Positions 1 through 64,000 of a DNA stretch of 64,000 nt are shown in pieces; positions within the stretch are counted from its first letter, which is position 1, and the number at the start of each line of letters is the position of its first letter. Position numbers and translations under genes: made by a program. This DNA is from a virus. The stretch lies in IMG/VR virus record IMGVR_UViG_3300028840_006907, positions 288,001-352,000 of that record. The stretch is one strand, 5' to 3'. The notes below the pieces were generated by a model. The model had not been told where the DNA came from and did not search any database. It worked only from the letters and a program-made list of their open reading frames with translations.

Positions 1-1
1 T

Positions 2-706
2 ATGAATTCGGTCGGAAAAAGAATTTGGATTGGGGCTGATGATCCTAAAAATTTGACCTTAAGAGTAGTAGACGAAAATTTAGACTATGCTTTTGAGATA
101 GGTATGTCTGATATGAAAGATACAGCACATTTATTAAATGCTCAAGAAATCGAAGTTTTCCGAAATAGCAAAGACCACTGGAGATTGGTGAAGGATGTCA
201 AGATCACTGAGCATCAGAAATATCTAATTAGTCATTCTTATTTCAATGGTATGGCGGATTATTTGAGTAGAATTTACAGTCAAGAGTCGTACTTTAGTGA
301 TTTACGGTTGAATGGTGAGATCAAGATATTAAAAGAAGGCGAATTACCTTTATACGATATTAATCCAGAAAAAGAAACCTATTGTTTTGGTGAGGATGGT
401 GAAGAGTTAATAAAGGTTGGATTTAAAAACAGAGTATATGTCCCTCTTTTTGAGATAGCCCAATGTCCTTTAAAAAAGTATAACTCTGTATGGGATGTAA
501 AGGTAGACGATTTTATTACCAATAATGATTTATTGGAATATGAGAACGATTTTTATGAAAGAATCGTAAAGGAGATAGGGACAAAAGTTAAGATAATTAT
601 CCCTATAAGAACTCCTATAACTGTTTTACCAGTGACTAACTGGGTTAAAGGTGAATTTGGTTTTTCATCTTTTATTATTCTTGGGATCGGAGTATTTAAA
701 CAGTGA
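2..706 (+). CDS. hypothetical protein (5' end may lie outside window)
   Basis: 234-aa ORF open from the window edge; its stop overlaps the next start (GTGA 703-706); no recognisable motif. Confidence 0.5.
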   Translation: MNSVGKRIWIGADDPKNLTLRVVDENLDYAFEIGMSDMKDTAHLLNAQEIEVFRNSKDHWRLVKDVKITEHQKYLISHSYFNGMADYLSRIYSQESYFSDLRLNGEIKILKEGELPLYDINPEKETYCFGEDGEELIKVGFKNRVYVPLFEIAQCPLKKYNSVWDVKVDDFITNNDLLEYENDFYERIVKEIGTKVKIIIPIRTPITVLPVTNWVKGEFGFSSFIILGIGVFKQ

Positions 707-1434
707 TTGATATTTTTATGACCACATGGTTTCGAGAAGAGTTCACACGTAAGTCTATTGAATTGATTCATGAAAGGACTAAACCTGGCACTTTCCAACT
801 TCATATTTTTGATAATAACAGTGGCCCGAAGATGCGCGAGTATTTAATAGGGCTTTTAAAAAATAAGAAAATAGCATCATTACATCTTGATTCTCGGAAT
901 ACCGGATGTCTTTATAATAAAGGTATTTTTCATATGATGGTGGAGGATTTTTGTAAATATTATATATGTACAGATAATGATGTCTATCCGCCTAAACTCT
1001 CTCCTGATTGGCTATCCCAGATGATTAAAATTATGGATGCTCATCCTGAACTAGCCTTTCTTGTCCCTCAGATACCCCCTCAGTGGCTTCAGGAACCTGA
1101 TCTTGCTAATTTAAAGGATGATATCGTTTATTGTAAAGCTGTTGGAAACACTTTTAAATTAGTTCGTAGAAAAGCGTTTCCTATATCAGAATTCCGTCCT
1201 GTACTAGGAGCATATGGTGATGATGCTCAGGTATGTGAACAGGTAAAATTACGAAATTATAAAGTAGCGTTTTGTCGGAATATTTTTTGTTATCATGCAG
1301 GACAATGTGAAAATTGGGGTTATAAAAAAGAAGAGATAGATTTGGATCCTCGTAAAGATGGTTACGGTAAACCGTTTAGCTATAAATTAATGAATGAAGA
1401 AACCTATGAACCTTTTCCGGAGAACAAAATATGA
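703..1434 (+). CDS. putative GT-A fold (family 2-like) glycosyltransferase
   Basis: HIFDNNSG and CTDNDVYPP (DxD-like) motifs typical of GT-A enzymes; start is GTG 703 or ATG 718; stop overlaps next start (ATGA at 1431). Confidence 0.5.
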   Translation: MIDIFMTTWFREEFTRKSIELIHERTKPGTFQLHIFDNNSGPKMREYLIGLLKNKKIASLHLDSRNTGCLYNKGIFHMMVEDFCKYYICTDNDVYPPKLSPDWLSQMIKIMDAHPELAFLVPQIPPQWLQEPDLANLKDDIVYCKAVGNTFKLVRRKAFPISEFRPVLGAYGDDAQVCEQVKLRNYKVAFCRNIFCYHAGQCENWGYKKEEIDLDPRKDGYGKPFSYKLMNEETYEPFPENKI

Positions 1435-1778
1435 AAAAGGCCACAGTAATAAGTCTGAGTGTAATAGTAGCTATTCTGGCAATAATTATTATAGTTACAA
1501 TAACTCATAACAGTGGAATAAATCTTACCAATCTTCATGTATCTGAAGATAAAAAAATTGAAGTAAATGAATGGGAACCTATAAAAACAGCCGGTGAAGA
1601 TGAACTAGTAAAAGTAGTTTGGGATCAGAAATATGGAGCTACGAAGACTGAGAATTGTAAAGTTGTATTTGAGAATAAGAAAAAGAAATTGTATAAATTA
1701 ATTGCCCCTGGTCTGGAAGTAGTAATAGAGCGTTCAAATATAAATGATATCTCATTTGAGATTATTAAAAAACAATAG
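1431..1778 (+). CDS. small membrane-anchored protein
   Basis: N-terminal hydrophobic helix ATVISLSVIVAILAIIIIVTI; translationally coupled to upstream gene. Confidence 0.5.
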   Translation: MKKATVISLSVIVAILAIIIIVTITHNSGINLTNLHVSEDKKIEVNEWEPIKTAGEDELVKVVWDQKYGATKTENCKVVFENKKKKLYKLIAPGLEVVIERSNINDISFEIIKKQ

Positions 1779-1844
1779 TGGTTCGAATAGATAGACCTAT
1801 ATATGGCACTATTCATTTAACTTTGATGTGTAAAGGAGATTGAA

Positions 1845-2657
1845 ATGAGTGAGTATATTCCTCAAATTTGTATTAGTGCTAGTGATCCTGTTAATTCGGT
1901 AAAAAGTCTACAGGGAAGTATTATAGGTATTCTATTTGAAAAAAAGGGTAAAGAAATTAAAAGTTCTATTTATGATAGACTCAAATCAATAGATAATAAA
2001 ATCAAAGAATATGAATCAGTATGTGGTAAGACTGAATCATTTGTGGAAGAGAAAGAGAAAGAACTAAAATCTTTAAAGGAATTTCATCAAACAAAAGAAG
2101 ACGAAAAAAAGGCTCTATTATTGCCTATTAAAAAGGAAATTGAAGAAAAAATAAAAAGAGCCAATGATATTACTTATGAATTTGATCTTAGTGTGTTTAA
2201 TGCAACAAAAGAGAAAGCGATTGAATTTGAAAAAGGTTTTGATGATATTAAAAATAAATTTGATGAGATAGATAATTTACTTATAAAAGATAGAGCTGTT
2301 ATTAAAGGTGCCAGAGGTATTCAGGGTTCAACAGGTCTTATGGGAGAAACGGGGATTCAGGGAGAACCTGTTCACGGTATAGGTTATGGAAGTGATGGTA
2401 ATATAGGAATAGGTACTGATAACCCTGATTCTATTCTTCATATGGGGACTGATCCAGGAGATAAAGCATATAGTAGATTAAATACACTTAATAATCTTTT
2501 AAAAAAATATATCAATAAACTGGAATCATTAAAAGAAGGTATTAATAGATTGAAAGAAGAAAAGAGACGTCTTCAATTAACCTATGATAATATTGATGAA
2601 TCCAGGGATTACAAATTAGATCTTAATATGTTGTCTGCTTTCGGTTTCGAAAAATAA
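1845..2657 (+). CDS. collagen-like / coiled-coil fibre protein
   Basis: RBS aaaggag; seven uninterrupted Gly-X-Y triplets GARGIQGSTGLMGETGIQGEP (nt 2307-2369) flanked by Lys/Glu-rich segments; IGIGTDNPDSILHMG resembles the VGIGLSSPLDALHIQ motif of the fibre at 59979. Confidence 0.6.
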   Translation: MSEYIPQICISASDPVNSVKSLQGSIIGILFEKKGKEIKSSIYDRLKSIDNKIKEYESVCGKTESFVEEKEKELKSLKEFHQTKEDEKKALLLPIKKEIEEKIKRANDITYEFDLSVFNATKEKAIEFEKGFDDIKNKFDEIDNLLIKDRAVIKGARGIQGSTGLMGETGIQGEPVHGIGYGSDGNIGIGTDNPDSILHMGTDPGDKAYSRLNTLNNLLKKYINKLESLKEGINRLKEEKRRLQLTYDNIDESRDYKLDLNMLSAFGFEK

Positions 2658-2670
2658 CTGGAGGAATGTT

Positions 2671-3144
2671 ATGAAAATTGTAAAAGCAATGAAAAAAATT
2701 GCCCGGTTGAAAGGGGAAGTACGCGAATTAAAGAAACGCATGAGCCGTTGTTTAAATACCCTAGAAGATAATGAAGATTTTGTTGAATCCTATAAGGATT
2801 TAGAGAAAGAATTACTTCATAAAATTACGATGATTATAAATTTGAAAAGTATTATTATGAAAGCAAATATTGATAATAATATGTTTTCTGTTATTGTGAA
2901 TTTGGGTGAACTTAAGAGTTATATGGAATATTTAAAAGAACTTGAACCTAAATCGGGTTTTAATAGTTTAAATGATTATTCAGATAAAAATGCTGAATTT
3001 AAATCACAATTGACTATAAAAGAAAAGAATGATAAAATTTCTGAATGTCAAAAAGCTATTAATGATTTGACAGATCTATTGGACGATTTTAATGCTACAA
3101 CTAATGTAGAATTTACAGAAATAGATTTAAAATTATTTGAATAA
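2671..3144 (+). CDS. hypothetical coiled-coil protein
   Basis: RBS ggagg 8 nt upstream; charged helical-looking sequence; no enzymatic motif. Confidence 0.5.
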   Translation: MKIVKAMKKIARLKGEVRELKKRMSRCLNTLEDNEDFVESYKDLEKELLHKITMIINLKSIIMKANIDNNMFSVIVNLGELKSYMEYLKELEPKSGFNSLNDYSDKNAEFKSQLTIKEKNDKISECQKAINDLTDLLDDFNATTNVEFTEIDLKLFE

Positions 3145-3149
3145 ATAAA

Positions 3150-3340
3150 AAGTGTAGTTGTCCGATGAATAGGTTATAATTTAGTTCAGTTCCGATTGAG
3201 CTTTTTTATAATTTATAAAAAATACATGGTATAAAGATATTGATATTTTCTTAATAATCGTCTTAGGTTTTACAAGTTTTTAGTTTTCAGTTGAGTCGAA
3301 TATCATTGTTCTTTTTTAGTTTTAGTTGACAACTACACTT
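3150..3340. repeat. 13-bp perfect inverted repeat pair flanking a 165-bp AT-rich segment
   Basis: AAGTGTAGTTGTC at 3150-3162 is the exact reverse complement of GACAACTACACTT at 3328-3340; TTTAGTT-containing imperfect direct repeats lie inside. Confidence 0.7.
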
Positions 3341-3361
3341 CCTTTATTAGATAGGAATAAT

Positions 3362-3652
3362 ATGGGTAAACTTCATAAAGAACTTTTTAAAGGATTAAAA
3401 TGGGTCCTTATTGCTATACTTATTATAGCGTTTATGGTGGGAGCCTGGGTAGGGTTGGCATGGTCAATAGGTTGGTTTGTAAATAGATTTTTTGATTTAC
3501 AAAATTTCAGCCCTGAGAGTTACATTTCATTCGGATCTATTATGCTGGTCTTTAATCTAATATTACAAATAATAACTGTAATTATCACCGTATGGGCTCT
3601 TCTTGCCTGGGGAAAATCCCGAGGAATGAATAATTTAAAGGGGGTCAAGTGA
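3362..3652 (+). CDS. small integral membrane protein
   Basis: ORF track starts at TTG 3326, but ATG 3362 (MGKLHKEL) is more plausible; hydrophobic stretches WVLIAILIIAFMVGAWVGLAW and IMLVFNLILQIITVIITVWALLAW. Confidence 0.5.
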   Translation: MGKLHKELFKGLKWVLIAILIIAFMVGAWVGLAWSIGWFVNRFFDLQNFSPESYISFGSIMLVFNLILQIITVIITVWALLAWGKSRGMNNLKGVK

Positions 3653-4134
3653 ATCGTACAATAGAGATTGATGCTGAATTTTTTGAGCACCTTTTAAATT
3701 GTATGGCAAATCAGAAGTATATCGGATCCCAATTACCTGAAAAAGCTGCCGAGAAACAAAAGATTATTGATGAGGCATGGCGAAAAGGTATGGATATATT
3801 AAATCCTATCGTTAAAACGAAAGATAAAGCAGAGGATGCTTTAAAAAAATTCAATAAGAAACTTCATAAAGATCTCCCCCTTATTACAAAAAAGATAAAA
3901 GATGTAATGGATGACAATAAATATCCAAAGGATTATGTCACTGAATATGCTATGAAGTGGACTTCTGTAAGACAAGATTGTGAGATGTATTGTCTTATAG
4001 CAGAATCGGTAGATAAAGAAGAATTCGAAAAGTTATGTGAAGACAGAAGTTATACCCGGAATATGAGAGATTATATCATAGAGGTTTTAAAACATGTAGG
4101 GTTAGGAGATAATCTTGAACTGGGACATGAATAG
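3649..4134 (+). CDS. hypothetical protein
   Basis: 161-aa ORF; GTG start overlaps upstream stop (GTGA); no motif recognised. Confidence 0.5.
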   Translation: MNRTIEIDAEFFEHLLNCMANQKYIGSQLPEKAAEKQKIIDEAWRKGMDILNPIVKTKDKAEDALKKFNKKLHKDLPLITKKIKDVMDDNKYPKDYVTEYAMKWTSVRQDCEMYCLIAESVDKEEFEKLCEDRSYTRNMRDYIIEVLKHVGLGDNLELGHE

Positions 4135-4315
4135 GTTTGAAAGATGGTTTTTAAAACGGCTTTGTAGAAAGATAGTGACACAGGGTGATCATAAGAGGCG
4201 TATTATTGAACATTATAAAATATTAATGGAAGCTGCAAAAGAAGAATTTACAGAAGAAAATAAGTATGGTCTTGATAGTTTCATGCAAGAATGTTTTGAA
4301 AAAGCACTTAAATAG
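4127..4315 (+). CDS. hypothetical small protein
   Basis: ORF track 4115 (TTG); ATG at 4127 overlaps upstream stop by 8 nt. Confidence 0.4.
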   Translation: MNRFERWFLKRLCRKIVTQGDHKRRIIEHYKILMEAAKEEFTEENKYGLDSFMQECFEKALK

Positions 4316-4335
4316 TAAAGGAAGATAATTGAAAT

Positions 4336-7320
4336 ATGGCAGAGCAATTAAAAGTTGGATGGGTCGGATATGGGGGTAATAGTTGGATGGCTGAGGATCT
4401 TCGGCCAGTTATAGAAAAGCTAGGAATGACTTTATTCACGATTCATGAACATGATAACGCAGATATTAAATGGGAAAAGGATAACTGGTTCAATCATTTA
4501 AAAAAAGCTGATATAGTTATAGCTCCAGCTAATTATAAAAAACAACCTGCAAAGAGTGCAAATCGATTAATACAATCAATGTCAATGGGTAAACCTGTCA
4601 TATGTTCTCCTTTACCTGCATATTTAGATGTGGCTAAAAAACATCCTGGTTCATTTCTTCTAGCTGATGTCCCGGAAGAATGGGAGGAATGTTTAAAATT
4701 GCTTAGAGATAATCCTTCTTTTCGTAAACAGATGAGTGAGAAGGCTCTAGAAGCTGTTGAAGATTTTTCGATAAATGTCATAGGAAATAAGTGGCTAGAA
4801 TTATTAGAGAAAGATGTACCAATAAAAAAAGATACTGAATCGAATAAAGTTCTTATTACAGATATAATCATACCTACATATAAAAATCTTCGTGGCTTGA
4901 AGTTATGTATTGAGAGTATTCTGGAGTGTACGTTAGTGCCGTACAATATTATAATTGTAAATAATGGAACTGATGAGGAATTGCATAACTATTGTTCTCA
5001 ATTGGTAAATGTAACTTACATAAAAAAAGACAGACTTAATTTTGCCCAAGCCATGAATGTCGGGATTAAAGCAGGTGATTCTGATTTAGTCGTTCTATTA
5101 AATGATGATGTTATTGTCAGTAAAGGATGGCTTATGAATTTGAAATATGCCTGTACTGAAGATGTGGGTGCAGTAGGACCTTTAAGTAATTGTGATAAAT
5201 CCTGGCTCCATAATCATGATATCAATATTGGTGGAGTAGAATTACTGCCTGGTTCAAATACTTTTGAACAAATTGAGCCTATTATTTCTCAGATATATAA
5301 TTATGAATCTCCTTTTTTAGAAGAACCTGAACGAAAATGGGTTGCATTTTATGCTACTTTAATTCCTCGGTCAGTAATAGAAGAAGTAGGTTTTTTAGAT
5401 GAGTCCTTTACAAATTCGGGAGAGGATGTTGATTATTGTAACAGGATTATGAAGTTAGGGTATAAAATAAAACAGACCTATAAAAGTTTTGTATTTCATT
5501 TCGGAGCTGTAAGTAGGAAATTACTGGAGCAGGAAGATAAGGGCACTTATCAGAAAGCTGATGAGGAGACTCAAGAATATTTAAAGATCAAGTATTCAAA
5601 ACCAACAGTAATAATCTATTCCGGTGCCAGTTGGGAGAGATGGAGTTATAAGTCTCTTGAACAGGGGGGTATTGGTGGTAGTGAAGTTTGGCAGATAAAT
5701 GTTTGTCGTGAGTTAAATAAATTGGGTTATAGAGTAATCAGTTTTAATGATTCCCCGGAAAAGGAAATGTGGGAAGATGGGATTCAATATCTTCATTATG
5801 GAGAATTTTCGAAATGGTGTGATGGTAACTATGCCGATTACGCAATTATAAGTAGAACAACCGATCCTTTACATCATCCTTTAAGAGCTGGAAAAATATT
5901 TATAATGGTTCACGATGTCTGGTTACTTTCTGCTAGAGATCAATTATTCCTTGATAAAGTAGATAAATTTTGTGTACTTAGTAAATGGCATTGGGATTTT
6001 TTTAAAGGTCACCATGGAATCCAAGATGAATCAAAATTGGCGTTGACTTCTAATGGGATAGATTTTAATCGTTATGATAACAAAAATATTGAAAGACATC
6101 CTTATAAAATGTTTTACAGTTCTTCCCCGGATCGAGGTCTTGATACACTCCTTTACCTATTTCCCTTTATTAAGGAAAAAATTCCAGAACTTGAACTCCA
6201 TATTTATTATGGATTTAACAATTGGGAAAAGGCAGTGAAGATGAGAAAAAACCAGATTGAGATAGATAGAATGAATAAAATAAAAAAGGATATGGAACAA
6301 CCTGGGGTATTTTATCATGGCCGAGTTGGTCAGAAGGAGCTAGCTGAAGCGCAATTAGAATGTTCTCTTTGGGCCTATCCGACGGATTTTGAAGAAGTTT
6401 TTTGCATCACTGCTATTGAGGCTCAAAGAGCCAGAATCCCTGTATTAGCAACGAATTACGCTGCTTTACAGACAACAGTAGGTGACTCAGGAATTCTAAT
6501 AGGAAATGGCATGAAAGGAGAATCTTATACACGAGATTATCGATTAAAATTTGTAGATGAGTGTATAAAAGTTTTAACAGATAAAGAATATAGAGAACAC
6601 TGGATTGAGAAAGGTTTAAAAAATACGGAGAAATATTCTTGGGAACAAGTGGCTAAAAATTGGAAGAAATTGTTTGAAAAAAGTGATCAAAAAGTAGAAG
6701 CAAAAATTATAGATGAAAAAGAATACAAGAAAGATCGAGTGCTAGTTCATGAAATGAAAATAAGTTCTAATTATATGCCAGATCCTCACAGCCATTTAAA
6801 TAATGAGAGAGATCGTTTTCATTATTATAAAACACTTAATGCTTTCGTTTCATCAAATTCATGTAGTGCATTGGATGTGGGTTGTTTTGATGGGTGGATT
6901 GATTTTCTTCTTATAGAACAAGGATTTAAATTAACTGGAGTTGAGTTGATGGAACCTCTTGTTCAAGCTGCTCGAAAATATGCAGAAGTTAAACAACTTG
7001 ATTATACAATTTATCAGGGTTTTTTTGAAGAGATTGAGATAGACCAGAAATTTGATTTAGTGATATGTTTGGAGACTTTGGAACATATTGATTTAAAACT
7101 TGTCCCTGAGTATATACAAAAAATGAAAAGTCTTGCTACAAAGGGTCTTTTCATATCACTCCCGGATCAGAAACATGAAGATAATACCCAGCATTTATGG
7201 ACACCTACTGAAAATTTAATAAGAAAAATGTGGGGTAATAAAAAGAATTTTTCATTGGAATACCATACTTATCAGGATTCAAATTTACCCGCTAATTGGT
7301 TAATTTATTTCGAAGTGTAG
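4336..7320 (+). CDS. 994-aa multidomain glycosyltransferase / methyltransferase fusion
   Basis: Four segments. ~4336-4830: GT-B C-terminal-half-like. ~4858-5536: GT2 (IIIPTYKN, LLNDDVIVSKGW, GEDVDYCNR). ~5608-6676: GT4/GT1 (GGIGGSEVW, EVFCITAIEAQRARIPVLATN). ~6825-7320: class I SAM methyltransferase (ALDVGCFDGW, LVICLETLEHI). Confidence 0.85.
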   Translation: MAEQLKVGWVGYGGNSWMAEDLRPVIEKLGMTLFTIHEHDNADIKWEKDNWFNHLKKADIVIAPANYKKQPAKSANRLIQSMSMGKPVICSPLPAYLDVAKKHPGSFLLADVPEEWEECLKLLRDNPSFRKQMSEKALEAVEDFSINVIGNKWLELLEKDVPIKKDTESNKVLITDIIIPTYKNLRGLKLCIESILECTLVPYNIIIVNNGTDEELHNYCSQLVNVTYIKKDRLNFAQAMNVGIKAGDSDLVVLLNDDVIVSKGWLMNLKYACTEDVGAVGPLSNCDKSWLHNHDINIGGVELLPGSNTFEQIEPIISQIYNYESPFLEEPERKWVAFYATLIPRSVIEEVGFLDESFTNSGEDVDYCNRIMKLGYKIKQTYKSFVFHFGAVSRKLLEQEDKGTYQKADEETQEYLKIKYSKPTVIIYSGASWERWSYKSLEQGGIGGSEVWQINVCRELNKLGYRVISFNDSPEKEMWEDGIQYLHYGEFSKWCDGNYADYAIISRTTDPLHHPLRAGKIFIMVHDVWLLSARDQLFLDKVDKFCVLSKWHWDFFKGHHGIQDESKLALTSNGIDFNRYDNKNIERHPYKMFYSSSPDRGLDTLLYLFPFIKEKIPELELHIYYGFNNWEKAVKMRKNQIEIDRMNKIKKDMEQPGVFYHGRVGQKELAEAQLECSLWAYPTDFEEVFCITAIEAQRARIPVLATNYAALQTTVGDSGILIGNGMKGESYTRDYRLKFVDECIKVLTDKEYREHWIEKGLKNTEKYSWEQVAKNWKKLFEKSDQKVEAKIIDEKEYKKDRVLVHEMKISSNYMPDPHSHLNNERDRFHYYKTLNAFVSSNSCSALDVGCFDGWIDFLLIEQGFKLTGVELMEPLVQAARKYAEVKQLDYTIYQGFFEEIEIDQKFDLVICLETLEHIDLKLVPEYIQKMKSLATKGLFISLPDQKHEDNTQHLWTPTENLIRKMWGNKKNFSLEYHTYQDSNLPANWLIYFEV

Positions 7321-7322
7321 TT

Positions 7323-7610
7323 ATGAATAGGTATGACATTATTTTGGGTAACAATAGTCGGTTAGCGATGATGGAAAAATGGTCCCCTAAAGATTATAGA
7401 CAGGAATATTTAGGGGAATTCGTAAAACCAACATGTTCAGTTTCTGATGGTCATAATAATTATTGCCCATCAAAACCAGAACATTTTTTTGAGTATCATG
7501 GTAAAGAAGTGGGTTTATGTAAAGACTGCTATTTACATTATTTAAATGGACATTTTGATAAAAGATTTCAGAAAAAGAATTATGGTTATACCATCTATCA
7601 AATCGATTAA
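7323..7610 (+). CDS. Cys/His-rich hypothetical protein
   Basis: ATG 7323 just after upstream stop (track start 7296 overlaps); CSVSDGHNNYC...CKDCYLHY suggests a metal-binding knuckle. Confidence 0.45.
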   Translation: MNRYDIILGNNSRLAMMEKWSPKDYRQEYLGEFVKPTCSVSDGHNNYCPSKPEHFFEYHGKEVGLCKDCYLHYLNGHFDKRFQKKNYGYTIYQID

Positions 7611-7611
7611 A

Positions 7612-8247
7612 ATGAAAAAAGGGCTATTTTTTACTTTTGAAGGTATTGATGGTTGTGGCAAAAGTACTCAATTAAGATTATCTACAGAATATCTTAAAAC
7701 TAAAAATATCCCTCATATAGTGACCCGAGAACCGGGAGGTACACCACTAGCAGAGAAAGTCAGAGAAATAATATTATCCCCACAGAATGATATTAAAGAT
7801 CGAGCTGAAGTTTTATTATACCTTGCTTCTAGAGCACAACATGTGGAAGAAAAGATAATCCCGGCAATGGAGCAAGGTAAAATTGTGCTTTGTGATCGTT
7901 TTCAGGAAGCTACATTTGCTTATCAAGGATTTGGTCGTGGTTTTTTAAGAGAGACTTTAGAAGTTTTAAATAATTTCTCTACTGATGGGTTGCAGCCAAC
8001 AAGGACCTTTATTTTTGATGTGAGTCTTAAATGTGCTAGTGAGAGATTAAAGAAGACCGGTAAAGCTCCGGATCGGCTTGAGCAAAATTCTCTTGAATTT
8101 TTTAGTAAAGTACGACAGGGTTTTTTTTCTCTAGCTGAAATTCATTCTGATCGAATACATCTTATTAATAGTGAGAAACCTATAGATGAAATTTTTGAAA
8201 TTGTTAAAAAAGATATAAACAAATATATAGATTATGGAAGCATATAA
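7612..8247 (+). CDS. tmk: thymidylate kinase
   Basis: FFTFEGIDGCGKSTQ P-loop, TREPGGT, LLYLASRAQH and LCDRF...AYQG motifs; ATG 7612 follows upstream stop (track start 7546 is upstream-extended). Confidence 0.9.
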   Translation: MKKGLFFTFEGIDGCGKSTQLRLSTEYLKTKNIPHIVTREPGGTPLAEKVREIILSPQNDIKDRAEVLLYLASRAQHVEEKIIPAMEQGKIVLCDRFQEATFAYQGFGRGFLRETLEVLNNFSTDGLQPTRTFIFDVSLKCASERLKKTGKAPDRLEQNSLEFFSKVRQGFFSLAEIHSDRIHLINSEKPIDEIFEIVKKDINKYIDYGSI

Positions 8248-8401
8248 ACTTTGTCCTCGATGTGGGGAATTGGTACCATTCAATACATATTTTGGTGGGT
8301 ATTTTTGTAAGTGTGGTTGGAAAGATGATACTTTTGATAAAGAGCGTATTGCTGCTATGAGAAAATGGAAACTACCAAAATCTTCAGATGGAATTATTTA
8401 A
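8234..8401 (+). CDS. 55-aa zinc-ribbon protein (below ORF-track size cutoff)
   Basis: My translation: MEAYKLCPRCGELVPFNTYFGGYFCKCGWKDD...; CPRC...CKC pairs; overlaps tmk 3' end by 14 nt. Confidence 0.4.
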   Translation: MEAYKLCPRCGELVPFNTYFGGYFCKCGWKDDTFDKERIAAMRKWKLPKSSDGII

Positions 8402-8681
8402 GTTCATACCATTCTGGCATTGCTTCTTTTTTTGAAAGTTTTCGTTGTACCTTTATAGATGTTTTAGGTTCATTTTTAACATATACTTTGTTATATCCCA
8501 GGGATTCCTGGGGATTTAATTCCATATCATTTGTTATTTCAAAAGAGATACCAGAAAAATCACTCTCTATTCTAACTCTTCTTTTATTATTCTCCTTCGA
8601 TTTTTTAACTGCTCTAAGAAGTTCTCTTAATGTTTTTTCGGTAAGATGTATCGTACTTTTATCGATATTTATATGAGGCAT
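8394..8681 (-). CDS. hypothetical protein
   Basis: MPHINIDKSTIHLTEKTLRELL... reads as a normal soluble protein, unlike the low-complexity + strand ORF 8365-8676; convergent with tmk operon. Confidence 0.4.
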   Translation of the reverse strand: MPHINIDKSTIHLTEKTLRELLRAVKKSKENNKRRVRIESDFSGISFEITNDMELNPQESLGYNKVYVKNEPKTSIKVQRKLSKKEAMPEWYELK

Positions 8682-8930
8682 ATTCCCACCCAATAAATTT
8701 TATAGCCGATCAAAAATTAAAGATAATATAATGCATTTCTAAATTTCAAATTTCCTTTAATTCAAAGGGTATTTCAGTGTCTCTTTGTGGCTCTTCAGTT
8801 TAATAATCATTTAATATTAGCTTCTAATTAGGTAGAGTTATACAAGAAATATTTATGAATAAATTCGATTATCTATTAATAGTTAACCGTTTTAAAAGCA
8901 TAGAAAATCTTAGGAATAAAAAGAGGCTGT

Positions 8931-10280
8931 ATGGAACAAAAATTATCGGTTATAGGATTAGGTAAATTGGGCTGTACAATGATGGTATGTTTTGCTCATA
9001 AAGGATGGGAAGTTATAGGGGTTGATGTTAATGAATTAACTATTGAAACTATTCTACGAGGTCGGAGTCCTATCGATGAACCTTTTGTAGAAGAGATGAT
9101 AAGTGATAATGCAGAAAGGATAAGAGTAACATCTGATTGTGAAAATGCTGTTTTAAATAGTGATGTAAGTTTTGTAATAGTTCCTACTCCCAGTAAGGAA
9201 GATGGGTCTTTTTCGACAGAATATGTTGAAAATGCTACAATGGAAGTTGCGAAAGCTTTGACAAAAAAGAACTCTTATCATTTAATTGTAATTACTTCTA
9301 CTGTTCTTCCTGGAGACAGTCTTCGAATTTCTTATGAGATTGCTCGGGAGTCAGGGAAAGAACTAGGAAAGGATTTCGGTGTTGTTTATAATCCTGATTT
9401 CATAGCACTCGGTAAAATTGTCAGCGATTTTTTAAACCCTGACATGATCCTTATCGGTGAGTACGATGAGAAGTCAGGAGATATCATTCAAGACATACAC
9501 CTGAAACTTATAGATAGTAATCCTACTTTTCATAGGATGAATTTCTTTAATGCTGAACTGGCGAAAATTTCTCTTAATGCCTACTGTACTTTGAAAATTA
9601 CTTTTGCGAACATAATCGCGGAGATATGTGAGAATTTACCTGGCGGTGATTCTAATAAAGTCTTAAGTGCTGTAGGAGCTGATAGTCGGGTGGGTCAAAA
9701 ATATCTCAAAGGTGGTTTGGGGTACAGCGGACCATGTTTTCCGCGTGATAATCGAGCCCTCGCCCATTCTGCAAGGTTCTTTGGCACTACAAATTATTTC
9801 TGTGAGATGACAGATGCAATAAACAACTATCATAAAACAGAAAGAATATGCAATCTTTTATTGGGGTACATGGAAGAAAAGAACACAAAAGAATTAGCTA
9901 TACTTGGTTTATCCTATAAGGAAGATACTCCTGTGATTGAAGAATCTGTATCTATTTCAGTTATAAAAACTCTTTGGGAAAAAGGAATGAATATAAAAGT
10001 TTTTGATCCGGTTGCTATGGAAAATGCAAAAAGAGAATTAGAAGGTTATGATAATATTTATTATGCCTCTTCTGAATATGATTGTATAGATGGTACTTCC
10101 GTTTGTTTTATAGCTACTCCTTGGAAACAGTTCTTTAGTTTGAATCATCAAGAAGTAATAAAAAGAATGAAAAAGAGTTCTATTATTCTTGACTCATGGG
10201 GAGTATTACCTTATGACAGAGCAACTAATAGAGGCAAAAAAGTAGAGGTAAAACAACTAGGGAAAAATTATCAATCGTAA
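8931..10280 (+). CDS. nucleotide-sugar dehydrogenase (UDP-glucose/GDP-mannose dehydrogenase family)
   Basis: N-terminal Rossmann VIGLGKLGCTMMVCFAHKGWEVIGVDVN; catalytic-Cys region GGLGYSGPCFPRDNRAL; family-typical length of 449 aa. Confidence 0.85.
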   Translation: MEQKLSVIGLGKLGCTMMVCFAHKGWEVIGVDVNELTIETILRGRSPIDEPFVEEMISDNAERIRVTSDCENAVLNSDVSFVIVPTPSKEDGSFSTEYVENATMEVAKALTKKNSYHLIVITSTVLPGDSLRISYEIARESGKELGKDFGVVYNPDFIALGKIVSDFLNPDMILIGEYDEKSGDIIQDIHLKLIDSNPTFHRMNFFNAELAKISLNAYCTLKITFANIIAEICENLPGGDSNKVLSAVGADSRVGQKYLKGGLGYSGPCFPRDNRALAHSARFFGTTNYFCEMTDAINNYHKTERICNLLLGYMEEKNTKELAILGLSYKEDTPVIEESVSISVIKTLWEKGMNIKVFDPVAMENAKRELEGYDNIYYASSEYDCIDGTSVCFIATPWKQFFSLNHQEVIKRMKKSSIILDSWGVLPYDRATNRGKKVEVKQLGKNYQS

Positions 10281-10342
10281 AAATTAGATATAAGAAGTCT
10301 CATTGAGACTATTCAATAAAATAATAAATAGGAATAAAAAAG

Positions 10343-11146
10343 ATGCCGAGATTAAGCTTTATTGTCACTGGACGAAATGACAATTATGACCAAAATTTTA
10401 ATGAACGTTTAACCATCGCTTTAAGAAGAAATATAAAATCCCTTCCAGACGCTGAATTCATTTTTGTAGAATGGAATCCTTATTTAGACCGCCCATTAAC
10501 ATGTTCAAAATTAAAAAGGACTTTTGGAGATCGAGTTAAATATTATGTAGTTCATCCTAAATATCATAAATATTATTGTAACATTGATGGTTTTCTTGAA
10601 TACCCTCCAAAAAATATCGGAATACGTAAGGCTACAGGTGAATTTATTATTTGTACAAATTCAGATGTAATTTTTTGTCCAGATCTAGTTCATTGTATGA
10701 ATATGCATTTGGAAAAAAATGTCCTTTATCGTGCTACTCGAATTGATATCCGACCAGATTATCTTAATGTAAGTTTCCCCCTTCATCCAAAATTTAAGCT
10801 TGAAACAAATCAAGGTCCTATGAATGCAGCGGGTGATTTTCTTTTAATGCATCGGGATCTATGGTATAAAACTACTGGTTATTGCGAGGAATACCCGTGG
10901 CAGAGATTACATAAAGATGCTCAGATAGTTTATTTGCTTTCTAATAAAAGAGGGTATGAAGTTCGAAACATAGGATCTATGACACATTGGAGACATCCTA
11001 GCTCCTGGTCTAATGGAAAATGTCGAGCTAGAGTAGGTGATGTGAATTGGGATTTTCAAAAATGTAATTACAAAATGAATAAAAAAACATGGGGTCTCAC
11101 GTTTACAGATGAGGTCGAAAAAGACGGCATAATTTGGCTAATTTAA
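10343..11146 (+). CDS. putative glycosyltransferase (GT-A-like)
   Basis: LSFIVTGRNDNY N-terminus and ICTNSDVIF acidic motif resemble GT2/GT7-type enzymes; assignment tentative. Confidence 0.4.
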   Translation: MPRLSFIVTGRNDNYDQNFNERLTIALRRNIKSLPDAEFIFVEWNPYLDRPLTCSKLKRTFGDRVKYYVVHPKYHKYYCNIDGFLEYPPKNIGIRKATGEFIICTNSDVIFCPDLVHCMNMHLEKNVLYRATRIDIRPDYLNVSFPLHPKFKLETNQGPMNAAGDFLLMHRDLWYKTTGYCEEYPWQRLHKDAQIVYLLSNKRGYEVRNIGSMTHWRHPSSWSNGKCRARVGDVNWDFQKCNYKMNKKTWGLTFTDEVEKDGIIWLI

Positions 11147-11176
11147 ATTTACATATAGATATTGAAAGGAGATTGT

Positions 11177-12151
11177 ATGAAACGTATATTGGTTACTGGA
11201 GCAGGCGGTTTTATTGGAGGCCATTTAGTCACTCGATTGAAAGAGGAGGGCTATTGGGTTCGTGGAGTTGATATTAAAGAGCATGAATATAAGAAGACTG
11301 ATGCAGATGAATTTTATCTTAAAGATTTGAGAATAATGCAAAATTGTCTTACTTCATGCGCTGATATTGATGAATGTTATACATTAGCTGCTGACATGGG
11401 TGGTGCAGGATTTGTTTTTACTGGTGAGAATGATGCTGATATCATGCATAATTCTGCGAAGATAAATTTAAATATGGCTGAAGCTTGCCGAATACAAGGA
11501 GTAAAGAAGATATTTTATTCCTCTTCAGCGTGCATGTATCCTGCTCATAATCAAACCGATCCGGATAATCCTTTACTTTCTGAGGATTCTGCTTATCCTG
11601 CAGCTCCCGATAGTGAATACGGGTGGGAAAAACTTTTCTCAGAACATCTTTATTTAGCTTATAACAAAAATTATGGACTGGATGTTCGTGTGGCAAGATT
11701 TCATAATATTTTTGGAGTTTTGGGAACATGGCAAGGTGGAAGAGAAAAAGCTCCTGCTGCATTGAATCGTAAAGTAGCTATGGCTAAAGATGGTGATGTA
11801 ATCGAAGTGTGGGGACCTGGTACTCAAACACGTTCTTTCCTTTATATAGAGGAATGTATTGAAGCAGTACGTCGTTTCATGGAATCAGATTTTTTAGGCC
11901 CTGTAAATATAGGTTCTGAAGAAATGATTTCAATAAACGATCTTGCGAAAATGGCCATAGATATTAGTGGTAAAAAACTTACTATCAAAAATGTGGAAGG
12001 TCCTGTAGGAGTTATGGGCCGTAATTCAGATAATAATTTATATGAAGAAAAGGTTGGATGGAGACCTTCAAAACCTTTACATTATGGTATGGAAAAGACT
12101 TATGCTTGGATAAGTGATCAAATTAAACAAATTTATCCCTTTAGAAAATAG
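11177..12151 (+). CDS. GDP-mannose 3,5-epimerase homologue (extended SDR)
   Basis: RBS aaaggag, ATG 11177. VTGAGGFIGGHL. Long collinear similarity to plant GME recalled from memory: DEFYLKDLR, LAADMGGAGF, SSSACMYP, RFHNIFGVLGTWQGGREKAPAA, TRSFLYIEEC, NIGSEEMISIN, GRNSDNNL. Confidence 0.85.
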   Translation: MKRILVTGAGGFIGGHLVTRLKEEGYWVRGVDIKEHEYKKTDADEFYLKDLRIMQNCLTSCADIDECYTLAADMGGAGFVFTGENDADIMHNSAKINLNMAEACRIQGVKKIFYSSSACMYPAHNQTDPDNPLLSEDSAYPAAPDSEYGWEKLFSEHLYLAYNKNYGLDVRVARFHNIFGVLGTWQGGREKAPAALNRKVAMAKDGDVIEVWGPGTQTRSFLYIEECIEAVRRFMESDFLGPVNIGSEEMISINDLAKMAIDISGKKLTIKNVEGPVGVMGRNSDNNLYEEKVGWRPSKPLHYGMEKTYAWISDQIKQIYPFRK

Positions 12152-12154
12152 CTT

Positions 12155-12856
12155 ATGGAATTAATAACAAAAGCAGTTATAATGGCTGGTGGAGAGGGTA
12201 CTCGGTTAAGACCTTATACAGAAATGACTCCTAAAGCAATGTTAGAGGTTAACGGTATTCCTCTCTTACGTTTAATGATAGAGAGACTTCATAGTTTTGG
12301 TATAACTCATTTCTATTTAAGTGTAAATTATCTCTCGAAAGTAATCTGTGATTATTTCGGTGATGGATCTAAATTTGGGATTAATATCACTTATATAAAA
12401 GAACCTTATTCGATGGGGACCGCAGGTTCAATTAGTATGGTTGATATTGAAGAACCTTTTTTGGTTATAAATGGAGATGTTTATACCAGTCTTGATTTTA
12501 GAGATCTCTTTGTAGAATTTAGAAGATCTAAATCAGATCTATTAATATGTTGTAGGGAGCAATTATTAAAAACAGATTATGGTGTTATTGTAAAAGAAGA
12601 TGACAGGATAACTTCCTGGGTTGAAAAACCTGAGTTTACTCATTACATAAGTTGTGGTATCTATGTATTCAAACCAGAGATTGTAAAATATATACCTAAA
12701 GAACATTTTTTTAATATGAATCATTTAGCTGAAGCGGTTATTGAAAAGAATAAAAAAGCTGGATTTTATTTAATGGATGATCTAGATATCTGGATTGATA
12801 TAGGAACTATTGAAGAATATAATAAGGTCAAGGAATTGTTAACAGTAAAAAAATAA
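12155..12856 (+). CDS. sugar-1-phosphate nucleotidyltransferase
   Basis: AVIMAGGEGTRLRPYTEMTPKAMLEV matches the GGxGTRLxPxTxxxPK NTP_transferase signature. Confidence 0.85.
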   Translation: MELITKAVIMAGGEGTRLRPYTEMTPKAMLEVNGIPLLRLMIERLHSFGITHFYLSVNYLSKVICDYFGDGSKFGINITYIKEPYSMGTAGSISMVDIEEPFLVINGDVYTSLDFRDLFVEFRRSKSDLLICCREQLLKTDYGVIVKEDDRITSWVEKPEFTHYISCGIYVFKPEIVKYIPKEHFFNMNHLAEAVIEKNKKAGFYLMDDLDIWIDIGTIEEYNKVKELLTVKK

Positions 12857-12865
12857 GAGGATAAA

Positions 12866-13759
12866 GTGAGAGTTGTATTTATTGGTTGCGTCAATTTCAG
12901 TAAAGCAATGTTGGAATATGCTTTAGAAATAGAGTGCCTTGAAATAGTGGGTATCGTGACAAAATCAGAATCCAATTTTAATACAGATTTCTGTTCTTTG
13001 GCCCCTTTAGCCCAGGAACATAATATTTCTTATCTTTTATACGATCAATTAAAATCGGAAAGTGGACTCAATAGTTGGGTTGAATTAAAATTTCCTGATG
13101 TGATCTTTTGTTTTGGTTGGTCCCATTTATTAAAAGCTGAACTTATAGAAATTCCTAAAATAGGAGTCATAGGACATCATCCTACAATGCTTCCTAAGAA
13201 TAGAGGGCGACATCCAGTAATATGGGCGTTAGCTTTAGGATTGGAGTATACTGCTTCAACTTTTTTCTTTATAGATCCTGGGGTGGATTCTGGGGATATT
13301 CTAGATCAAATCCCTGTAAATATAAATTTTGATGATGATGCTAGTATTCTCTATCAGAAGATCACAGTGACTGCAGGAAAGCAATTAAAAACATTTTCTC
13401 CTCTTTTGGAGAAAGGAGAATATATAGTTGTTAAACAAGATATGAGTAAAGCTACATGGTGGAGAAAAAGGTCAAAAGCTGATGGATATATTGATTGGCG
13501 TATGAGTTGTTTTTCCATTCATAATTTAGTCCGGGCTTTGACTTGTCCTTATGTAGGGGCTCATTGTGAATTTAACAATAGGGATATAAAGATCTGGAAA
13601 GTTAGAATAATGTATAAAGGATTAGATGATATTGAACCAGGTAAAATAATCGATTTAAATAGAAATAAAAATGAAATCTATATAAAGTGCGGGGATGGAG
13701 TTATGTGTATCTATGATCATGAATTTGATCCTCTGCCTGAGATCGGAACTTATTTATGA
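12866..13759 (+). CDS. sugar N-formyltransferase (Fmt/ArnA-N family)
   Basis: GTG start with RBS aagagg; HHPTMLPKNRGRHPVIWAL (SLLPxxRG-type) and IDPGVDSGDIL motifs; C-terminal Fmt-like domain. Confidence 0.8.
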   Translation: MRVVFIGCVNFSKAMLEYALEIECLEIVGIVTKSESNFNTDFCSLAPLAQEHNISYLLYDQLKSESGLNSWVELKFPDVIFCFGWSHLLKAELIEIPKIGVIGHHPTMLPKNRGRHPVIWALALGLEYTASTFFFIDPGVDSGDILDQIPVNINFDDDASILYQKITVTAGKQLKTFSPLLEKGEYIVVKQDMSKATWWRKRSKADGYIDWRMSCFSIHNLVRALTCPYVGAHCEFNNRDIKIWKVRIMYKGLDDIEPGKIIDLNRNKNEIYIKCGDGVMCIYDHEFDPLPEIGTYL

Positions 13760-14415
13760 AAATTATTGCCATTGCACCTCATCCTGATGATGAGACTCTG
13801 GGATGTGGTGGTACACTCTTGAAGCATCGGGATGCCTCAGATGATATTTATTTGGTTCTTGTTACTACAGCAGGTTCTGAATACAGTGAAGAGCATATCA
13901 ATAATAAATACAAAGAAATAGATAATGCCAACGAGATTTTTGAATTTAAGACTATCTTCGATTTGGGTTTCCCTGTTACTCATATTGGTTCTATAGATAT
14001 ATCAGAAATAATTGGTAAACTAATGGACACATTTAAATTAGTGGGTCCCGATATTATTTATGTTCCTTTCCCGTATGATATTCATACTGATCATCAAGTT
14101 GTTTTTGATGCGGTTTCTTCGTGTACAAAATGGTTCAGAATACCTACTTTGAAAAGAATACTAGCCTATGAAACTATATCTGAAACAGATTTTATTATTA
14201 GACCCGGTCCTTCTTTTATCCCTAATGTTTTTGTCAATATTGAAGATCACATTGATAAAAAGATAGAGGCTATGAAATGCTATGCTAGTGAAATTGCTAT
14301 GCCTCCTTTTCCTCGTAGTGAGGAGAATATCAGAGCCCTGGCAACATTAAGAGGTTCAACATCTGGTTTCAAAGCTGCGGAAGCTTTCATGTTGTTAAAG
14401 GAGATAGATGAATGA
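13756..14415 (+). CDS. PIG-L/LmbE family deacetylase
   Basis: AIAPHPDDETLGCGGTLLKH signature; HTDH downstream; ATGA coupling to upstream gene. Confidence 0.85.
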   Translation: MKIIAIAPHPDDETLGCGGTLLKHRDASDDIYLVLVTTAGSEYSEEHINNKYKEIDNANEIFEFKTIFDLGFPVTHIGSIDISEIIGKLMDTFKLVGPDIIYVPFPYDIHTDHQVVFDAVSSCTKWFRIPTLKRILAYETISETDFIIRPGPSFIPNVFVNIEDHIDKKIEAMKCYASEIAMPPFPRSEENIRALATLRGSTSGFKAAEAFMLLKEIDE

Positions 14416-15380
14416 GTAAAAAAGTTTTAGTTACTGGTGCAGGAGGATTTATAGGATCTCATTTAGTAAAACGGCTCATGGAATATGGGTATGATGTTAC
14501 AGCACTGGTAAAATATAATGCAAATGGTTCTTGGGGCTGGTTAGACACATTTCATCGTTCTGTAATCAAAGATATTAGAGTAGAGTTGGGTGATGTTCGG
14601 GATCCGGAACAAATGATGAGATATAAAAACATGGATATTATTTTCCATTTAGCTGCTTTGATAGGTATCCCTTATTCCTATGTAGCTCCTCGTTCATATG
14701 TCGATACCAATATAAACGGTACTTTAAACATGCTTCAGGTTTGTCGGGAAAATGGAGCTACTTATATTCATACATCAACTTCTGAGGTATATGGTACAGC
14801 CCTTTATGAACCTATTGATGAAAAACATCCTATCCAAACACAGAGTCCATATTCAGCTACAAAAAGTGCTGGAGATAGTTTAGCAAAGAGTTATTATCTT
14901 TCCTTCGATTTGCCCGTTATTATAGTAAGACCATTCAATACTTTTGGAACACGTCAATCTTTAAGAGCTGTTATTCCCACTATTATCAGTCAGGCATGTA
15001 AAGATGATGTTATAAAACTTGGAGATCCAAGTACCATGAGAGATTTCATTTTTGTGGATGATACTGTAGAAGGCTTTATAAAGGCCGCTGAGAGGGGAAA
15101 ATCTGGAGAGACTTATAATATAGGTTATGGCAAAAAAAGGTCAATAAGAAGTATTGTGGATGACGTAGGCAATATATTAGGTAAAGTTTTAAAAATTGAA
15201 TCGGAACCAGAGAGAATGCGACCTCCGAAGAGTGAGGTAAGAGTTCTTGTTTGTAATAATGAAAAAGCAAAAAAAGAATTGGGATGGGATATTAAATGGC
15301 CTTTTAAAAAAGGGTTGGAATATTTGATCTACGATTGGCAACGAGAAAACAAAGAAAGTAAAGATTTTTATCATGTCTAG
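14412..15380 (+). CDS. NAD-dependent nucleotide-sugar 4,6-dehydratase/decarboxylase-type SDR
   Basis: VTGAGGFIGSHL, TSTSEVYG, YSATKSAGD (YxxxK). Confidence 0.85.
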   Translation: MSKKVLVTGAGGFIGSHLVKRLMEYGYDVTALVKYNANGSWGWLDTFHRSVIKDIRVELGDVRDPEQMMRYKNMDIIFHLAALIGIPYSYVAPRSYVDTNINGTLNMLQVCRENGATYIHTSTSEVYGTALYEPIDEKHPIQTQSPYSATKSAGDSLAKSYYLSFDLPVIIVRPFNTFGTRQSLRAVIPTIISQACKDDVIKLGDPSTMRDFIFVDDTVEGFIKAAERGKSGETYNIGYGKKRSIRSIVDDVGNILGKVLKIESEPERMRPPKSEVRVLVCNNEKAKKELGWDIKWPFKKGLEYLIYDWQRENKESKDFYHV

Positions 15381-16449
15381 TATATTTTTACACATACCTC
15401 ATATAGGGGAAGAGGAAAAGGCAGAAGTAAATAAGGCTCTTAATACTGGAGAATTGACCTGTGGAAATTATTTAAATCAATTTGAAAAAGAATTAAGTGA
15501 AAGGATAAATTCTCCTGTTGTTTTATGCTCTTCTGGAACAGCAGCTTTGCAATTAGGTCTACATGCTATGGGTATAGGTCCAGGAGATGAAGTAATTGTT
15601 CCTAATATGTCTTTTGTTTCGACTATAAATTCTGTTTTATATATGGGTGCTACCCCAGTTTTGTGCGATGTAGGTGATCCTGAATACGAGCTTTCCATTG
15701 ATCCTGAAGAAATAATCGATCTCATAACTCCTCGAACTAAAGCTATAATGGTATCTCATCTTTGTGGGGGATACGGTGACATTGAAAAGATATTAGATAT
15801 AGCTAGTGCGTATAAAGTTGATGTCATTGAAGATGCTGCTCAGGCAGTAGGTTGTACTATGAATGGCAAAGCTTTGGGAACATTTGGAAAGTTTGGTGTC
15901 TATTCATTTAATGGGAATAAAATTATCACCACAGGTGGTGGAGGCACTCTTTTAACTTCAGATCGTGGAATGAGTCAGAGAGTACGAAATCTTCTTAATC
16001 AAGCGAAAGACATTTTAAATCCTTTTTCTCATATAGAGATGGGGTATAATTATAGAATCAGTAATATCCATGCTGCGATAGGTTGTGCTCAATTAAAAAA
16101 ATTAGACTCTTTTATTGATAAGAAAAAATTTATTCATGAGACCTATAAAAAGAAGTTAGACATAATAACTTATAAGGAAAAATCCAATTATTGGTTGAAT
16201 GTTTATAAAGTAAAAAAATTTAATCCTTATGAAGCTGTTTGGAATCTGGATTACAAAAGCATAGAGACTCGTCCTATTTATACCCCTTTTCATATGATGG
16301 ATTTTCTTAAAAAATATGGTGAGGATGAATACCCGGTTTCAGAGAAATTATATAACAGTCTTTTTTGTTTGCCATCTTATTTATCTCTTGATGAAGAGAT
16401 AATCGATAAAGTAGTGGATGAAATAAATAATTTGGAGAATAGTGAATGA
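15373..16449 (+). CDS. DegT/DnrJ/EryC1/StrS family sugar aminotransferase
   Basis: SGTAALQLGLHAMGIGPGDEVIVPNMSFVST and SFNGNKIITTGGGG (PLP lysine region). Confidence 0.9.
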   Translation: MSSIFLHIPHIGEEEKAEVNKALNTGELTCGNYLNQFEKELSERINSPVVLCSSGTAALQLGLHAMGIGPGDEVIVPNMSFVSTINSVLYMGATPVLCDVGDPEYELSIDPEEIIDLITPRTKAIMVSHLCGGYGDIEKILDIASAYKVDVIEDAAQAVGCTMNGKALGTFGKFGVYSFNGNKIITTGGGGTLLTSDRGMSQRVRNLLNQAKDILNPFSHIEMGYNYRISNIHAAIGCAQLKKLDSFIDKKKFIHETYKKKLDIITYKEKSNYWLNVYKVKKFNPYEAVWNLDYKSIETRPIYTPFHMMDFLKKYGEDEYPVSEKLYNSLFCLPSYLSLDEEIIDKVVDEINNLENSE

Positions 16450-17141
16450 AAAAACATATCCTTTTGATGTTTAATATGGGAAATAGTGGTGGGAAGTATT
16501 TCGAAGATATTTGTAATACTCACGAAGATGTTCAGATATGGCAAGAAGCAAATCACCTTTTAAAAGTAGATCATCTTGAGACACCAGTTCAGTTCGACAG
16601 GGTATATGCTTTTTTCATGAAACAGTATGAAGAAAATAAGAAAAAAACCATCGGATTAATAAAAGCTTTTGATCATCGGTTAATAGGATTGGCTGAAAGA
16701 ACTGGTGGGTCTATCATGCAGATGTTCAGACATCCTGTAGGTGTGGTGGGTTTTAAGACAGGCCATAAAATGGCTGAGTGTGAACAGAGAGGTTTGTTTG
16801 ACAAACTAGACACACCTGAAAAGATTTTTGAAGCTCATGTGGATTTTTATGCCTCAATATATAATTCCTATACGAAGAATGCTCATAAGTGGCCTGTTGT
16901 TAAATTAGAGGATTTAAAAAAGTCTTTACGGGAAAGAACTCCGTATTTTGAAGATGTAATGAAAAAAGCGCTGAAAGTTGACTGGCAACCGAAACATACA
17001 AAAAAAGTTATTAATATGGGAGGGCTTGAAGAGAATAGAGATCATTTTGATATTTGGAAATCATGGGAAGATTGGAAGAAAGATATTTTTCTGAAGTATT
17101 TCCAGGAAATAATGAAATTGTATATGTATGAATGGGAATGA
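16446..17141 (+). CDS. sulfotransferase-fold-like protein, paralogue A
   Basis: MFNMGNSGGKYF (P-loop-like) and MFRHPVGVV (RxP) motifs; clear paralogue of 20367-21158 (IGLIKAFDH, HVDFY, LEDL, IWKSWEDWKK). Confidence 0.4.
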   Translation: MKKHILLMFNMGNSGGKYFEDICNTHEDVQIWQEANHLLKVDHLETPVQFDRVYAFFMKQYEENKKKTIGLIKAFDHRLIGLAERTGGSIMQMFRHPVGVVGFKTGHKMAECEQRGLFDKLDTPEKIFEAHVDFYASIYNSYTKNAHKWPVVKLEDLKKSLRERTPYFEDVMKKALKVDWQPKHTKKVINMGGLEENRDHFDIWKSWEDWKKDIFLKYFQEIMKLYMYEWE

Positions 17142-17155
17142 TAGGAGGACGAAGT

Positions 17156-18151
17156 ATGAAAAATTTGGAAATCATAGCTGAGTTCGGAACTAATCATGTC
17201 GATCCTAATGGTAAAGTTCTTGAAAATATTGAGGATTTGATACATACACTAGCAGACAAAGGAGCGACTGCAGTTAAATTTCAGCTTTTTAAAGCTGATA
17301 ATTTAGTAGAAAAGAATACTGAAGTACATGGCCTTATAAAAAATTTGGAAATTGCTCTTGAAGAGCATGTCAGATTAAAAAAGATCTGCGAAGAAATAGG
17401 TTTGCGGTATCTTTGCACTCCTTTTTGCGTTGAGTCTTTGGATGCTCTTCTTAGTATAGGAGTAAAGGAAATAAAAATAGCCAGTTGTGATTGTGGTAAT
17501 TTACAATTGATGTCAGATATTGTACAACGTCATAACAAAATTCATCGAGTTATAATGGCTACAGGTATGTCAACATTGAATGAAATTGGTGTTTCCATTG
17601 ACATCCTTATTGATGGAGGATTTAATATTGATCTTTTACATTGTACAAGTGTTTACCCTACACCGATATACCGAGCTTCTCTAGACATGATAAGAGTCTT
17701 AAAAAAGAAGTGGGGTTTATTTAATATAGGATATTCGGATCATACATTGGGGACTGAAGTGGTGGGTATAGCCCGAGCTATGGGTTGTACCATTTTTGAA
17801 AAGCATGTAACTCCTGATAGAACAATGCCCGGTTTTGATCATGCTTATTCTTTTCCTATTGATGAATTTGATAAATATGTCGATGCTATCAAGAATGTCG
17901 ATCAGATAATAGGAGAAGAAAGAAAATACGTAGATAAAAAAGAAGCAGTATCTCGTGATGCCATGAAAAGAGGCATATGGTTTAAAAAAGAAGTGTTTAA
18001 AGGGCAGAAAATAACCAGAGATGATATCATTGTACGAAGACCGTTGAAAGGGGCCGTTAACCAGACTTACTATTTTTCTGTTCTTGGTAAAAAAGTAAAG
18101 AAGAATTTTAATGAGGATGATCCCGTTTTAACGGAGAATTTATATGAGTAA
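17156..18151 (+). CDS. nonulosonic acid synthase (NeuB/PseI/LegI family)
   Basis: RBS taggagg, ATG 17156; IIAEFGTNH...AVKFQLF N-terminal signature; YSDHTLG; C-terminal SAF-like segment. Confidence 0.85.
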   Translation: MKNLEIIAEFGTNHVDPNGKVLENIEDLIHTLADKGATAVKFQLFKADNLVEKNTEVHGLIKNLEIALEEHVRLKKICEEIGLRYLCTPFCVESLDALLSIGVKEIKIASCDCGNLQLMSDIVQRHNKIHRVIMATGMSTLNEIGVSIDILIDGGFNIDLLHCTSVYPTPIYRASLDMIRVLKKKWGLFNIGYSDHTLGTEVVGIARAMGCTIFEKHVTPDRTMPGFDHAYSFPIDEFDKYVDAIKNVDQIIGEERKYVDKKEAVSRDAMKRGIWFKKEVFKGQKITRDDIIVRRPLKGAVNQTYYFSVLGKKVKKNFNEDDPVLTENLYE

Positions 18152-19052
18152 AATAGGAATTCGATGTGATTGTGGACCGGTAATGGGCATGGGTCATATA
18201 TCTAGGCAGAAACTTATTTATGAAGAACTCATGAAATTGGACCACGAAGTTTCTTTTTTTGTAAAAAGAGAACGGAACATAGTTAAATCAATGGGACTTC
18301 CACTTTCAAATAAGATTTTAATGGATACAATGGATACTTTGATAATTGATTTAGTGGAAGGTTTTGAGGATTATGATTTTCCTCGAACTAAAATAGTTTT
18401 TTATGATGGTCCGGAAATGATACATTGTGATGCTGATATCATTTTTGCTTTAAATTATAAACAACAGAAATCCTGGTATAGAGGAACGGGTTATTATGTT
18501 GGGCTAGATTATATCCCGATGGATCCCAGCATTTCTAAAATAGAGAAAGAATTTGGTAATTTAGAAAAAATATTAATTATGACAAGTGGAATCGATCCTT
18601 GGGATATGCCAGGACAAATAGTTAGAGTTATTAAGGATCTGGGTTATGACATCACAGTTAAATTATCTAATGCTTATCCAAAAGATTGGATCAGTAAACT
18701 TGAGAAACATGCTGAGATAATTTTAAATGTGGATAGTGTTGCTTCATTATATGAAGAATATGATTTAATGATATGTACTGCAGGAAATGTGTTGTTCGAG
18801 GCTGCTGTAGCTGGTTTACCCTGTATAAGTTTTTCGACGGGTAAAGTTCAGGAGGGCCATGGGGCGTTTATGAGTGACAAAGGTTTTTCAGTTCATCTTG
18901 GAGGCTTTTGGAATAATACTGCTGAAGTTGGTTATTTGTCTGATGCTATAAAATTTTTAGCTGATAGATCGGATAGAGAACAAAGATCTGAGATAGGTCG
19001 TTCTATTTGTGATGGTAAAGGATTAGAAAGGATAATAAATATTATAGGGTAA
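18144..19052 (+). CDS. PseG-like nucleotide-sugar hydrolase / GT28-type protein
   Basis: IGIRCDCGPVMGMGHISRQ resembles the PseG GxGHxxR start; C-terminal TAGNVLFEAAVAGLPCI resembles the MurG/GT28 C-domain. Confidence 0.55.
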   Translation: MSKIGIRCDCGPVMGMGHISRQKLIYEELMKLDHEVSFFVKRERNIVKSMGLPLSNKILMDTMDTLIIDLVEGFEDYDFPRTKIVFYDGPEMIHCDADIIFALNYKQQKSWYRGTGYYVGLDYIPMDPSISKIEKEFGNLEKILIMTSGIDPWDMPGQIVRVIKDLGYDITVKLSNAYPKDWISKLEKHAEIILNVDSVASLYEEYDLMICTAGNVLFEAAVAGLPCISFSTGKVQEGHGAFMSDKGFSVHLGGFWNNTAEVGYLSDAIKFLADRSDREQRSEIGRSICDGKGLERIINIIG

Positions 19053-19055
19053 AAT

Positions 19056-19718
19056 ATGAAAACTATCGCATTTACATTGCCAGTAAGAAAGAACAGTCAA
19101 AGAGTAAAAAATAAAATGTTAAGACCTTTTGCAGGGAGAAGTTTATTTGAGATCTATTTGGATAAAATCGAATGTTTCAAACATTTGGTTTATGTTGTTG
19201 CCTATGAAGAAGAATTTATTAACATAGCTAAAAAAAGGGGATTTAAATATCTTCATAGAAGTGAAGAGTCTGCTAATGGGGAAACTTCTCCAGTTATCCA
19301 TAGTTATTTAAATGAGATGAAAGAAGATTTCATTTTTATGGCAACTGCGTGTTGTCCTTTGATGAAGACAGAGACTTTGAAAAATATCATGGTAGAGCTA
19401 TGTTCAAAACTCCATGATCCTAATTATCACGGTTTAATAACTGTAAAAAGATGTGGTAATGCTATTTGGAATTCAGAGAAGAAAGTAATGAATGATGATG
19501 TTCGAACTTTCAATACTAAGTTAAGAAAACCTTTTTACATCGAGACTAGTTCCGTTTTTGTTTTTAGACGTGAAAGATTTCTTAAACTAGGTGCATATTG
19601 GGATTTTGGTGATAAAGATCCCGATCTTTATGAAATTAATTCAATTGAAGCTACTGATATTGATACAATGGATGATTTCGAAGTAGCTGAAATACTTTAC
19701 AAAAGAAGGTTGTCATGA
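19056..19718 (+). CDS. CMP-nonulosonate cytidylyltransferase family (NeuA/PseF-like)
   Basis: LPVRKNSQRVKNKMLRPFAGRSL resembles the R-x-S-x-R-x-x-x-KN...G-x-(S/P)-L signature; ~220 aa. Confidence 0.6.
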   Translation: MKTIAFTLPVRKNSQRVKNKMLRPFAGRSLFEIYLDKIECFKHLVYVVAYEEEFINIAKKRGFKYLHRSEESANGETSPVIHSYLNEMKEDFIFMATACCPLMKTETLKNIMVELCSKLHDPNYHGLITVKRCGNAIWNSEKKVMNDDVRTFNTKLRKPFYIETSSVFVFRRERFLKLGAYWDFGDKDPDLYEINSIEATDIDTMDDFEVAEILYKRRLS

Positions 19719-20374
19719 AAAATTATGGCTATGCTGATATGAGTGAAAAAGAAAAATTATCTAAAGAACAAGTATTAGAATTTTGGAAAAATCCTATAAA
19801 CGATAATACTAATAAAAATGAGAACAATGATCCTGAGCATTATTTGAGTGGGGAAAAACGTAGCCGATATCTCGTTGAATTAATTAAAAGGCATTTACAT
19901 AAAGAAGCAAAAATATTAGAGATTGGTTGTAATGTCGGGAGGAATTTGCATTATCTATATGAAACAGGTTATAACAATTTAAATGGGATAGAAATTAATG
20001 ATAATGCTGTTCAAGTGATGCATAAAAATTATCCCGAATTATATGGAAGTGTAGGAATTTATAATTGTCCGGTTGAATCTATTATTACATCTTTTTCCGA
20101 TGAAGCCTATGACTTGGTCTTTACAATGGCTGTTTTAGAGCACATTCATTATGAGAGTGATTTCATTTTCTCTGAGATAGCTCGGGTAGCCAAAAGATGT
20201 ATAATTACAATTGAAGATGAAAAAACTACCTGGAGTAACAGACATTTTCCTCGTAATTATAAGGAGGTGTTTGAGAAGATCGGGAATTGGGTACAGATTT
20301 ATGATATGAATTGTGGTGGGATTAATATACTTGATGATCGATTTTGGGTAAGGGTATTTAAAAAGAATGTCTAA
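19715..20374 (+). CDS. class I SAM-dependent methyltransferase
   Basis: ILEIGCNVGRNL (motif I) and DLVFTMAVLEHI. Confidence 0.75.
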   Translation: MKNYGYADMSEKEKLSKEQVLEFWKNPINDNTNKNENNDPEHYLSGEKRSRYLVELIKRHLHKEAKILEIGCNVGRNLHYLYETGYNNLNGIEINDNAVQVMHKNYPELYGSVGIYNCPVESIITSFSDEAYDLVFTMAVLEHIHYESDFIFSEIARVAKRCIITIEDEKTTWSNRHFPRNYKEVFEKIGNWVQIYDMNCGGINILDDRFWVRVFKKNV

Positions 20375-21158
20375 ACGAATAGTGTTAGTCAGAAATATGG
20401 GAAACAGTGGCGGTGCCTGGTTAATGAAGGTATTTAATATGCATGAAAACATATTAATGTTTCAGGAATTAAACCAGATACTGAGGTTAAGATATGATTA
20501 TTCGGATATAAATAAGAAGAATCTAAATTACCCTCATGTTGACTATGATGTAAAAATAGCTCAACGGAGTCGTGATCTTAAAGGATTTTTATTTAATAGT
20601 AGAACTCAGTGTCATATAGCAACTAGTTTTCTTTTATATCAATATGATATTAGAAAAGAAGATGCGATTGGGTTAATAAAATGTTTTGATCATGAATCTA
20701 TAAGAGAATGTAGAGTAAAATGTCCTTCTGTTAAAGTTGTACAAGTTTTAAGAAATCCTATTGGTATAATAGATTTTTATATGAGTCAGGAAAATTTAAG
20801 GCAAATAGCCCATCATGATCCATATGAAATATCTTTTAAAAAACATGTGGATTTCTTTCATAATAAATTTATAGATTTTTGGGAAAATAATGAAAAAAAA
20901 GGTGAGAAAATTATACGACTAGAAGATTTGAATATATCATTGAAAGATGGAAATCCTTTCTTAAAAGACACTATGGAAGATTTATTTGAAGTTAATTTCT
21001 CAAATGAATTTATTGAAAAAATCAAACAAAATTTAGGTTATGGGAATGAAGGTAACCAGAATAAAGAGATATGGCAAAACTGGGAAGGATGGAAAAAAGA
21101 ATATTTCAAGAAATATTTCGAAAATCTAATGATGAATCTTGGCTATGAATTGAGGTGA
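20367..21158 (+). CDS. sulfotransferase-fold-like protein, paralogue B
   Basis: LVRNMGNSGGAWL and VLRNPIGIIDFY; paralogue of 16446-17141. Confidence 0.4.
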   Translation: MSKRIVLVRNMGNSGGAWLMKVFNMHENILMFQELNQILRLRYDYSDINKKNLNYPHVDYDVKIAQRSRDLKGFLFNSRTQCHIATSFLLYQYDIRKEDAIGLIKCFDHESIRECRVKCPSVKVVQVLRNPIGIIDFYMSQENLRQIAHHDPYEISFKKHVDFFHNKFIDFWENNEKKGEKIIRLEDLNISLKDGNPFLKDTMEDLFEVNFSNEFIEKIKQNLGYGNEGNQNKEIWQNWEGWKKEYFKKYFENLMMNLGYELR

Positions 21159-21161
21159 TAA

Positions 21162-21737
21162 ATGAATTTATTTGAATCTGCGTACTATACTGAAGAGGAT
21201 CTGAGAAAAGGCGGTTTTAAAAGTGTCGGTAAAAATGTTCAGATTGATAAAAGTTGCACGATAATAGGCTTAGATAAAATCACTCTAGGAGATAATGTTC
21301 GAATCGATGGTTACTGTTGTATTATTGCCACAAAAGAGGAAGTGATTTTCGGTTCTTATATTCATATAGGTTCGTTTTGTCATCTCTGTGGAACTGCAGG
21401 TCTTATAATGAAAGATTTTTCAGGTTTGTCACAAGGAGTTCGAATTTACTCCTCTTCTGATGATTATTCAGGAAAGTTTTTAACTAATCCAACTGTTCCC
21501 GATAAATACACAGGTATAATAAGAGAACCAGTTATTATAGGTAAACATGTTATAATCGGGGCTAATACTGTTATTCTTCCAGGAGTTGTTATAGGTGATG
21601 GGTCAGCTATTGGTGCCATGTCCCTTGTAACAAAAGACGTAGATAAAAATAGTGTCTATGCAGGTTGTCCAGCGAAATTTATAAAAACACGTTCAAAAAG
21701 AATATTTGATTTAGAGAAGAGGTTATTAAATGAATAA
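21162..21737 (+). CDS. left-handed beta-helix (hexapeptide repeat) acetyltransferase
   Basis: Hexapeptide periodicity, e.g. GKHVIIGANTVILPGVVIGDGSAIGAMSLVTKDV. Confidence 0.85.
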   Translation: MNLFESAYYTEEDLRKGGFKSVGKNVQIDKSCTIIGLDKITLGDNVRIDGYCCIIATKEEVIFGSYIHIGSFCHLCGTAGLIMKDFSGLSQGVRIYSSSDDYSGKFLTNPTVPDKYTGIIREPVIIGKHVIIGANTVILPGVVIGDGSAIGAMSLVTKDVDKNSVYAGCPAKFIKTRSKRIFDLEKRLLNE

Positions 21738-22443
21738 ATCAATTTTCATATGTTCAGGAGGTCGATGTGGTACACATTGGGTTCGGCCTATTCTTGCTCA
21801 GCTTTTAGATTTACAAACTGGGTTTGATTGGAAAGGATATAATCCAAATAAAATTCCCTTTAAAACAGAACCTGGAGCTATTTGGAAAATAAAGATGGTA
21901 GAAAAGAGAGAGCCAGGAGGAAGGATTTATTCAGGGCATATGCCAATTACAGAACTTCTACCTATTATCAGTTTAGTAAATATAATAATTCTTATAAGAG
22001 ATCCTAGAGATATGTGTGTTTCGGCTGCATATTATACTCCAGAAAGAAGAGTATTAACTCAAGAAGAATTTGAATCTAAATTTAATAATTTATTAATACA
22101 AGGAAGCCCGAATCCTGATTTTCATGAATCTTATATAGAAAGTAAGAATAAAATACCTCATTTTTTATTAAAATATGAAGATATGATTCATGATGATTAT
22201 GGCTCAATAGTTAAATTTTTAAATAATTCAGGTTATAAATTTGAAGAAGAAAAATTAAAATATGTACTTGATAAAAACTCATTCAAGAATTTATCAGGTG
22301 GACGAGAAGCCGGTGAGGAGGATAATACCGCTTTTTATAGAAAAGGTATTGTGGGTGATTGGGTAAATTATCTCTCTAATGGTTTACTTGAACAATATAC
22401 CGATAGGCATAAAACTTTGTTGGAAGAATGGGGGTATATGTAA
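21730..22443 (+). CDS. sulfotransferase (Sulfotransfer_1-like)
   Basis: 5'-PSB-like GGRCGTHW, 3'-PB-like IRDPRDMCVSAAYY, and FYRKGIVGDWVNY (RKGxxGDW). Confidence 0.8.
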   Translation: MNKSIFICSGGRCGTHWVRPILAQLLDLQTGFDWKGYNPNKIPFKTEPGAIWKIKMVEKREPGGRIYSGHMPITELLPIISLVNIIILIRDPRDMCVSAAYYTPERRVLTQEEFESKFNNLLIQGSPNPDFHESYIESKNKIPHFLLKYEDMIHDDYGSIVKFLNNSGYKFEEEKLKYVLDKNSFKNLSGGREAGEEDNTAFYRKGIVGDWVNYLSNGLLEQYTDRHKTLLEEWGYM

Positions 22444-22444
22444 T

Positions 22445-23116
22445 ATGGAAGATTATTTTGAACAAATGGTAACAGTTTTTAAAAAGTACTTTAAAGAGTA
22501 TTATCGTAATGTATTCACAAATCAATCAGTGGAAACCTGTACAGGTATTTATAATCTTTGTAAAAAAGAAAATCCAGATCAAGTAGTGGAAATGGGAACC
22601 AATCATGGGGCTTCTACTCTTTCTATAGTAAAAGCACTGACTGATTTAGGGAAAGATTTGTCTATTATTACTTCAATTGATTTAGACCACGAGAAATGGA
22701 AGGCAACATTTAATATACAAAAAGAATTGATTAAAAAGTATGATTTAAATTTAGGAAAAGTAAAATTAATAACTCAAGATTTTAATTCAGTAGATCCTGT
22801 AGAAATAATTGACCCTGAAAAGAAAGTATTTATTTTTTATGATATGCATGATCATCGAGGCCCATGGTCACAGAGACTACTTGATTTATGGGTACCTTTA
22901 GTTAAGAATGGTGTCTTCTCTATTCATGATGTAACTCCTGTAAGTGAATCCTTTGAAATAGTTCAGGATAAAATTTCCCCTCGAACAAAGATACAGTATA
23001 AGAGTGGGCAGTATTTTGCAGGTTTCAATGAATGTTTTCGAATAATAAAATGGGCAAATACAAATAACATAAATATAGAGATATTTCCAGGAGGAGTATA
23101 TTTCAGAAATGGCTAA
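22445..23116 (+). CDS. putative class I methyltransferase-like protein
   Basis: ATG 22445 follows upstream stop (track start 22379 overlaps); VVEMGTNHGASTL glycine-rich loop; FIFYDMHDH. Confidence 0.45.
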   Translation: MEDYFEQMVTVFKKYFKEYYRNVFTNQSVETCTGIYNLCKKENPDQVVEMGTNHGASTLSIVKALTDLGKDLSIITSIDLDHEKWKATFNIQKELIKKYDLNLGKVKLITQDFNSVDPVEIIDPEKKVFIFYDMHDHRGPWSQRLLDLWVPLVKNGVFSIHDVTPVSESFEIVQDKISPRTKIQYKSGQYFAGFNECFRIIKWANTNNINIEIFPGGVYFRNG

Positions 23117-23795
23117 CATTTTTATTGGAAAAAATATGTCAAATATAAAAAATATTCCTGGTTTAAATAAAATAACAAAGATACATGATGTGGCTGATTA
23201 TGTGAGATTAGCTGATTTTGTCTATAAAACAATTTCCCATTCTATGGATAGTGGGATTGATTTAGATTATTCTGTTAATCAATTGTATTGGCAATTTGTG
23301 AATAAAAAGAGATTTGGATGGTGCTATATGCATGCTCTGTATTATCATCTTATAGTACAAGAATATGGTCGTGAATCTTTTGTTTATGATTATGGCTTAC
23401 CAGCGCCACAATTAACTCATAGTGTTGTTGTAGTAACTTTACGTGATGATAAGTATTTAATTGATCCTTATTTTAATCGTTATTATGTAACAGAAAAAGG
23501 GAATCCGTATACATTTCCTGACTTATTGGCTATGATAAAAACTGATCCAACAAAAATTTATAGTAAATATGGACCTGGTTTGAAAGAAGTTAAACAGGGA
23601 GATAAATATATAGAAACTTCTCCTGAACAATTTGAAAAAGGAGTATTGGAATCGTGGCGAGTAAATCAGAATTATGATAAAATAATGATGGAAAAATTTA
23701 ATAGCACAAATGCATTATTATTAATGCATTGTAAAGTACAAAAAGCTAAAGTATGTAAAAAAATAGATGGGACAAAGTATTTTGACTTTTTCTAA
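23109..23795 (+). CDS. hypothetical protein
   Basis: 228-aa ORF coupled to upstream gene (ATG overlaps stop); GWCYMHALYY could be a Cys-His site, but the fold was not recognised. Confidence 0.4.
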   Translation: MANIFIGKNMSNIKNIPGLNKITKIHDVADYVRLADFVYKTISHSMDSGIDLDYSVNQLYWQFVNKKRFGWCYMHALYYHLIVQEYGRESFVYDYGLPAPQLTHSVVVVTLRDDKYLIDPYFNRYYVTEKGNPYTFPDLLAMIKTDPTKIYSKYGPGLKEVKQGDKYIETSPEQFEKGVLESWRVNQNYDKIMMEKFNSTNALLLMHCKVQKAKVCKKIDGTKYFDFF

Positions 23796-24570
23796 TGTTA
23801 TATCCTTTATCAGTGCATTTAAAAAGTTTAAACCTCCTTATGGTATGATACAGCATTCTGCTATGTATTCATGGAATGCTAATAATATTGAAGTATTTGT
23901 TCCAGATAATGAGGTTGGAGTTAAAGATGCTTGTCAGAGTTATCCTAATATTAAATTAATCCCCGATGTTAAACGGGCTCGGGAAATGGGCTTTTCAAAT
24001 CAGTCTCCTATGGTAAAAGATCTGATTGCAAAAGCTCTACCTTTAATCAATACTCCGATGGTAGCTTTAATTAATTCAGACATTATAATTCAACCTGATT
24101 TTATAGAAAGAATAGAAAAAATACTGAAAGAATACGGTTTTGATATTTATATGGTGGGAACTCGATTTGATATTAAATTGGATATTCATATAAGTTCGGA
24201 AGAGACATATAAACAGGTATTGAGTTCAGAACGAAAAAGTTATGATGGCAGTACTTCTTCAGATATATTTATAGCTTCTAAATTTACCTGGAGGAAGATA
24301 GTTCATGAAATGCCTGATTTTATTCTAGGTCGGTATGGGTGGGATAATTGGTTACATATGATTGCAGAACTTAAAGGATATCGTAAATTTAATTGTACAG
24401 ATGCTTTGACTATTCTTCATTGTGAGCATGATCATAAGCATATAGTTCTTCAGGAAAAGGCTGAAAAACAAAGTGCTCCAAGTTCACAGCATAATTTAAA
24501 GTTATGGAATGAAGTAAAAAATGTTTATGGGACGACCAGGATAAATGCATGGCCAAAAATTGAAATATAA
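23767..24570 (+). CDS. hypothetical protein, possible glycosyltransferase
   Basis: ALINSDIIIQPDF acidic motif; start uncertain (23767 or ATG 23845). Confidence 0.35.
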   Translation: MGQSILTFSNVISFISAFKKFKPPYGMIQHSAMYSWNANNIEVFVPDNEVGVKDACQSYPNIKLIPDVKRAREMGFSNQSPMVKDLIAKALPLINTPMVALINSDIIIQPDFIERIEKILKEYGFDIYMVGTRFDIKLDIHISSEETYKQVLSSERKSYDGSTSSDIFIASKFTWRKIVHEMPDFILGRYGWDNWLHMIAELKGYRKFNCTDALTILHCEHDHKHIVLQEKAEKQSAPSSQHNLKLWNEVKNVYGTTRINAWPKIEI

Positions 24571-24598
24571 TAGGGGTAAAGAAGTTTCTCTACCCCTA
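24571..24598 (+). terminator. stem-loop after gene 23767-24570 (no U-tract)
   Basis: TAGGGGTA (24571-24578) pairs with TACCCCTA (24591-24598) around a 12-nt loop; no following T-run, so terminator function is uncertain. Confidence 0.3.
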
Positions 24599-24661
24599 CA
24601 TGCACATTTTAACCACAATCCCATCTTATGGCTAAAAATATAATAAAAGGATGATACAAGA

Positions 24662-25480
24662 ATGAACCTTCTTCAGAGAGTAAAAAAATATTGGGATGAT
24701 AGACCCTGTAATATACGCCATTCAAAGGAACCCGTTGGAACCAGAAATTATTTCAATGAGGTTGAATATAAAAAATATAAAGTTGAACCGCATATATCAG
24801 GTTTCGCTGATTTTAATAAATGGAAGGATAAAAAGGTCCTTGAGATAGGCTGTGGGCTGGGCACTGAGACTATAAATTTTGCTAGAGCTGGTGCTAGGGT
24901 TGTCGCTGTGGATATGTCTGAGAAATCTTTGGAGCTGGCTAAGAAACGAGCGGAAGTTTTTGGCTTGTCCGATAAGATTACATTTTATCAGGGAAATGCT
25001 GAAGAACTTGATAAATTTATCCCAGCTCAGAAATTTGATCTTATCTGGTCTTTTGGTGTTATTCATCATACCCCGAATCCTGAGAACGTTATTGAATGTA
25101 TCAAGAAGTACCTGTCTCCAAGCAGTGAATTACGAATGATGGTTTATAATAAATTTAGTTGGAAAGTATTCTGGATCCTTTTTAAGTACGGGAAGTTTAA
25201 GTTTTGGGATATTGATAAATTCATAGCTCAAAATTCAGAAGCTCAGACCGGGTGCCCAATCACCTACACTTATACAAATAAATCAGTTCAAAAATTACTA
25301 AAAGGGTTTGTAATCGATAATATTAAAATTGAGCATATTTTTCCTTATAAAATTCGTGAATATAAGGAGAATAAATTCAAATTTATCTGGTATTTTAGAT
25401 ACCTGCCCAAATGGTTTTTTCATTGGTTAGAAAAGAGAATCGGTTGGCATATGTGCATAATCGCCAGATGGAGAATTTAG
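24662..25480 (+). CDS. class I SAM-dependent methyltransferase
   Basis: VLEIGCGLGTETINFARAGARVVAVDMSEKSLELAKKR and FDLIWSFGVIHH. Confidence 0.8.
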   Translation: MNLLQRVKKYWDDRPCNIRHSKEPVGTRNYFNEVEYKKYKVEPHISGFADFNKWKDKKVLEIGCGLGTETINFARAGARVVAVDMSEKSLELAKKRAEVFGLSDKITFYQGNAEELDKFIPAQKFDLIWSFGVIHHTPNPENVIECIKKYLSPSSELRMMVYNKFSWKVFWILFKYGKFKFWDIDKFIAQNSEAQTGCPITYTYTNKSVQKLLKGFVIDNIKIEHIFPYKIREYKENKFKFIWYFRYLPKWFFHWLEKRIGWHMCIIARWRI

Positions 25481-25482
25481 GG

Positions 25483-25567
25483 GTGGCCAGCCCCGCGTAG
25501 GCGGGGAAAAGGGATACGATAAGAAAAAATCTGCTCTGTGGAACAGCCCCACGAAAGTGGGGAATAA
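25483..25567 (-). CRISPR. two-repeat mini-array / solitary CRISPR-repeat-like hairpins (reverse orientation)
   Basis: Minus-strand copies CTTTTCCCCGCCTACGCGGGGCTGGCCAC (25483-25511) and TTATTCCCCACTTTCGTGGGGCTGTTCCA (25539-25567) match the repeat of the 51.4-kb array; 27-nt intervening sequence; sits between convergent genes. Confidence 0.55.
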
Positions 25568-25631
25568 TGCCACCCATTTTAAAAGATAGTATTGGGTGGT
25601 CTTTTAAATCAACTCTAAATTTTCCAGGAGT

Positions 25632-26096
25632 TTACAACCAGTCATCTTCTTTTCGGATAGATATTTTAGATAAAGTATCATTGTTAAGAAAAAGAGTTAC
25701 AATATAACGAACCCATTGATCATCATAATACCCAAATTCTTGTATTTCACTATTATCTGGAAATGAATCTACTATAACACTAGGTCCATAAACTTTCAGG
25801 ATTTTTCTTTTTGACATTCCAATCTTTAAATTTTGAAATTTACCTTCTTTAATTTCGATGTTATATAATCGGTGAGCAAAGATGTAACAAACCATATTCG
25901 GATAGTGCATATAAAGATCACTTTTAATAGTATCAATTTTTATAGGTTCTCCGAATTTTTCTATAACATCTTTAACAGTAAGGTCTTTTCGAAGATCGAA
26001 ATCAGGTCCGAATGGGAAGACACCGCAACTGTCGATTGAACGACTGAAGCATAAACTTACAAAAAGTATGATTGATATTAAAGTTTTCATATTCAC
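25632..26096 (-). CDS. secreted protein (signal peptide)
   Basis: N-terminus MNMKTLISIILFVSLCFS is a typical signal peptide. Confidence 0.55.
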   Translation of the reverse strand: MNMKTLISIILFVSLCFSRSIDSCGVFPFGPDFDLRKDLTVKDVIEKFGEPIKIDTIKSDLYMHYPNMVCYIFAHRLYNIEIKEGKFQNLKIGMSKRKILKVYGPSVIVDSFPDNSEIQEFGYYDDQWVRYIVTLFLNNDTLSKISIRKEDDWL

Positions 26097-26195
26097 TCCT
26101 CTCTATATATTATACCAGTCAAATAGCCATTTTATACCAAAAAAAATTGTAATAATCTTTTAATTGCGATGTAACGTAATGAAAAGGGGTAAATT

Positions 26196-26963
26196 ATGAT
26201 AGATGCGAAAAGAGTCGTTTTTTCATACTTAAATTTAAAAGTTGCCAAAGATATGACACCAGAAGAGGCAAAGAAAATAGTGGATAAAATGCCTCCAGGA
26301 AGATTTGATAAAATTAAAAAATTGTTACAGCCTTTTGCTAGATTGTTTAAAAAATCTTTTAATGTAAGAGATGCTGGTGTCCTTGATACTTTAGGAAAAT
26401 TAAGTAGGGCTAAGGGAATTCCTCTTGTTGAATTGTTAGCAGTAGCTTCTATCATGTTTGGTGCTACTGTTCCGTCTTATGCTGACACTGCTAAAGAAAA
26501 AGCTCCAATAGTTCAAGTAAAAGAGAAAAGGCCCATTTCTGAGGTAAGAGCGGATCTAGAAAAAGTTTTTGAATTACCAAAAGGTTTAATGACTCTTGTA
26601 AAAGTTACTCCTCAATTAGCAATAAATTTAAAAGGTATAGATGGATTTGTAGAGACCGTGGGTAAAAATCTCGATAAGAGTATAACTCCTGAAGTTTCAG
26701 TATTGTTAAATCAAGTCCCAGATAATCAATGGCCTGAATTATTGTCTGGTTTAGTAATGCAGAAAATTCAAGAAGATGATAAAGTTGATAAGAAATTTAA
26801 AAAGTTTATTAAACACCATAAAACTAGCCCTCAAAATATGAAAAAAGAGATAGCAAAAGTTGTCTCACAAGAGAAATCTGGCATTCAAAAATTTGTTGAT
26901 AAAGGCATGGCTGAGAAGGGCCTAGCTAAAAAAGCCCATGAAAGAGGCTATTTAATTTCATAA
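26196..26963 (+). CDS. hypothetical Lys-rich protein
   Basis: RBS aaaagggg; 255 aa; preferred over antisense ORF 26132-26455. Confidence 0.5.
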   Translation: MIDAKRVVFSYLNLKVAKDMTPEEAKKIVDKMPPGRFDKIKKLLQPFARLFKKSFNVRDAGVLDTLGKLSRAKGIPLVELLAVASIMFGATVPSYADTAKEKAPIVQVKEKRPISEVRADLEKVFELPKGLMTLVKVTPQLAINLKGIDGFVETVGKNLDKSITPEVSVLLNQVPDNQWPELLSGLVMQKIQEDDKVDKKFKKFIKHHKTSPQNMKKEIAKVVSQEKSGIQKFVDKGMAEKGLAKKAHERGYLIS

Positions 26964-27496
26964 ATAGCTGTCTTTGTAGTTTTCATACCGAAAAGTTTAA
27001 ATGGATATTTCCCTAAAAACAATTCTATTGCATCTTGGTATACGTATTCTACAGGATTTTGAAGAATTATAATTCCTCCTTTTCTCACTTTTGGAACAGC
27101 CTCTTTGATACAAGAAGATCTTGATCTACCATTTATGAAAATGATATCAAAAGAATGATCAGCAAAGTTATTTATATAATTTACATAGTCTCTAAAATTC
27201 TTATATAAATAAGCCGGTACAGTACTTCCGAAGCTCTCATGGCTGTAAGGAAAGGGTTTAGGGTCATCGATAGGTTCTATTAATTCATAAGTAAAATTTC
27301 CTTTATTAGGTCCTATCTGTTTTTTTAATGTCTCATATGTTTCTCTGTCATGTTCCACTGATACTACAGCTTTAACAGTTCTTCTGAAATAAATAGTAGA
27401 ATCTCCTGATCCATATTCAAAAGTGATCATGTCATATTCAATGAAACTTTTTAACCAGTCTATAGCTTCAGGTTCAATTGGGGGGTAAACTTCCAT
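26948..27496 (-). CDS. putative class I methyltransferase-like protein
   Basis: FEYGSGDSTIYF glycine-rich loop, DIIFINGRSR, KGGIIILQN. Confidence 0.5.
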   Translation of the reverse strand: MEVYPPIEPEAIDWLKSFIEYDMITFEYGSGDSTIYFRRTVKAVVSVEHDRETYETLKKQIGPNKGNFTYELIEPIDDPKPFPYSHESFGSTVPAYLYKNFRDYVNYINNFADHSFDIIFINGRSRSSCIKEAVPKVRKGGIIILQNPVEYVYQDAIELFLGKYPFKLFGMKTTKTAIYEIK

Positions 27497-27856
27497 TTAT
27501 TCTTCCTCTATTCTTTTTAGTCCAATATTTCCAAGTTCTTCATCATTAAGTTTTTCTAATTTTATATGTTCATTCATGATAATTACATAAAATGGAATAT
27601 CAATAGATGATTGAAAGATGTCAATTAAATCTTGTGCTTGTGCCTCGGTAACAGGCATTTTAGGTCTTATAATGACAAGATCATCTTCTTTCAATTGTAA
27701 CTTTTCTAATTGGTAATTTATAACGATGTTTTCTACATATTGTTCAGCTACCTCTTTTGGATTGTGGCTCAAAGTATATCCGCATTTGTCACATTTGCCT
27801 GTATAAAAATCGATAGCTTCATCTCTACATTCAGGGCATTCTATTTTTTTATCCAT
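27497..27856 (-). CDS. zinc-ribbon protein
   Basis: CPECRDEAIDFYTGKCDKCG (CxxC...CxxC). Confidence 0.45.
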   Translation of the reverse strand: MDKKIECPECRDEAIDFYTGKCDKCGYTLSHNPKEVAEQYVENIVINYQLEKLQLKEDDLVIIRPKMPVTEAQAQDLIDIFQSSIDIPFYVIIMNEHIKLEKLNDEELGNIGLKRIEEE

Positions 27857-27858
27857 TT

Positions 27859-28485
27859 CTAAAATTTCCTTTCTACAGTATCTTTGAATTTAATCATTTT
27901 CCCAGTTCCGGTTCCTATGTGAGGAAAAGGAGTTTCAAATTCATATTTAATGACACATTTTGGCCAAGTCATGGTTGATTTTCCTCTTCTTTGTACTTTT
28001 GTTGTTGTCACACTTCTATTGTTATCTTCTATAATGAATGTGCAAGGTAAATCCCAACCATCTACATAACGAACAGCTTCATAAAAATGTCCTTCATCTT
28101 CAGCTCCATCTCCAATAAAACACCATACTTTATTTTTGCTTTTCTCCATTTTTAAAGATAAGGCTATTCCGGTAGCTATAGAAGCGGTTCCTGCTAGTAT
28201 AGAAGATGACAGGAAATTTAATTTTTTATCGAAGACATGCATTGAATCCCCGTTTAATAATATCTTTTCAAGATCTTTTTCATTTCCTCCTGCTAGTAAA
28301 TAATGGTAGTGGGATCGATGGGTAGAAAGAATATAATCTCCTTCATTAACTTTTTTGAATATTTCAATAATTTGATCTTCATTTCCTCCATTTAAATATA
28401 TCAAATAAGGAAGAAGCCCTTCTTCAAAGAGTTCAATTACTCTCTTTTCAAAAGAGATAAGTTCATTTTTTGTTTTATTAAACAT
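27859..28485 (-). CDS. TPP-dependent dehydrogenase E1 alpha-like subunit
   Basis: HRSHYHYLLAGG and FIGDGAEDEGHFYEAVRYVDGWDLPCTFIIEDNNRSV match the GDG-x(~25)-NN TPP-binding motif of E1 alpha. Confidence 0.75.
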   Translation of the reverse strand: MFNKTKNELISFEKRVIELFEEGLLPYLIYLNGGNEDQIIEIFKKVNEGDYILSTHRSHYHYLLAGGNEKDLEKILLNGDSMHVFDKKLNFLSSSILAGTASIATGIALSLKMEKSKNKVWCFIGDGAEDEGHFYEAVRYVDGWDLPCTFIIEDNNRSVTTTKVQRRGKSTMTWPKCVIKYEFETPFPHIGTGTGKMIKFKDTVERKF

Positions 28486-29545
28486 AGTTATCTCCGTAAC
28501 ATTCTATTATTTGATGTATTATCTTATTTTTTGCCTCATTAGCACATTGATGTGTACAAGATATGTCAGGTCTAAAATTTTGAAAGAAATTTTCTGTATC
28601 TCGTGAGAACCAGGTTTCACTGAATTTTTTATTTTTAATGGATCCTACCAATCCTTTTGGAGAATAAGCCATATTGTGACAAGTATAGATATTGAGATCA
28701 GCTCCAATTACAGGTACTATTAACGAGAAGAAACATTTTTTGTATTCTCTTTTATTTACCATAGGAGATATATTGTAACTGTCAAAAACATCAATACCTT
28801 CAATTTGACTAGCATATATAGTATCCAATTGTTCTCTTACTTGATATTTAATGGTATTGTGATAGTTATAAAAATCAGGAACCCACACCGGGGAGAATCG
28901 TATATTATCTACACCCATTTTATGTACAAGTTGAAAAGCTTCTATTAAGAATTCACAATTTTCTTTTGTTATGATATAGTTGACCCCGAGATTACAGGAA
29001 CTTTCTTTTTTTGAAAAGTTAAGAACATTTTCTACTATTTGATGAAACATTTTAGGGGATGCTTTTCTCGATTCGATAAAACTTTTTTCATCCCAGTAAT
29101 CGATAGAAACTCTAATCCATTTAGCATGAGTCATAATATCAGCTATGTTTCCACTGAGGAATTGACCATTTGTTAATATGGAAAGATCTATTTTACACTC
29201 AAGAGTTTTTTCAAGTATTTTCTCAATACCTTTATGAATTAATGGCTCTCCTCCACCAGAATAGGTAATAGCTTTAACACCAATGTCTTGAAGATCCTCT
29301 AATATTTCCATCATCTTTTCTGTGGGAATTTCATCCACTCTTTTCATATCGTCATGCATTTTAGAAAAGGAATAGTTGTACACACAGAAGTAACAATTAT
29401 GACAACATCTATTGGTAGGTTTTATTCTGACATAGATAGGAGAAGTTACAACATCATTTCGAAACGATTTCAATTTATCAGGAAACCACACTATTTTATA
29501 GTTGTTGTATTTATTATTCATTGTCATAGAAACCTCGTGTTTCAA
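28478..29545 (-). CDS. radical SAM enzyme
   Basis: TNRCCHNCYFCVY (CxxxCxxC), YSGGGEPL, SILTNG; start uncertain (29545/29527/29521). Confidence 0.8.
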   Translation of the reverse strand: MKHEVSMTMNNKYNNYKIVWFPDKLKSFRNDVVTSPIYVRIKPTNRCCHNCYFCVYNYSFSKMHDDMKRVDEIPTEKMMEILEDLQDIGVKAITYSGGGEPLIHKGIEKILEKTLECKIDLSILTNGQFLSGNIADIMTHAKWIRVSIDYWDEKSFIESRKASPKMFHQIVENVLNFSKKESSCNLGVNYIITKENCEFLIEAFQLVHKMGVDNIRFSPVWVPDFYNYHNTIKYQVREQLDTIYASQIEGIDVFDSYNISPMVNKREYKKCFFSLIVPVIGADLNIYTCHNMAYSPKGLVGSIKNKKFSETWFSRDTENFFQNFRPDISCTHQCANEAKNKIIHQIIECYGDNYV

Positions 29546-30038
29546 TTAGCATCATAGAGGTTTCCCATTTTGCTGCCTCTTTATAATGGTATAAAATTTC
29601 TTCTGAGTTATTTAATCTGATAACAGGAAAATCTACCATTTTCGATACAGCTTCAGTATGGTCCTGGACATGAGTTATGCAACTATATAAAGGTTTTTCT
29701 TTTTTCCCAATGACAACTCTTATAATCACTTTAGGATCGTAATCACCGTTTGACATAACTTTTATTTTGTCTAAATGATTTACTATTGAATCTAGTGCAT
29801 TTAAAACAAAATCAAATCGTTCAAAATAAACAATTGGTTTGTATCCTCTGATGCTCATTCCTATGGCCATTCCTGCCATTAAGTTCTCGGCTACAGGTGT
29901 TTCGATTAATTGAGATTCCGGAACATCAATTAAGGTATTAGCTGCTCTAGTGTATTTTGTATTATATCCTATAAATACTGTTTTTTCTTGTTTAGCCAAT
30001 TCATTCATCGAGTATTTAAGAGCATCTATATATCGCAT
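29514..30038 (-). CDS. E1 beta-like (transketolase pyrimidine-binding) subunit, lacks the C-terminal domain
   Basis: MRYIDALKYSMNELAKQEKTVFIGYN...LIETPVAENLMAGMAIGMSIRGYKPIV follows the E1 beta N-terminal pattern; only 174 aa. Confidence 0.7.
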   Translation of the reverse strand: MRYIDALKYSMNELAKQEKTVFIGYNTKYTRAANTLIDVPESQLIETPVAENLMAGMAIGMSIRGYKPIVYFERFDFVLNALDSIVNHLDKIKVMSNGDYDPKVIIRVVIGKKEKPLYSCITHVQDHTEAVSKMVDFPVIRLNNSEEILYHYKEAAKWETSMMLIETRGFYDNE

Positions 30039-30656
30039 CTATTTAACCTTTTCTTTTGGTGTAATAATCAGATAACCTTGGTCTCGGTAATCTTTTGTGA
30101 CATCGTGTGTCTCTTTAAACATTTCAACAATGTAATTAGTACCATTTAAACCGTATTTAGGTCTGAAGTATCTGTAACGTGCTATTAAATTACCTGTTTC
30201 AAATGGCCCATCTTCATGATGATTTAGATCATCAATAATCATGACGTCTTTACCTTTTCGATATTTTTTTATCATTTCGAGTTCTAAGTTTAAAGGAAAT
30301 TTCAATCTTTTTGGAAGATCTTCATCATAGTGATGTCCATCTATCTGAAAGTCAGCTCCGGGAAAATGAGCATCTAAAAAGAAAAGAACTACATCAGTTT
30401 CTTTAACTTCATTTTTAAATAGTGATTCGAGTCCTACTGGAGATTCACAATTCAAAAAATTAATTCGTGGGTCTACAATATTTTTTGAGGTTTCATTGAA
30501 AAGTTTTTCGATAATTTCAATAGAGTGTATTTTTTCAAAAGGAAATCCTAATGCATATGTTACTCCTTCTCCTTTTCCCGTACCTGTCTCTATCATAATA
30601 TTGCATCCGTAATCTCTGATATACTCATCAAGTTTATGCTTGTTTAGAGTTCCCAT
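30039..30656 (-). CDS. methyltransferase-like protein, FLDAHFPGADF family, copy 1
   Basis: ETGTGKGEG glycine-rich loop, FFLDAHFPGADF, IIDDL, QGYLIITPK; paralogue of 32001-32615. Confidence 0.45.
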   Translation of the reverse strand: MGTLNKHKLDEYIRDYGCNIMIETGTGKGEGVTYALGFPFEKIHSIEIIEKLFNETSKNIVDPRINFLNCESPVGLESLFKNEVKETDVVLFFLDAHFPGADFQIDGHHYDEDLPKRLKFPLNLELEMIKKYRKGKDVMIIDDLNHHEDGPFETGNLIARYRYFRPKYGLNGTNYIVEMFKETHDVTKDYRDQGYLIITPKEKVK

Positions 30657-31513
30657 TATATTTCCCTTTGGTTAAAGTTTGGTGTATAAAATTGTTGAAT
30701 CGCTTTATAATCATGTGGTAAAAAGTATTTCTTTATCCATGTATATGTAGGCATTCTATTGTAGATATTTTGATCATGAGTTTTTATGAATAATTTATGA
30801 GGAGGAAGTACTTTACAACATAAAATAGCACAGAAAGAATCGCACCCAACATAATAACCTGCGTATTTTGACAGGGCTATTATTGAAGTTAAAGGAATGT
30901 CTTTTGGGGCTATGAAATGATTTAAAGTAGGTGCAACAGGTGTGTCTGAAATAATGAGAACCTTTAAGCCAGTCTTTATTGACAGGTTATTTATAAATTC
31001 CCAATCATCATTATTGATAACCGCTATATCACTTCGTGGTCTTGAAGAGGTTGGATAGTGCATTAAGATATATTTAAAAGGTTCTATTTTTAATCCATTC
31101 CAATCAATATCATCAACACTAGCGCTCATTAAAAATGATGACCCTTGAAAAGTTCTATTGGTATCCATTATCATTGGTACCATGTCTACGGGACGTACAT
31201 CATCTTCAGGTTTTATATTAAGTAATTCTTTTCCTATTGTGTAATCAGGTTCGATGTCAGATCTAAAATGCCAGAAGGTATCTTTTATCGGGCTAGATTG
31301 AAAGGTCCTTCTCATATTTTTTCTACCTACTTCTTCATCTATGAAGTGATGCTTTTTTACTCTGTAATAGATATTATGATCAATTATAGGAGCTATGCAT
31401 TTCCCAAATCTGCATGGCCAGTATATTTCAGTTATAGATTCTCTTTCTTTTTGAGTCATTAAAGCATCGATACACATCATATCTCCGATGCCGACAGAGA
31501 AGTAAATTTTCAT
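30656..31513 (-). CDS. putative GT-B (GT9-like) glycosyltransferase, GIGD family, copy 1
   Basis: N-terminal IYFSVGIGDMMC and C-terminal YVGCDSFCAILC loosely resemble heptosyltransferase motifs; tentative. Confidence 0.35.
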   Translation of the reverse strand: MKIYFSVGIGDMMCIDALMTQKERESITEIYWPCRFGKCIAPIIDHNIYYRVKKHHFIDEEVGRKNMRRTFQSSPIKDTFWHFRSDIEPDYTIGKELLNIKPEDDVRPVDMVPMIMDTNRTFQGSSFLMSASVDDIDWNGLKIEPFKYILMHYPTSSRPRSDIAVINNDDWEFINNLSIKTGLKVLIISDTPVAPTLNHFIAPKDIPLTSIIALSKYAGYYVGCDSFCAILCCKVLPPHKLFIKTHDQNIYNRMPTYTWIKKYFLPHDYKAIQQFYTPNFNQREI

Positions 31514-32001
31514 TATTTTTCTCCAAAAATCATAAATGAGTGAAATAGGTCCCTTTCGGAAGCATAAATATTTTTATAGCCTTTGTTTTTCATGTAATCT
31601 TGGATAATTTTAGGTGTAAAGATATGCCTATGTTTTCTATTGTTCCATGGCCTCCAATATTCTTGTTCATAATGAGGAAGGTATAAGAACAATATCCCTC
31701 CTTCTTTTAAAATTTCATACCAATAATCCATGGCATCTATCCAGTTTTCGATATGTTCTAAGCAATGACTTGAGAAGACATAATCGACATCTTTCTTTGG
31801 TAAATTTAAAGCATGATACCCATCATCGAAGATTAGGTCAATAGGAATAGCTCCAGGTAAAGCCCAGGATCCTTTTCTGCATCCTATGTCATAACCTGTA
31901 CCTTTACATAATTGTTGGGCATAAGGTATAGCGAATTTGGCTGCATAACCTTCTGCTTGAAAATGGGGGTAAAATTTATTATTGAATTCTATTAATTCCA
32001 T
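31513..32001 (-). CDS. class I SAM-dependent methyltransferase
   Basis: GYDIGCRKG, VDYVFSSHCLEHI, LKEGGILFLYLP. Confidence 0.7.
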   Translation of the reverse strand: MELIEFNNKFYPHFQAEGYAAKFAIPYAQQLCKGTGYDIGCRKGSWALPGAIPIDLIFDDGYHALNLPKKDVDYVFSSHCLEHIENWIDAMDYWYEILKEGGILFLYLPHYEQEYWRPWNNRKHRHIFTPKIIQDYMKNKGYKNIYASERDLFHSFMIFGEK

Positions 32002-32615
32002 TATTCCTCTCGTTTTGGTGTTATTATCATATATCCTTGTGATTGGAAATCTCTAGTAAGAGAATGTGTCTTTCCGAATGCATCAAAAAGGAATTTTGAT
32101 CCGGAGGTAGGAGATATTTCATGGGCTAAAGTATTCGGTCCATCTGTAAAGGGGCCACTCTCATAAAGGCGTAAATCATCAGTTATAATTATATCATTTG
32201 TGACATCTTTTAAAGATGTGATTACTTCTACTTCTTTCTCACATGGGAGTCTCGTATTATAATCAGGTTCACTATTATAATAGGTATAATGGAAGTCAGC
32301 TCCTGGGAAATGAGCATCTAAAAAGAACAGTGTGTTGCCTTTCAAGTCCTTTATGATTTCGGGCAGAATTTTAAATGAGTTACCGTGATAAATTTTACAA
32401 TTTTTCCCTTTTTCTTTTGATAGAGCATCAAATTTTTTTACTGCTTTTTTATATATCTGATCATAAATCTCTATTGAATAAAAATTTTCAAAGGAATAAT
32501 TTAATGCATATTCCAAGCAATCACCTTCACCGGTACCAGTTTCAACATAATTTTTGAGGTTAAACGATTTAATCCATTTTTCCATTTCTGTAATAACTTG
32601 ATTTATGTGTCCCAT
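32001..32615 (-). CDS. methyltransferase-like protein, FLDAHFPGADF family, copy 2
   Basis: ETGTGEGDC, FFLDAHFPGADF, IITDDL, QGYMIITPK. Confidence 0.45.
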   Translation of the reverse strand: MGHINQVITEMEKWIKSFNLKNYVETGTGEGDCLEYALNYSFENFYSIEIYDQIYKKAVKKFDALSKEKGKNCKIYHGNSFKILPEIIKDLKGNTLFFLDAHFPGADFHYTYYNSEPDYNTRLPCEKEVEVITSLKDVTNDIIITDDLRLYESGPFTDGPNTLAHEISPTSGSKFLFDAFGKTHSLTRDFQSQGYMIITPKREE

Positions 32616-32623
32616 TTAATTCC

Positions 32624-33286
32624 TTATCTATAATTGTAATTGACTTTGAATAAGTCTTTGAGGTGGTAATAGTTCTTTGGTCCCCATCTTGAAAAGAGAT
32701 CAATCTTTTTTGCCTTTAAAGTAAGCTTTTCCATTATGTAATTAAACACTGTATCGATTAATTGAATCTCTTCAGCATTTTCAATTACTTTGGACCAATC
32801 AATTACATTAAAACCTTCATAAAGAGTATTATCTATTATTCTTAAATTAGTGGTAATTGGTATGGGAAAACATTTACTATGAGGAGGAGTACCATAATGA
32901 ATATTTCTAAAGACATATCTCTCATTATCTTTTAAACCTAGTATTTTATAATAAAGTTCATTTTCTTTCTTAGGGAATCTTTTAAAATTAAAGTAATTGG
33001 TCCAATCCCTGTGATCCAGTCCTACTAATTTATACTTTCCTTCCATGATAGGACCTGGAATTATTTGATCCGCATTTTGTAGATCTACATAGAGGTCTAT
33101 ATTATCGGGTTGGCCAAGAGGTACGAATTCGACTCCTGGGCTTATGAGGTAATCATTATACCATAAAAATTCTTTTCTGACGGGCCATTTTACTTGATAG
33201 CCTTGGTGCACAAAGTGCTGACCAATTTTTTGACAGAAAAAGACATCTCCAATGCCAGCCGGTTGATTTATTACGCATAGTTTCAT
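32624..33286 (-). CDS. hypothetical, GIGD family, copy 2 (possible GT)
   Basis: N-terminus MKLCVINQPAGIGDVFFCQ parallels 30656-31513. Confidence 0.3.
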   Translation of the reverse strand: MKLCVINQPAGIGDVFFCQKIGQHFVHQGYQVKWPVRKEFLWYNDYLISPGVEFVPLGQPDNIDLYVDLQNADQIIPGPIMEGKYKLVGLDHRDWTNYFNFKRFPKKENELYYKILGLKDNERYVFRNIHYGTPPHSKCFPIPITTNLRIIDNTLYEGFNVIDWSKVIENAEEIQLIDTVFNYIMEKLTLKAKKIDLFSRWGPKNYYHLKDLFKVNYNYR

Positions 33287-34090
33287 TTATCCAATAATAT
33301 CCTTTAAGTATTTGTCGTATAAGATATCTTCAATTATGTCATACTGTAAGGCAATTTTGAAATTATTCTCAATATATTCCATCAAGGAATAATACAATTC
33401 AGGGGATAAATCCGATACATCAAAGTCATCTTTTAATGTTATGATACCACGACTATCAAAAAACTCTCCTACATCGGGACTCCCATGATATACTGGAACT
33501 GTACCAGTAGTAAAACAGTCCAATATTTTTTCAGTCCAGTAAGTTTCATATTGTGAATTTTCAATTGTAACGGAGAACATGTAATCTACCAGAGCAATTT
33601 CTTTTTTCTCTATTTCATTAAACCCTCTGCCGTAAAGATCTAATTTATCTCTTAATTTATTTACCCATGCTAGTCTGAAATTATGGCCAGCACACATCCT
33701 TTTAGCAGAACTCATCATTGAGGCTAATTTAGTCTTCTTATAAATTTTAGGTTCCTTTATCCAGTACCCGTGAGAGGTGATGTAATGGAAATTATCTGCA
33801 AGGCTGTAGATTCTTTTGTCATGGGTAAATAGGAGAGGATAGGATTCTGAAATTTCTTTTGCATGGGCTATTATGTTGTCTATTACATTAGGAATAATTG
33901 AACTGGATTCTACTACCCAGGCAATTTTATTCGTTTTATTATTTATGTTCGGAACTATTTGTTCATCTACGAAAAAAGTCAGATCTTCTTGTTTACCTTT
34001 AGACCAATCAAAGTACGTAGGTTTTTTCCATAGTGTAGAAGAATAAGCATGTTGGAACCAACCACCTATAAGTCCTATTTTCTTTTTCAT
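33287..34090 (-). CDS. GT10 (alpha-1,3/4-fucosyltransferase-like) glycosyltransferase
   Basis: YMFSVTIENSQYETYWTEKILDCFTTGTVPVYHGSPDVGEFF aligns with the Helicobacter FucT motif FNLCFENTQGYGYVTEKIIDAYFSHTIPIYWGSP (from memory). Confidence 0.8.
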   Translation of the reverse strand: MKKKIGLIGGWFQHAYSSTLWKKPTYFDWSKGKQEDLTFFVDEQIVPNINNKTNKIAWVVESSSIIPNVIDNIIAHAKEISESYPLLFTHDKRIYSLADNFHYITSHGYWIKEPKIYKKTKLASMMSSAKRMCAGHNFRLAWVNKLRDKLDLYGRGFNEIEKKEIALVDYMFSVTIENSQYETYWTEKILDCFTTGTVPVYHGSPDVGEFFDSRGIITLKDDFDVSDLSPELYYSLMEYIENNFKIALQYDIIEDILYDKYLKDIIG

Positions 34091-34710
34091 TACAGACCGC
34101 CCTTGATATAGAATGCATCACCCCATGTCCCTCCATCCCATGTGGTCTCAGCTCTTTCAAAACCGTATTTTGAAAGGAAAGAATCCAACTCAGTTACCAT
34201 GCAACAATTTTCATAGACTTGATCACGATTTACTTCAGCAATGATATAGTCAATCTTTCTTAATGTCTCTGTGCCCCCTTTAAAAACTTCCAGCTCAAAT
34301 CCCTGGACATCAATATTAATGAGGTTGCTAAAATCAGAAAAATAAAAGTTGTCTAATTTTTCTACTCTTATCTCATCCGATTCTTCAAACTTAATATGTG
34401 GGTACTGTCTTAAATGTATCAGTGGTTTTAATAAGGAGCTAGATTCTCCTTGATTGGATGATTTATAGAAAGTCTTAAAACATTCTTCCGGACCTAAAGC
34501 AATGTTATAAATTCTTACTCTAGAGTCGTCTTTGATATTCTCGTATAGTACTTTAAAGGAATCTGGATCGGGTTCGAAAAAGTTCATCTCTTTTATTGAA
34601 TCATATTTTATATAAATTTTATATTCTTCCCCATAATGGGCTCCTATATGAATGATCCCAGTAACATTCATGTCGTATTTGTTTATTAATCTATCGAAAT
34701 CAAGTAGCAT
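34090..34710 (-). CDS. FkbM-family methyltransferase
   Basis: IHIGAHYGEE, NIDVQGFELEVFKGG, IIAEV. Confidence 0.7.
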   Translation of the reverse strand: MLLDFDRLINKYDMNVTGIIHIGAHYGEEYKIYIKYDSIKEMNFFEPDPDSFKVLYENIKDDSRVRIYNIALGPEECFKTFYKSSNQGESSSLLKPLIHLRQYPHIKFEESDEIRVEKLDNFYFSDFSNLINIDVQGFELEVFKGGTETLRKIDYIIAEVNRDQVYENCCMVTELDSFLSKYGFERAETTWDGGTWGDAFYIKGGL

Positions 34711-36765
34711 TTAATCCTCCCACTTAAGTTCAATCTCTTGATGTGGGGAAATATTTTTTACCCCTTTAATATTTCTGATAGATAGTTTACGGCCTTCCAA
34801 ATATTTCTGATTAAATTCTCCTGCTGAAATATTACCATGTCTGTTAGGGTAAGCTCCAACAAGATTTACAGGTATATTAACAATTTTAGATTCGTCATAA
34901 CAGAGCATCATAGGTCTTTCTGGAATCTGTTTCATAAGAGCATCTTCGAAAGTATTAGGATTGTTATAGGTACCGTTTTTTATTGCACTCATTAAATCAG
35001 GTGTACGATAGATATTTCCATCAACACTCATGGGATACCCCCAATCCCCGGCATAATTTTTCCATTCCCATTTATTTTCTGAAGAAAGATCGGGAGGCGG
35101 AGATGGTATGTTTTGGGGATAACAGAAATTGATCCTAGAGCATAATCTCAAAGAGATGCTTAAGATCTCATCTGGATTTAATTTGTCAAAGTCATTTCTT
35201 AATTTGTACGGTTCTTTGAATACAATGTCATCAACTAAAAACATTGTATATTCTTTTTCGGTATTTACAGCATTTATAACTGAATCTTTAAAATCATTAG
35301 TTTGTTTATAAAAGTAGAATCCTGGATGATCTGAGATAACTTTATCATAACCAGCTTTAAAATCATCGTTACTGTATGTCCATATAATAGTTATTTTGAA
35401 TTCGTACCAGTTTTCCCAAAGTTCCTTTATACTTCTTAATAATAAATCTAGTTGACATGCCCGATCTTTACTGAAAATAACAACATTCATATTTTTTAGT
35501 CTTTTATAGGGAGGTCTTTGGAAGATCCCATGAGCACAGTCCCTCTGTGTAGACCCTCTTTTATGGTCATTGACATCACTTTCAGTATTATAGATGTAGT
35601 TAAATGAAGTTAATAATTTAGCGTGTGAAGGACCTGCCATTTCGAGCATGGGTATCATGAATGACAAATCTCCTGCCATATGCCAGAAAGTGTCACCAGA
35701 GATAAAATCTCTTTTATCTATTTTTCTAAACAGCCATGTTTTAAAGGTCCTTAAATGAGTGGCTCTCCAGTCGGTGGTTTTTCTGAGAAGGTCCCAATTG
35801 GGCATTTTTGCCCATCCATCTCGTTCACCTCTTCCATTATATTCTCTAAATTGTCCGAATGAGATCCAGGTATCCGGGTCTTTATAAGCTTCAAGGACTC
35901 TTTCAAAAACCTTATTGTCATCTGGTAGCCAGTCATCTCCATCAATATTTATACAAATATCTTGATTATTAATTTCGGGTCTATGTAAAGTATGATAATA
36001 ATTTCCGCTGACATATCTTTTTTCGGTATTATTTATAATAACAAATCGATCATCTCCGTAAGTATGCCTTTCAATAAAATCAAGACTGTTATCTGTAGAT
36101 AGGTCATTACAGATATAACATTTCCAGTTTCTTACTGATTGGTTTTTTATACTGTTGATACATCGGATAATGTATTTACCTGCATTCCAACATGGAGTGA
36201 CAATTCGTAATGTATTTTTTTCTTCTTGATATTCTTGTAACACTTTGACTTCAGGTTTGGTCTCTTCTTTTTGGATACTCTTTTTTCGAACAACAATTTC
36301 GAAGGACCATTCTCCGTACATTTTTAAGTCGTAACGTTCATGATGGATAAGTTCTACACCACCTATTTTTTGAAGAATTTCCCAGAGATCTTCCCAGCCA
36401 AAATGATGGATATGTTTTTTGTTACATCTTGGATCATCTAATGGATGATAATATTCTTTGTCTACTTGGTAGAGGACTAGATATCCATCATCTTTGAGTA
36501 TTCTGAGCCACTCTCTGAGGGTTGCTTCGGTATCATATATTTCTTCCAATAAATGACTGGAATAGACATAATCAAAATGTTTATCAGGGTAGCAGGGCAT
36601 GAGACGGGCGTCTATGGGCATGTCTGCGAAAGGACTTAAAAGATCTATCCCTATAGCATCAATTTTTATTTTTGTATTACCACAGCCTAAGTCAACTCCT
36701 TGACCTTGACAGTATTTGAGTAATCTATTTCTGCAATTATCTGTTTCTCCTTTATGTCTTTCCAT
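34711..36765 (-). CDS. 684-aa methyltransferase-GT2-unknown domain fusion
   Basis: ~36765-36271: class I MTase (VDLGCGNTKI, FDYVYSSHLLEEI). ~36213-35506: GT2 (IVTPCWNAGKYIIRCINSIKNQ, NIDGDDWL). ~35476-34711: uncharacterised domain starting VVIFSKDRACQLDLLLRSI. Confidence 0.8.
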   Translation of the reverse strand: MERHKGETDNCRNRLLKYCQGQGVDLGCGNTKIKIDAIGIDLLSPFADMPIDARLMPCYPDKHFDYVYSSHLLEEIYDTEATLREWLRILKDDGYLVLYQVDKEYYHPLDDPRCNKKHIHHFGWEDLWEILQKIGGVELIHHERYDLKMYGEWSFEIVVRKKSIQKEETKPEVKVLQEYQEEKNTLRIVTPCWNAGKYIIRCINSIKNQSVRNWKCYICNDLSTDNSLDFIERHTYGDDRFVIINNTEKRYVSGNYYHTLHRPEINNQDICINIDGDDWLPDDNKVFERVLEAYKDPDTWISFGQFREYNGRGERDGWAKMPNWDLLRKTTDWRATHLRTFKTWLFRKIDKRDFISGDTFWHMAGDLSFMIPMLEMAGPSHAKLLTSFNYIYNTESDVNDHKRGSTQRDCAHGIFQRPPYKRLKNMNVVIFSKDRACQLDLLLRSIKELWENWYEFKITIIWTYSNDDFKAGYDKVISDHPGFYFYKQTNDFKDSVINAVNTEKEYTMFLVDDIVFKEPYKLRNDFDKLNPDEILSISLRLCSRINFCYPQNIPSPPPDLSSENKWEWKNYAGDWGYPMSVDGNIYRTPDLMSAIKNGTYNNPNTFEDALMKQIPERPMMLCYDESKIVNIPVNLVGAYPNRHGNISAGEFNQKYLEGRKLSIRNIKGVKNISPHQEIELKWED

Positions 36766-36788
36766 TTTATTCCTCTAATTTAAATATG

Positions 36789-37337
36789 TTATCTGTTATC
36801 TTTTACAATCTGTTCTAATTGAGCTATACGATTTTTTAACTCAGTATTTTCAGTTTTTAATTTTTCTAATTCTTTCTCTTCTTCAATTTCGGTGTCTTTT
36901 ATCATAATGGAAAGAATTTCAATTTCAGCAGGTTTAATAATTTCTGGAAAATGTTCGAAATTAATTAAATAGAAATCTATTTCGATTTCTTCCTCCAGAA
37001 TTGAGTTGATTTCAGTAAAGAGTTTTTCATATTTATTTTTTAAATCAATAAGTTCAATTTTGAATTGAGGATTTTCTGCAACACCTTTAAATTCTTCGTT
37101 CTCGATGATGGGGGCATTATTTTCGTCTCTATCCACATATTTGGCACAAAGGTTTAGTCTCTTTTCTTCAAATTCATTTAAATCTTTTTGAAGGTTATCT
37201 AATATTTCGAGTTCTTCTTTTATCTTGTTTTTATTTTTTAATAAACCTAGTCCAAACCATTTGGATGCATCTATAATACTAACTCTTTGTATTGATTCGT
37301 TAATTTTTTTGATTTCTCCTCTTTTTATTTTAGCCAT
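36789..37337 (-). CDS. hypothetical coiled-coil protein
   Basis: 182-aa ORF; Glu/Lys-rich with C-terminal ELEKLKTENTELKNRIAQLEQ. Confidence 0.5.
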   Translation of the reverse strand: MAKIKRGEIKKINESIQRVSIIDASKWFGLGLLKNKNKIKEELEILDNLQKDLNEFEEKRLNLCAKYVDRDENNAPIIENEEFKGVAENPQFKIELIDLKNKYEKLFTEINSILEEEIEIDFYLINFEHFPEIIKPAEIEILSIMIKDTEIEEEKELEKLKTENTELKNRIAQLEQIVKDNR

Positions 37338-37344
37338 TTTTTTC

Positions 37345-37842
37345 TCACTCTGTCCTTGTTATGTTGTAAACTTCAGTTTTTATCTTATCTAATTTTTTAA
37401 GAGTATCTTTTAAATTTTTCTCTATATCAAAGATTTCTTTCACAAATACTTCACTAGCGTTATATTGACCTTTTTTTATTTGCATTATAGCTATTTGTCT
37501 ATGTTCCGGTTCTGAAAGTACAAGAACGGTATTATCAGGAATTTTTCTTGAAATTATAACAGTAGCTCCCCACATATAACCCATAATACCATTTCTTATA
37601 GATTCTTTTCTTGTCTCCATATCAATTGAATCTTTACAAAATTTTCTAATATCAACATAAGATCTAGAATTCATTAAAACTTCATTTACTCTATTTTCAT
37701 GTTTTTCTATTTCTGCAAATCCATCAGCTAAAATATCGGGTATAAAATTAGGAATAGGGCTTTTAATAATTTTCCTAATATTTAATGACTTGATGAATTC
37801 TTCATATTCTATGTCTTTTAATTCTTTCGATAGGTATGCCAC
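37345..37842 (-). CDS. hypothetical protein (shares xWGA motif with 38393 and 38722 genes)
   Basis: GIMGYMWGATVIISRKIPDNTVLVL resembles KIWGAQIWIAPEATEIKAY and GFLWKTPVLLIEEATEVKVY of neighbours. Confidence 0.5.
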   Translation of the reverse strand: MAYLSKELKDIEYEEFIKSLNIRKIIKSPIPNFIPDILADGFAEIEKHENRVNEVLMNSRSYVDIRKFCKDSIDMETRKESIRNGIMGYMWGATVIISRKIPDNTVLVLSEPEHRQIAIMQIKKGQYNASEVFVKEIFDIEKNLKDTLKKLDKIKTEVYNITRTE

Positions 37843-38393
37843 TATTCATCCCCTTTAAAGATAGTATCTAAAAGTGAACCTTTATTATCCGATAATATGC
37901 AATTTTCGAAATAGGTTTTGAAAGATAAAGCATTTATTAATCGTTGAAAATCGACTCTTATTATTTTAAAGAAATAGTCATAAGCACAAGATGGGCATAT
38001 ATGATATATTTCAGGTTTTCCAGAGTTTTCTGAAACAATATCATATTTAATACATGTACTCTTAGCAGGGATATTACATCCTTTGATAGAACATTTTTGA
38101 GCCCATTCAATTATCTCTATGAATACTCTTCCTTTTTCACCATTATAGAAATTTGTGTAGAAAGGATTTATTTTCATATAAGTAATAGGGAATATATTAT
38201 ATACAGTAAGAACCGTATGGGGCTCTTTCATTGTTGCATCGATATCTTCTGAATTTCGTGAAATATATAATTCAGAGTCACATTGCATAATTTCTTTAGC
38301 CTTATTTTTATCACTAGTGGCTATTACTACTCTGTATGAGAAATTCAAAAGATTATCAAAATATTTATCAGTTGTAAATACTTCTAAATTCAT
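37842..38393 (-). CDS. hypothetical Cys-rich protein
   Basis: CSIKGCNIPAKSTC...ICPSCAY putative zinc site. Confidence 0.5.
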   Translation of the reverse strand: MNLEVFTTDKYFDNLLNFSYRVVIATSDKNKAKEIMQCDSELYISRNSEDIDATMKEPHTVLTVYNIFPITYMKINPFYTNFYNGEKGRVFIEIIEWAQKCSIKGCNIPAKSTCIKYDIVSENSGKPEIYHICPSCAYDYFFKIIRVDFQRLINALSFKTYFENCILSDNKGSLLDTIFKGDE

Positions 38394-38731
38394 TATAATC
38401 CTAATCTTTTAATAGTATGAGCTATATTTGGGAAATCCTCTTTTAATATATTAAATTGATTTTTACTATATGCTTTGATTTCGGTTGCTTCAGGAGCTAT
38501 CCAAATTTGAGCACCCCATATTTTTGCACAACATCCTTTTTCAAAACGTTCCTTATTTTTTTCAAAATCAAAAAAATTGTATACTTCTCTTGCGTAAAAC
38601 CAGTCTTGTGGGCCTATAATTATATGATCAACTTCTTCTTTAGCGCTTCGTATTTTTGAAAATATCTGTCCAAAATATCCGATTATATCTTCTTCATTCA
38701 TTTTTTTTAAAATTGACATGTCTACTCCCAT
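38393..38731 (-). CDS. hypothetical protein, tandem paralogue 1
   Basis: Shares the ...W(G/K)...EATE(I/V)K(A/V)Y...F...(K/M)KDFPN pattern with 38722-39081; start 38731 or 38719. Confidence 0.5.
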   Translation of the reverse strand: MGVDMSILKKMNEEDIIGYFGQIFSKIRSAKEEVDHIIIGPQDWFYAREVYNFFDFEKNKERFEKGCCAKIWGAQIWIAPEATEIKAYSKNQFNILKEDFPNIAHTIKRLGL

Positions 38732-39081
38732 CGTACTTTTTGTAATAATAGATTGTTAGGGAAGTCTTTTTTCATATCACTGAAATTTCCTTCGTGGTAA
38801 ACTTTGACTTCAGTTGCTTCTTCAATTAATAATACAGGGGTTTTCCATAGGAAACCCACTAGTCCATCTTGAGAGTGTTCATGTTTTTCGATAGAGTCGG
38901 TGTCTAAATATTCTCTGATACCTGATAAGGATGTGAGATAATCCCAATCAATTCGATTTATTATCATATAGCGTGGTTTTTTCTCTTGTCTGATAAAGAG
39001 CAAAGAGATGTGATTAATTACTTTATTCTTTTTAGTATTTTTATTACCGGTTTTTCCAGCGATTTCTTTTAAGCTTGGCAT
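38722..39081 (-). CDS. hypothetical protein, tandem paralogue 2
   Basis: See 38393-38731. Confidence 0.5.
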   Translation of the reverse strand: MPSLKEIAGKTGNKNTKKNKVINHISLLFIRQEKKPRYMIINRIDWDYLTSLSGIREYLDTDSIEKHEHSQDGLVGFLWKTPVLLIEEATEVKVYHEGNFSDMKKDFPNNLLLQKVRWE

Positions 39082-39084
39082 TTA

Positions 39085-39759
39085 CTATTCCCGGTAAAAA
39101 GGTGGAAAGGAAACCCAATCTTTCATTCCTTTTAGAACGAGTCCATCTACATCTACCTGCATTCCTCCTACTATTTGGATCATGGGTTTGAACTTTTCAC
39201 AAATTCTTTTTATAAATCGGAAATCATGTTCAGGTTCATGTCTCCAAGGTTCTTCGATGGCCCATTCTCTTTTTACTATATAACAAGGAGTACCTACGTG
39301 GCATATGATAGGAAACATATGAATATCAATTTCAGGAACAAGAACAATTGTCTCGGGATCTCCATCTTTATACATCCGGGATTGCTGACATGACATCTGT
39401 ACTATACCAATCATGTTGTCACGGCAATTTGAGATGAGTGTTTCGAGATAAGTATCTTTGTAACGATCATCATCATCACAAAATACTAGGTATTGTCCCC
39501 GAGAAATTTTTATACCGTGATTTCGTGGTTTCGTTCCTGGAGAGATATCCATATTACCGTAATCTTTTTCGATATTACAGAATTGTGTCCAGGGTCCAGC
39601 AGTTTTCATTAAGTTAATGACATCTACAGGAGGTGGTCCATCATATACTATTATATGTTCAAAATTTTTAAAAGTTTGGTTTTTGAAATCGTTAAGTAAA
39701 TTTGATAGTTCTCTTACACCGCGAGAAGCAGGGGTAATAACACTGATAGTTGGTCCCAT
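39085..39759 (-). CDS. GT2 family glycosyltransferase
   Basis: ISVITPASRGVRELSNLLNDFKNQTFKNFEHIIVYDG and VFCDDDD (DxD). Confidence 0.8.
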   Translation of the reverse strand: MGPTISVITPASRGVRELSNLLNDFKNQTFKNFEHIIVYDGPPPVDVINLMKTAGPWTQFCNIEKDYGNMDISPGTKPRNHGIKISRGQYLVFCDDDDRYKDTYLETLISNCRDNMIGIVQMSCQQSRMYKDGDPETIVLVPEIDIHMFPIICHVGTPCYIVKREWAIEEPWRHEPEHDFRFIKRICEKFKPMIQIVGGMQVDVDGLVLKGMKDWVSFPPFYRE

Positions 39760-40011
39760 TTTGTCTCCAAGCCAATTTTAAAAAAGATAAATAAAAATTA
39801 GGTCTCATCATAGTAAAAAATATTAAAAGAATATTAAAATACCCTTTACATGCCATATAAATACTTTTTTCTTTTAGAAGTCCTTATAGTCCAGTAGGTT
39901 ATATATCAATTTAATTATCTTTTAATACAAAATTCCTTTGTATAGATCTAAATTTTCTTTAAAATAGAGATATTAAATTCAAATCTAAATCAAATAGTGA
40001 AAGGATTCCTA
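39760..40011. promoter_or_regulatory. AT-rich divergent intergenic region (strand switch)
   Basis: 252-bp gene-free region between the minus block ending at 39759 and the plus block starting at 40012; no promoter elements confidently placed. Confidence 0.4.
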
Positions 40012-41475
40012 ATGGTAACAGAGTTTACAAAAGGCAAAAATCAAAAATTTGTAGCAACTATATCCTTCAGTCTTAATTGGGATGATAGAGATATTAAATC
40101 TATTAAGATAAAAGAGGGTCAGGAACTTTTCTATGATGGTGAAGTAGCTACTGTAGAAAATGGTGCTGGACAAGTAAAAGGTCGGTGTATGGGGTTAAAA
40201 TCAGCCATTAATGTTATGAATTGGTTGGTTCCTGTGGAAAATGGGGGGTCTTCAAAAACTCCTGAAGTACCAAAAATAGTTAGTGATAGTTTATTTGAGA
40301 ATGATGATTATAAACCAGGAATAGGTGGAAATCTTGACACTTATATCGAACGAACTAATGAAATTGGTGGGAAACGAGAAATTATCAAGGAAGAAGATTT
40401 GATTGTTAAAACTGTCTCACCTATTAATAAGAGAGAAGAGCAACCTAAGAAAGGAAAATTGGAAATAGCAGGAGATCAAGTTGAAGTCCCTAAAGACCGC
40501 CTTTTAGTAAGTAGTACCACTATAAGAACAAAGTCGAGTAAAAGAGATGTCACAATAACCAGAGCTGATGAAATGGGAGCTGATTCGGTACAACCTCTTA
40601 AAAAGGTTAAAGGAACAACTGCTAAAAAAGAAAAGAAAAAAAGTTTTACAGTTGATGATACTACTCCAAGACAAATTCATGAAGATATGAAATTGGATGA
40701 GATCCATCGTATCACTAAAGTTGTAAATGCTGATGAGTCTCAAGATGCTAAAGTTGTAAAGAAAATCGATAGATCTAAAGTAGAAGTCAAAGAAATTGAG
40801 GGAGTTACATTAAAGAGAACCGATTCTCCAAAAGATGTTAAGTTTAATAAAACAACTTCTCCTACTGAAGTTTCTATAAAAACTACTGTTGGTTCTGGAA
40901 GTAATTATTCCGCAGGAGATCAAGGTGGTGTGGTTGTAGGTAGATCTAAAGTTGCTAAAACTGGAGTTGAGAAAAAAGGTCAAGATTTAATTGATGATAT
41001 TTTTGAGGAAGCTCCAGTAATTACTGAAGAGGAAAAACAAAAACAAGCTAAAAAATTAGCTGAGAGAACAAAAAAAGCCCAAGAACGAGCGGCCAGCAGG
41101 AAAAAAAGTTCTAAAGAAACACAGAAAATGATGGAAAAGGAGAAAGAAGTTCAGAATGTAGAAGTTGAAATCCCTGCTGATAAGGCACCTGATCTTATTG
41201 AAGAAGTAAAAGCAGATGATTTAACAAAAATTACATCAGTGGAAATAGATGGTGATTTAACTGAAATAACTTCTGTAAAAGAAGATACTGTTGATTATCT
41301 ATTAATGTTGCCCGATAATTGGAACAAACTACATTGGGTAAAGAAGGAAAAATTTATAAAAGAAGTAACAGATGCTTCCTTTATAAGGTTTATTCTTTCT
41401 ATGGAAATAACCAAAGCAGTCAGAAATGCTTGTTTAGAAAGGTTAGAAGAACTTGGACAGAAAGAGTCAGGCTAA
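40012..41475 (+). CDS. Lys/Glu-rich hypothetical protein
   Basis: ATG 40012 (track GTG 39997); long charged low-complexity middle, e.g. KQKQAKKLAERTKKAQERAASRKK. Confidence 0.5.
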   Translation: MVTEFTKGKNQKFVATISFSLNWDDRDIKSIKIKEGQELFYDGEVATVENGAGQVKGRCMGLKSAINVMNWLVPVENGGSSKTPEVPKIVSDSLFENDDYKPGIGGNLDTYIERTNEIGGKREIIKEEDLIVKTVSPINKREEQPKKGKLEIAGDQVEVPKDRLLVSSTTIRTKSSKRDVTITRADEMGADSVQPLKKVKGTTAKKEKKKSFTVDDTTPRQIHEDMKLDEIHRITKVVNADESQDAKVVKKIDRSKVEVKEIEGVTLKRTDSPKDVKFNKTTSPTEVSIKTTVGSGSNYSAGDQGGVVVGRSKVAKTGVEKKGQDLIDDIFEEAPVITEEEKQKQAKKLAERTKKAQERAASRKKSSKETQKMMEKEKEVQNVEVEIPADKAPDLIEEVKADDLTKITSVEIDGDLTEITSVKEDTVDYLLMLPDNWNKLHWVKKEKFIKEVTDASFIRFILSMEITKAVRNACLERLEELGQKESG

Positions 41476-43231
41476 ACGAATACTTGCGAATGTTGTCGAT
41501 TTTGATATGCATAACCTTTTTCCTCCACGAACCTTTATGGAGAATCTGGAAGATGCATCATCAGGAGAGTTTACATCTCAGCCTCAAAAAACTCTTAGGG
41601 AACGCCCTTATGGTACTCAACCATTAATGGTAACCCCTAAGTATGAGGGTGATTTCCTGAAAAAGTTACGGAAACCCGAACTAGAAGGCAAACCTGTAAT
41701 GCCTTTGGAAAATGTCGTGAATGTTTATGCTGCAAATCCAAATAATTTATGGGATTTCAGTATGCCTTCTGAATGGTTAAAACATCAGGAACGGCCTTTT
41801 CCCCGTAACCTCGTGGATCTCTATTATGAAACAAATAGGCCAGGTGAGGGTGTTGGAGAAAAAACTCTTGATGAATACCATGATCGGGGTTGGGATGCAG
41901 ATGATGCTCCTGAAATGTCAGAAGACAAACCTATTCGTAGAGGACCTTTTCCTGGGAAACCTTTAAAAGTTCCTTTTCATTCGGCATCAAAAAGAGTGGT
42001 GGCGTCATATTTATCTGAGTTTACGGAAAAAGATGAATGTTGTGGACCGAATGTAGGGATAGTTGTAGCATCATATTTAATGAATTGTGTTCCTTCTGAA
42101 TTTATTGTTAATTTTGAAAATATTAAAACCGCTATGTTATTAGAGGGGTTAGAAGAAAGTCGGATTGATAGTAAAACAAAAGGACTTCATAAATTAGAGA
42201 CTGGGGATGTGGTTGTAAGACCTTATAGAAATAGCCCTAAACAGGGTAAATGGATTTTTAAAACATTCTCAGGTCCAAGACCACCTGCAGCAATAGAGTG
42301 GCCTTATACTACAACTTTTGAGTTTATACCACATGGAAGAGAAAAACGAGTAAATAAACTTCATGTAAGAACGAGTTGCACTTGTCCTTCCTGGCTTTTT
42401 TGGGGTGCTCAATATAATGCTACTATGCAGGATTATAGGTATGGTCCTATAAGACCTAAGTTTGCTCCTCCTGACAAAAGAGATAAAAGGCGTAAGTTTT
42501 TAGCCTGTAAACATATCATAGCTTGTATTCCATATTTAGTTGGAACAGGACAACGTGGTAAATTTACCGATGAAGGTTTTTCTCTTCATATGATTGATGT
42601 TCCTGTAGAAAAGAGAAAACGGATCATAAAAGCTCCTAAATTTCAAATAATGAAAAAGGCTCCGATAGAAGAGTTAAGAATACCCCAGGAATTAATGAAA
42701 GCAGGTAAGAAGCCTGAAGTAAGATCTATTGTTTCTGAGTGGAAAACTGCTACTCCGCGTTTAAGAAAATCCATGTTGAAAAAGTTGGATGATGTTCAGG
42801 ATGTCTCTTACATAGCTCATAGGTTTCCTGAATCAGCTACTCATTTAGTTGCTGAGAGATTGAAGGAAATTGGTGATAAGACAAAACAGATGGATGTCAA
42901 GAAAGATGCGGTGGAGGAAATAAAAGTAATAGAGAAGATTGAGGATAAAGTTGAAAAAGCTCTTCCAGAAGTTCCGGCTGAATTGAGTCATTTTGAAGAT
43001 GATGAGAAGATCCAAAATTTATTAAAGGACATTAAAGAAACTCCTGGTTGGGAAAGAAAAAGTACACTTTTGAAGGAACAGGATGATGCTGATGCTCTTG
43101 CATATATGGCAATAGCTTTATATCGAGAGGATTTTGATGAAAGTGTTAATATTATCCTTGAAAAATTAAGTGATATGGTTAAGGAAAAGGGTGATCCAAA
43201 AGCCAAGAAATGGTCGGAGTATATTTATTAA
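41453..43231 (+). CDS. SWIM zinc-finger-containing protein
   Basis: SCTCPSW ... FLACKHIIAC fits the CxC-x(n)-CxH SWIM pattern. Confidence 0.6.
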   Translation: MDRKSQAKRILANVVDFDMHNLFPPRTFMENLEDASSGEFTSQPQKTLRERPYGTQPLMVTPKYEGDFLKKLRKPELEGKPVMPLENVVNVYAANPNNLWDFSMPSEWLKHQERPFPRNLVDLYYETNRPGEGVGEKTLDEYHDRGWDADDAPEMSEDKPIRRGPFPGKPLKVPFHSASKRVVASYLSEFTEKDECCGPNVGIVVASYLMNCVPSEFIVNFENIKTAMLLEGLEESRIDSKTKGLHKLETGDVVVRPYRNSPKQGKWIFKTFSGPRPPAAIEWPYTTTFEFIPHGREKRVNKLHVRTSCTCPSWLFWGAQYNATMQDYRYGPIRPKFAPPDKRDKRRKFLACKHIIACIPYLVGTGQRGKFTDEGFSLHMIDVPVEKRKRIIKAPKFQIMKKAPIEELRIPQELMKAGKKPEVRSIVSEWKTATPRLRKSMLKKLDDVQDVSYIAHRFPESATHLVAERLKEIGDKTKQMDVKKDAVEEIKVIEKIEDKVEKALPEVPAELSHFEDDEKIQNLLKDIKETPGWERKSTLLKEQDDADALAYMAIALYREDFDESVNIILEKLSDMVKEKGDPKAKKWSEYIY

Positions 43232-43578
43232 TGAAAATCGTTCCAGACATAATTTATTCAAAATGTAAAACTAGCTTGTATTGTAAAGGAGGAGAGACTC
43301 TAAATGATTCTTTGAATTACGGTTTCGCCTATATAGAACAACAGGATCATATCGTTGAATACATTGTGGCAAACAATCGTGTGATGAAAAGGATTTTGGG
43401 AGAAATCGGTGATTCAAAATTGAAACCTGAAAAACAATTTATTGGAGAACTCTGGACAGCAAAATTATTATTGTCGAATAAATTGCATGATTCACAAATA
43501 CTTTTTTCTAACAGTGTTTTTTCAATAGTTATAAATCTAAATCTAAATCCAAAGGAAGTTGACAATGCCTACATATGA
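43231..43578 (+). CDS. hypothetical protein
   Basis: ATG 43231 overlaps upstream stop (TAATG). Confidence 0.45.
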   Translation: MKIVPDIIYSKCKTSLYCKGGETLNDSLNYGFAYIEQQDHIVEYIVANNRVMKRILGEIGDSKLKPEKQFIGELWTAKLLLSNKLHDSQILFSNSVFSIVINLNLNPKEVDNAYI

Positions 43579-43954
43579 CTATTCCTGTTCTTCTTGTAAG
43601 GTAGTAGAAGAGCATATACACCCAATAAATGATGAACCAAAATATAAATGCCCTAAATGCGGTAAAGTAATGAAAAAAATAATTTCAGGTAGTTTCGGAG
43701 GATTTATAATGAAGGGTGGAACACCTGCTATTCATTATAGAGAGAAACAGCAACGCTTAAAAAATAGTGAAAAAATGGAGAAAAAACAGAGGCAAACATG
43801 GGGAGACTCTGGGCCTAAGATAGCCCCCAATATAGCGGGTGTGAGAACTGATTCTTGGTCAGATGCTCAGAAGATGGCTAAAGAGGCAGGAATGAATCAT
43901 GAGAGTTATACACCATATGTAGAGAAGGAAAAGAAGAAAAAAATCATCATTTAA
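43565..43954 (+). CDS. FmdB-family zinc-ribbon protein
   Basis: MPTYDYSCSSCKVVEEH...YKCPKCG is the characteristic CxxC_CxxC N-terminus; RBS aaggaag. Confidence 0.7.
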   Translation: MPTYDYSCSSCKVVEEHIHPINDEPKYKCPKCGKVMKKIISGSFGGFIMKGGTPAIHYREKQQRLKNSEKMEKKQRQTWGDSGPKIAPNIAGVRTDSWSDAQKMAKEAGMNHESYTPYVEKEKKKKIII

Positions 43955-44005
43955 GTCTTAATAATCTTTTGATATCGGTTTTATATTAAAATAAGGAATT
44001 TATCT

Positions 44006-44647
44006 ATGAATAGTTTTATTGAACCTCTTTATAAAGCAGTCGATTTGATCAAATTTGGTTGGAGTCGAGAAGCTGGTGCAGTCTCATATAATATGTATGT
44101 AGGACAGACTTCAGGGTCTTTATCACAACTTTACACAGATATACCTGATGTAGCAAGCAAACAACCCGTTGGACTAGGGAAAGTTATCCGTGATGCAACG
44201 ATAGAAGATGTAAGATCGACTTTAAGTCTAGCAAGTACAGTTAATTTTGGTAATAGGACGTTGTATTTTGCCATCACTTATGTAGACTCAGTAGGAGCAG
44301 AAAGTGCCCTAGCTGATTCCAGAATAGTAGAAGTACCCCCAGTTGGCATAACTCCAAAAACTATGAAAGATGATCCAACAATCAGAAGACAGGGATTTGT
44401 CTATAGTGAGGATTTATTAAAATGGGTAAAAATGGCTGGTTCCGCAAGTGGTGCTTTAATTACAAGTGAATCGAGTTTTTATTCAGATAATATTACAACT
44501 GAATATACTTATGACGGAACAAATCTATCGACTGAGAAGTCTTATTTAAGTGATGCCACGACTGCAGGGTCACCGGCAAAATTAAAGACATATACTTATT
44601 CTGGGAGTGATTTAATTAAGGTTGTAGTAACGGACAGCACCGTTTAA
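44006..44647 (+). CDS. hypothetical protein (possible virion protein)
   Basis: 213-aa Ser/Thr-rich beta-type composition; FGWSREAGAVSYNMYVG hints at an FN3/Ig-like fold; not verifiable here. Confidence 0.5.
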   Translation: MNSFIEPLYKAVDLIKFGWSREAGAVSYNMYVGQTSGSLSQLYTDIPDVASKQPVGLGKVIRDATIEDVRSTLSLASTVNFGNRTLYFAITYVDSVGAESALADSRIVEVPPVGITPKTMKDDPTIRRQGFVYSEDLLKWVKMAGSASGALITSESSFYSDNITTEYTYDGTNLSTEKSYLSDATTAGSPAKLKTYTYSGSDLIKVVVTDSTV

Positions 44648-44723
44648 TAATCTATTGATACGGAAAAAATAGTATATCTCAGGATTATAATGACAATTTA
44701 TTAATAGCTAAGGAGGAAATACC

Positions 44724-44990
44724 ATGGCAATTCCTACAGTAATAGTCAACTATGATGGTACTGATTACGGCAGAGTTTATCTAGGTGATGTTGGTCGAAG
44801 ACATCAGCTCGGAGGTGCGAAGGGCCTTTATTCTTTAGGTCAAGATCGTTATCTCAGTAGTGGTCAAGATGCAACATTTATCGCTACAAGTGATGTAATC
44901 ATGAGTGCCACATATGCCGGAGCAGATAGAACCGGTCAGATTAAGAACATGGAAGACAGGGGTGCCTTTACAGTTACTGACACCTTTTAA
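44724..44990 (+). CDS. small, probably highly expressed protein
   Basis: Strong RBS aaggagg; followed by a strong intrinsic terminator. Confidence 0.55.
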   Translation: MAIPTVIVNYDGTDYGRVYLGDVGRRHQLGGAKGLYSLGQDRYLSSGQDATFIATSDVIMSATYAGADRTGQIKNMEDRGAFTVTDTF

Positions 44991-45031
44991 ACGGTCATAA
45001 AGATGTAATGTATTAGAAATCAGCCCTTAAG

Positions 45032-45067
45032 AAGGCCACCGTTATTTTTAAGGGTGGCCTTTTTTTA
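45032..45067 (+). terminator. rho-independent terminator
   Basis: AAGGCCACC (45032-45040) pairs with GGTGGCCTT (45053-45061); followed by a T-run. Confidence 0.75.
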
Positions 45068-45113
45068 TAAGATATTAGATAACAGATTTAAATATTAGAT
45101 AAGAGAGTTTTTT

Positions 45114-45410
45114 ATGGACGAAAATGAAATTATTACTGATGACAGTTTTGATGCTTCATCTGGCTATCAAACATGTGATTTATATTTGGCAGCTTTTTTT
45201 CTTTCTGCTGGATGTGAAATGATGAAATCAGTACGGAATAAGAGAACAAAAAGAGTTTATTTTCTTTTTGAAAAGAATCCAACACTGAAAGATTTAAAAT
45301 TAGATTACTTTAGCCGTAAAGCTAAAATTGATGCTTTAACATTTGCTGATAATGTGAAATCTCTTAAAAGTCTATGCCATAATATATCGACTATGAGGGA
45401 TATGAGTTAA
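45114..45410 (+). CDS. hypothetical protein
   Basis: 98-aa ORF. Confidence 0.5.
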   Translation: MDENEIITDDSFDASSGYQTCDLYLAAFFLSAGCEMMKSVRNKRTKRVYFLFEKNPTLKDLKLDYFSRKAKIDALTFADNVKSLKSLCHNISTMRDMS

Positions 45411-45428
45411 ATCTAAAAGGGGGCATAA

Positions 45429-45599
45429 ATGGCTACCACTATTGTAAATCAAGAAAGAGAAAAGGTGATTTCTCCTACTCTAGGAGATAAAATGTCTTCA
45501 TCAGAGCCTAGTGTTTATTATGTTACACATAAATGGGTTCTTGATTCTACGAGCAATGTGCCTGTTGGTACTCAAGTCGAAATAAGTTTTCCTTCTTAA
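45429..45599 (+). CDS. 56-aa hypothetical protein (below ORF-track cutoff)
   Basis: RBS aaggggg 5 nt upstream; my translation MATTIVNQEREKVISPTLGDK...VEISFPS. Confidence 0.4.
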   Translation: MATTIVNQEREKVISPTLGDKMSSSEPSVYYVTHKWVLDSTSNVPVGTQVEISFPS

Positions 45600-45613
45600 A
45601 AGGTTTATAATAT

Positions 45614-46051
45614 ATGTTGCTAAATGATTTTGTTCGAGTTGTCAATGCAGCGAAAAAATTCAAAATAAAAGATAAATTTGAATTTATTTCGTTTGATGAT
45701 ATTACTCATGAAACAGGTGGATTGAAAGATGATCCCGAAAGTATTGAAATTTGGGCTGCTGTAAAAATCTTTTATGAAGGCGAACTCCCCGATAGTTATA
45801 AAGCACTCAATCTTATTATCGGGGATTGGGTAGAAAAGAATAAAAGTGAATTAACAAAAGTCCTTCATTCTGAATTGAAATATCACTTTAAAGAAAAATA
45901 TAAAGACAGTGATTCGGAAGAACTGGATAAACTTGATGATTCAGCTATATGGGCGGATCAACTAGATTATATGCCTGCTACAGTTGAAGGTGAAAAAGCA
46001 TTAATGATTGAAATTGAACTTGTTCTTCACGCTGAACCTATCGAGGAATAA
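45614..46051 (+). CDS. hypothetical acidic protein
   Basis: 145-aa ORF. Confidence 0.5.
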   Translation: MLLNDFVRVVNAAKKFKIKDKFEFISFDDITHETGGLKDDPESIEIWAAVKIFYEGELPDSYKALNLIIGDWVEKNKSELTKVLHSELKYHFKEKYKDSDSEELDKLDDSAIWADQLDYMPATVEGEKALMIEIELVLHAEPIEE

Positions 46052-46053
46052 TT

Positions 46054-46431
46054 ATGAGGAAATCTAATGAATCTACTGATAGAGCATGTAATGCTGTTGT
46101 TGACTATATAGATGAAGGATCATTATACTCTGCCGGTAGATTGGTTATTTATCGGCAAGATTCTAGTGTCATGTCAATTCATAGCCTTTCTGATCCAGCA
46201 TGTATAGACTCAACTGATGGGACCGCAGTATTTAATACTATCTATGATGCTACAGCTATGCTAGACGGTACAGCAACAACATTCGATGTATTAAATAAAG
46301 ATGCAAGTAATGTCTTTGATGGAAGCGTATCCTTAACAAATGGCTCAGGTGATCTGAAATTACCTGCTACAACCATATATCAGGATTCCACCATTAATAT
46401 CTCATATGCCTTTTACTCTGTCCCACGGTAA
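46054..46431 (+). CDS. hypothetical protein
   Basis: 125-aa ORF, tight spacing in operon. Confidence 0.5.
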   Translation: MRKSNESTDRACNAVVDYIDEGSLYSAGRLVIYRQDSSVMSIHSLSDPACIDSTDGTAVFNTIYDATAMLDGTATTFDVLNKDASNVFDGSVSLTNGSGDLKLPATTIYQDSTINISYAFYSVPR

Positions 46432-46437
46432 GGTCCT

Positions 46438-47013
46438 ATGGATATTTATGACGGAAAACTATCCCTTGTTGATAGTACCCATATTAGTGAATTTATAGGG
46501 AGTATTACTCTTACTAGTTCTCTTCGACTTGTTGATACCACTCATACCGTTTCCCTTACTGGGTATGTCTTAAATGACTCAACTTATCTCCCTGGTGATG
46601 CTACCTTTGCTCAAGGCAGTGAGCTAACTTCTGCTGATATGACGGTTGTCTTTGCTGACTGGACATATGCTCACGGTGTTCCGAATATTGATGGTACCCT
46701 TGTAGATGGGACTTTAGGTTATAGATGGTTTGATCCATATAGAATTCATTACAGTATTTATTATATGGATTATGATACCTCTGATTTTAATCTTATCGGA
46801 TATAGGTATCGAGAACCAGGTCGTCAAAATGTAGGTTTATATTTTGCCCCTATGATAGTAGGGCAACCTGGTCATTACGAAAATAGATGGGTATATCAAA
46901 GAGAAGTATTGGGCTATTCTCAAGAAATAAGACAAAAATTTACTTCTATGTCCAGTGGCCTGGACGCTATGAGAGATTACCCAGTGGATTCCACTAGTGG
47001 TGACAGTACGTAA
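46438..47013 (+). CDS. hypothetical protein
   Basis: 191-aa ORF. Confidence 0.5.
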   Translation: MDIYDGKLSLVDSTHISEFIGSITLTSSLRLVDTTHTVSLTGYVLNDSTYLPGDATFAQGSELTSADMTVVFADWTYAHGVPNIDGTLVDGTLGYRWFDPYRIHYSIYYMDYDTSDFNLIGYRYREPGRQNVGLYFAPMIVGQPGHYENRWVYQREVLGYSQEIRQKFTSMSSGLDAMRDYPVDSTSGDST

Positions 47014-47027
47014 ATGGAGGATTTAAA

Positions 47028-47807
47028 ATGAAAATATCGAATTTAACTTTAGAACTTGATAAAATAGCGGATGAAATCCAGGTCCAGGATCCTACTATAG
47101 CCCTTGCTATTGATAAAATATCTGATGCTTTGGAGAATCCTAAAAAGAAAATCGATCCTTCAACTTTAACAGATGAACAAATTAAAAAGATGAAAGTTCA
47201 TCTTAGAGTCAGAACTGCTCGATATGTTATTAGTAGTGAAACTTTGCATATGTTAAAGGAAGCAGGTCTTAAGGAAGATTTTGATAAAATATTCAGTAAA
47301 GGTAAAGCCACATGGTTTAATTTATGGAATAAAATTAAAGATAAAACTCTTATGGCTGAAATAAAAGCTTTAAATTCTGTCCATGCTATCAAAGAATTCC
47401 TTAAAAAAAATCCTGCAATGAAATGGACTGTATTAAGTGCTATTGCCTTAGGTCTCATATCTTTGCCTTTGGCAGCGAATGTCGATATCATATCTCCAAG
47501 TAATTTAATTGATCTTGTCACTAGTATCGATATTGATATAGTGATGGATCCATCTGGATTCCCTTCTCTTGAAATCACTATTGATGATTCATGGATACAG
47601 GAAGTAGCTCAAGAAAGTATGATGGATGCAAAATCTAAAGAGCAGTTAAAATCCAATCTTAAAGATAGTCTTATGGAGATTTTAACTGAAAAGTATGAAA
47701 GAAGTCCTTTGAAAAAAGTTATTAAAAAAGAACAGATAATTCCACATCTCCAACGAATTATTAAAGAGCAATTATGGCCAAAAATTTTAAAATATTTAGT
47801 TATATAA
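47028..47807 (+). CDS. hypothetical protein with one hydrophobic segment
   Basis: RBS ggagg; WTVLSAIALGLISLPLAA hydrophobic stretch. Confidence 0.5.
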   Translation: MKISNLTLELDKIADEIQVQDPTIALAIDKISDALENPKKKIDPSTLTDEQIKKMKVHLRVRTARYVISSETLHMLKEAGLKEDFDKIFSKGKATWFNLWNKIKDKTLMAEIKALNSVHAIKEFLKKNPAMKWTVLSAIALGLISLPLAANVDIISPSNLIDLVTSIDIDIVMDPSGFPSLEITIDDSWIQEVAQESMMDAKSKEQLKSNLKDSLMEILTEKYERSPLKKVIKKEQIIPHLQRIIKEQLWPKILKYLVI

Positions 47808-47822
47808 TAAAGGAGATATAAG

Positions 47823-47966
47823 ATGCCTACTAGAAAAGTTTATGGTGGTAAAAATTATGATTGGAATTATGGTAGAACCAGAGATGATTTAAAAGCTGAA
47901 GCAAAATGGAAAGAATCAAAAGACCGGAAAGAACGTCAAGAACAAGACAAAAGAAATAAGAAATAA
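47823..47966 (+). CDS. 47-aa basic protein (below ORF-track cutoff)
   Basis: RBS aaggag; MPTRKVYGGKNYDWNYGRTRDD...; stop directly abuts next ATG (TAAATG). Confidence 0.35.
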   Translation: MPTRKVYGGKNYDWNYGRTRDDLKAEAKWKESKDRKERQEQDKRNKK

Positions 47967-48536
47967 ATGTTTTATAGAAGAGAATTAATTGATCTAAATT
48001 CTAGTGAAGGAAAGACTCTAATGGAATGTATGTTGCCAGGTTGTCAGGGCAATGAGTTTAAAGAGACTGTTGCCAATAGATTAAGAAAAGTCTCACGGAT
48101 ACTTAAGGCTCAATTCTATGACATCGATCCTGAAATGCTCCTGAGACTATATCAGGATTATCTCGAAGAAATGCCTGATAATTGGAATTATATCCTTCCA
48201 CCTGAACTTAATGAAATTATAAAAAGTGGTCAGGCTAGTAATTATTTTCTACTTGATATTCGGAAACCTGAAGATTTTCAGGAAGTTCGTATACCAGGTA
48301 CAGTAAATATCTATTGGCAAGATGTATTGAAAAAAGAAAATTTAAATAAATTGCCTATTGATAAAGAAATAATAATTATTTGTTATCTTGGTCATACAAG
48401 TTCTCAGATCTTGGTTATTTTGTCCACATTAGGTTACCGTTGTAGATCTCTGAAGTTCGGGATGGGTAAAAGTCCCGATGTAAAAGTACTTATAAAGGGT
48501 TGGTTGGATTATAATTTCCCAGTGATAAAACAATAG
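47967..48536 (+). CDS. rhodanese-domain protein
   Basis: LLDIRKPEDFQEVRIPGTVNI and active-site loop CYLGHTS (compare GlpE CYHGNSS). Confidence 0.75.
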   Translation: MFYRRELIDLNSSEGKTLMECMLPGCQGNEFKETVANRLRKVSRILKAQFYDIDPEMLLRLYQDYLEEMPDNWNYILPPELNEIIKSGQASNYFLLDIRKPEDFQEVRIPGTVNIYWQDVLKKENLNKLPIDKEIIIICYLGHTSSQILVILSTLGYRCRSLKFGMGKSPDVKVLIKGWLDYNFPVIKQ

Positions 48537-48543
48537 ATTTATT

Positions 48544-49032
48544 ATGAATAAGCAATCGTTTAATAAAGAAAATGTTACAGAACTTCTTAGTCAATTGAAA
48601 AAAGTAGTTAATCGGGATTTGGGTGATGAATATAATCAGGAATTAATAGAATTAAGTAGGAAAATAGACCGAAATTTTAAAAAGAGAAAATTAGTAATGC
48701 GGGTGGCTTCTAATTTTTTAAAAACTATTCTTGCTACAATGGCATATAGTACTCATGGTAAATGGTCACCTTCAAAAGAGATTTATAAAACTGAAAAAGA
48801 ACGTGGTAATAAAGTTGATAAACTTCTTTTACAAGAAAATTATGACGCTATTTGGGTATGCCCTAAACCAGAAGATTGTGTAAGATATAATAGAAGTAGT
48901 GATGAAGAAGATGATCCTGTAACACAGGAAGAAATTGATGAACTCGTCAAAGTCAATTTGAGTGGAGCTACACACGTAAAATCTATGGATGATGGTGATG
49001 GCGGGGAATTATGGATTAGAAAGGCAAAGTAG
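48544..49032 (+). CDS. hypothetical protein
   Basis: 162-aa ORF. Confidence 0.5.
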   Translation: MNKQSFNKENVTELLSQLKKVVNRDLGDEYNQELIELSRKIDRNFKKRKLVMRVASNFLKTILATMAYSTHGKWSPSKEIYKTEKERGNKVDKLLLQENYDAIWVCPKPEDCVRYNRSSDEEDDPVTQEEIDELVKVNLSGATHVKSMDDGDGGELWIRKAK

Positions 49033-49610
49033 TGATTTGTTCTGATGAATATCAATTCATATTTTATGCAGTCCCTAAAACCGGTTCTCGATCCATGCAA
49101 AATTTTCTTCAACGTTACGGTCGTCGCTCTGTAACTGGCTGGTCACCTAATCATAATAATTATGAAGAAGTAAAAAGTGATGTAGGTATAGAAAAAAGTA
49201 ATAAATATTTTAAGTTTGCTTTTTTCAGAAATCCATGGGCTATGCTTGTATCCATGTATTTCTATAATATGCATATATGGGGACTAAATGCCAAAAAAGA
49301 TTCTGTTGTAAATTGGCTTAATACATATAAAGGCGGGGATCCTTATATTCCTTATATTTTTGATAATGAAGGAAATGCCATTTTGGATTTTATGGGTAAG
49401 TTAGAAAATTCCAGAGAAGATTTAAAAACTGTCTGTAAAATGTTAAAGATCCCGATCTCAGGAGAATTGTCCCATATAGGAAAACAACATGTAAAAGGAA
49501 GATTGGATTATAGAGCGTATTATGAAAGTCCAGTACTAGTGGAAAAAATAAGAAAGATATTTTCAAAAAGTCTTAGTGTGTTAAATTATGACTTTAATGA
49601 AGGGGTTTAA
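49032..49610 (+). CDS. sulfotransferase (family 2-like)
   Basis: GTG start; FYAVPKTGSRSM (PKxGS/T) and FFRNPWAMLVSMY (RNPxxxxVS). Confidence 0.7.
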   Translation: MICSDEYQFIFYAVPKTGSRSMQNFLQRYGRRSVTGWSPNHNNYEEVKSDVGIEKSNKYFKFAFFRNPWAMLVSMYFYNMHIWGLNAKKDSVVNWLNTYKGGDPYIPYIFDNEGNAILDFMGKLENSREDLKTVCKMLKIPISGELSHIGKQHVKGRLDYRAYYESPVLVEKIRKIFSKSLSVLNYDFNEGV

Positions 49611-49673
49611 CTTAAATATAAAGCTAGGGTCTTATAAGTTGTGATGGGCTTATATATGACTAAAGTGTGGTAA

Positions 49674-49715
49674 GTGGTCAAGGTTCTTAGAGAGGTCCCT
49701 TGACCACTTTTATTT
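49674..49715 (+). terminator. rho-independent terminator
   Basis: GTGGTCAAGG (49674-49683) pairs with CCTTGACCAC (49698-49707); followed by TTTTATTT. Confidence 0.7.
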
Positions 49716-49764
49716 AATTTAAGTATATTAATTTCCCAGAGAGCATAACTAATGCAAAGAAGTT

Positions 49765-49807
49765 TAGGTTGTGGGACCAAGGTCAGGGTTCTGCAACCTA
49801 TTTTTTT
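49765..49807 (+). terminator. second terminator-like hairpin (possible sRNA 3' end)
   Basis: TAGGTTG (49765-49771) pairs with CAACCTA (49794-49800), with an inner GACC/GGTC stem, then T7. Confidence 0.45.
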
Positions 49808-49949
49808 ATCCTATAATACCTCCCATAATTTATGCCCATTAAAGAGGCCAGTAAAAATTTATTTTCTGGCATTTTTTGTAATAAACTTCTAATATCTGTA
49901 ACCTCCGATAAAGGGAAAGCGACTATTACCCTAAAAAGGAGGTCCGTTT

Positions 49950-50816
49950 ATGGACAAAAAATATGAAGACCGAATGCTTGTCGTTTTTATCTTAGTGGGT
50001 CTAGTTGGTGGGTCACTGTTCTATTTCCTTAAAGATGGTCAGCCTCTCAGCTCAATTTTCATGACTTTCGCTCTATCAAGTATCCTCTATCGATTCCTGG
50101 GTGGAATTGGCCAAGGCACAAAATTCAGTGTCGGAGCATTTCGGTTAGGTGGTAGTGCAGCCTTCATGATCGGCTGTATCTTTTTTATCAACGAGTACAT
50201 TTTCCCAAAACCAGAAATCAACACCATTGTTTTAAGTACTCCCCAGGATCGATGGGTTCCTGTTAAATACCCTACAGGTGAGTATGTGAATGTTAAGGTA
50301 TTAACTCCTTCTGGAGATACTATTATTCATGGTATAAGTAGTGTAGAAATGGATGCTTTAAAAAAAAGGGAATACTGCATCACAAAAGAAGGGGAGAATT
50401 TTTATATCTGTTCTAATGCTGATTCAACGGTAATAGGCCATCTTAAGTTTGAAGATGTTTTTAAAGCTATTGAAAATGATATCCATATCACAGTCCAAGA
50501 TTTTCGGGTTTTTAAATTATACCCTAATCCTATAAATGACCCAAAAGATCAAGAAAAGAAATATAAAACTACTGATTCACTTGATGCTGTAAGTCAGACT
50601 TTTCCCATAGTAATCGAAGTCGATAAAACTAATATGAATATAAAGACAAAGGATGACAGTTTATTAACATCAGATGTACCTCGTAGTGAAAAATTCTATT
50701 TAGTTGATATTGAAAATGAGTATTTTATAGTTACAATATTACATGCTAATTTAGAAACATCAGAAAGTAAATGGTATTCTGAGTTTCTTGTTGGAAAAGT
50801 ATCTATTAATCGATAG
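49950..50816 (+). CDS. membrane protein with C-terminal soluble domain
   Basis: RBS aaaggagg; three N-terminal hydrophobic helices (MLVVFILVGLVGGSLFYF, IFMTFALSSILYRFLGG, GGSAAFMIGCIFFI). Confidence 0.55.
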   Translation: MDKKYEDRMLVVFILVGLVGGSLFYFLKDGQPLSSIFMTFALSSILYRFLGGIGQGTKFSVGAFRLGGSAAFMIGCIFFINEYIFPKPEINTIVLSTPQDRWVPVKYPTGEYVNVKVLTPSGDTIIHGISSVEMDALKKREYCITKEGENFYICSNADSTVIGHLKFEDVFKAIENDIHITVQDFRVFKLYPNPINDPKDQEKKYKTTDSLDAVSQTFPIVIEVDKTNMNIKTKDDSLLTSDVPRSEKFYLVDIENEYFIVTILHANLETSESKWYSEFLVGKVSINR

Positions 50817-50823
50817 AGGTAAT

Positions 50824-51252
50824 ATGAGCAATATGAAAATTGCAATAGCTTCTTATATGCGTTATACAGTTGTTTTAGCCAACTTGAAAGAGCATTTCAA
50901 AAGAGAACTCGATCTAGCTGGCCTATTTGATAAAGACTCCGATTATAATGGAATGATAGGTAACGCTGTTATGGACCTGTGTAAAGTCTTCTCTGATCAG
51001 GGCCATAGCGGGTTCTCCGCGAACTGGGTTCTGAAATTGTTCGATACTCTTGGTCACTATAAAACGTTGACTCCTATTACAGATAATCCGAAAGAGTGGA
51101 TGAAGGTTACAGATGGCCTCGGTAGAGATGAACCGGTCTGGCAGAGTAATCGAAATCCTTCCCTTTTTTCTAATAATGGTGGAAAGAGTTATTATGATGT
51201 AGACGATAAGAAGCGTAAGAAGATCCGCTCTAAAAAGTTTAAAAAGAAATAA
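50824..51252 (+). CDS. hypothetical protein
   Basis: ATG 50824 follows upstream stop (track start 50788 overlaps); basic C-terminal tail. Confidence 0.5.
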   Translation: MSNMKIAIASYMRYTVVLANLKEHFKRELDLAGLFDKDSDYNGMIGNAVMDLCKVFSDQGHSGFSANWVLKLFDTLGHYKTLTPITDNPKEWMKVTDGLGRDEPVWQSNRNPSLFSNNGGKSYYDVDDKKRKKIRSKKFKKK

Positions 51253-51414
51253 TTTTTCTGAATAAATCAGGTTTTTTTCTTATTCTTTCGATAATTTCTC
51301 TTCTCTTTTTTCTCATAATTTATTATAATTATATATAGTATCTATAGCTCTTTGAAATTGGTAGAAATTTACTGAATCCGTAAGCCCTTGATCTTATGAT
51401 ATTTATGTTTTAGT
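51253..51414 (+). promoter_or_regulatory. AT-rich CRISPR leader-like region
   Basis: 162-bp gene-free AT-rich segment immediately 5' of the first repeat in the I-E repeat orientation; possible TTGATC(51388)-17 nt-TAGTAT(51411) promoter, weak. Confidence 0.45.
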
Positions 51415-52313
51415 ATATTCCCCGCGTATGCGGGGCTGGGCCGATAAATCTTAAAATGGGTAAGATAAAAACCTGAATATTCCCCGCCCATGCGGGGCTG
51501 ATGCGTAATATAAATAATTTTTGATCAATTATAGGACATATTCCCCGCCCCTGCGGGGATTCCCCGAAAATATTGATGTTTTTTTGTATATATCAAAAAT
51601 ATTCCCCGCCCCTGCGGGGTTGATGCGAATACCGAACAAGTGCAGGGCCTGCAGATTATATATTCCCCGCGTATGCGGGGCTGGCGCGTAGGAGGTAAAA
51701 ATGAAATCGAAACATATTCCCCGCGTATGCGGGGCTGGTTCTAGAATTGAATGAAGCGCTGAATTTTCCCCGCCCATGCGGGGCTGAACCGACCGGGAAA
51801 TCATATCTATCCATAAATCTTGCATATTCCCCGCGTATGCGGGGCTGAACCGATACTAGATTGGGACATGTGTTTACCCAGAACATATTCCCCGCCCATG
51901 CGGGGCTGAACCGATTTCAAAAAACACGACCAGATAAAGATGAATATTCCCCGCGTATGCGGGGCTGTGTCAGGGTGAGAGGCTCGTGACGAATAATTTT
52001 TCATATTCCCCGACTCTTCGGGGTTGCCCCTCAGGAAGCTATTGAATTGCAAAAAACTGTATTCCCCGTCTATGCGGGGCTGTCTCTCCACATGCAAATG
52101 TAAGTAGTAAATACTGAATATTCCCCGGCATTCCGGGGCTGATCCCGTCTGGTAAAAACATAAAATGGTTCATCATAAGTATTCCCCGCCCATGCGAGGT
52201 TGGGCCATCCAGTACTGCTACTGCTAGGACCGTATTCCCCGCCCATGCGGGGCTGATCCTACGACTGGGACAGAAGTATTCATTGGTTTCACCCCGGCCT
52301 TTCCGGGGTCTAA
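51415..52313 (+). CRISPR. type I-E-like CRISPR array, 16 repeats, no adjacent cas genes
   Basis: Best repeats ATATTCCCCGCGTATGCGGGGCTGAACCG at 51824 and 51885 (51763 differs slightly). The TTCCCC anchor recurs at 51418, 51480, 51541, 51602, 51663, 51717, 51766, 51827, 51888, 51947, 52006, 52062, 52121, 52182 and 52235, plus a degenerate copy near 52288. Unique intervening sequences. Confidence 0.85.
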
Positions 52314-52316
52314 AAT

Positions 52317-52355
52317 AAGGATCTGAGATTTTTTTCTTAGATCCTTATATTTTTA
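52317..52355 (+). terminator. rho-independent terminator immediately after the array
   Basis: AAGGATCTGAG (52317-52327) pairs with CTTAGATCCTT (52336-52346) with one G-U; 8-nt loop; T-rich tail. Confidence 0.65.
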
Positions 52356-52409
52356 ATAATGTATTTATATTATTCCTTTAAATAATATCAAAATAAAAAA
52401 GGAAAAAGT

Positions 52410-53315
52410 ATGGCAATTGCGTTTATGAGAGGAAGCACCACTAATCAGAATGATTTGACCATAACGGTACGTGATACATCCAATAATTTGATCGACCCGT
52501 ATTCGTTGGAGTATGCTGTCTTCGATTACACTAGTGGCACTGAGGTCCTCATCGGATCCCCTGTTAATACTCCGCTCAAGTTGTCAACAGGAGAATATTG
52601 GGCGGAGGTTGTAATAGCAGCCGATGCCAATATAGGTCTCTGGCGCATCCGTTGGACAATTCAAGAAACAGCAGTCAGTCCTGTTTATCAATCGGTTCAG
52701 GAATTTCAAGTAGTAGGTTCCAGTGTTGTGACGAGTGTAACCGGAGATGCAAATTTTGATGCATTGGTCCATTCTTTACGAGTGATACTCCGAGACAACA
52801 ATCCGGACCGCAACTACAGATTTCGTCCCCCAGCTTCCGAGAAATTTATCCAAGGTCAGACCCAAGTCTTTGGATTCATTTGGGAAGATGAAGAGCTTGT
52901 AGAGTATATATACATGGCTATTGACGACTTCAATTCACGCCCCCCGACTACAGGTATAGATGTGGCCAATCTTTGGGGAACTGAGAGACGGTGGAGAACT
53001 ACAATTATTTTAAGAGCAGCAGCTTTTGCATGTTTCGCTATAACAATGAATTGGATCGCTGACGAATTTTCTTATTCAATTTCTGGAGTATCTCTTGACA
53101 TTGAGAAATCTTCGAAGTATCAATCTATGAAAGAGAATTATATCAATGAATATGACAAGCTTGTCGAGGCCAATAAGAGATCCATAAAAATTATAAAAGG
53201 TCTTAGGCAATATCGGTACGGGGTGGGCATCACGAGCGCCCTGGGACCCATGAACAGACCTGGAGTTCAAAGTAGAAGAAACCTTATAAGTCCAAGTTAT
53301 GGCCCTTATTTCTAA
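52410..53315 (+). CDS. hypothetical protein (possible virion protein)
   Basis: 301-aa ORF; visibly less AT-rich than its surroundings; no motif recognised. Confidence 0.5.
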   Translation: MAIAFMRGSTTNQNDLTITVRDTSNNLIDPYSLEYAVFDYTSGTEVLIGSPVNTPLKLSTGEYWAEVVIAADANIGLWRIRWTIQETAVSPVYQSVQEFQVVGSSVVTSVTGDANFDALVHSLRVILRDNNPDRNYRFRPPASEKFIQGQTQVFGFIWEDEELVEYIYMAIDDFNSRPPTTGIDVANLWGTERRWRTTIILRAAAFACFAITMNWIADEFSYSISGVSLDIEKSSKYQSMKENYINEYDKLVEANKRSIKIIKGLRQYRYGVGITSALGPMNRPGVQSRRNLISPSYGPYF

Positions 53316-53408
53316 TGAGTTATGGAGATGATAGCTTTTTCTGTAAATCTAAATTATTCTATATGATTTTATAAAGAATATTTGTAGACTTGGACCTAGG
53401 GCAGTACC

Positions 53409-55859
53409 TTATATTTTATTATTTTTTCTAAGGAGAGCTATCTGACGTTTAATCCATCGAGGAGTTTCTTCAAGAGTTTCAGCCATTTGATTTCTTGTCA
53501 TCTTTCCACGATTATCTATTATGAATTGGAGCTTTTCTTCAGTCTTTCTATCTTTGGTACAACCAATAGGGTTTTTTGTAGATAATGTACCTTTTTTTTG
53601 TAAGAATTTTATTTGAGATTTAACCCATCGCTCTGTTTCATTGAGAGCTTTAGATAATTCTTTTTTAGTTTTATTTTTATAATTAGTGATTATATACTGC
53701 GTTTTTTCAGGGGTTCTTCTACATTTTGTTGAGAATTTAGAAATCTCTTTTAAATAGGTAAATTTCTCAGTGGGTTGTTTAATATTTATATCTTCAATAC
53801 ATTTTGAATTATATATTTCTTTTTCTCTTTTAGGATAAGGTTTAGTAACATAATTTTTTAATTTGTTAATTTTTTTCTTATCTCTTTTATTTTCACCTAT
53901 TAATAAGACATATTTATGTTTTCTTTCAGTAATAAATTTTTGAGCTTCAGATAATATATTTTTATTCCAATTATTCCATTGAACTTTAATTCCTTCTGGT
54001 ATGGTACTCATATTTTTAAAACCATTTTCTTTAAACCATTCCTTTTGAGAAATAATCCCTTGATTTTTACACCATTTTTTAAATGCTGATGTACGTTTTA
54101 GAGATTGAGCTGAAAAAGTCCTATTATTTTTAATGGAAGGATGTTTATATAAGTATGAACTTCCAAAGTTATTTCCTAGATAATCAAATCCACAAGCTTG
54201 GTAAATAGTCCCTATTTCAAGAGCTTTAGGATCAGCATAACCTATGAAAGCTCTTTTAGAAGTGTTATTAGCCATCCAATTACAAGCAAACCTTATAAGA
54301 CGGCTACCCAGGTTTTTCGGGGTCCATGAGGCAGTGGCACCTCTTTGAATTAAAGCTTCATATTTGGGAGTATCTTTACCTAGAATTTTGGAATATGCTG
54401 TGGGTTCATTTATAAATAATACTCCTGCGAGAATATTATTGTATCTGGCTGTGAAGCACCATTTTGGTATTACTCCAATTGTTCCTAACCATTCATATTT
54501 TTTTATAAATTGGACCATTTCATTATTAAATTTTTCTTCAGATAATGTAAAAGAAGTAGCTTTTAAAGAAGAGTGATTGAAATCGATATTTTTTTTATCT
54601 TCATCAATCCATTGAAGTTTCTTTTTATATTGGTGGCATATAAAAGTGGTCTTGTTTTTACTGTTAATTTTATTTTTTATTAAATCAATGATAATACCTT
54701 TTCGGATAGCTTCTTTTACATCATCAGACCAAAATCTAATCAAATTGGGTATATTTTTATTTTGGATTTCATCATTCTTAATATTTTCTTTTATTTTTAA
54801 TGCCCTTGGAGACGTATCATTTTCTCTTATTTCTTTACCATGCCAATAATTACCATCATATTGTACCCATAAGTTATAGCGAGGCATATAGAAATCAATT
54901 ACATGTTTAATAATTGGGTGCATAACTTGATGTTCTACAAAAGGATCAAATACAATAAGATAATTAAAAAAGTTATTTTCTTCATCTGAGGATGAGAAGG
55001 AATTATTTAGTTTAACTGTTTTATATGTTTTTTCTTTTATTTCAACATTCTGTTGGGGATTTTCAACGCCATATCTTTCAATATTAGTTTCAGTGATTTT
55101 TTTCTTAATCTCTGGAGATTGGAATACATTGTCAACCCCGTATCTTGATTGTACTGTTACTTTAACTTTTCTTTTTACTTCTTTAGATTGAGAGGGGTAT
55201 TCTACTCCTCGTTTTTCAATATTAGATTGACGGGATTTTTCTTTCATTGAGTTTAGTTGAGTAGAATATTCTACGCCATAACGTTTTTTAATAGTTTCGT
55301 TATTATGTTTAACTATATCTTCATTTATTTTATCTCGATTCCTTCTTAATCCTAGTTTAATAGCTCTTTCTCGGATGGCTTTCCAGGTCCTGTTTTCAAA
55401 GTAGAGCATAATAAATTCCATAGAATTCTTTTCATATACTTCTTTTAAAAGATCATCTTCTTTGGGTGACCAGAAGTCTTCCCTAGCAGGAGCGCTTTTA
55501 CCACCATCAATCATTTCTTGTTTAATTATTTCAGGATTTCTTTGAAGGTTTAATTTTTGAGCATTACTTCGGATGCTTTGCCATGATCGATTCTTGAATT
55601 TAGAAAGGATAAATTCTTTTGAATTATTTTCATATATATTTTTAAGAATATTTATCTCTTCGGTTGTCCAGGAATCTTTTCTTGGTCCTCTTTTTTTACG
55701 GTCTTCATTTATAAGGTCAGGATTACGGTGAAGATTTAGCTTACGTGCTTTTCTACAGATGGTTGTCCAAGATTTATTTAATTTGGAGATAATAAATTCT
55801 TTTGAATTATTTTTATATATTTCTTTTAATAAATTTTCTTCTTCTATTTTCCAACGCAT
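53409..55859 (-). CDS. free-standing homing-endonuclease-like mosaic protein (Myb/SANT x3, HNH-associated repeats, PD-(D/E)xK-like core, Mom/GNAT-like domain, C-terminal HTH repeats)
   Basis: ATG 55859 with RBS aagagg (track start 55916 less likely). Three W-x2-EE-x2-L...Y...W...I repeats. Four (R/K)(Y/R)GVExxxQ repeats. VIDFYMPRYNLWVQYDGNYWHG. NLGSRLIRF...FIGYADPKALEIGTIYQACGFDYLG. Confidence 0.65.
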   Translation of the reverse strand: MRWKIEEENLLKEIYKNNSKEFIISKLNKSWTTICRKARKLNLHRNPDLINEDRKKRGPRKDSWTTEEINILKNIYENNSKEFILSKFKNRSWQSIRSNAQKLNLQRNPEIIKQEMIDGGKSAPAREDFWSPKEDDLLKEVYEKNSMEFIMLYFENRTWKAIRERAIKLGLRRNRDKINEDIVKHNNETIKKRYGVEYSTQLNSMKEKSRQSNIEKRGVEYPSQSKEVKRKVKVTVQSRYGVDNVFQSPEIKKKITETNIERYGVENPQQNVEIKEKTYKTVKLNNSFSSSDEENNFFNYLIVFDPFVEHQVMHPIIKHVIDFYMPRYNLWVQYDGNYWHGKEIRENDTSPRALKIKENIKNDEIQNKNIPNLIRFWSDDVKEAIRKGIIIDLIKNKINSKNKTTFICHQYKKKLQWIDEDKKNIDFNHSSLKATSFTLSEEKFNNEMVQFIKKYEWLGTIGVIPKWCFTARYNNILAGVLFINEPTAYSKILGKDTPKYEALIQRGATASWTPKNLGSRLIRFACNWMANNTSKRAFIGYADPKALEIGTIYQACGFDYLGNNFGSSYLYKHPSIKNNRTFSAQSLKRTSAFKKWCKNQGIISQKEWFKENGFKNMSTIPEGIKVQWNNWNKNILSEAQKFITERKHKYVLLIGENKRDKKKINKLKNYVTKPYPKREKEIYNSKCIEDINIKQPTEKFTYLKEISKFSTKCRRTPEKTQYIITNYKNKTKKELSKALNETERWVKSQIKFLQKKGTLSTKNPIGCTKDRKTEEKLQFIIDNRGKMTRNQMAETLEETPRWIKRQIALLRKNNKI

Positions 55860-55962
55860 ATGAGTACCTCTTTTTAGTATATTACTTATTATAACAGGTA
55901 TTAGAGTTATTGTCAATATTTCATTTAATAAATATGGAATTCATTAATTTATAGGGAAAAAG

Positions 55963-56316
55963 ATGGAAATTGAAATTTATGGAAAAGAATTTGTTTCTTG
56001 TAATATTTTAAGGGCTGAAGTAGGTACAAATTGCCCACAGGGGGGAGATACAGGACATGGTGGTCGAACTATTTTAAGATTGATTGATGAAGCAGCTACT
56101 GATATAAGTATAAAAGTAGATGGTCAGCCTTTAGGTAGTATAAAAACTTTGGAAATATTATTAGGTGGCGATACTGAGTGCGACACTTTTATGAATGCTC
56201 TTAATTTTGCCTTGAATGTATTAAAAGATCATAATCCAAATTATGAAATGGATCCACATATAAGAGGTTCTGGGAAGGGATTGATACAAAAAGATTATAA
56301 AATAGAAACATTATGA
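55963..56316 (+). CDS. hypothetical protein, upstream partner of ATPase
   Basis: 117 aa; GTNCPQGGDTGHGGRT Gly-rich loop; stop overlaps ATPase start (ATGA). Confidence 0.5.
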   Translation: MEIEIYGKEFVSCNILRAEVGTNCPQGGDTGHGGRTILRLIDEAATDISIKVDGQPLGSIKTLEILLGGDTECDTFMNALNFALNVLKDHNPNYEMDPHIRGSGKGLIQKDYKIETL

Positions 56317-56861
56317 TTACAAAGATAGAATTATTAGAAAAATACAGAACTTTAAAACCGTTTGTTATGGAGCCTAATCTAGGAGTCAATCTTATTGTTG
56401 GTGAGAATGGTTCGGGTAAATCCTCATTGTTAAATATTATAAAGGAAAATGCTCCTGAGGTAAGATTAGAAATTGAAGGTACTATAAATTATTACCATTT
56501 TGATACGGAAAAGGACAATCCTCGAACTCAAGGCACTCTTCCATTTAATGCTCCTGGTGATGTTTATGCCTATCATCTGACGTCACATTTCCAGAGTCAT
56601 GGTGAAGTACTATTTCCTATTTTAAATCTTATGAGAACTTTTGAGAACAGGATTTTATTCTATGATGAACCGGAGAGTGGGGTCTCGATTAATAATCAGT
56701 TAAAGGCATGTACTGCGATAAGAAAAGCGGTAAGGAATGGTTGTCAACTTTTTATTGCGACTCATTCTTATATATTTATAAAAAAATTTAAAAAAGTCTT
56801 TGATTTAAAGACATATCAATTTGTAAAATCAGAGGATTGGTTATCTCAATTTAGGATATAA
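56313..56861 (+). CDS. minimal ABC/SMC-type P-loop ATPase (182 aa)
   Basis: Walker A GENGSGKSSLL, Walker B + D-loop ILFYDEPESGV, H-loop FIATHS. Confidence 0.75.
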   Translation: MITKIELLEKYRTLKPFVMEPNLGVNLIVGENGSGKSSLLNIIKENAPEVRLEIEGTINYYHFDTEKDNPRTQGTLPFNAPGDVYAYHLTSHFQSHGEVLFPILNLMRTFENRILFYDEPESGVSINNQLKACTAIRKAVRNGCQLFIATHSYIFIKKFKKVFDLKTYQFVKSEDWLSQFRI

Positions 56862-56862
56862 C

Positions 56863-57000
56863 ATGATACCAGAATGGGTTTATAGATTAATGGTTGAAGA
56901 TCGAGAACGATGTATGATAAATCATTTAGAAAAAAGGAATTATATTGACGAGGAAGAGATAAAAGAGAATACTCTTTCTGATATCTCTGAAAAGGATTAA
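56863..57000 (+). CDS. 45-aa hypothetical ORF
   Basis: ATG 2 nt after ATPase stop; MIPEWVYRLMVEDRERC...; no other support. Confidence 0.25.
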   Translation: MIPEWVYRLMVEDRERCMINHLEKRNYIDEEEIKENTLSDISEKD

Positions 57001-57073
57001 AATATGACTCTCATGGATTTACATAAATAAATTTTATTTCACATATTTTTTAACTTTACATAAGGAGACATAC

Positions 57074-57913
57074 ATGCACAAAATAATAGTCTTATTATTA
57101 GTTTTGTTAGTGAATGTTTTTTCTGTAACGCCTGAATATTTGTGGGTAGGTTCCTACACTATTGAGCATTACAATAATGGTGTTTATTTGGCTTATAGTC
57201 ATAAGCAAGCTTCTGCTTTTACTTCTCTAATGAGTTGGCTTATTAATTGGAAAAATCTTGATATTGATTATAAGTGGAATCATAACTATAAGGATGCTGC
57301 TGTTAATGAGACAGTATTCGAAGGACAGGATTTTAATATTAATGAATTTCTCATTTTTGTTAGTCATGGTTATCGGGGAGGAATGGTCATTAATAAATAT
57401 AATACTTCGACTACTTATGCAATGGATATCTCTAATCAATATCCTAATACCAGATCATGGGATTTTGGTAATTCTTATACCAAATGGATTATCATGGGTT
57501 CTTGTCATACAATCCTGGATGAGCATGTGACTGTGTGGGGGACCACTTTTTATTTTTACGATCAGATTTTTGATGGTGTGCATAGTATTATGGGCTATAA
57601 ATCTGATGGTAGAAACGTTTATGATGGTGGTCCGATAGGAAGATTCCCATTAGAGTGGGTTCATAATCGACGTTCTATTTGGAATGCATGGCGTGTGTCG
57701 GTCCGGGAAGAAGTATATGAAGGTTGCAACCAAGATGTGACACCTTCCATGGTAGGTGTTTGGGGAACTGTGAATGGGCAAGATTGGGATGCAGATACTG
57801 AATTGTTTTATGCTGTGTATGATGCCTTAACACCTCATAATGAAACTTTGGGGGCTTGGATAGGTTATGGTATGATGTATCGTCATGTTGAATATGGCGA
57901 TCCGGAATATTAA
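57074..57913 (+). CDS. secreted protein, possible clan CD (caspase-fold) cysteine peptidase
   Basis: Signal peptide MHKIIVLLLVLLVNVFS; hydrophobic strand + His-Gly (LIFVSHG) and hydrophobic strand + Cys (WIIMGSCH) in dyad order. Confidence 0.4.
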   Translation: MHKIIVLLLVLLVNVFSVTPEYLWVGSYTIEHYNNGVYLAYSHKQASAFTSLMSWLINWKNLDIDYKWNHNYKDAAVNETVFEGQDFNINEFLIFVSHGYRGGMVINKYNTSTTYAMDISNQYPNTRSWDFGNSYTKWIIMGSCHTILDEHVTVWGTTFYFYDQIFDGVHSIMGYKSDGRNVYDGGPIGRFPLEWVHNRRSIWNAWRVSVREEVYEGCNQDVTPSMVGVWGTVNGQDWDADTELFYAVYDALTPHNETLGAWIGYGMMYRHVEYGDPEY

Positions 57914-57930
57914 AAAAGGGAGATAAAGAG

Positions 57931-58848
57931 ATGAAAAAAGTATTTATTATAATAGTATTGTTTTGTGCTTATGGATTTTCAGAAATATCTGTGTCAGATA
58001 TTGTTAAATCATTTGTGGATAATCCAAAGACTTTCAGATCTAGATTGTTGAAATATGAAGTTATTCCAGACCATGTTGATTTACCAATAGAATTTGTCGA
58101 TGATGAAGATGAAAGTTTATGGAAAACTAAGAAAAAGGTTAATTATATAATAGATTATTCAAAGATGTCGAAATGTGCTGATAAATTTAGAGATCTTTTT
58201 GCATATGAAGGATTGACTGAATATCAGTATATGGATCAGTCAAACCTTTTGGTATTTAATCATCCTAATGGTGGCCGTGAAGTATCCGCACAGATTGTCA
58301 GGGATTTGATTAATACTAGAACAGAGGCAGAATTAAAAAATATAGGATTGACTTTAGGTGAAAAGCTCTTTGCCATTTTTAAGAATAAAATAGAATTTCA
58401 ATGTACGGAAATAGAGTATACAAGGGGTCATACGAATTTAAACCAAATAAGTAAATACTCTATTCGATATAGGCGTATTTTTAATGATGGTATTGTCTTA
58501 CAGAATATTTCCTATATAATGTTAACTCTGGAAGGACTTGGTGATTTGATTGAAGTCGAGATTAAATGGCCTAAATTTAAAAAATGTGAAAATATAAAGA
58601 ATGGCATTTTAATTAAGGACGCTTTAATATTAGCTAAACAAGAGTATAATGAAATCGCTTCTCGAAAAGTTGATGAATTCTTAAATATTGAAGCTATCGA
58701 TAGACTTTCTATAACTGGATCTTGTTTTGGATGGACTCATGAGATCATTGATGGTGTTAATTTATTAAAACCTAGTTATGGGTTTGTGGGAATAGCTGAA
58801 ACAAAGAATGGTAAAAAAGAACATCATTATATAAATATCGATAAATGA
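57931..58848 (+). CDS. secreted hypothetical protein
   Basis: Signal peptide MKKVFIIIVLFCAYGFS; RBS gggag. Confidence 0.5.
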   Translation: MKKVFIIIVLFCAYGFSEISVSDIVKSFVDNPKTFRSRLLKYEVIPDHVDLPIEFVDDEDESLWKTKKKVNYIIDYSKMSKCADKFRDLFAYEGLTEYQYMDQSNLLVFNHPNGGREVSAQIVRDLINTRTEAELKNIGLTLGEKLFAIFKNKIEFQCTEIEYTRGHTNLNQISKYSIRYRRIFNDGIVLQNISYIMLTLEGLGDLIEVEIKWPKFKKCENIKNGILIKDALILAKQEYNEIASRKVDEFLNIEAIDRLSITGSCFGWTHEIIDGVNLLKPSYGFVGIAETKNGKKEHHYINIDK

Positions 58849-58888
58849 TCTATTTTTTTGATACAGTTTTGTAGAAATGGGCTAAATC

Positions 58889-59614
58889 TTGCAACAACAA
58901 ATTTTCGGGTGTTTAAAAGATACTCTTTCGATTCTGATTGTTTTAAAAGATCCTACAGTTGTTAAAAAGATTATAAGGTTTATTCAGCCTACTTATATTT
59001 ATAATATCACAATAGTTAATTCGGTTAAAGGAGCACAGGAAGTTCTTGACAAAGAAAGAGTTCATCTCTGTCTTCTGGGTTCTGAATTTAAAGAATTTGC
59101 TATTATAAATAAATATTTATATACTTCGTTTATAATATTTGTAATTGATGATATAAATTATCATGAGATTTTTAATTATGTGAAATTAGGAGTTAAGACT
59201 CTAATTGACAAAGGTAGTATTAACTTCTCTTTGATAAAAATAATTAATCATTTTTCTCTTAGGAATGTTATTAATCCATTCTATAGAAGAGGTTTCGAAG
59301 ATATTTTATCTGTTTCCACTGAAAAATTAATTGAAAGAAATCCTAGTGGAGTAACTGACTGGGCTTCTGATTGTGGTATATCAGAAAGACAATTAAGATG
59401 GATATGGAATATAAGATTTAAAGTAAAAACTAGAATCGTATTATTTATTTATAAAATTTATAAAACTGCTTTTGATGTTAAAAACCCTTTAGACAAAAAG
59501 ACCTTCGAACAATTAACTTTTTTCTTTATTTCCCATAAAAATGAAATAATAGATTATATCAATTACTTACAATTAAAAGATGTTCCTGTCTACAAAATGT
59601 TCTTTCAATCGTAA
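58889..59614 (+). CDS. possible pseudo-receiver / HTH regulator
   Basis: TTG start (uncertain); ILIVLKD...HLCLLG resembles a receiver domain lacking the acidic pair; GVTDWASDCGISERQLRWIW resembles an HTH. Confidence 0.3.
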   Translation: MQQQIFGCLKDTLSILIVLKDPTVVKKIIRFIQPTYIYNITIVNSVKGAQEVLDKERVHLCLLGSEFKEFAIINKYLYTSFIIFVIDDINYHEIFNYVKLGVKTLIDKGSINFSLIKIINHFSLRNVINPFYRRGFEDILSVSTEKLIERNPSGVTDWASDCGISERQLRWIWNIRFKVKTRIVLFIYKIYKTAFDVKNPLDKKTFEQLTFFFISHKNEIIDYINYLQLKDVPVYKMFFQS

Positions 59615-59695
59615 TAAACTTCTAATACTCTATTCAATGTAATAATCAATTGATATTTAGCTCTGTTTTAAAGACTATCTGATAAGGAGCAAAAA

Positions 59696-59941
59696 ATGGC
59701 TTTTGAAGTTGAATATTTTGAATTGTCACCGAGCGATGCAACAAATGAGTATGTCTCATTAGGGGGTGTTCCAGTGGTTGCTGATAATGTTGCAATAGAT
59801 CTTGTGGGAGGTACAGCCCAAGCATTAACGAATGATTTTGCCGTTGATGGAACAAGAATTGTATGGGATAGTACATCCTATAATTTAAATGGACTGCTTG
59901 CTACTGGTGACAAAATGAGAGCTATCTACGATAGATCCTAA
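59696..59941 (+). CDS. small fibre-associated protein
   Basis: RBS aaggag; 81 aa; immediately upstream of fibre gene. Confidence 0.5.
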   Translation: MAFEVEYFELSPSDATNEYVSLGGVPVVADNVAIDLVGGTAQALTNDFAVDGTRIVWDSTSYNLNGLLATGDKMRAIYDRS

Positions 59942-59978
59942 CACCTATAACTAATCGATTTTAAAGGAGTTAGAGCAA

Positions 59979-62900
59979 ATGGCTCAAGTAGAAAGAAAAT
60001 GGATCCAGGACCAAGCAATTTCCAATGAAAAAGTAGATCCCACTGATATTTATACCATTACAGGTTTAAGAGTTGATGAAACCAATGCCATTGGGAGAGT
60101 AGGAATAGGTTTATCTAGCCCTTTGGATGCTCTTCATATTCAACGAACTGATTCTTCTTCTGGAATGATGCTGGATCTTAGTGATGGTACAAATGGTAAA
60201 CTTTATAAGATATATTCAGGAGCTAATGGTTTACTGAATTTTACTGATGCTACAGATGGGGGCATATTCACCTATGGTGAATCAGGTTCGATAGGTCGAG
60301 TTGGTATCAATACCGCATCTATCCAAGATCACCTTCATGTAAGTTCCCCTTTAACAGATGCTGCGTTAAGACTTGATTTAGATGATGGACTCAATGGTCG
60401 AGCTTATCGTCTTGTCTCAGATACAGATGGAGCTTTTAGGATAATTGATGTTGATGCGGGTAATGTAAATAGACTTCAGATTGCTAATACAGGAACTTTA
60501 ACTGTCTCAGGTGATGCAACTTTTGATAGTAATTTTCAAATTAATGGTACTGTTACAGTTATTAATACTGAAATTGTCATTGCAGATCAATTAGAAATAA
60601 ATCAAACTGACAATCAGGCAGCATTGATAGTAAGTCAAGATACAGGTGGTGCTACAGCCACTGTAATGAGAATTGAAAATGCTGGCACAGGCCATGCTTT
60701 AACCGTAGATTCTGGTAATGTAGGTATTGGTACTTTAACTCCGGCTGCTCCTCTTCATGTTCAAGGTGATATAATTACTGCCAATGGGTATAATATCGGA
60801 GACACCACTCATAGAATTGGTACTCTTTGGATGGCTTCTACTGTAGATTATTTGACTGACCTTAATTTTAGTTCAGGTGGAACAAATGTTACTTTTGCAA
60901 CCGGTGGAAATGTCGGGATAGGTTCTGGTACTCCTACCCAGGCCCTGGATGTGGTTGGAACTATAGAAAATACAGGTGATATCATAACAACTGGTTCTTA
61001 TCCTTCCGGTTTAATAAGAGGAGCTTATTTAACGATAACTACTGGAAATTCGACTTTCCAAGGAAGAGTGGGAATTGGTGTTACAAGTCCGTCTTATCCT
61101 CTTCATGTTGGTGGAGACATTTATTCCAATACAGGTAATATTGTAGCCACTGCTGGAACTGTGACAGGTGGATCTGGTTTAATAGCTACTACAGGTGGTG
61201 TTATAGCCTCTGCTGGAAATATAACAGCGACCTTGGGTGATCTCATCGCTTCTGCGGGTTCTGTAACTGCTAATACAAATGTAACTGCTACGAATGGAAA
61301 TATAGTTGCTTCTAATGGAAATATTTCTGCTACGAATGGTACAGTAACAGGAGGCACCGGTTTAATAGCTACCACAGGGGGTGTGACCGCTACGAATGGA
61401 AATATAGTTGCTTCTAATGGAAATATTTCTGCTACGAATGGTACAGTAACAGGAGGCACCGGTTTAATAGCTACCACAGGGGGTGTGACCGCTTTAGCTG
61501 GTAATATCTCTGCTTCGGCTGGTTCTGTAACTGCTAATACTAATATAACAGCCACGAATGGTAATATTGTTGCTTCTAATGGAAATATTTCTGCTACAAA
61601 TGGTACGGTAACAGGAGGCACCGGTTTAATAGCGACTACAGGTGGTGTAACCGCTACGGCTGGAAATATCACTGCTTCAAATGGTAGTTTTGTCGCTCCA
61701 AATGGAATTGTAAGTGTAGGTTTTGGCGTTATAGCAGCAGGGGGTGATATATTTGCCCAAACGGGTAAAGTAGGAATTTCAACCAGTTCTATTGCAGGAG
61801 GTTATGTATTACATGTTCAAGGAAACGCTTATTGTTCAGGTCAAGTAGATACAAATACTTTGGATGTAGGTAGTGGCAGTTTTACTGTAAGTGCAATTGG
61901 TGCAACAAATATCGGACCAGGCTGGTTAACTTTCGGTCAACATATGTCTGGTGGAGGACAGATTGGATCTGCTTCTACCGTAAATATTGTTTCAACCAGT
62001 GGTGCAACTATGTCAGGAGGTTCAGGCGCTGTCTCAATTACTACTAATAACAGTGGTACGCCAAGTGCGATTAATGTGACCTCTGGAAATAACACCGGAT
62101 CAGGAGTTGGTGGAGCACTCAATCTGAATGCAGGTGATTCGGGAGGAGCTGGTACAGGTGGTGCAGTAACTATTACTGGAGGAACGGCTTCAGGTGGTGG
62201 ATCTACAGGAGGAGACATTTTGCTGCTTCCTGGAAGTGCTGTCTCAAATGGGCGCGTTGAGGTAGGCACAGGTGCCTCTTCGAAAAATTTATGGGTTTCA
62301 GGTAGTGTAACTATAGAAGGAGCTAATTCTGCTTTTGCTCTTTCGATTAATAATACGAATTATGTAGGAGCTTATTGTGCAATAGCAGGAGCATCAACGG
62401 TAGCTGGCTGGTTTGAAAATAGTGGTTCAGATTCAACATCTATGTTTGTGCAACAATTAAATACTGGTAAAGGGCTTTTCGCTACTGGATTAGGATTAAA
62501 TTCTTTTGCAGGATTTTTCCAAAGTACGGGCTATACAACTCTTAGGTCAGAAGTGAGTGGTACTGGAGGTGGTGATTATGCTGTACATGCAATATGTACA
62601 AATGCTGGATCGAGTGCCACTTCAGCAGCAGTTTTTGCTCAAAATTGGGGAGGTGGAAAAGCTATTCAGGCAACCGCAGGAACTGGAACTACTATTCAAG
62701 GGTCAAACACTAATGGTACTGCTATTTATGGGTCTCAAGCAGGAACCTCTGGTAGAGCAGGACGTTTTAGGTGTAATGCTGGATCTTATGCATACAATGC
62801 TGTTGAGGTAGAAGTGACTTCAGGTACAGGAGCTTCAAAAGGGATCTTAGTTAATTATACCGGTTCTGGTAATGCTATAGAAGTAAACGGTGGTAGTGGC

Positions 62901-63665
62901 TATGGTATTGAAGCATACCAAAGTGCAGGAACAGTTTATCATGGGACTAATTCAGGAACTACAGGTAGAGCTGCTTTATTCGAAACTTCTAATACCAGTT
63001 TTAATGGTACTATAGTTGAAATAAGTAGTAATACAACATCACTGAATAATAATTGTTTAGTTTGCAATCATTCAGGTAGTGGTACAGGTCTTACTGTTAA
63101 CTCCAATGCAGCGGGTGCTAGTTTTGGTATTAACAGCTTTATGCCGGGTGTCTCTGGAACTGGAAGAGCTATTAATGGCTACTGTGTTTCAGCATCAGGA
63201 TTTGCCGGTTATTTTACTGGGAATGTACATATTGCGGGTACTCTTTCTAAAACTGCGGGTGGTTTTAAAATTGATCATCCAATTGAACCTGAGACAAAGA
63301 ATTTAGTTCATAGTTTTGTTGAAAGCCCTGAGATGAGGAATGTCTATTATGGACGGGCTGTGACTCATGATGGGACAGCATCTATAGGTCTTCCGGATTG
63401 GTGGGTTACATTAAATGGGTCTAATAAGGAAGAGTATAATTATAGTTTAACTACTATTGGTAAATACAGCAGATTATTTATTAGTAAAGAAATAGAGAAC
63501 AATCAATTTGAAGTCTCTTCATTGGATGGAGACTGTACTTTTTCCTGGACTATCTCAGCCATTCGCCATGATACTTATGCTGAGAGCAACAGAATACAAG
63601 TAGAAAAGAACAAAACACAAGAAGAAATAGATGATTATAAAAAAGAGCATGGCATTTCTGTCTAA
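59979..63665 (+). CDS. tail-fibre-like protein (1228 aa) with Gly/Thr/Asn/Ala-rich repeats
   Basis: RBS aaaggag; repeated VGIG...P...LHV motifs; 34-aa repeat ATNGNIVASNGNISATNGTVTGGTGLIATTGGVT x3; long beta-rich G/S/T/A core; conserved C-terminal FKIDHP...VESPEMRNVYYG module. Confidence 0.8.
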   Translation: MAQVERKWIQDQAISNEKVDPTDIYTITGLRVDETNAIGRVGIGLSSPLDALHIQRTDSSSGMMLDLSDGTNGKLYKIYSGANGLLNFTDATDGGIFTYGESGSIGRVGINTASIQDHLHVSSPLTDAALRLDLDDGLNGRAYRLVSDTDGAFRIIDVDAGNVNRLQIANTGTLTVSGDATFDSNFQINGTVTVINTEIVIADQLEINQTDNQAALIVSQDTGGATATVMRIENAGTGHALTVDSGNVGIGTLTPAAPLHVQGDIITANGYNIGDTTHRIGTLWMASTVDYLTDLNFSSGGTNVTFATGGNVGIGSGTPTQALDVVGTIENTGDIITTGSYPSGLIRGAYLTITTGNSTFQGRVGIGVTSPSYPLHVGGDIYSNTGNIVATAGTVTGGSGLIATTGGVIASAGNITATLGDLIASAGSVTANTNVTATNGNIVASNGNISATNGTVTGGTGLIATTGGVTATNGNIVASNGNISATNGTVTGGTGLIATTGGVTALAGNISASAGSVTANTNITATNGNIVASNGNISATNGTVTGGTGLIATTGGVTATAGNITASNGSFVAPNGIVSVGFGVIAAGGDIFAQTGKVGISTSSIAGGYVLHVQGNAYCSGQVDTNTLDVGSGSFTVSAIGATNIGPGWLTFGQHMSGGGQIGSASTVNIVSTSGATMSGGSGAVSITTNNSGTPSAINVTSGNNTGSGVGGALNLNAGDSGGAGTGGAVTITGGTASGGGSTGGDILLLPGSAVSNGRVEVGTGASSKNLWVSGSVTIEGANSAFALSINNTNYVGAYCAIAGASTVAGWFENSGSDSTSMFVQQLNTGKGLFATGLGLNSFAGFFQSTGYTTLRSEVSGTGGGDYAVHAICTNAGSSATSAAVFAQNWGGGKAIQATAGTGTTIQGSNTNGTAIYGSQAGTSGRAGRFRCNAGSYAYNAVEVEVTSGTGASKGILVNYTGSGNAIEVNGGSGYGIEAYQSAGTVYHGTNSGTTGRAALFETSNTSFNGTIVEISSNTTSLNNNCLVCNHSGSGTGLTVNSNAAGASFGINSFMPGVSGTGRAINGYCVSASGFAGYFTGNVHIAGTLSKTAGGFKIDHPIEPETKNLVHSFVESPEMRNVYYGRAVTHDGTASIGLPDWWVTLNGSNKEEYNYSLTTIGKYSRLFISKEIENNQFEVSSLDGDCTFSWTISAIRHDTYAESNRIQVEKNKTQEEIDDYKKEHGISV
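61287..61490 (+). repeat. perfect 102-bp in-frame tandem duplication inside the fibre gene
   Basis: 61287-61388 and 61389-61490 are identical at all 102 nt; a third copy at 61551-61652 differs at 9 positions, all synonymous. Confidence 0.9.
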
Positions 63666-63695
63666 ATTTCTTTTGTAAAAAGGAGTTAAATACTC

Positions 63696-64000
63696 ATGTC
63701 ACAAGTGTTGAGAAAATGGATAGCTGATCAAGCCGTTAATAATGATAAAATAGATCCTACCGATACCTATACAATTACAGGATTGAGAGTCGATGAGACG
63801 AATGCCGTAGGAAGAATAGCAATGGGATTAAGCAGTCCATTAGATGCTATTCATATTAGGAGGACTGATACTTCTGCTGGTATAATAATGGATCTTGATG
63901 ATGGAGGTTCAGGACGATCTTATCAAATAACTTCAGATCAAAGTGGCTTTTTAAATGTAAGAGATAGAGATCTCGATGTTGATCGATTGACTTTATATTC
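63696..64000 (+). CDS. second tail-fibre-like protein (partial, runs off window)
   Basis: RBS aaaggag; MSQVLRKWIADQAVNNDKIDPTDTYTITGLRVDETNAVGR parallels MAQVERKWIQDQAISNEKVDPTDIYTITGLRVDETNAIGR of 59979. Confidence 0.7.
   Translation, partial: MSQVLRKWIADQAVNNDKIDPTDTYTITGLRVDETNAVGRIAMGLSSPLDAIHIRRTDTSAGIIMDLDDGGSGRSYQITSDQSGFLNVRDRDLDVDRLTLY

Follow-up and report, generated by a model that had tools for sequence, protein, structure and literature searches.

Large T4-like cyanophages carry published sugar gene clusters of 20–26 genes, and the clusters homologous to the locus described here have traditionally been read as modifying the LPS or cell wall of the host. We analysed a 64,000-nt stretch (the window) of the 388,651-bp contig of a huge uncultured phage (~390 kb), which originates from saline-lake metagenomes and recurs in several assemblies. 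At least 42 kb of this phage genome is given over to soluble enzymes of sugar synthesis and decoration, and part of the island they form is homologous to one published cyanophage cluster. An earlier note on this DNA had regarded the island as an exceptional investment for a phage; in view of the published and partly homologous cyanophage clusters, this holds in a relative sense.

Layout, setting and conservation of the island

Between positions 703 and 39759 of the window there are ~54 genes, 27 of them with a solid glycan-related assignment (63% of the bases); eight further weak assignments raise these figures to 35 genes and 77%, and about 19 genes have no assignment. The ~39-kb region of glycan synthesis and decoration proposed earlier is thus real. 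The gene map also agrees with two convergent blocks meeting at 25.5–27 kb: the plus-strand block ends at 25480, the minus-strand block spans 26948–39759, and two small genes, 25632–26090 (minus) and 26196–26963 (plus), form the junction. Fibre genes, which had been thought to flank the island, are not adjacent to it; the first fibre-like gene comes at 59979, ~20 kb further right. The island begins before the window, where a gene for a 693-aa GT2-TPR-methyltransferase lies 2.1 kb upstream. It contains many small orphans and also a thymidylate kinase gene (tmk, 7582–8247, plus strand; precomputed Pfam Thymidylate_kin match) that is not glycan-related. A Mom-domain protein gene lies near the island, and a rhodanese (47967–48536; E 8.4e-10) is encoded two genes before an outlying fourth sulfotransferase (49032–49610, plus strand; Pfam Sulfotransfer_2, E 1.7e-9).

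Several observations point to a phage, not a bacterial chromosome, as the carrier of the island. The contig encodes a head–tail connector (at 52410) with homologues in the jumbo phages Tunturi_5, LR745208 and phage G, and also Tad3, an inhibitor of Thoeris, and the C-terminus of a tail fibre. In the 82 kb of context, phage genes were seen to either side of the island and no bacterial housekeeping genes; tetranucleotide composition is uniform (r 0.975–0.988 between island and flanks), and the island is devoid of membrane machinery. The contrary scenario named in the earlier note, in which an ordinary O-antigen/capsule locus of a bacterium sits next to a prophage, and its variant, a chimera of such a locus and phage DNA created in assembly, are therefore largely refuted, and we consider both very improbable. 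The individual enzymes do come from mostly bacterial families, but the same arrangement, junctions included, was recovered from assemblies independent of one another and from diverged relatives. Moreover, the closest cellular homologue of the LegB protein among 185,579 species genomes is merely 50% identical and belongs to Acidimicrobiales (71% GC), and the membrane components that define O-antigen and capsule loci are absent from the island. The island is native to the phage genome, the rest of which it matches in composition.

All 19 genes of the plus-strand block, orphans included, are syntenic in the relative L007 and under strong purifying selection (dN 0.18–0.38 in 18 genes and 0.85 for the gene at 21162; dS above 1.8 or incalculable). 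Another relative, L020, shares the gene order of the minus-strand block and the junction.

Activated sugars and their decoration

The plus-strand block (8.9–25.5 kb), on whose strand all genes of this section lie unless stated, encodes a nucleotide-sugar dehydrogenase of the UDP-glucose 6-dehydrogenase family (Ugd, 8931–10280; TIGR03026 E 6.5e-100, above cut-off). It is accompanied by an extended SDR nucleotide-sugar epimerase/reductase, Fcl/GalE-like (11177–12151; Pfam Epimerase and GDP_Man_Dehyd; NCBIfam Fcl E 3.6e-30, below cut-off), with homologues in 32 viral loci at up to 62% identity, and by a sugar-1-phosphate nucleotidyltransferase (12155–12856; Pfam NTP_transferase; NCBIfam guanylyl- and uridylyltransferases E 1e-39 to 1e-24, with no equivalog-level match). 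An ArnA-N/Fmt-like formyltransferase (12866–13759; Pfam Formyl_trans_N and Formyl_trans_C; NCBIfam E 2e-45) is probably a sugar N-formyltransferase, and the next gene encodes a PIG-L/LmbE-family N-acetyl-sugar deacetylase (13756–14415; Pfam PIG-L; BshB1 E 3e-15).

A full pathway to a CMP-nonulosonic acid, a sialic-acid-like sugar, is encoded as well. It consists of a LegB-like NDP-HexNAc 4,6-dehydratase (14412–15380; TIGR04180 E 4.5e-117, 390 bits, cut-off 475), a LegC/PseC-like PLP aminotransferase (15373–16449; TIGR04181 E 1.4e-90, 304 bits, cut-off 420; Pfam DegT_DnrJ_EryC1), a nonulosonic acid synthase of the NeuB/LegI/PseI family (17132–18151; Pfam NeuB; below the equivalog cut-offs for both TIGR03569, E 1.8e-72, and PseI, E 1.4e-52), a PseG-like GT-B nucleotide-sugar hydrolase (18144–19052; TIGR03590 PseG E 2.1e-17, below cut-off; Pfam Glyco_trans_1_4 E 1e-4) and a CMP-nonulosonic acid synthetase, or cytidylyltransferase (19056–19718; Pfam CTP_transf_3; PseF E 1e-12). 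Most of the Leg/Pse assignments lie below the NCBIfam equivalog cut-offs and do not fix stereochemistry or nucleotide carrier, and a sugar identity finer than nonulosonic acid is suggested here conditionally. We propose that the block would make activated sugars, among them UDP-glucuronic acid and, in CMP-activated form, a 5,7-diamino nonulosonic acid of legionaminic/pseudaminic type. The latter would arise through the 4,6-dehydratase, the aminotransferase, N-acylation by the formyltransferase and/or a hexapeptide acetyltransferase, the PseG-like hydrolase, the NeuB-type synthase and the cytidylyltransferase.

Sulfotransferases and methyltransferases of the same block may decorate this product. 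The protein encoded at 16446–17141 has no Pfam match and represents a new family; its AlphaFold model (pLDDT 89.3) has a sulfotransferase fold, which confirms a call first made from motifs, and sulfotransferases make up all of the best 30 PDB matches by Foldseek (E 4e-5, probability 1.0). Its paralogue at 20397–21158 (blastp E 9e-30) has the PAPS-loop motif MGNSGG and RxP invariant. A third sulfotransferase (21730–22443) has a precomputed match to Pfam Sulfotransfer_1, as have its homologues in L007 and in a further relative, L008. With the gene at 49032, the expected three plus one were recovered, by Pfam, fold or paralogy. The acetyltransferase is a hexapeptide-repeat protein (21162–21737; Pfam Hexapep; WbbJ E 4e-18; NeuD/PglB family E 9e-13), and a possible arylamine-type N-acetyltransferase (23109–23795) is borderline (Pfam Acetyltransf_2 E 1.5e-4, 22.1 bits, cut-off 22.8). 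Profile matches likewise confirm the earlier calls of the acetyltransferase, formyltransferase, deacetylase, tmk and nucleotide-sugar set.

The earlier count of at least 10 methyltransferases stands at seven on solid matches and reaches 10 with three weak ones. The solid ones include class I SAM enzymes at 19715–20374 (Pfam Methyltransf_23/31/11/25), 24662–25480 (UbiE/CMAS-like, multiple Pfam methyltransferase families; final gene of the block) and, on the minus strand, 31513–32001 (Methyltransf_23). A CmcI-like enzyme (22445–23116; precomputed Pfam Methyltransf_24), whose L007 homologue also matches RMNT_CmcI, an FkbM-type enzyme (34090–34710, minus; precomputed Methyltransf_21) and two domains of the multidomain proteins at 4336 (C-terminus) and 34711 (minus; N-terminus) complete this set. 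The weak ones, all on the minus strand, are 32001–32615 (Methyltransf_4, weak), its paralogue 30039–30656 (blastp E 8e-32, no HMM match of its own) and 26948–27496 (Methyltransf_24 E 0.0058), the final gene of the minus-strand block. A heavily N- and O-modified glycan, as previously suggested, fits the N-formyl, N-acetyl, O-methyl and sulfate enzymes together with the nonulosonic acid.

Glycosyltransferases and the module common to aquatic phages

The island has 6–10 glycosyltransferase domains depending on the weak calls, so that the claim of at least nine holds when these are counted and fails on the solid calls, because several (718, 10343, 23767) fall below threshold. A 994-aa enzyme (4336–7320, plus strand) combines GT2 (aa 177–389), GT4/GT1 (aa 447–761, with the GT1/GT4 match itself at aa 598–761) and class I methyltransferase (aa 841–960) domains, all above the Pfam cut-offs, and its PDB matches are chondroitin synthase and methyltransferases. 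On the minus strand, a 684-aa protein (34711–36765) joins an N-terminal methyltransferase to GT2 (aa 188–348; Pfam) and an unassigned C-terminal half, and the first gene of the block encodes a GT2 enzyme (39085–39759; Pfam E 4.7e-11; PDB TarP-type GlcNAc transferase E 1.7e-7). Weak GT2-like calls, all on the plus strand, were made at 718–1434 (Glycos_transf_2 E 0.004, below cut-off; PDB SpsA E 0.024) and for two orphans, 10343–11146 (Pfam GT2 E 0.012; 76% identical in aa sequence to the homologue in L007, dS saturated) and 23767–24570 (Glyco_tranf_2_3 E 0.0064; conserved in L007 and L020).

The core of the minus-strand block also occurs in Synechococcus phage S-SM2 and in more than 30 viral contigs. 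It comprises two truncated proteins, one E1-alpha-like with the thiamine-diphosphate PP domain only (27859–28485; Pfam E1_dh; PDH E1 alpha E 1.6e-26 over aa 11–167; 33 of 35 viral loci) and one E1-beta-like with the Pyr domain only (29514–30038; PDH E1 beta E 8.9e-17; 34 of 35), a GT10 enzyme of the fucosyltransferase family (33287–34090; precomputed Pfam Glyco_transf_10; 30 of 35) and a GT-B glycosyltransferase of a new family without Pfam match (30656–31513). The structure model of the last gives a GT9-like fold, in line with the tentative earlier call, with TibC, a heptosyltransferase that acts on protein, among its matches. An orphan of the module (32624–33286; 31 of 35) is a glycosyltransferase candidate only, which resembles the GT9-like family in a 35-residue N-terminal motif and nothing more (hhalign probability 6%). 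The block also encodes a radical SAM enzyme (28478–29527; Pfam Radical_SAM; matches to NCBIfam families of radical SAM/SPASM maturases, E 1e-25 to 1e-9, do not reach equivalog level). GT2 enzymes complete the block (27–39.8 kb) around this module (E1 pair, GT9-like, GT10 and methyltransferases), which many aquatic phages share. We suggest that the multidomain GT2/GT4/methyltransferase proteins, including the GmaR/SunS-like one upstream, may assemble and cap the glycan.

In S-SM2 the module is accompanied by heptose-pathway genes and by GT11 and GT25 enzymes typical of LPS. This, the standard reading of the homologous cyanophage clusters, and a multidomain GT-GT-methyltransferase layout resembling that of ABC-transporter-pathway O-antigen polymerases and terminators, favour remodelling of the host envelope, where phage enzymes would use the host undecaprenyl carrier to build or modify a polysaccharide of the cell surface (O-antigen, capsule or S-layer glycan) and depend on the host for initiation, export and ligation. 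Masking of receptors could then bring superinfection exclusion or fewer progeny lost to cell debris; alternatively, the infected cell would be protected through the long cycle of a huge phage. We consider envelope remodelling unlikely, though a serious contender.

Membrane machinery and the putative acceptor

No flippase, polymerase, initiating transferase or polytopic membrane protein was found in the island (at least 42 kb); none of its proteins has more than two hydrophobic segments, and there was no match to Wzx, Wzy, Wzz, ABC transporter or phosphoglycosyltransferase families. As all the enzymes are soluble and no protein for lipid-carrier initiation, flipping or polymerisation is encoded, the evidence leans towards cytoplasmic assembly directly on protein acceptors. 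The same lack of integral membrane proteins argues against envelope remodelling: to our knowledge, the experimentally known phage systems that change host surface glycans (gtrABC, Oac, Wzy-type) all use them. Host flippases or transporters would also have to handle a glycan that is foreign to them and heavily decorated. Among relatives of solved structure, the best match of the 693-aa enzyme is GmaR, a flagellin O-GlcNAc transferase (E 4.5e-18), followed by SunS/ThuS-type peptide glycosyltransferases (E 1e-12). These relatives, which weigh against envelope remodelling, the TPR protein-interaction domain of this enzyme and the TibC match were counted for protein glycosylation.

The island is set among virion genes (connector at 52410, fibres from 59979), which argues for a virion target. 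We therefore tentatively favour, at somewhat below even chances, cytoplasmic glycosylation of phage proteins over envelope remodelling; the putative acceptors would most likely be virion proteins (fibres, capsid or tail), modified during morphogenesis. Against this we counted that no recognised nonulosonic-acid transferase (Maf, FlmG or sialyltransferase family) was found, that neither a capsid nor a tail tube gene was found in the phage sequence examined, and that the LPS/cell-wall interpretation of the cyanophage module may still hold. Host proteins could also carry out lipid-carrier, flippase and ligase steps, and the membrane-protein search covered the island, in a contig that has ~300 kb more.

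GmaR and SunS act on flagellin and on a secreted peptide, and with the many small orphans of the island this would suit another cytoplasmic target, such as host flagellin, pilin, S-layer protein or a glycocin-like peptide from a small orphan; however, the leader-peptide and transporter genes that mark glycocin loci were not detected in the island. Hypermodification of phage DNA bases belongs here too, given tmk within the island, the nearby Mom-domain protein and the documented phage glycosyltransferases with DNA as glycan acceptor. Yet the window showed neither a hydroxymethyl-pyrimidine pathway nor a DNA glycosyltransferase family. Nonulosonic acid, sulfate and O-methyl decoration is not known from DNA, and this whole group of non-virion targets appears improbable.

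Glycosylation of virion proteins by a self-contained, phage-borne island would be similar to that of mycobacteriophages and giant viruses. Compared with the sugar clusters of big cyanophages, the island is a larger and richer version, the minus-strand core of which was already known.

Gene content and the nonulosonic-acid pathway

The ORF map bore out the two convergent blocks that the earlier note had described, namely a + block of genes up to 25480 and a − block from 26948 to 39759. The stretch 703–39759 is also glycan-rich, as had been claimed, but the island begins before the window does, with a 693-aa glycosyltransferase gene 2.1 kb upstream; the fibre genes thought to flank it are in fact about 20 kb away. 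Using precomputed and new HMM searches, we observed that 27 genes with a solid glycan-related assignment cover 63% of 703–39759, and that 8 further genes with a weak assignment bring the coverage to 77%. No assignment was obtained for about 19 genes, tmk and small orphans among them, and a PHROGs search with ten island orphans gave nothing usable. The solid glycosyltransferases are three GT2 domains, one GT4, one GT10 and one GT9-like fold, and three GT2-like genes appear as sub-threshold matches. Seven methyltransferase assignments are solid and three, again sub-threshold matches, are weak. We also tried 32624–33286 (−) as a second GT9-like enzyme. This was not supported, as hhalign aligned only a 35-residue N-terminal motif, with a probability of 6%, and this orphan is at most a candidate glycosyltransferase.

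The + block runs over 8931–25480 from a UDP-glucose 6-dehydrogenase-family gene through a GT2-like orphan, an SDR epimerase/reductase, a sugar-1-phosphate nucleotidyltransferase, a formyltransferase, a PIG-L deacetylase, a LegB-like 4,6-dehydratase, a LegC-like aminotransferase, a sulfotransferase-fold protein, a NeuB-type synthase, a PseG-like hydrolase, a CMP-sugar synthetase, a methyltransferase, a second sulfotransferase-fold protein, a hexapeptide acetyltransferase and a Pfam sulfotransferase to two methyltransferases, between which lie a borderline N-acetyltransferase and a GT2-like orphan. Judged from family matches, the logic of the block is that of a whole CMP-5,7-diamino-nonulosonic-acid pathway. 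The NDP-HexNAc 4,6-dehydratase step (LegB/PseB) falls to 14412–15380 (TIGR04180, E 4.5e-117), at family level only, because its 390 bits are under the hypothetical-equivalog cut-off of 475. The C4 aminotransferase step (LegC/PseC) falls to 15373–16449, where the matches to TIGR04181 (E 1.4e-90) and PseC (E 3e-61) are both under their cut-offs. The 4-amino N-acyltransferase (LegH/PseH) has as candidates the formyltransferase 12866 and the hexapeptide acetyltransferase 21162 (NeuD/PglB family, E 9e-13), neither being assignable to the step. The hydrolase 18144–19052 has a PseG-like match (E 2.1e-17; 64 bits against a cut-off of 154), and an NCBIfam search of the island proteins found no LegG/NeuC-type hydrolysing 2-epimerase. 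The PEP-condensing synthase (NeuB/LegI/PseI) is 17132–18151 (Pfam NeuB; TIGR03569, E 1.8e-72), and the CMP-sugar synthetase (LegF/PseF/NeuA) is 19056–19718 (Pfam CTP_transf_3; PseF, E 1e-12). As most of these matches do not reach the equivalog cut-offs of NCBIfam, and the hydrolase resembles PseG and not LegG, we left the choice between Leg and Pse stereochemistry unassigned.

The formyltransferase and the deacetylase together suggest an exchange of N-acetyl for N-formyl groups; N-formylated Leg and Pse are natural sugars. NeuB homologues were found in 2 of 50,697 deposited phage records and, at ≤34% identity throughout, on at least 17 IMG/VR contigs; such collection scans depend on the search patterns and give lower bounds. 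NeuB is thus rare in phages but present, and we do not claim a first occurrence.

The earlier note had called 16446–17141 (+) a sulfotransferase from a motif alone, and structure prediction confirmed the call. The protein, which has no HMM match anywhere, was modelled with the aid of 11 homologues and reached a pLDDT of 89; sulfotransferases make up all of its top 30 PDB matches. The product of 20397–21158 is its paralogue (E 9e-30). phmmer searches of the PDB with 16446, 30656, 10343 and 23767 were uninformative, and the sulfotransferase-fold family (our A3) was not found in IMG/VR. Two families are new from the island, the sulfotransferase-fold family and the GT9-like family, both being without a Pfam model. 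At 8–10 kb outside the island there is a small sulfur-related pair, in which a rhodanese-domain protein (47967–48536 (+), E 8.4e-10) is encoded two genes upstream of the outlying Sulfotransfer_2 gene 49032–49610 (+).

A small protein with an N-terminal signal/lipoprotein-like hydrophobic segment and a weak BamE-like match (E 0.002) is encoded alone at the convergent junction, at 25632–26090 (−); it is the sole candidate for an envelope-directed product of the island, and is kept in the diverged relative L020. Scans for terminators and promoters at this junction performed no better than on shuffled sequence.

A shared phage module and the identity of the genome

Read from 39759 to 26948, the − block starts with a GT2 gene, five orphans, the 684-aa methyltransferase-GT2 protein (34711–36765), an FkbM-type methyltransferase, the GT10 gene and the orphan 32624. 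Methyltransferase-like genes, the GT9-like enzyme 30656–31513 (−), a truncated E1-beta-like gene, a radical SAM gene and a truncated E1-alpha-like gene follow, and the block closes with an orphan and the weak methyltransferase-like 26948–27496 as last gene. Within this run of five orphans, the adjacent small genes 38393–38719 and 38722–39081 (−) are mutual paralogues (E 4e-9).

Homologues of the E1-alpha-like, E1-beta-like, GT9-like, 32624, GT10 and SDR genes co-occur in about 31–35 of 35 other viral loci. Among them are T4-like contigs from freshwater, on which the module adjoins portal, gp13, gp15 and prohead protease genes, and also the cultured Synechococcus phage S-SM2, where it resides inside an annotated 20-kb sugar cluster (SSM2_191–216). 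The GT9-like enzyme is 42% identical to SSM2_199, which adjoins a transketolase-like gene. The E1-like/GT9-like/GT10 module is widespread in aquatic phages. The GT9-like family itself was seen at 33 IMG/VR loci (L021–L053), and SSM2_199 is annotated as 'hypothetical protein'.

At 27859–30038 (−), the E1-alpha-like and E1-beta-like proteins are reduced to two cofactor-binding domains (208 and 174 aa) with the radical SAM gene between them, while in T4-like relatives (L018, L019 and L054) the two proteins have their full length (312 and 347 aa) or form a fusion, and there is no radical SAM gene. C2-branch addition to a keto-sugar is known from AviB1/B2-type systems. The thiamine-diphosphate E1 pair might catalyse such an addition, or a transketolase-type precursor reaction.

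Both blocks recur in diverged relatives. Of the + block genes, 19 stand in the same order on a 16.4-kb contig from a different sample (L007), at 29–76% amino-acid identity. In this comparison dN is 0.18–0.38 for 18 of the 19 genes and 0.85 for the hexapeptide acetyltransferase 21162, and the synonymous sites are saturated. Low dN with saturated synonymous sites argues that the orphans of the + block are real, constrained genes. The − block and the convergent junction recur on the 18.6-kb contig L020, together with the start of the + block. We also considered a recent copy of a sequenced bacterial locus and found it unlikely, since the closest cellular LegB found in a pattern-limited scan of 185,579 species genomes, from a high-GC lineage, is only 50% identical. 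The island is a stable, ameliorated part of the phage lineage, built from the widely shared phage module and a lineage-specific nonulosonic-acid module.

The window corresponds to about positions 88,443–152,442, reversed, of contig Ga0180437_10000019 (388,651 bp; JGI metagenome 3300017963), of which 82 kb were read in all (record 78,778–161,012). Its proteins recur on about seven contigs from several assemblies, the longest being 469,617 bp. By its predicted genes, the source is a tailed phage. The 301-aa product of 52410–53315 has a homologue in the jumbo phage Tunturi_5 (E 5e-29, 89% coverage), the head-tail connector, whose gene has tail genes next to it downstream; further matches are to phage G gp165 and, at E 6e-38, to an uncultured phage of 485 kb. 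The C-terminus of a 1228-aa repeat protein (59979–63665) matches the P-SSM2 tail fibre, and proteins of 1158 aa, 741 aa (Laminin_G_3) and >1305 aa come after it. We observed no T4 hallmark family in the 82 kb, the connector having its kin in Tunturi_5, LR745208 and phage G. A megablast search of 50,697 deposited phage records with 50 kb of the window gave a sole match of 88 bp and no near relative, and a search of IMG/VR with the fibre protein did not retrieve the contig. No integrase was seen in the window, and Rfam at the gathering threshold gave no match.

The earlier note had also raised a contrary scenario, in which the contig is a bacterial chromosome with an ordinary glycan locus beside a prophage. 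What we found are the connector, the tail fibre and a Tad3 protein, no tRNA, rRNA or housekeeping gene in the 82 kb read, and a tetranucleotide composition of the two island blocks that correlates with that of the rest of the phage sequence at r 0.975–0.988. Because of these observations, we rejected the bacterial-locus and misassembly readings, and consider a bacterial origin or an assembly artefact extremely improbable.

Several other elements lie in the region to the right of the island. The Tad3 protein (Pfam Tad3, Type I Thoeris inhibitor, E 3.9e-33; 142 aa, 50824–51252 (+)) adjoins an array of about 15 degenerate direct repeats at 51406–52260, with a modal period of 61 nt and the core TATTCCCCGC-loop-GCGGGGCTGA. 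Its shape and spacing are those of a type I-E-like CRISPR array (29-nt repeat and 32-nt spacer), with the stem pairing held despite sequence changes; the repeats have no Rfam match, and the window has no cas gene. It could be a phage-borne mini-array, a route to host or competing elements. A low-GC patch (0.29) at 53409–55916 (−) encodes a fusion protein of about 816–835 aa. Myb-like units are repeated at its N-terminus and HTH motifs lie at its C-terminus, and it also has a DUF7487/HNH-homing-endonuclease-like region and a Mom domain (DNA modification); this Mom/HNH protein gave the sole match when ten large right-flank proteins were searched against PHROGs and Pfam. The 592-aa product of 41453–43231 (+) has a short SWIM-zinc-finger-like segment, and a Tunturi_5 'tail protein' matches it over only 55 residues (E 1e-6); the rest of it has no assignment.

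Acceptor and target of the glycan

None of the proteins of the 54 island genes has more than two hydrophobic segments. Searches with Pfam and NCBIfam gave no family match in the island to a phosphoglycosyltransferase, Wzx, Wzy, Wzz, an ABC transporter, a ligase, an oligosaccharyltransferase or Gtr/Oac. Seroconversion of the gtr/oac type, that is, O-antigen modification by lysogenic conversion, was therefore discarded, there being no GtrA flippase, GtrB, GtrC or membrane O-acetyltransferase in the island.

The best clue to a protein acceptor is the 693-aa GT2-TPR-methyltransferase encoded upstream of the window (L005:6436–8517), a protein in which TPR_1 and TPR_2 score above their cut-offs. Its best solved relatives are GmaR, which in Listeria transfers O-GlcNAc to flagellin (E 4.5e-18), and then SunS/ThuS, which glycosylate peptides (E 1e-12). 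TibC, a protein heptosyltransferase, is among the matches of the GT9-like fold. The absence of membrane machinery from the island, the GmaR/SunS-like GT2-TPR protein, the TibC match and the position among virion genes led us to propose that the decorated glycan would be assembled in the cytoplasm directly on protein acceptors, most plausibly virion proteins; to this model we give close to an even chance.

Remodelling of the host envelope, the classical reading of the cyanophage clusters, would need the host to supply the carrier and export steps that the island does not encode. It stays viable because 82 kb of the 388,651-bp contig were read, and we regard it as possible if rather doubtful. 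Other cytoplasmic targets, DNA among them, appear unlikely.

Assembly on virion proteins can be put in a fuller and more tentative form: this uncultured huge phage may cover its particle, probably on the fibres or capsid, with a sialic-acid-like glycan that bears N-formyl, sulfate and methyl groups, and all the enzymes for it would be soluble, cytoplasmic and encoded by the phage. If this is true, it would be the phage counterpart of giant-virus fibril glycosylation, and the phage would be the first virus known with a complete CMP-legionaminic/pseudaminic-type pathway for its own particle. With its own rare-sugar pathways, a protein-type glycosyltransferase and no export machinery, the island is one of the clearest cases bearing on whether large environmental phages make complex glycan coats. 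A coat of this kind, sialic-acid-like and sulfated, could influence how virions adsorb, how stable they are, how they behave as colloids in brines and whether they escape recognition by hosts or grazers.

Comparison with known systems

The classes of genes in bacterial O-antigen and capsule loci (sugar pathways, glycosyltransferases, decoration) are those of the island, and there too they are packed tightly into blocks that run in one direction. The island differs from them in its place in a phage genome and in lacking the initiating transferase (WbaP/WecA type), the flippase or ABC transporter (Wzm/Wzt), the polymerase Wzy and the chain-length regulator Wzz. The island can also be compared with the bacterial islands for cytoplasmic O-glycosylation of proteins with Leg/Pse (flagellin of Campylobacter, Clostridium and Caulobacter; Listeria GmaR), in which NulO genes likewise stand beside soluble glycosyltransferases and methyltransferases. 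The GT2-TPR architecture and the GmaR sequence similarity are common to both, and TPR-guided protein glycosyltransferases such as FlmG are documented. Unlike those islands, the present one is on a phage, has no flagellar context, and yielded no detectable Maf or FlmG-type NulO transferase.

Giant viruses (Mimivirus and its relatives) coat their particles without host machinery, using their own rare amino-sugar pathways and glycosyltransferases. Their fibril clusters resemble the island in encoding both; however, these are eukaryotic viruses, the genes are unrelated, and the sugars are viosamine, bacillosamine and rhamnosamine. A parallel in composition comes from the N-glycan of the Halorubrum sp. 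PV6 S-layer and of VP4 of the virus HRPV-1 (PMC6137143). The enzymes of the island that correspond to this glycan are Ugd, the sulfotransferases, the formyltransferase and the Leg-type pathway, and the island, too, comes from saline-lake metagenomes. In the published case, the pathway is host-encoded, the glycan is N-linked by the archaeal oligosaccharyltransferase and the virus borrows it, whereas here the genes are viral. As the pathway there is host-encoded and archaeal, we treat the parallel as a lead only; neither the 33% GC of the phage nor its type I-E-like repeats point to haloarchaea as the host.

To our knowledge, small mycobacteriophage systems are as yet the only ones in which glycosylation of a phage virion has been shown. 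As summarized in PMC12619734 and PMC12801897 (Freeman et al. 2023), it is proven there with few glycosyltransferases; these are phage-encoded, soluble and cytoplasmic, some come with a methyltransferase, and they act on capsid and tail proteins, as in the model that we favour. The island likewise encodes soluble glycosyltransferases with no export machinery. By these summaries, the mycobacteriophages use a handful of genes and host nucleotide sugars, and the evidence is experimental, whereas the island has dozens of genes with predicted sugar pathways of its own and would glycosylate by analogy.

The nearest kin are the LPS or 'cell wall synthesis and modification' clusters of T4-like cyanomyoviruses (S-SM2 SSM2_191–216, P-SSM2, S-SCSM1 and S-SCSM2R), which, like the island, are contiguous nucleotide-sugar and glycosyltransferase clusters in large lytic aquatic phages. 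These clusters have been known for twenty years, and we know of no demonstrated function for them. A 2025 paper on S-SCSM2R counted 22 cell-wall/LPS genes with 13 glycosyltransferases, possibly the highest number in a marine phage. The likeness is one of true homology through the module of E1/transketolase-like, GT9-like (at the 42% identity to S-SM2), GT10 and SDR genes. The phage itself is not T4-like (Kyanoviridae), its connector having kin in phage G and Tunturi_5-type jumbo phages, and its E1 pair, unlike that of the cyanophage clusters, is trimmed to the two cofactor-binding domains. The island is also about twice the size, with 27–35 genes in at least 42 kb against 22–26 genes, and goes beyond these clusters in its predicted complete CMP-nonulosonic-acid pathway, 3–4 sulfotransferases, N-formyltransferase and radical SAM enzyme. 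It is a larger and chemically richer form of the cyanophage-type glycan clusters.

Follow-up and report, generated by a model that had tools for sequence, protein, structure and literature searches.

A GDP-mannose 3,5-epimerase homologue in a probable huge phage and its possible partnership with a GT10-like transferase

We analyzed a 64,000-nucleotide stretch of DNA (the window; positions 288,001 to 352,000 of the IMG/VR record IMGVR_UViG_3300028840_006907) from a contig of 389-470 kb that is probably a huge phage. [quoted passage not shown] Such an enzyme is in itself ordinary, being common in bacteria and in marine phages. The company that it keeps in other viruses suggests that phages repeatedly pairing GME with fucosyltransferase-like (FucT-like) enzymes add L-galactose where others add fucose. 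For the window itself, we lean modestly towards the view that GME feeds a GT10-like transferase (33287-34090, minus strand) in place of Gmd and Fcl, and that this transferase adds L-galactose.

The mechanical call of the GME ORF (11162-12151) starts at a TTG; the ATG at 11177 leads to a 324-aa product, with the same start as that given by public gene callers. When the PDB was searched with phmmer, this product matched Arabidopsis GME (AtGME, 2c59) over its full length (E=1.7e-104, 353 bits), residues 3-318 aligning with residues 31-344 of the chain, and the top non-GME SDR structure reached just 87 bits. By this measure the similarity to the Arabidopsis enzyme, with 51.6% identity over 312 aligned positions, is far beyond chance. 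The translation contains each of the segments quoted in the earlier note (ARFHNIFGVLGTWQGGREKAPAA, NIGSEEMISIN and GRNSDNNL), as well as the NAD+ motif GxxGxxG/A (TGAGGFIGGH, residues 7-16, with its GAGGFIG core). Using the list of mechanistic residues from PMC8787198, we matched the AtGME catalytic triad Ser143/Tyr174/Lys178 with S117, Y148 and K152, the acid-base pair Cys145/Lys217 and Arg306 with C119, K191 and R282, and Arg243, which contacts the diphosphate, and Asn203 with R219 and N177. All eight positions are invariant across 184 plant, bacterial and viral sequences, the GME ORF included. The earlier note had recognized a GME homologue; what emerges is a full-length orthologue in which the eight residues, among them the catalytic Cys, Lys and Tyr of characterised GMEs, are all kept.

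The ORF does not resemble an ordinary UDP-sugar 4-epimerase, as the earlier note had also held. The GalE model TIGR01179 gave 66.4 bits, below its cut-off of 262.3, and the Cys/Lys acid-base pair found here is missing from GalE according to the review PMC8787198. The Fcl model NF047922 stayed below its cut-off as well (105.5 bits for 500). In Fcl the base is a His and the equivalent of Arg306 is a Lys (PMC8787198); the GME ORF holds Lys and Arg at these diagnostic Fcl/GMER positions. Finally, activity has been shown for a GME of bacterial origin that shares about 50% identity with the plant enzymes (PMC6678494).

GME had been described to us as uncommon in bacteria and phages, a statement that our searches contradict. 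At least 8000 protein clusters match the ORF at E<=1e-60, and GME is present in 37 phage genome records and on at least 584 IMG/VR contigs. In a cyanophage, the annotation as GME dates back to a paper of 2022 (S-SCSM1 ORF123; PMC9602691), and the database label of the cyanophage homologues is mostly 'UDP-glucose 4-epimerase'. The nearest named matches are Bacteroidota chromosomal copies, about 70% identical, and the window GME groups with huge-phage and Bacteroidota copies, outside the cyanophage clade. On one bacterial contig, GME is located within an EPS-type cluster beside other glycosyltransferase (GT) families.

Upstream of GME, the plus strand encodes a 994-aa fusion of GT2, GT1 (GT4-like) and methyltransferase domains (4336-7320; Pfam), a UDP-glucose 6-dehydrogenase (UGDH, 8931-10280; TIGR03026, 335 bits) and a glycosyltransferase of predicted GT-A fold that lacks a Pfam match (10343-11146; AF2 pLDDT 91.5), for which the top Foldseek matches are the chondroitin polymerase K4CP, TarP and WrtF. 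Homologues of the fusion, 58-67% identical, occur in the IMG/VR loci L008, L098 and L099. The order UGDH, GT-A, GME is common to the window, L008 and L098; L099 keeps the fusion, UGDH and GT-A genes without GME, and the GT-A gene always lies 3' of UGDH. We considered this GT-A enzyme as an L-galactose transferase and rejected it: it goes with UGDH also in loci devoid of GME, which makes a glucuronosyltransferase the more probable identity.

On the other side of GME, a sugar-1-phosphate nucleotidyltransferase is indeed encoded next door (12155-12856, plus strand; Pfam NTP_transferase), as previously stated. The implied tie between the two genes was not upheld, as the nucleotidyltransferase is the first gene of an inserted nonulosonic-acid module (12155-23116) absent from the closest relative, L008, where other genes adjoin GME downstream. 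Its role as a dedicated supplier of GDP-mannose was also discarded, on account of this membership and of scores that fit several specificities: the best NCBIfam match, to a mannose-1-phosphate guanylyltransferase (NF052502), reaches 135.6 bits for a cut-off of 440, and the PDB matches are all similar (UGPase, 102 bits; GMPPB, 88; HddC, 70).

We then turn to the putative consumer of the GME product. The ORF at 33287-34090 encodes a 267-aa protein in which Pfam PF00852 (Glyco_transf_10) is detected above threshold (38 bits for a GA of 23.9, E=1.7e-9, residues 118-229), bearing out its earlier description as related to GT10, the alpha1,3/4-fucosyltransferase family. Its motif FSVTIENSQYETYWTEK aligns with the donor motif of HpFucT and AtFucTA, and within the alpha1,3-FucT motif FxLxFENSxxxxYxTEK the HpFucT residues N240, Y246, E249 and K250 correspond to N178, Y184, E187 and K188. 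Functional roles of these four HpFucT residues were reportedly described by Sun et al. in 2007. In the alignments of the GT10-like family, no substitution occurs at E177, Y181, Y184, E187 or K188; N178 shows none in alignment A1 and is at least 90% conserved in A3. When the AF2 model (pLDDT 93.9) was submitted to Foldseek, ranks 1-18 among PDB entries were all GT10 enzymes (2nzx, 9s6a, 8d0w, 7yro), with E-values from 6e-9 to 7e-6 and a TM of about 0.5. As modelled, the protein is thus predicted to have the GT10 fold and donor motif.

This family was found on 274 IMG/VR contigs, that of the window not being among them. A scan of 185,579 genomes gave only 2 short contigs with it and hence no bacterial context. 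As an outgroup, the window protein branches outside the clade partnered with GME and outside that partnered with Gmd/Fcl, which rules out placing it in either of them. A search for residues tracking the partner pathway was equally unsuccessful: the subclade that has switched to Gmd/Fcl (L018, L047 and L019) retains every 'GME-type' residue, and there is therefore no specificity signature.

The GT10-like gene is part of a minus-strand operon. Directly upstream of it lies an FkbM-family methyltransferase gene (34090-34710; Pfam PF05050, TIGR01444), which also adjoins the GT10-like gene in S-SRM01, L100 (where they are fused) and L103. On the other side, a 220-aa protein (32624-33286), for which we obtained no Pfam match and no PDB sequence match, travels with the GT10-like gene and has homologues in S-T4 (gp115/gp116), S-SM2 (S-SM2_195), L100, L102 and L103. 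It is followed by a Methyltransf_4-like protein (32001-32615; Pfam PF02390, E=7.7e-6) that has a paralogue at 30039-30656, 36% identity to S-T4 gp117 and homologues in L100 and L102. Further genes encode a class I SAM methyltransferase (31513-32001; Pfam Methyltransf_23/11), 60% identical to gp114 of the S-T4 GME-GT10 operon, a conserved 285-aa protein (30656-31513), 42% identical to SSM2_199 of the S-SM2 GME-GT10 operon, and a split TPP-dependent E1/transketolase-like enzyme (27859-28485 and 29514-30038; Pfam E1_dh and Transket_pyr), between the halves of which a radical SAM enzyme is encoded (28478-29545; Pfam Radical_SAM). The genes of 27859-30038 display 46-51% identity to SSM2_198 of S-SM2 and 50-62% identity to genes found in the vicinity of the GT10-like gene in LR756501, a 735-kb phage. 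From 27859 to 34090, the window genes have collinear homologues inside GME-led cyanophage operons.

The association of the two enzymes is best seen in other viruses. GME is located within 3 kb of the GT10-like gene, on the same strand, in 13 of the 19 phage records that contain the latter, and an overlap between them is seen in S-T4 and S-SM2, whose GT10-like proteins are gp118 and S-SM2_193. In IMG/VR, we retained the 78 GT10-like loci with enough upstream sequence. GME is upstream of the GT10-like gene in 56 of them, directly adjacent in 27; the 22 others comprise 15 with Gmd and/or Fcl and 7 short contigs. GME or Gmd/Fcl therefore stands beside the GT10-like gene in 71 of the 78 loci, counts that do not represent independent events since cyanophages related to one another account for many of the 80 GT10-like loci, which form 32 clusters at 90% identity. 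Next to the GT10-like gene, GME and Gmd/Fcl are nearly mutually exclusive. The closer relatives of the window protein (60-63% identity), in L100 and L103/L104, have GME in their cluster and no Gmd/Fcl, and in Bellamy and S-CAM9, which are without a GT10-like gene, a gene of the GT11 fucosyltransferase family comes directly after GME. Seen from the side of GME, 80 GME-bearing viral loci contain Gmd once and Fcl never; a GT10- or GT11-like gene lies within 6 kb in only 23 of these 80, which implies that other transferases also use GME products. In the window, 21 kb separate GME from the GT10-like gene, which is encoded on the other strand, and GME belongs to the other conserved block.

A use of GDP-L-galactose by enzymes of this kind has precedents: AtFucTA (GT10), FucT-V and FUT8 transfer L-galactose from it in vitro, and in Arabidopsis the mur1 mutant carries L-galactose in place of fucose (PMC8787198). 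The earlier suggestion that the GT10 enzyme uses the product of GME thus finds comparative backing in the GME-GT10 operons and in the near either/or relation with Gmd/Fcl, although the part of it that relied on the nucleotidyltransferase found no support.

It had also been stated that the window is devoid of GDP-fucose genes. In line with this statement, neither Gmd nor Fcl was found in 82 kb of the 389-470 kb contig, which comprise the window and flanks of about 10 kb, and the only two SDR genes of these 82 kb are those of GME and of a LegB-like dehydratase. In the 735-kb phage LR756503, Gmd is 40 kb away from the GT10-like gene. A search with Gmd alone gave no match for S-T4 or S-SM2 among the matches listed. 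Independently of these searches, a host could supply GDP-fucose, a point that speaks against the proposed L-galactose route.

We propose that GME operates within an island of about 45 kb, dedicated to the building of glycans, in this probable huge phage. Its tightly bound NAD+ would transiently oxidise C4, and the Cys/Lys pair would then epimerise C5 and C3, so as to yield GDP-beta-L-galactose and, as a by-product, GDP-L-gulose. GDP-mannose could be provided by the host or by ORF 12155. The most likely user of the product would be the GT10-like transferase, whose operon, with its methyltransferases and accessory genes, recurs in many marine phages, headed either by GME or by Gmd plus Fcl. GME could thereby be a one-gene, NADPH-free stand-in for the two-gene GDP-fucose route. 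The transferase would add L-galactose, which is 6-hydroxy-L-fucose, probably before O-methylation, to an acceptor that may lie on the virion or on the host surface. We infer here the enzymatic activity and the donor actually used by the transferase, as well as the acceptor, the biological role and the origin of GDP-mannose.

One could also assume, although we consider it rather unlikely, that a true GME feeds another transferase of the plus strand and that the GT10-like protein is an ordinary fucosyltransferase, given GDP-fucose by the host or by a distant gmd/fcl. The 994-aa fusion, the GT-A protein at 10343 and a GT2-like protein at 23767 would be candidates, the more so as GME is embedded in the series GT fusion, UGDH, GT-A, GME in the window, L008 and L098, with the GT10-like gene of the window 21 kb off. 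The 57 of 80 GME-bearing viral loci without a GT10/GT11-like gene nearby, the bacterial EPS-type cluster in which GME accompanies other GT families, and LR756503, which joins a GT10-like gene with a distant Gmd, point in the same direction. To our knowledge, the characterised GT10 enzymes are all fucosyltransferases, which we count on this side too. However, the persistence of the fusion, UGDH and GT-A genes without GME in L099 indicates that the transferases of this block do not depend on GME. The presence of one or the other GDP-L-hexose pathway beside the GT10-like gene in 71 of 78 loci, the overlap of an upstream GME with it in several lineages, and the failure to find gmd/fcl within 82 kb also argue for the GT10-like transferase as the user of the GME product.

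That the GME-like protein would act on another nucleotide sugar, be it a GDP-intermediate of the nonulosonic pathway, GDP-heptose or the substrate of a plain 4-epimerase, is in our opinion very improbable. The nucleotidyltransferase and a LegB/LegC/NeuB-type pathway come immediately after the GME ORF, and in Campylobacter a pathway of this type begins with a GDP-sugar; moreover, database labels of the cyanophage proteins read 'UDP-glucose 4-epimerase' and very few GMEs have been tested for their substrate range. Yet the GME-defining Cys145/Lys217, Arg306, Arg243 and Asn203 are all there, the GalE and Fcl scores are well under the cut-offs, L008 and L098 possess GME without the nonulosonic-acid module, and the 52% identity to AtGME matches that of the validated bacterial enzyme (PMC6678494). 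Least probable of all, to our mind, is that the contig is not viral and that the island is an ordinary bacterial surface-polysaccharide locus. It is true that PHROGs and Pfam gave no capsid, portal or terminase match in the window, that tblastn added no phage hallmark gene there, that a nucleotide match to known phages is absent and that GME shares 70% identity with genes of Bacteroidota chromosomes; the viral assignment consequently rests on indirect features. A tRNA scan of the window found none. These indirect features are nevertheless numerous: a majority of ORFs without a Pfam or PHROG family, the size of the contig, Mom-like, Tad3-like (anti-Thoeris) and homing-endonuclease features, inteins in relatives, and, downstream, very large ORFs (1158-1305 aa) with a Laminin_G_3 protein. 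In addition, the GT10-like family is nearly confined to viral contigs, and close relatives of its operon are found on T4-like contigs with gp13 and gp23.

A comparison with known systems places the proposed pairing of GME with the GT10-like transferase in context. The ORF shares with Arabidopsis GME (2C59/2C54) and Methylacidiphilum fumariolicum GM35E the same collinear SDR, the GxxGxxG motif, the triad and the acid-base pair, but it lacks the N-terminal and C-terminal extensions of the plant enzyme (about 28 and 30 residues, respectively) and belongs to a phage glycan island rather than to ascorbate or cell-wall metabolism. It is 55-61% identical (tblastn) to the GMEs of cyanophages (S-SCSM1 ORF123, S-T4 gp119, S-SM2_192, S-SSM7_253; T4-like GC1237), which are likewise phage-borne and found in glycan clusters with transferases of fucosyltransferase families and methyltransferases. 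The cyanophage GME usually leads a GT10-like or GT11 operon, whereas that of the window is 21 kb off in another block. As for the transferase, it has in common with H. pylori FucT (2NZW-2NZY), Arabidopsis FucTA/FUT11 (9S6A) and human FUT9 the GT-B fold and the C-terminal donor motif. It differs from known GT10 enzymes by its small size (267 aa), a much smaller N-terminal acceptor domain and an identity of about 15-23%, and its subfamily is almost phage-only and mostly paired with GME, not Gmd/Fcl. Clusters with Gmd, Fcl and FucT (S-SRM01, P-SSM2, S-CAM7; colanic acid in E. coli) follow the same logic, from GDP-mannose to a GDP-beta-L-hexose and to a FucT-family transferase, and S-SRM01, in which gp307 is the GT10-like protein, even has the pair of GT10-like and FkbM genes seen in the window. 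In the window, a single epimerase stands for the dehydratase and the epimerase-reductase, and the C6 hydroxyl is kept.

Altogether, phage transferases of the FucT families hardly ever occur without one of two alternative GDP-L-hexose routes, of which GME is the dominant one in the sample (56 of 78 loci). A further idea, to which we give a little less than an even chance, would be that the phage-borne GT10 (and GT11) branch consists of natural L-galactosyl- or L-gulosyl-transferases, a single GME replacing Gmd and Fcl in marine cyanophages, T4-like phages and huge phages, and that it produces methylated L-galactose glycans on virions or infected cells. GT10 would thereby have its first native donor other than fucose, and a type of viral glycan so far unrecognised would prove to be widespread. 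The L-galactose hypothesis is directly testable in cultured phages, since S-T4 and S-SM2 of Synechococcus have the overlapping gene pair. If GDP-L-galactose is used, many phage annotations as 'UDP-glucose 4-epimerase' and 'fucosyltransferase' would be wrong, and glycoengineering would have, in these small proteins of about 265 aa, ready L-galactosyltransferases such as are sought in GME reviews. L-galactose would then be common in the phage-directed glycans of the ocean.

[quoted passage not shown] The mechanical ORF runs from 11162 to 12151 with a TTG start; the ATG at 11177 gives a product of 324 aa, the version called in public assemblies, and the three peptide segments quoted previously are all found in the translation. 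The protein belongs to the extended SDR "Epimerase" family (Pfam, E=1.2e-40). Against all PDB sequences, its top five matches are GDP-mannose 3,5-epimerases, the Arabidopsis enzyme (AtGME, PDB 2c59) aligning over chain residues 31-344 with query residues 3-318 (E=1.7e-104, 353 bits), and the next SDR class reaches 87 bits at best. The curated Fcl model yields 105 bits for a cut-off of 500 and the GalE model 66 bits for a cut-off of 262, so the protein does not cluster with ordinary UDP-sugar 4-epimerases. GME is set apart from GalE and Fcl/GMER by the Ser143/Tyr174/Lys178 triad, the Cys145/Lys217 acid-base pair, Arg306, Arg243 and Asn203 (PMC8787198). These eight positions are invariant throughout an alignment of AtGME and the window protein with 119 metagenomic or bacterial and 63 viral homologues; their window equivalents are S117, C119, Y148, K152, N177, K191, R219 and R282, and the catalytic Cys, Lys and Tyr residues are thus conserved. 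The window protein shares 51.6% identity with AtGME, the same distance as that of the Methylacidiphilum GME, which is an active enzyme (PMC6678494). The ORF is a bona fide GME and very probably active as such.

The family it joins as a new member is well known, frequent in bacteria and previously reported from cyanophages. GME had previously been considered uncommon in both bacteria and phages, a view that our counts contradict. A search of 5.8 billion proteins returned at least 8000 candidate relatives, all at E<=1e-60; some carry the JGI label GDP-D-mannose 3,5-epimerase, and one bacterial contig has GME within a typical exopolysaccharide cluster. Among the matches listed, the closest named relatives (about 70% identity) are Bacteroidota chromosomal genes of Raineya, Ekhidna, Algoriphagus, Marinoscillum and Pedobacter. 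True orthologues (E<=1e-80) occur in 37 INPHARED phage records, exclusively cyanophages or marine viral single-cell assemblies, most of them wrongly labelled "UDP-glucose 4-epimerase", and at least 584 IMG/VR viral contigs carry a relative. ORF123 of phage S-SCSM1, adjoining Gmd and Fcl (the two-gene GDP-fucose route), has already been named GME (PMC9602691). In a neighbor-joining tree, which is not robust, the huge-phage GME clade lies away from the cyanophage clade and close to Bacteroidota, suggesting that huge phages and cyanophages may have recruited the gene independently.

The GT10 fucosyltransferase-like enzyme described earlier at 33287-34090 (-) also stands. This compact protein of 267 aa scores above the Pfam GT10 threshold, the alignment matches its motif FSVTIENSQYETYWTEK to the donor motif found in both H. 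pylori FucT and Arabidopsis FucTA, and the PDB structural matches of its AlphaFold model (pLDDT 93.9) ranked 1-18 are GT10 enzymes only. The family is nearly confined to viral contigs, with 274 members in IMG/VR versus two short contigs in 185,579 prokaryotic genomes, counts that depend on the scan patterns used. Downstream of the window gene, a 220-aa protein, two methyltransferases, a 285-aa protein, both proteins of unknown function, and a split TPP enzyme have homologues in similar order in GME-led cyanophage operons. Since these genes are collinear, the window holds the same module, with the difference that its GME sits 21 kb away, in a separate operon from the GT10-like gene. The 220-aa companion (32624-33286, -), for which Pfam and PDB sequence searches gave no match, travels with the GT10-like gene across all lineages examined (S-T4 gp115/116, S-SM2_195 and loci L100, L102 and L103). 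The TPP-dependent E1/transketolase-like enzyme (window 27859-30038, -; also L015, 11688-12896, and L105, 32689-34895) is split in the window into a pair of ORFs that flank a radical SAM enzyme, and is encoded by a single fused gene in cyanophage S-SM2; in the 735-kb phage LR756501 its genes are conserved at 50-62% identity close to that phage's GT10-like gene.

Our main new result concerns how GME and the GT10-like gene are linked across phages. A homologue of the window GT10 occurs in 19 phage records; in 13 of them GME is on its strand no more than 3 kb away, and the two genes overlap by 20 bp in S-T4 and 14 bp in S-SM2. We then took the 80 best-matching IMG/VR loci for the GT10-like gene; in 78 of them the upstream sequence extends for 1.2 kb or more. 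GME is upstream on the same strand in 56 of these 78 and directly adjacent in 27; of the 22 without it, 15 have Gmd and/or Fcl and the other 7 are short contigs. GME and Fcl never occur together among the 78. These counts overstate independence, the 80 loci being mostly related cyanophages (32 clusters at 90% identity, minimum pairwise identity 51%). Independent lines are provided by the divergent S-SSM7-type copies, L100, L103, the arrangement seen in huge phages and, in the tree, two switches to Gmd/Fcl that arose separately. On a 102-kb phage contig and a T4-like contig, relatives sharing 60-63% identity with the window GT10 have GME in the cluster and lack Gmd/Fcl, and an 88-kb contig syntenic with window positions 34-43 kb is arranged in the same split fashion.

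Phages Bellamy and S-CAM9 have no GT10-like gene; there, a GT11 gene (alpha1,2-fucosyltransferase family) overlaps GME and is followed by a GT6 gene, all three overlapping in order (Bellamy L107, 5068-6587; S-CAM9 L109, 5110-6641). The ABO blood-group transferases belong to family GT6. Neither phage is among the 83 of 84 Gmd-bearing records listed, where S-SCSM1 (two records) is the only GME-carrying phage. Seen from GME, 80 viral loci contain Gmd once and Fcl never, and in 23 of them a GT10- or GT11-like gene is no more than 6 kb away. The huge phages S-SRM01 and LR756503 (735 kb) have a GT10-like gene and Gmd, and no GME. Together, these patterns indicate that the GT10-like transferase is nearly always supplied by either of two GDP-beta-L-hexose routes, GME or Gmd/Fcl. 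Four related IMG/VR loci (L060, L069, L087, L090) combine GME, a GT10-like gene and Gmd without Fcl, which implies a third GDP-sugar product, e.g. a 6-deoxy sugar from a different reductase.

The block 5' of GME comprises a 994-aa GT2/GT1/methyltransferase fusion, a UDP-glucose dehydrogenase (UGDH) and a 267-aa protein (10343-11146, +) without a Pfam family, and is kept in L008, the closest relative (GME 80% identical), and in L098, a 589-kb contig. The model of the 267-aa protein (pLDDT 91.5) is a GT-A fold glycosyltransferase with the K4CP chondroitin polymerase as best structural match. Its family is known from metagenomic contigs only, several of 470-590 kb, always directly 3' of UGDH. Because this adjacency survives in locus L099, where GME is missing, we take UDP-glucuronate, and not the GME product, as the partner of this protein. 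A complete-looking nonulosonic-acid module of about 11 kb (12155-23116, +), with LegB-like, LegC/PseC-like, NeuB-like, PseG-like and PseF-like genes, begins downstream of GME with the nucleotidyltransferase at 12155. Its ArnA-like formyltransferase, PIG-L deacetylase, hexapeptide acetyltransferase, methyltransferase and sulfotransferase suggest a sugar that is N-formylated or decorated in some other way. L008 lacks the entire module and homologues of window genes from 23109 onwards follow its GME, so GME and the nucleotidyltransferase are not conserved neighbours.

The source of the window is probably a huge phage, a grading limited to probable because the window holds no capsid, portal or terminase gene. 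An identical GME protein is present on JGI metagenome contig Ga0180437_10000019 (388,651 bp) and, in other sources, on contigs as long as 469,617 bp. Features consistent with a huge phage include the lack of any family for the majority of ORFs, a thymidylate kinase gene, very large ORFs downstream, inteins in relatives, and an 835-aa mosaic protein (53409-55916, -) with a Mom-like domain, DUF7487, homing-endonuclease-like and D5-like segments and C-terminal HTH motifs. A homologue of the Tad3 (anti-Thoeris) family (50788-51252, +) lends indirect support to a bacterial-virus origin. The region also has two sulfotransferase-like genes and one gene with a rhodanese domain (21730-22443, 47967-48536 and 49032-49610). 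The inteins are of the LAGLIDADG type, inside UGDH in L008 (6657-9152) and inside GME itself in L098 (10827-12770, 647 aa); the window copies of both genes are free of them.

It had been proposed that the GT10 enzyme transfers L-galactose or a related L-sugar rather than fucose, and the conserved linkage with GME supports this. The GT10 enzymes AtFucTA and FucT-V transfer L-galactose from GDP-L-galactose, and fucose is replaced by L-galactose in the Arabidopsis mur1 mutant (PMC8787198). That the window enzyme would use the GME product in this way is plausible and somewhat favoured. One could also suppose, with distinctly less probability, that this product goes to another transferase and that the GT10-like enzyme works with fucose. 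Other users of GME products clearly exist, as 57 of the 80 GME-centred viral loci have no GT10/GT11-like gene nearby. Neither gmd nor fcl is present in the 82 kb of contig searched. The window GT10 branches outside both the GME-partnered and the Gmd/Fcl-partnered clades and we found no residues in the family that track the partner pathway, a picture that fits donor promiscuity and specialisation equally well. By itself, the GME gene is ordinary; the coupling of GME with FucT-family genes in different phages offers a hypothesis that is concrete and can be tested.

Follow-up and report, generated by a model that had tools for sequence, protein, structure and literature searches.

A probably virus-borne gene cluster predicted to encode a pathway to a CMP-activated, N-formylated 5,7-diamino nonulosonic acid

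PseJ gives rise to Pse5Ac7Fo, i.e. a 7-N-formylated sugar, and to our knowledge 3- or 4-amino groups are the targets of all sugar N-formyltransferases characterised so far (ArnA, PseJ, VioF and others), with none acting on a 2-amino group. 5-N-formyl-legionaminic acid has been chemically established in Halorubrum sp. PV6, the legionaminic acid (Leg) cluster of which has a predicted formyltransferase adjoining LegG, a NeuC homologue, and NeuD (PMC6137143). A Leg-type cluster with a deacetylase and a formyltransferase is also described for Kuenenia, together with CMP-nonulosonic acids that bear one formyl group and one free amine (bioRxiv 10.64898/2026.04.20.719630). We note that these two formyltransferases are only putative members of the family described below, which weakens the comparison.

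The cluster studied here occupies positions 12155-21737 of a 64,000-nucleotide stretch of IMG/VR record IMGVR_UViG_3300028840_006907 (the window). ORF and family scans give 12 genes, all on the plus strand and mostly overlapping, and this probably virus-borne core of a glycan island probably leads to a CMP-5,7-diamino-3,5,7,9-tetradeoxynon-2-ulosonic acid with one N-formyl and one N-acyl group. An earlier note, written from the sequence alone, had proposed the enzyme set for a CMP-activated 5,7-diamino nonulosonic acid, and family and profile matches across the cluster support it. All ten functions that it named were found on the plus strand where it had placed them, but its list missed the 12-gene total by omitting the ORFs at 16446-17141 and 20367-21158. 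Consecutive genes had been described as coupled, and since the distances between them are only -10 to +9 bases from 12155 to 21737, translational coupling is real. Identical proteins are encoded by independent JGI, Logan, ENA and NCBI assemblies, and the gene order is repeated in two other contigs, L004 and L006, at 53-63% amino-acid identity; chance or misassembly can therefore not account for the arrangement. The GC content is 0.330 inside the cluster vs 0.334 outside.

The formyltransferase (12866..13759, plus strand) is an ArnA/Fmt-like N-formyltransferase with a C-terminal domain (PF00551, Formyl_trans_N, and PF02911, Formyl_trans_C). It is about 51% identical to orthologues in the Leg-type clusters of Brevibacillus and Nitrospirota, and it scores 109 bits to the formyltransferase domain of ArnA, its best solved relative in the PDB, and 41 bits to PseJ. 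Of the catalytic triad, the His and Asp are unchanged, but the canonical Asn (N102 of ArnA) is replaced by Gly, as it is in all but 4 of the approximately 120 closest homologues, the motif not being located in those 4. Every characterised formyltransferase known to us keeps the catalytic Asn, and because of the Gly, formyl transfer by this family is an assumption. The stop of this gene is overlapped by 4 bases by the start of a PIG-L/LmbE-family zinc N-deacetylase (13756..14415, plus strand; PF02585, E 9.5e-21), whose metal motifs PHPDDE and HTDH are visible in an alignment to diacetylchitobiose deacetylase. We propose that the deacetylase would take off the 2-N-acetyl group, i.e. the substituent on N5 of the finished sugar, and that the formyltransferase would act on the amine so exposed.

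Relatives of the formyltransferase were found in GTDB species genomes (272), and the neighbourhood was examined in 80 bacterial loci taken from these. A PIG-L gene lies beside it in 75 of the 80 loci and a NeuC-type epimerase in 74, whilst NeuB, LegC and LegB are present in 65, 61 and 55, respectively; a PglD/NeuD-like N-acetyltransferase is seen at a fixed position in 58. In other words, the formyltransferase and the deacetylase are a conserved adjacent pair of Leg-type clusters across many bacterial phyla. Their place within a nonulosonic acid pathway, as suggested previously, is upheld, but they are a fixed pair rather than additions to it.

The first gene of the cluster encodes a sugar-1-phosphate nucleotidylyltransferase of 233 aa without CBS domains (12155..12856, plus strand; PF00483, NTP_transferase, E 5e-37) that presumably makes the NDP-HexNAc starter. 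Its top NCBIfam matches, none of which reaches the cut-off, are to mannose-1-P guanylyltransferase and the archaeal GlmU N-terminal domain. The NTP-transferase adjoining NeuB in the L007 cluster shares 45% identity with it, and the PtmE-like (CBS + NTP) genes found in the bacterial modules share 32-34%. The extended SDR at 14412..15380 (plus strand) is a LegB-type NDP-GlcNAc 4,6-dehydratase (TIGR04180, 390 bits, E 4.5e-117, cut-off 475) with recognisable GxxGxxG, STSEVYG and YxxxK motifs and 51-52% identity to dehydratases from NeuC-containing bacterial clusters. It is followed by a LegC-type PLP aminotransferase of the DegT family, acting at C4 (15373..16449, plus strand; TIGR04181, 304 bits, E 1.4e-90, cut-off 420), which has the SFNGNK lysine motif and counts GDP-perosamine synthases and PglE among its PDB neighbours; its identity is 48% to the DegT protein of L007 and only 31-33% to bacterial LegC genes. 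The front end had been called pseudaminic/legionaminic-type, and it is the legionaminic half of that label that stands (LegB 390 vs PseB 58 bits; LegC 304 vs PseC 207 bits). We note that the scores of the core enzymes to curated NCBIfam families are all below the cut-offs, which counts against the pathway proposed here.

An Arn-like route had also been considered, in which Ugd (8931-10280, plus strand; TIGR03026, 335 bits), an SDR decarboxylase, the aminotransferase and the formyltransferase would produce an NDP-4-formamido-pentose. It fits with the ArnA N-terminal domain being the closest solved relative of the formyltransferase and with the position of Ugd 2.6 kb upstream, but the decarboxylating SDR is missing. 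The SDR adjoining Ugd is a GDP-mannose 3,5-epimerase (11162-12151, plus strand; 353 bits, E 1.5e-104, to Arabidopsis GDP-mannose 3',5'-epimerase), and the LegB-type protein has only 41 bits to ArnA and 57 to UDP-4-keto-pentose/UDP-xylose synthase, the ArnA-like decarboxylase. For the aminotransferase, the ArnB model gives 178 bits where its cut-off is 631. Ugd is found with the formyltransferase in just 7 of the 80 bacterial loci, compared with 65 for NeuB and 75 for PIG-L, and members of the ArnC, ArnD and ArnT families had no match among the scanned ORFs of the glycan island. We regard this route as extremely improbable. Ugd, a conserved unknown protein (10343-11146, plus strand) and the epimerase form the same trio 5' of the cluster in L004 and L006; the genes at 8931-12151 supply other sugars and are outside the nonulosonic acid route.

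The condensing enzyme is a NeuB-family synthase (17132..18151, plus strand; PF03102, E 2.8e-58, with a SAF domain) that has the GYSDHT and EKH metal motifs. Its scores are 244 bits to NeuB_NnaB and 179 to PseI, both below cut-off, and its identity is 46.5% to the NeuB of L007 vs 30-31% to bacterial NeuB/LegI genes. The CMP-nonulosonic acid synthetase (19056..19718, plus strand; PF02348, CTP_transf_3, E 5e-10) is very divergent, with 48 bits to PseF (TIGR03584, below cut-off) and 23% identity to a bacterial counterpart.

Between the two lies a protein with a short GT-B fold, a divergent PseG-type nucleotide-sugar hydrolase (18144..19052, plus strand; TIGR03590, E 2e-17, below cut-off). The bacterial modules have a NeuC-type hydrolysing 2-epimerase, whereas in this cluster a rare and very divergent PseG-type hydrolase is found adjoining NeuB, and no NeuC homologue was found anywhere in the window. 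In Foldseek, ordinary GT1/GT28 glycosyltransferases come out ahead of PseG, which counts against our assignment; the protein could then be a true glycosyltransferase for a nonulosonic acid or another sugar, the nucleotide being released by a host NeuC or PseG or by some other route. We consider this very unlikely. A search of 1.84 billion representative proteins gives true PseG proteins as its closest kin, in line with the earlier PseG-like call, and some of these are fused to PseH, a cytidylyltransferase or NeuB. The protein is short, as PseG is (302 vs 282 aa), and shares with it the R-x-D...G-x-G-H motif, in which the catalytic His aligns; the gene is always coupled to NeuB, even in the unrelated L007 cluster, and there is no other candidate for the essential nucleotide-releasing step. 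With a PseG-type hydrolase, the stereochemistry of the sugar can be inferred: a LegB/LegC front end followed by a non-epimerising hydrolase predicts a gluco-configured aldose. We know of no characterised NeuB-family enzyme that uses such a substrate, so either one of the assignments may be in error or the set may lack an epimerase.

The last gene of the cluster (21162..21737, plus strand) had been labelled a hexapeptide acetyltransferase. The hexapeptide family is correct, but the acetyl label needs amending: the protein is a left-handed beta-helix N-acyltransferase that matches AntD over its full length (157 bits, E 4e-45, PDB 3vbi-3vbp). In B. cereus, AntD serves as the N-acyltransferase for dTDP-4-amino-4,6-dideoxyglucose (PMC6031040), and its acyl donor is given there as a hydroxyacyl-CoA and not acetyl-CoA (Kubiak and Holden 2012, cited in PMC6031040). 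The AntD-like enzyme is proposed to acylate the 4-amino group, i.e. the future N7. In the same slot L006 has a NeuD/PglD/VioB-family N-acetyltransferase (149 bits) and L004 a short formyltransferase, so that three non-orthologous enzymes, all from families known to acylate NDP-4-amino sugars, occur in this position within the virus lineage.

The position of the formyl group was judged from these comparisons. The bacterial modules already have a 4-N-acetyltransferase, which leaves the formyltransferase and PIG-L for N2 of the hexose, and the analysis favours 5-N-formylation, i.e. the exchange of the 2-N-acetyl group for formyl, over the 7-N-formyl precedent invoked by the earlier note. The opposite placement, in which the formyltransferase would act on the LegC-made 4-amine to give a 7-N-formyl group and the AntD-like enzyme would re-acylate the PIG-L-freed N5 with a non-acetyl group, yielding for instance a 5-N-hydroxyacyl-7-N-formyl sugar, we consider unlikely. 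It is favoured by the substrates of all characterised sugar N-formyltransferases known to us, ArnA and PseJ included, which are NDP-4-amino or 3-amino sugars; the hydroxyacyl donor of AntD also suits it, and the Kuenenia mass data are silent on which nitrogen is formylated. However, where a PglD-like enzyme of the 4-amine-acetylating family is present (58 of 80 modules), no substrate would remain for the formyltransferase, and the enzymes that interchange in the AntD slot all belong to 4-amino-sugar families. Moreover, the sole chemically defined formylated Leg linked to such a cluster is the 5-N-formyl one (PMC6137143), and the Kuenenia cluster with its deacetylase and formyltransferase is likewise taken to favour N5.

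With 5-N-formylation as the preferred reading, with gene functions taken from homology and with the step order and substrates inferred, the pathway would run as follows. The nucleotidyltransferase would provide NDP-GlcNAc, the LegB-type enzyme would dehydrate it at C4/C6 and the LegC-type enzyme would aminate C4; the AntD-like transferase would acylate the new 4-amine, PIG-L would remove the original 2-N-acetyl group and the ArnA-like enzyme would place formyl on the exposed amine. The PseG-type enzyme would then hydrolyse off the nucleotide without 2-epimerisation, NeuB would condense the free aldose with PEP, and the cytidylyltransferase would activate the product with CTP. A methyltransferase, two sulfotransferase-fold paralogues, and a downstream sulfotransferase and methyltransferases may modify the sugar itself or the completed glycan. 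Judging from the sequence identities, the cluster is a mosaic: the formyltransferase, PIG-L and LegB come from a widespread bacterial NeuC-Fmt-PIG-L legionaminic module, and the NTP-transferase, NeuB, PseG-like and DegT genes from a different, rare lineage. It is distinguished from the common bacterial module by the rare PseG type in place of NeuC, by the AntD-like N-acyltransferase and by the two sulfotransferase-fold paralogues.

The first paralogue (16446..17141, plus strand, 231 aa) has no Pfam or NCBIfam match and only 11 homologues among 5.8 billion proteins. Its AlphaFold2 model (pLDDT 86.6) retrieved PAPS sulfotransferases as all of the top 30 Foldseek hits in the PDB (E 6e-5, TM about 0.5). 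The gene is missing from the otherwise syntenic L004 and is therefore not a core enzyme; it may be a putative accessory tailoring enzyme. The second paralogue (20367..21158, plus strand, 263 aa; 29% identity to the first, E 2e-34) is found in L004 and L006, and both have invariant N-x-G-N-x-G-G and R-x-P-x-G motifs. The SAM-dependent methyltransferase at 19715..20374 (plus strand; Methyltransf_11/25/31, weak match to the Pse-associated methylase TIGR03587) is 29-31% identical over about 120 aa to methyltransferases of the Brevibacillus module.

The same-strand array exceeds the limits set earlier, reaching at least 4336 upstream, with a glycosyltransferase, Ugd and the GDP-mannose 3,5-epimerase, and 25480 downstream, with a sulfotransferase, methyltransferases and unknown proteins. 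The sulfotransferase (21730..22443, plus strand) is a canonical PAPS enzyme (PF00685, Sulfotransfer_1, E 1.1e-22) kept in position in L004 and L006 and may serve tailoring or glycan sulfation. It is followed at 22379..25480 (plus strand) by a Methyltransf_24 protein, which in the JGI gene call starts at about window position 22445, two unknown proteins (228 and 267 aa) and a 272-aa SAM methyltransferase, in an order kept in L006 and partly in L004. The earlier note had overlooked that NeuC is lacking, as well as the two sulfotransferase-fold paralogues and the probable viral context.

The cluster sits within a glycan island of about 35 kb on a viral-looking contig of 388-470 kb, and the most likely carrier is a huge, prokaryote-infecting tailed virus, i.e. 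a giant phage, that would decorate the virion or the infected-cell surface with the sugar by its own glycosyltransferases. Alternatively, the contig could belong to an undescribed prokaryote with a small genome, either as part of the cellular genome or as a large plasmid-like element, and the cluster would serve the envelope of that cell. No capsid, portal or terminase genes were seen in the approximately 90 kb inspected, PHROG matches are few, and a search of IMG/VR did not return the window's own contig, as a cellular or plasmid origin would have it. But almost all ORFs of these 90 kb lack a family assignment, the same 90 kb have no tRNA, rRNA, ribosomal or other housekeeping genes except thymidylate kinase, the genome is not in the GTDB species set, and genes of phage type are present, namely a Mom/HNH/D5-like protein, a Tad3 protein and a 1228-aa protein whose C-terminus matches tail-fibre proteins of T4-like phages; we hold a cellular or plasmid carrier to be unlikely. 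Over window 36.2-48.5 kb, gene order is shared with a related viral-classified contig, IMG/VR UViG_3300038499_000016 (collinear, 40-68% amino-acid identity), and a Kyanoviridae cyanophage encodes a homologue of the GDP-mannose epimerase with 60% identity.

The cluster at 12155-21737 consists of twelve open reading frames, all on the + strand and with intergenic gaps of -10 to +9 bases. An earlier note had named ten of them, and profile searches gave the same assignment for all ten: a nucleotidyltransferase (12155), a formyltransferase with both Fmt domains (12866), a PIG-L deacetylase (13756), an extended SDR (14412), a DegT aminotransferase (15373), a NeuB synthase (17132), a weak PseG match (18144), a cytidylyltransferase (19056), a SAM methyltransferase (19715) and a hexapeptide transferase (21162). 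The nonulosonic acid (NulO) pathway recognised there is real in terms of profile matches, catalytic motifs and synteny, and the cluster as it was observed is confirmed. The two remaining ORFs, at 16446 and 20367, had been overlooked; they form a paralogous pair (29% identity, E 2e-34), and profile searches gave no family match for either. The GC content is 0.330 within the cluster and 0.334 outside it, and identical proteins are encoded on contigs of independent JGI, Logan, ENA and NCBI assemblies. Moreover, two diverged contigs, L004 and L006, have the same gene order as the window, with proteins that are 53-63% identical.

The enzymes were placed (e.g. NeuB vs. LegI vs. PseI) by HMM scores. 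For the SDR at 14412 the LegB model TIGR04180 is by far the best, with 390 bits (curated cut-off 475), and the lower scores are those of PseB TIGR03589 (58 bits, cut-off 408), of the UDP-4-keto-pentose/UDP-xylose synthase model, i.e. an ArnA-like decarboxylase (57 bits), and of ArnA (41 bits). This protein is 51-52% identical to the dehydratases of NeuC-containing clusters. The aminotransferase at 15373 follows the same order, i.e. LegC TIGR04181 (304 bits, cut-off 420) > PseC TIGR03588 (207 bits, cut-off 424) > ArnB (178 bits, cut-off 631), and is merely 31-33% identical to the LegC genes of bacterial clusters. The synthase at 17132 matches PF03102 (E 2.8e-58) with its metal motifs present, and scores higher on the NeuB/LegI-type model NeuB_NnaB (244 bits) than on PseI TIGR03586 (179 bits, cut-off 340); it stays below the equivalog cut-offs, as does the cytidylyltransferase at 19056 (PF02348, E 5e-10). 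Since the scores of the SDR, the aminotransferase and the synthase are all under the curated cut-offs, these three are classed as divergent family members. When aligned to solved structures, the SDR shows GxxGxxG, STSEVYG and YxxxK, the aminotransferase has the motif of the PLP lysine, the synthase carries GYSDHT and EKH, and the PIG-L protein at 13756 carries PHPDDE and HTDH.

The ranking of the LegB, LegC and NeuB scores and the catalytic motifs together identify the predicted front end of the pathway as legionaminic-type. In other words, the broader label pseudaminic/legionaminic can be narrowed to its second half: LegB and LegC lead, and PseB, PseC and PseI all score lower. By model scores neither the PseB/PseC pair nor PseI/PseH, which mark the pseudaminic pathway, was recovered in the cluster, and profile searches found no match to PseH or another GNAT-type protein among its genes. 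An Arn-like route to a 4-formamido pentose had been suggested as an alternative and is not supported by the data. Both SDRs are otherwise assigned (the one at 14412 as LegB-type, the one at 11162 as GDP-mannose 3,5-epimerase), so that the decarboxylating SDR is absent; the aminotransferase is weak on ArnB; and the gene for the formyltransferase shows tight linkage with PIG-L and NeuB, not with Ugd. No ArnC-, ArnD- or ArnT-like families were found among the scanned proteins of the glycan island that encloses the cluster.

The formyltransferase at 12866 has thousands of homologues, and the closest named ones (~50% identical) are from Brevibacillus, Virgibacillus, Paenibacillus, Nitrospiraceae and Bacteroidota. 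The homologue lies in a flagellin glycosylation island in Brevibacillus and in a polysaccharide locus in a Nitrospiraceae genome, and the order in both is SDR, DegT, Epimerase_2 (NeuC), Fmt, PIG-L, NeuB, methyltransferase, CBS-NTP-transferase, cytidylyltransferase. A GTDB scan with one genome per species gave 272 relatives, and 80 loci from many phyla were examined. PIG-L is directly downstream of Fmt in 75 of the 80 loci and a NeuC-like gene is directly upstream in 74; NeuB (65/80), LegC (61/80) and LegB (55/80) are found nearby, a PglD/NeuD-like N-acetyltransferase occupies a fixed position in 58/80, and Ugd is near in 7/80. In the window the Fmt and PIG-L genes overlap by 4 bases, and the NTP-transferase stands directly upstream in place of a NeuC-type gene. 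The window motif IGHHPT fits the family pattern [IVL]-G-[YFH]-H-P-[AT]. The subfamily, including the window protein, has Gly at the canonical Asn (ArnA N102) and keeps the His and the Asp; the Gly-for-Asn pattern was seen in all of the ~120 closest homologues (P0011-P0133) except for 4 in which the motif was not located. To our knowledge, the catalytic Asn (ArnA N102) is universally conserved in formyltransferases. Judged by its gene neighbourhoods, the Fmt-PIG-L pair is a standard, phylum-spanning accessory of legionaminic-type clusters, with a predicted activity; the module is common in bacteria and barely characterised.

The known bacterial counterparts are LegB-LegC-(PglD-like)-NeuC-Fmt-PIG-L-NeuB-PtmE-LegF clusters, found in the Brevibacillus flagellin glycosylation island, in Nitrospirota polysaccharide loci and in Kuenenia (bioRxiv 10.64898/2026.04.20.719630). 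The window shares with them the Fmt-PIG-L adjacency, the Gly-for-Asn motif, ~51% identity of Fmt, PIG-L and LegB, the overall enzyme logic and a methyltransferase close by. In contrast, the window has no NeuC, and a PseG-type gene adjoins NeuB, while a PseG-like protein of this family occurs in none of the 80 bacterial Fmt loci. Identity falls to 23-34% for NeuB, LegC, the cytidylyltransferase and the NTP-transferase, which is devoid of CBS domains; an AntD-like N-acyltransferase stands in place of a PglD-like one, two sulfotransferase-fold paralogues are added, and the carrier is probably viral. Fmt, PIG-L and LegB, at ~51% identity to the bacterial module, have no counterpart in L007, a marine-sediment contig, whereas LegC, NeuB and the NTP-transferase are 30-34% identical to the bacterial module and 45-48% identical to L007. 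On these pairwise identities the cluster is read as a mosaic. On L007 (130-7066), NeuB and a PseG-like gene that shares 36% identity with that of the window are accompanied by an NTP-transferase, DegT, a GFO/IDH/MocA oxidoreductase, two methyltransferases and a PglD-like acetyltransferase; this 7 kb contig shows no 4,6-dehydratase, and its gene set may represent a different amino-NulO route.

Profile searches found no Epimerase_2 match among the cluster proteins, and tblastn with two bacterial NeuC-like proteins found no NeuC homologue in the window (best E 0.14). The PseG-like protein at 18144 has 302 amino acids, and its gene is coupled to NeuB. A word search in 5.8 billion proteins gave only nine homologues, and when 1.84 billion representatives were searched exhaustively with the profile, three proteins scored above 435 bits, after which the scores fell to 168 bits. 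In this next tier, 10 of the 10 sampled relatives are PseG by the NCBIfam model, among them proteins fused with PseH, with a cytidylyltransferase, or with both NeuB and a cytidylyltransferase. The family profile aligns across the whole C. jejuni PseG with the invariant His18 on the catalytic His17, and a R-x-D...G-x-G-H motif is common to both. The homologue searches, the next-tier PseG proteins and this alignment make it probable that 18144 is a divergent PseG-type hydrolase. Scans with the family alignment gave no relatives in GTDB species genomes or in IMG/VR, which indicates a rare family. Among the distant relatives, P0182 (927 aa) joins NeuB, cytidylyltransferase and PseG, P0163 (583 aa) cytidylyltransferase and PseG, and P0148 (484 aa) PseG and PseH; the synthase domain of the triple fusion scores 302 bits on NeuB_NnaB and 257 bits on PseI.

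The Pse pathway of Campylobacter jejuni and Helicobacter pylori (PseB, C, H, G, I, F) likewise relies on a PseG-type hydrolase, which yields the aldose with no 2-epimerisation; a NeuB-family synthase and a cytidylyltransferase act next, and tetrahydrofolate-dependent N-formylation is known there (PseJ, PDB 6ci2; Pse5Ac7Fo). In contrast, the dehydratase and the aminotransferase of the window are not PseB/PseC-type, a GNAT-type PseH is missing, and the synthase scores higher on NeuB/LegI; the formyltransferase of the window resembles ArnA and has a C-terminal domain, unlike the short PseJ.

If LegB is retaining, LegC gluco-forming and the PseG-type hydrolase non-epimerising, the three would produce a 2,4-diamino-2,4,6-trideoxy-D-glucose derivative, whose condensation with PEP would give legionaminic acid epimerised at C5, with D-glycero-D-gulo or D-glycero-D-ido configuration. 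We know of no report of a C5 epimer of legionaminic acid in these configurations. One of the divergent enzymes may instead follow another stereochemical course; no spare epimerase was found, the sole other SDR, at 11162, being the GDP-mannose 3,5-epimerase. That SDR was also considered as a C5/C3 epimerase leading to the L-series in the manner of Pen/Pal, which was ruled out by its clear orthology to GDP-mannose 3,5-epimerase. The complete scenario, in which a huge prokaryotic virus makes its own activated NulO as an undescribed stereoisomer by passing a bacillosamine-configured aldose to NeuB, seems unlikely to us. Such an isomer would be 5-N-formylated and 7-N-acylated, possibly with sulfate or methyl, and the glycosyltransferases of the virus would attach it to the virion or to the infected cell's surface. 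The use of a PseG-type enzyme for NeuC is a natural experiment on how NulO stereochemistry is set, and may hint at a new isomer.

The protein at 21162 is a full-length homologue of AntD (157 bits, E 4e-45), the dTDP-4-amino-4,6-dideoxyglucose N-acyltransferase of B. cereus (PMC6031040). It is not PglD-type, as NeuD_NnaD gives merely 48 bits on the C-terminal repeats, and it is a plausible functional equivalent of the LegH/PglD 4-N-acetyltransferase. An O-acetyltransferase, after the top NCBIfam match WbbJ, was dropped, as the full-length AntD match points to an N-acyltransferase.

The slot directly before the sulfotransferase gene is filled by three non-orthologous enzymes across the virus lineage, namely the AntD homologue in the window, a NeuD/PglD/VioB-family acetyltransferase in L006 (149 bits) and a short formyltransferase in L004. 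All three are from families that acylate 4-amino sugars, which favours formylation at N5. PIG-L and Fmt would swap the original 2-N-acetyl for formyl: in bacterial modules the PglD-like enzyme is from a family that acetylates the 4-amine, so the deacetylase and Fmt would be left to exchange the 2-N-acetyl. These gene patterns lead us to favour a formyl group on N5 (= N2 of the hexose precursor) over N7. The 4-amine may be formylated instead, as by PseJ, and all characterised sugar formyltransferases do act on a 3- or 4-amine. Placement on N5, by analogy, agrees with the published chemistry of two organisms. The N-glycan of Halorubrum sp. PV6 is capped by 5-N-formyl-legionaminic acid, and its Leg cluster has a predicted formyltransferase beside LegG (NeuC homologue) and NeuD (PMC6137143); the CMP-NulOs of Kuenenia carry one formyl and one free amine, and its Leg-type cluster has a deacetylase and a formyltransferase (bioRxiv 10.64898/2026.04.20.719630). 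We offer the rule that PIG-L and this type of Fmt replace the N5-acetyl by formyl, N7 being acylated where a 4-N-acyltransferase is present and a free amine where it is absent. Such a rule would permit the prediction of surface-sugar chemistry from genomes.

Halorubrum sp. PV6 resembles the window in further respects, i.e. LegB, LegC, LegI and LegF with a predicted formyltransferase and a NeuD-type acetyltransferase, and an N-formylated 5,7-diamino NulO as product. Its glycan also has sulfate and a hexuronic acid, and genes for Ugd and sulfotransferases are present in the window; unlike the window, Halorubrum uses LegG, a NeuC homologue, and no deacetylase is reported (PMC6137143). The two formyltransferases are likened by description, not by sequence. 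The GC content of haloarchaea is unlike the 33% of the window.

The 231-aa protein of ORF 16446 was modelled with an alignment built from database homologues (pLDDT 86.6), and its top Foldseek matches are exclusively PAPS sulfotransferases. The paralogue family is tiny, with 11 homologues. By our own reading of the motif, the PAPS-binding loop is G-N-S-G-G, in which an invariant Asn replaces Lys/Arg, and the R-x-P motif is kept; the reference is the 5'-PSB loop P-K/R-S-G-T-T and the 3'-PB motif. L004 lacks the copy between LegC and NeuB, so the paralogues at 16446 and 20367 are putative tailoring and not core enzymes. A canonical sulfotransferase is next in the array, at 21730. Outside the island, a 192-aa ORF at 49032-49610 (+) has a PHROG match to galactose-3-O-sulfotransferase (E 1e-7).

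The glycan island, at ~4.3-40 kb of the window, contains multi-domain glycosyltransferase-methyltransferase proteins, Ugd, the GDP-mannose epimerase, several methyltransferases, GT2 and GT10-like genes, and a split TPP enzyme around a radical SAM gene. The multi-domain proteins are a GT2+GT1+MTase protein at 4336-7320 (+; 994 aa) and an MTase+GT2 protein at 34711-36765 (-; 684 aa), and a GT2+MTase+TPR protein of 693 aa is encoded directly upstream of the window (L094 6022-8103). The radical SAM gene (28478-29545) lies at 27859-30038 (-) between two TPP-dependent halves, E1_dh/DXP_synthase_N-like (27859-28485) and Transket_pyr-like (29514-30038), which may form a branched-chain or keto-sugar side pathway; FkbM methyltransferase, GT10-like and GT2 genes are near. 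The gene at 11162-12151 (+) is an orthologue of GDP-mannose 3',5'-epimerase (353 bits, E 1.5e-104 to the Arabidopsis enzyme), which implies that GDP-L-galactose or GDP-L-gulose would be made for the same island. The NTP-transferase at 12155 may be a GDP-mannose enzyme that serves this epimerase; however, its closest relative adjoins NeuB in L007, a contig without GDP-mannose epimerase. A homologue of 11162, 60% identical, is found in the Kyanoviridae cyanophage AG-345-L05 (L013 3919-4941) near DegT and NeuB-like genes. Between Ugd and the epimerase a 267-aa ORF without family match (10343-11146, +) fills a position that is also filled in L004 and L006. The Ugd orthologue of L004 (681-2603, 640 aa) has an intein-splicing domain, whereas the window Ugd (449 aa) has none.

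Beyond the island, almost all ORFs of the ~90 kb that were read have no family assignment, and no tRNA, rRNA or housekeeping genes were found in the rest of this stretch. Those with similarities include an 835-aa protein with DUF7487, Mom-like DNA-modification and HNH/homing-endonuclease/D5-like regions (53409-55916, -) and a Tad3-family protein (~50824-51252; L003 846-1274). Very large ORFs (1228, 1158, 741 and >1305 aa) lie at 59979-63665 (+) and downstream (L003 13718-23687); over its last ~150 residues the 1228-aa ORF is similar to the tail-fibre proteins of a Flavobacterium phage and of T4-like cyanophages. A viral-classified IMG/VR contig is collinear with 36.2-48.5 kb of the window at 40-68% amino-acid identity, and the contigs bearing the cluster are 388 and 470 kb. 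From the unassigned ORFs, the Mom/Tad3/tail-fibre-like proteins, the collinear contig and the contig sizes we hold it likely that the carrier is a huge tailed virus. Two results count against a virus, i.e. no capsid, portal or terminase genes were found in the ~90 kb read of the 388 kb contig, and the IMG/VR scan with the PseG-like family alignment did not recover the contig of the window. Megablast of 40-64 kb of the window and tblastn of the 1158-aa and 741-aa proteins gave no match to deposited phages, and of 20 window ORFs scanned against PHROG, only the Mom/HNH protein, one sulfotransferase-like ORF and one P-loop ORF gave a match. A Laminin_G_3 domain is present in the 741-aa protein. 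In the related IMG/VR contig L011 (2674-2681) a ~2.3 kb segment of the window (36753-39064) is missing, and upstream of that point L011 has no similarity to the glycan island of the window, so the island is a variable region of this virus lineage.

What is new in the cluster is that a PseG-type protein replaces NeuC, that the acyltransferase is AntD-like, that two sulfotransferase-fold paralogues are present, and that the carrier is probably viral. The carrier would be a probable virus with its own sialic-acid-like sugar, i.e. with a complete pathway as well as glycosyltransferases, sulfotransferases and methyltransferases. For the common but unstudied Fmt-deacetylase gene pair, the comparative data yield a predicted general rule that is testable. 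The Megavirinae glycan clusters (PMC10117803) are alike in that a large virus has its own nucleotide-sugar pathways and glycosyltransferases, but that paper uses neither the word 'pseudaminic' nor 'legionaminic'. Giant eukaryotic viruses are known to make other rare sugars; in the open-access literature we found neither a phage case nor one for 5,7-diamino NulOs, and no description of a phage-encoded 5,7-diamino NulO pathway. In phages, NeuB-like genes do occur next to SDR, DegT or cytidylyltransferase-like genes, namely in the unannotated records of Kyanoviridae AG-345-L05 and of the uncultured 484 kb phage LR756508.1, but are only 26-29% identical to that of the window. In LR756508.1 (307757-338572) a stretch of 15 kb holds a NeuB-like gene together with two SDR genes and one cytidylyltransferase-like gene, and this locus may represent another virus-borne ulosonic acid pathway.
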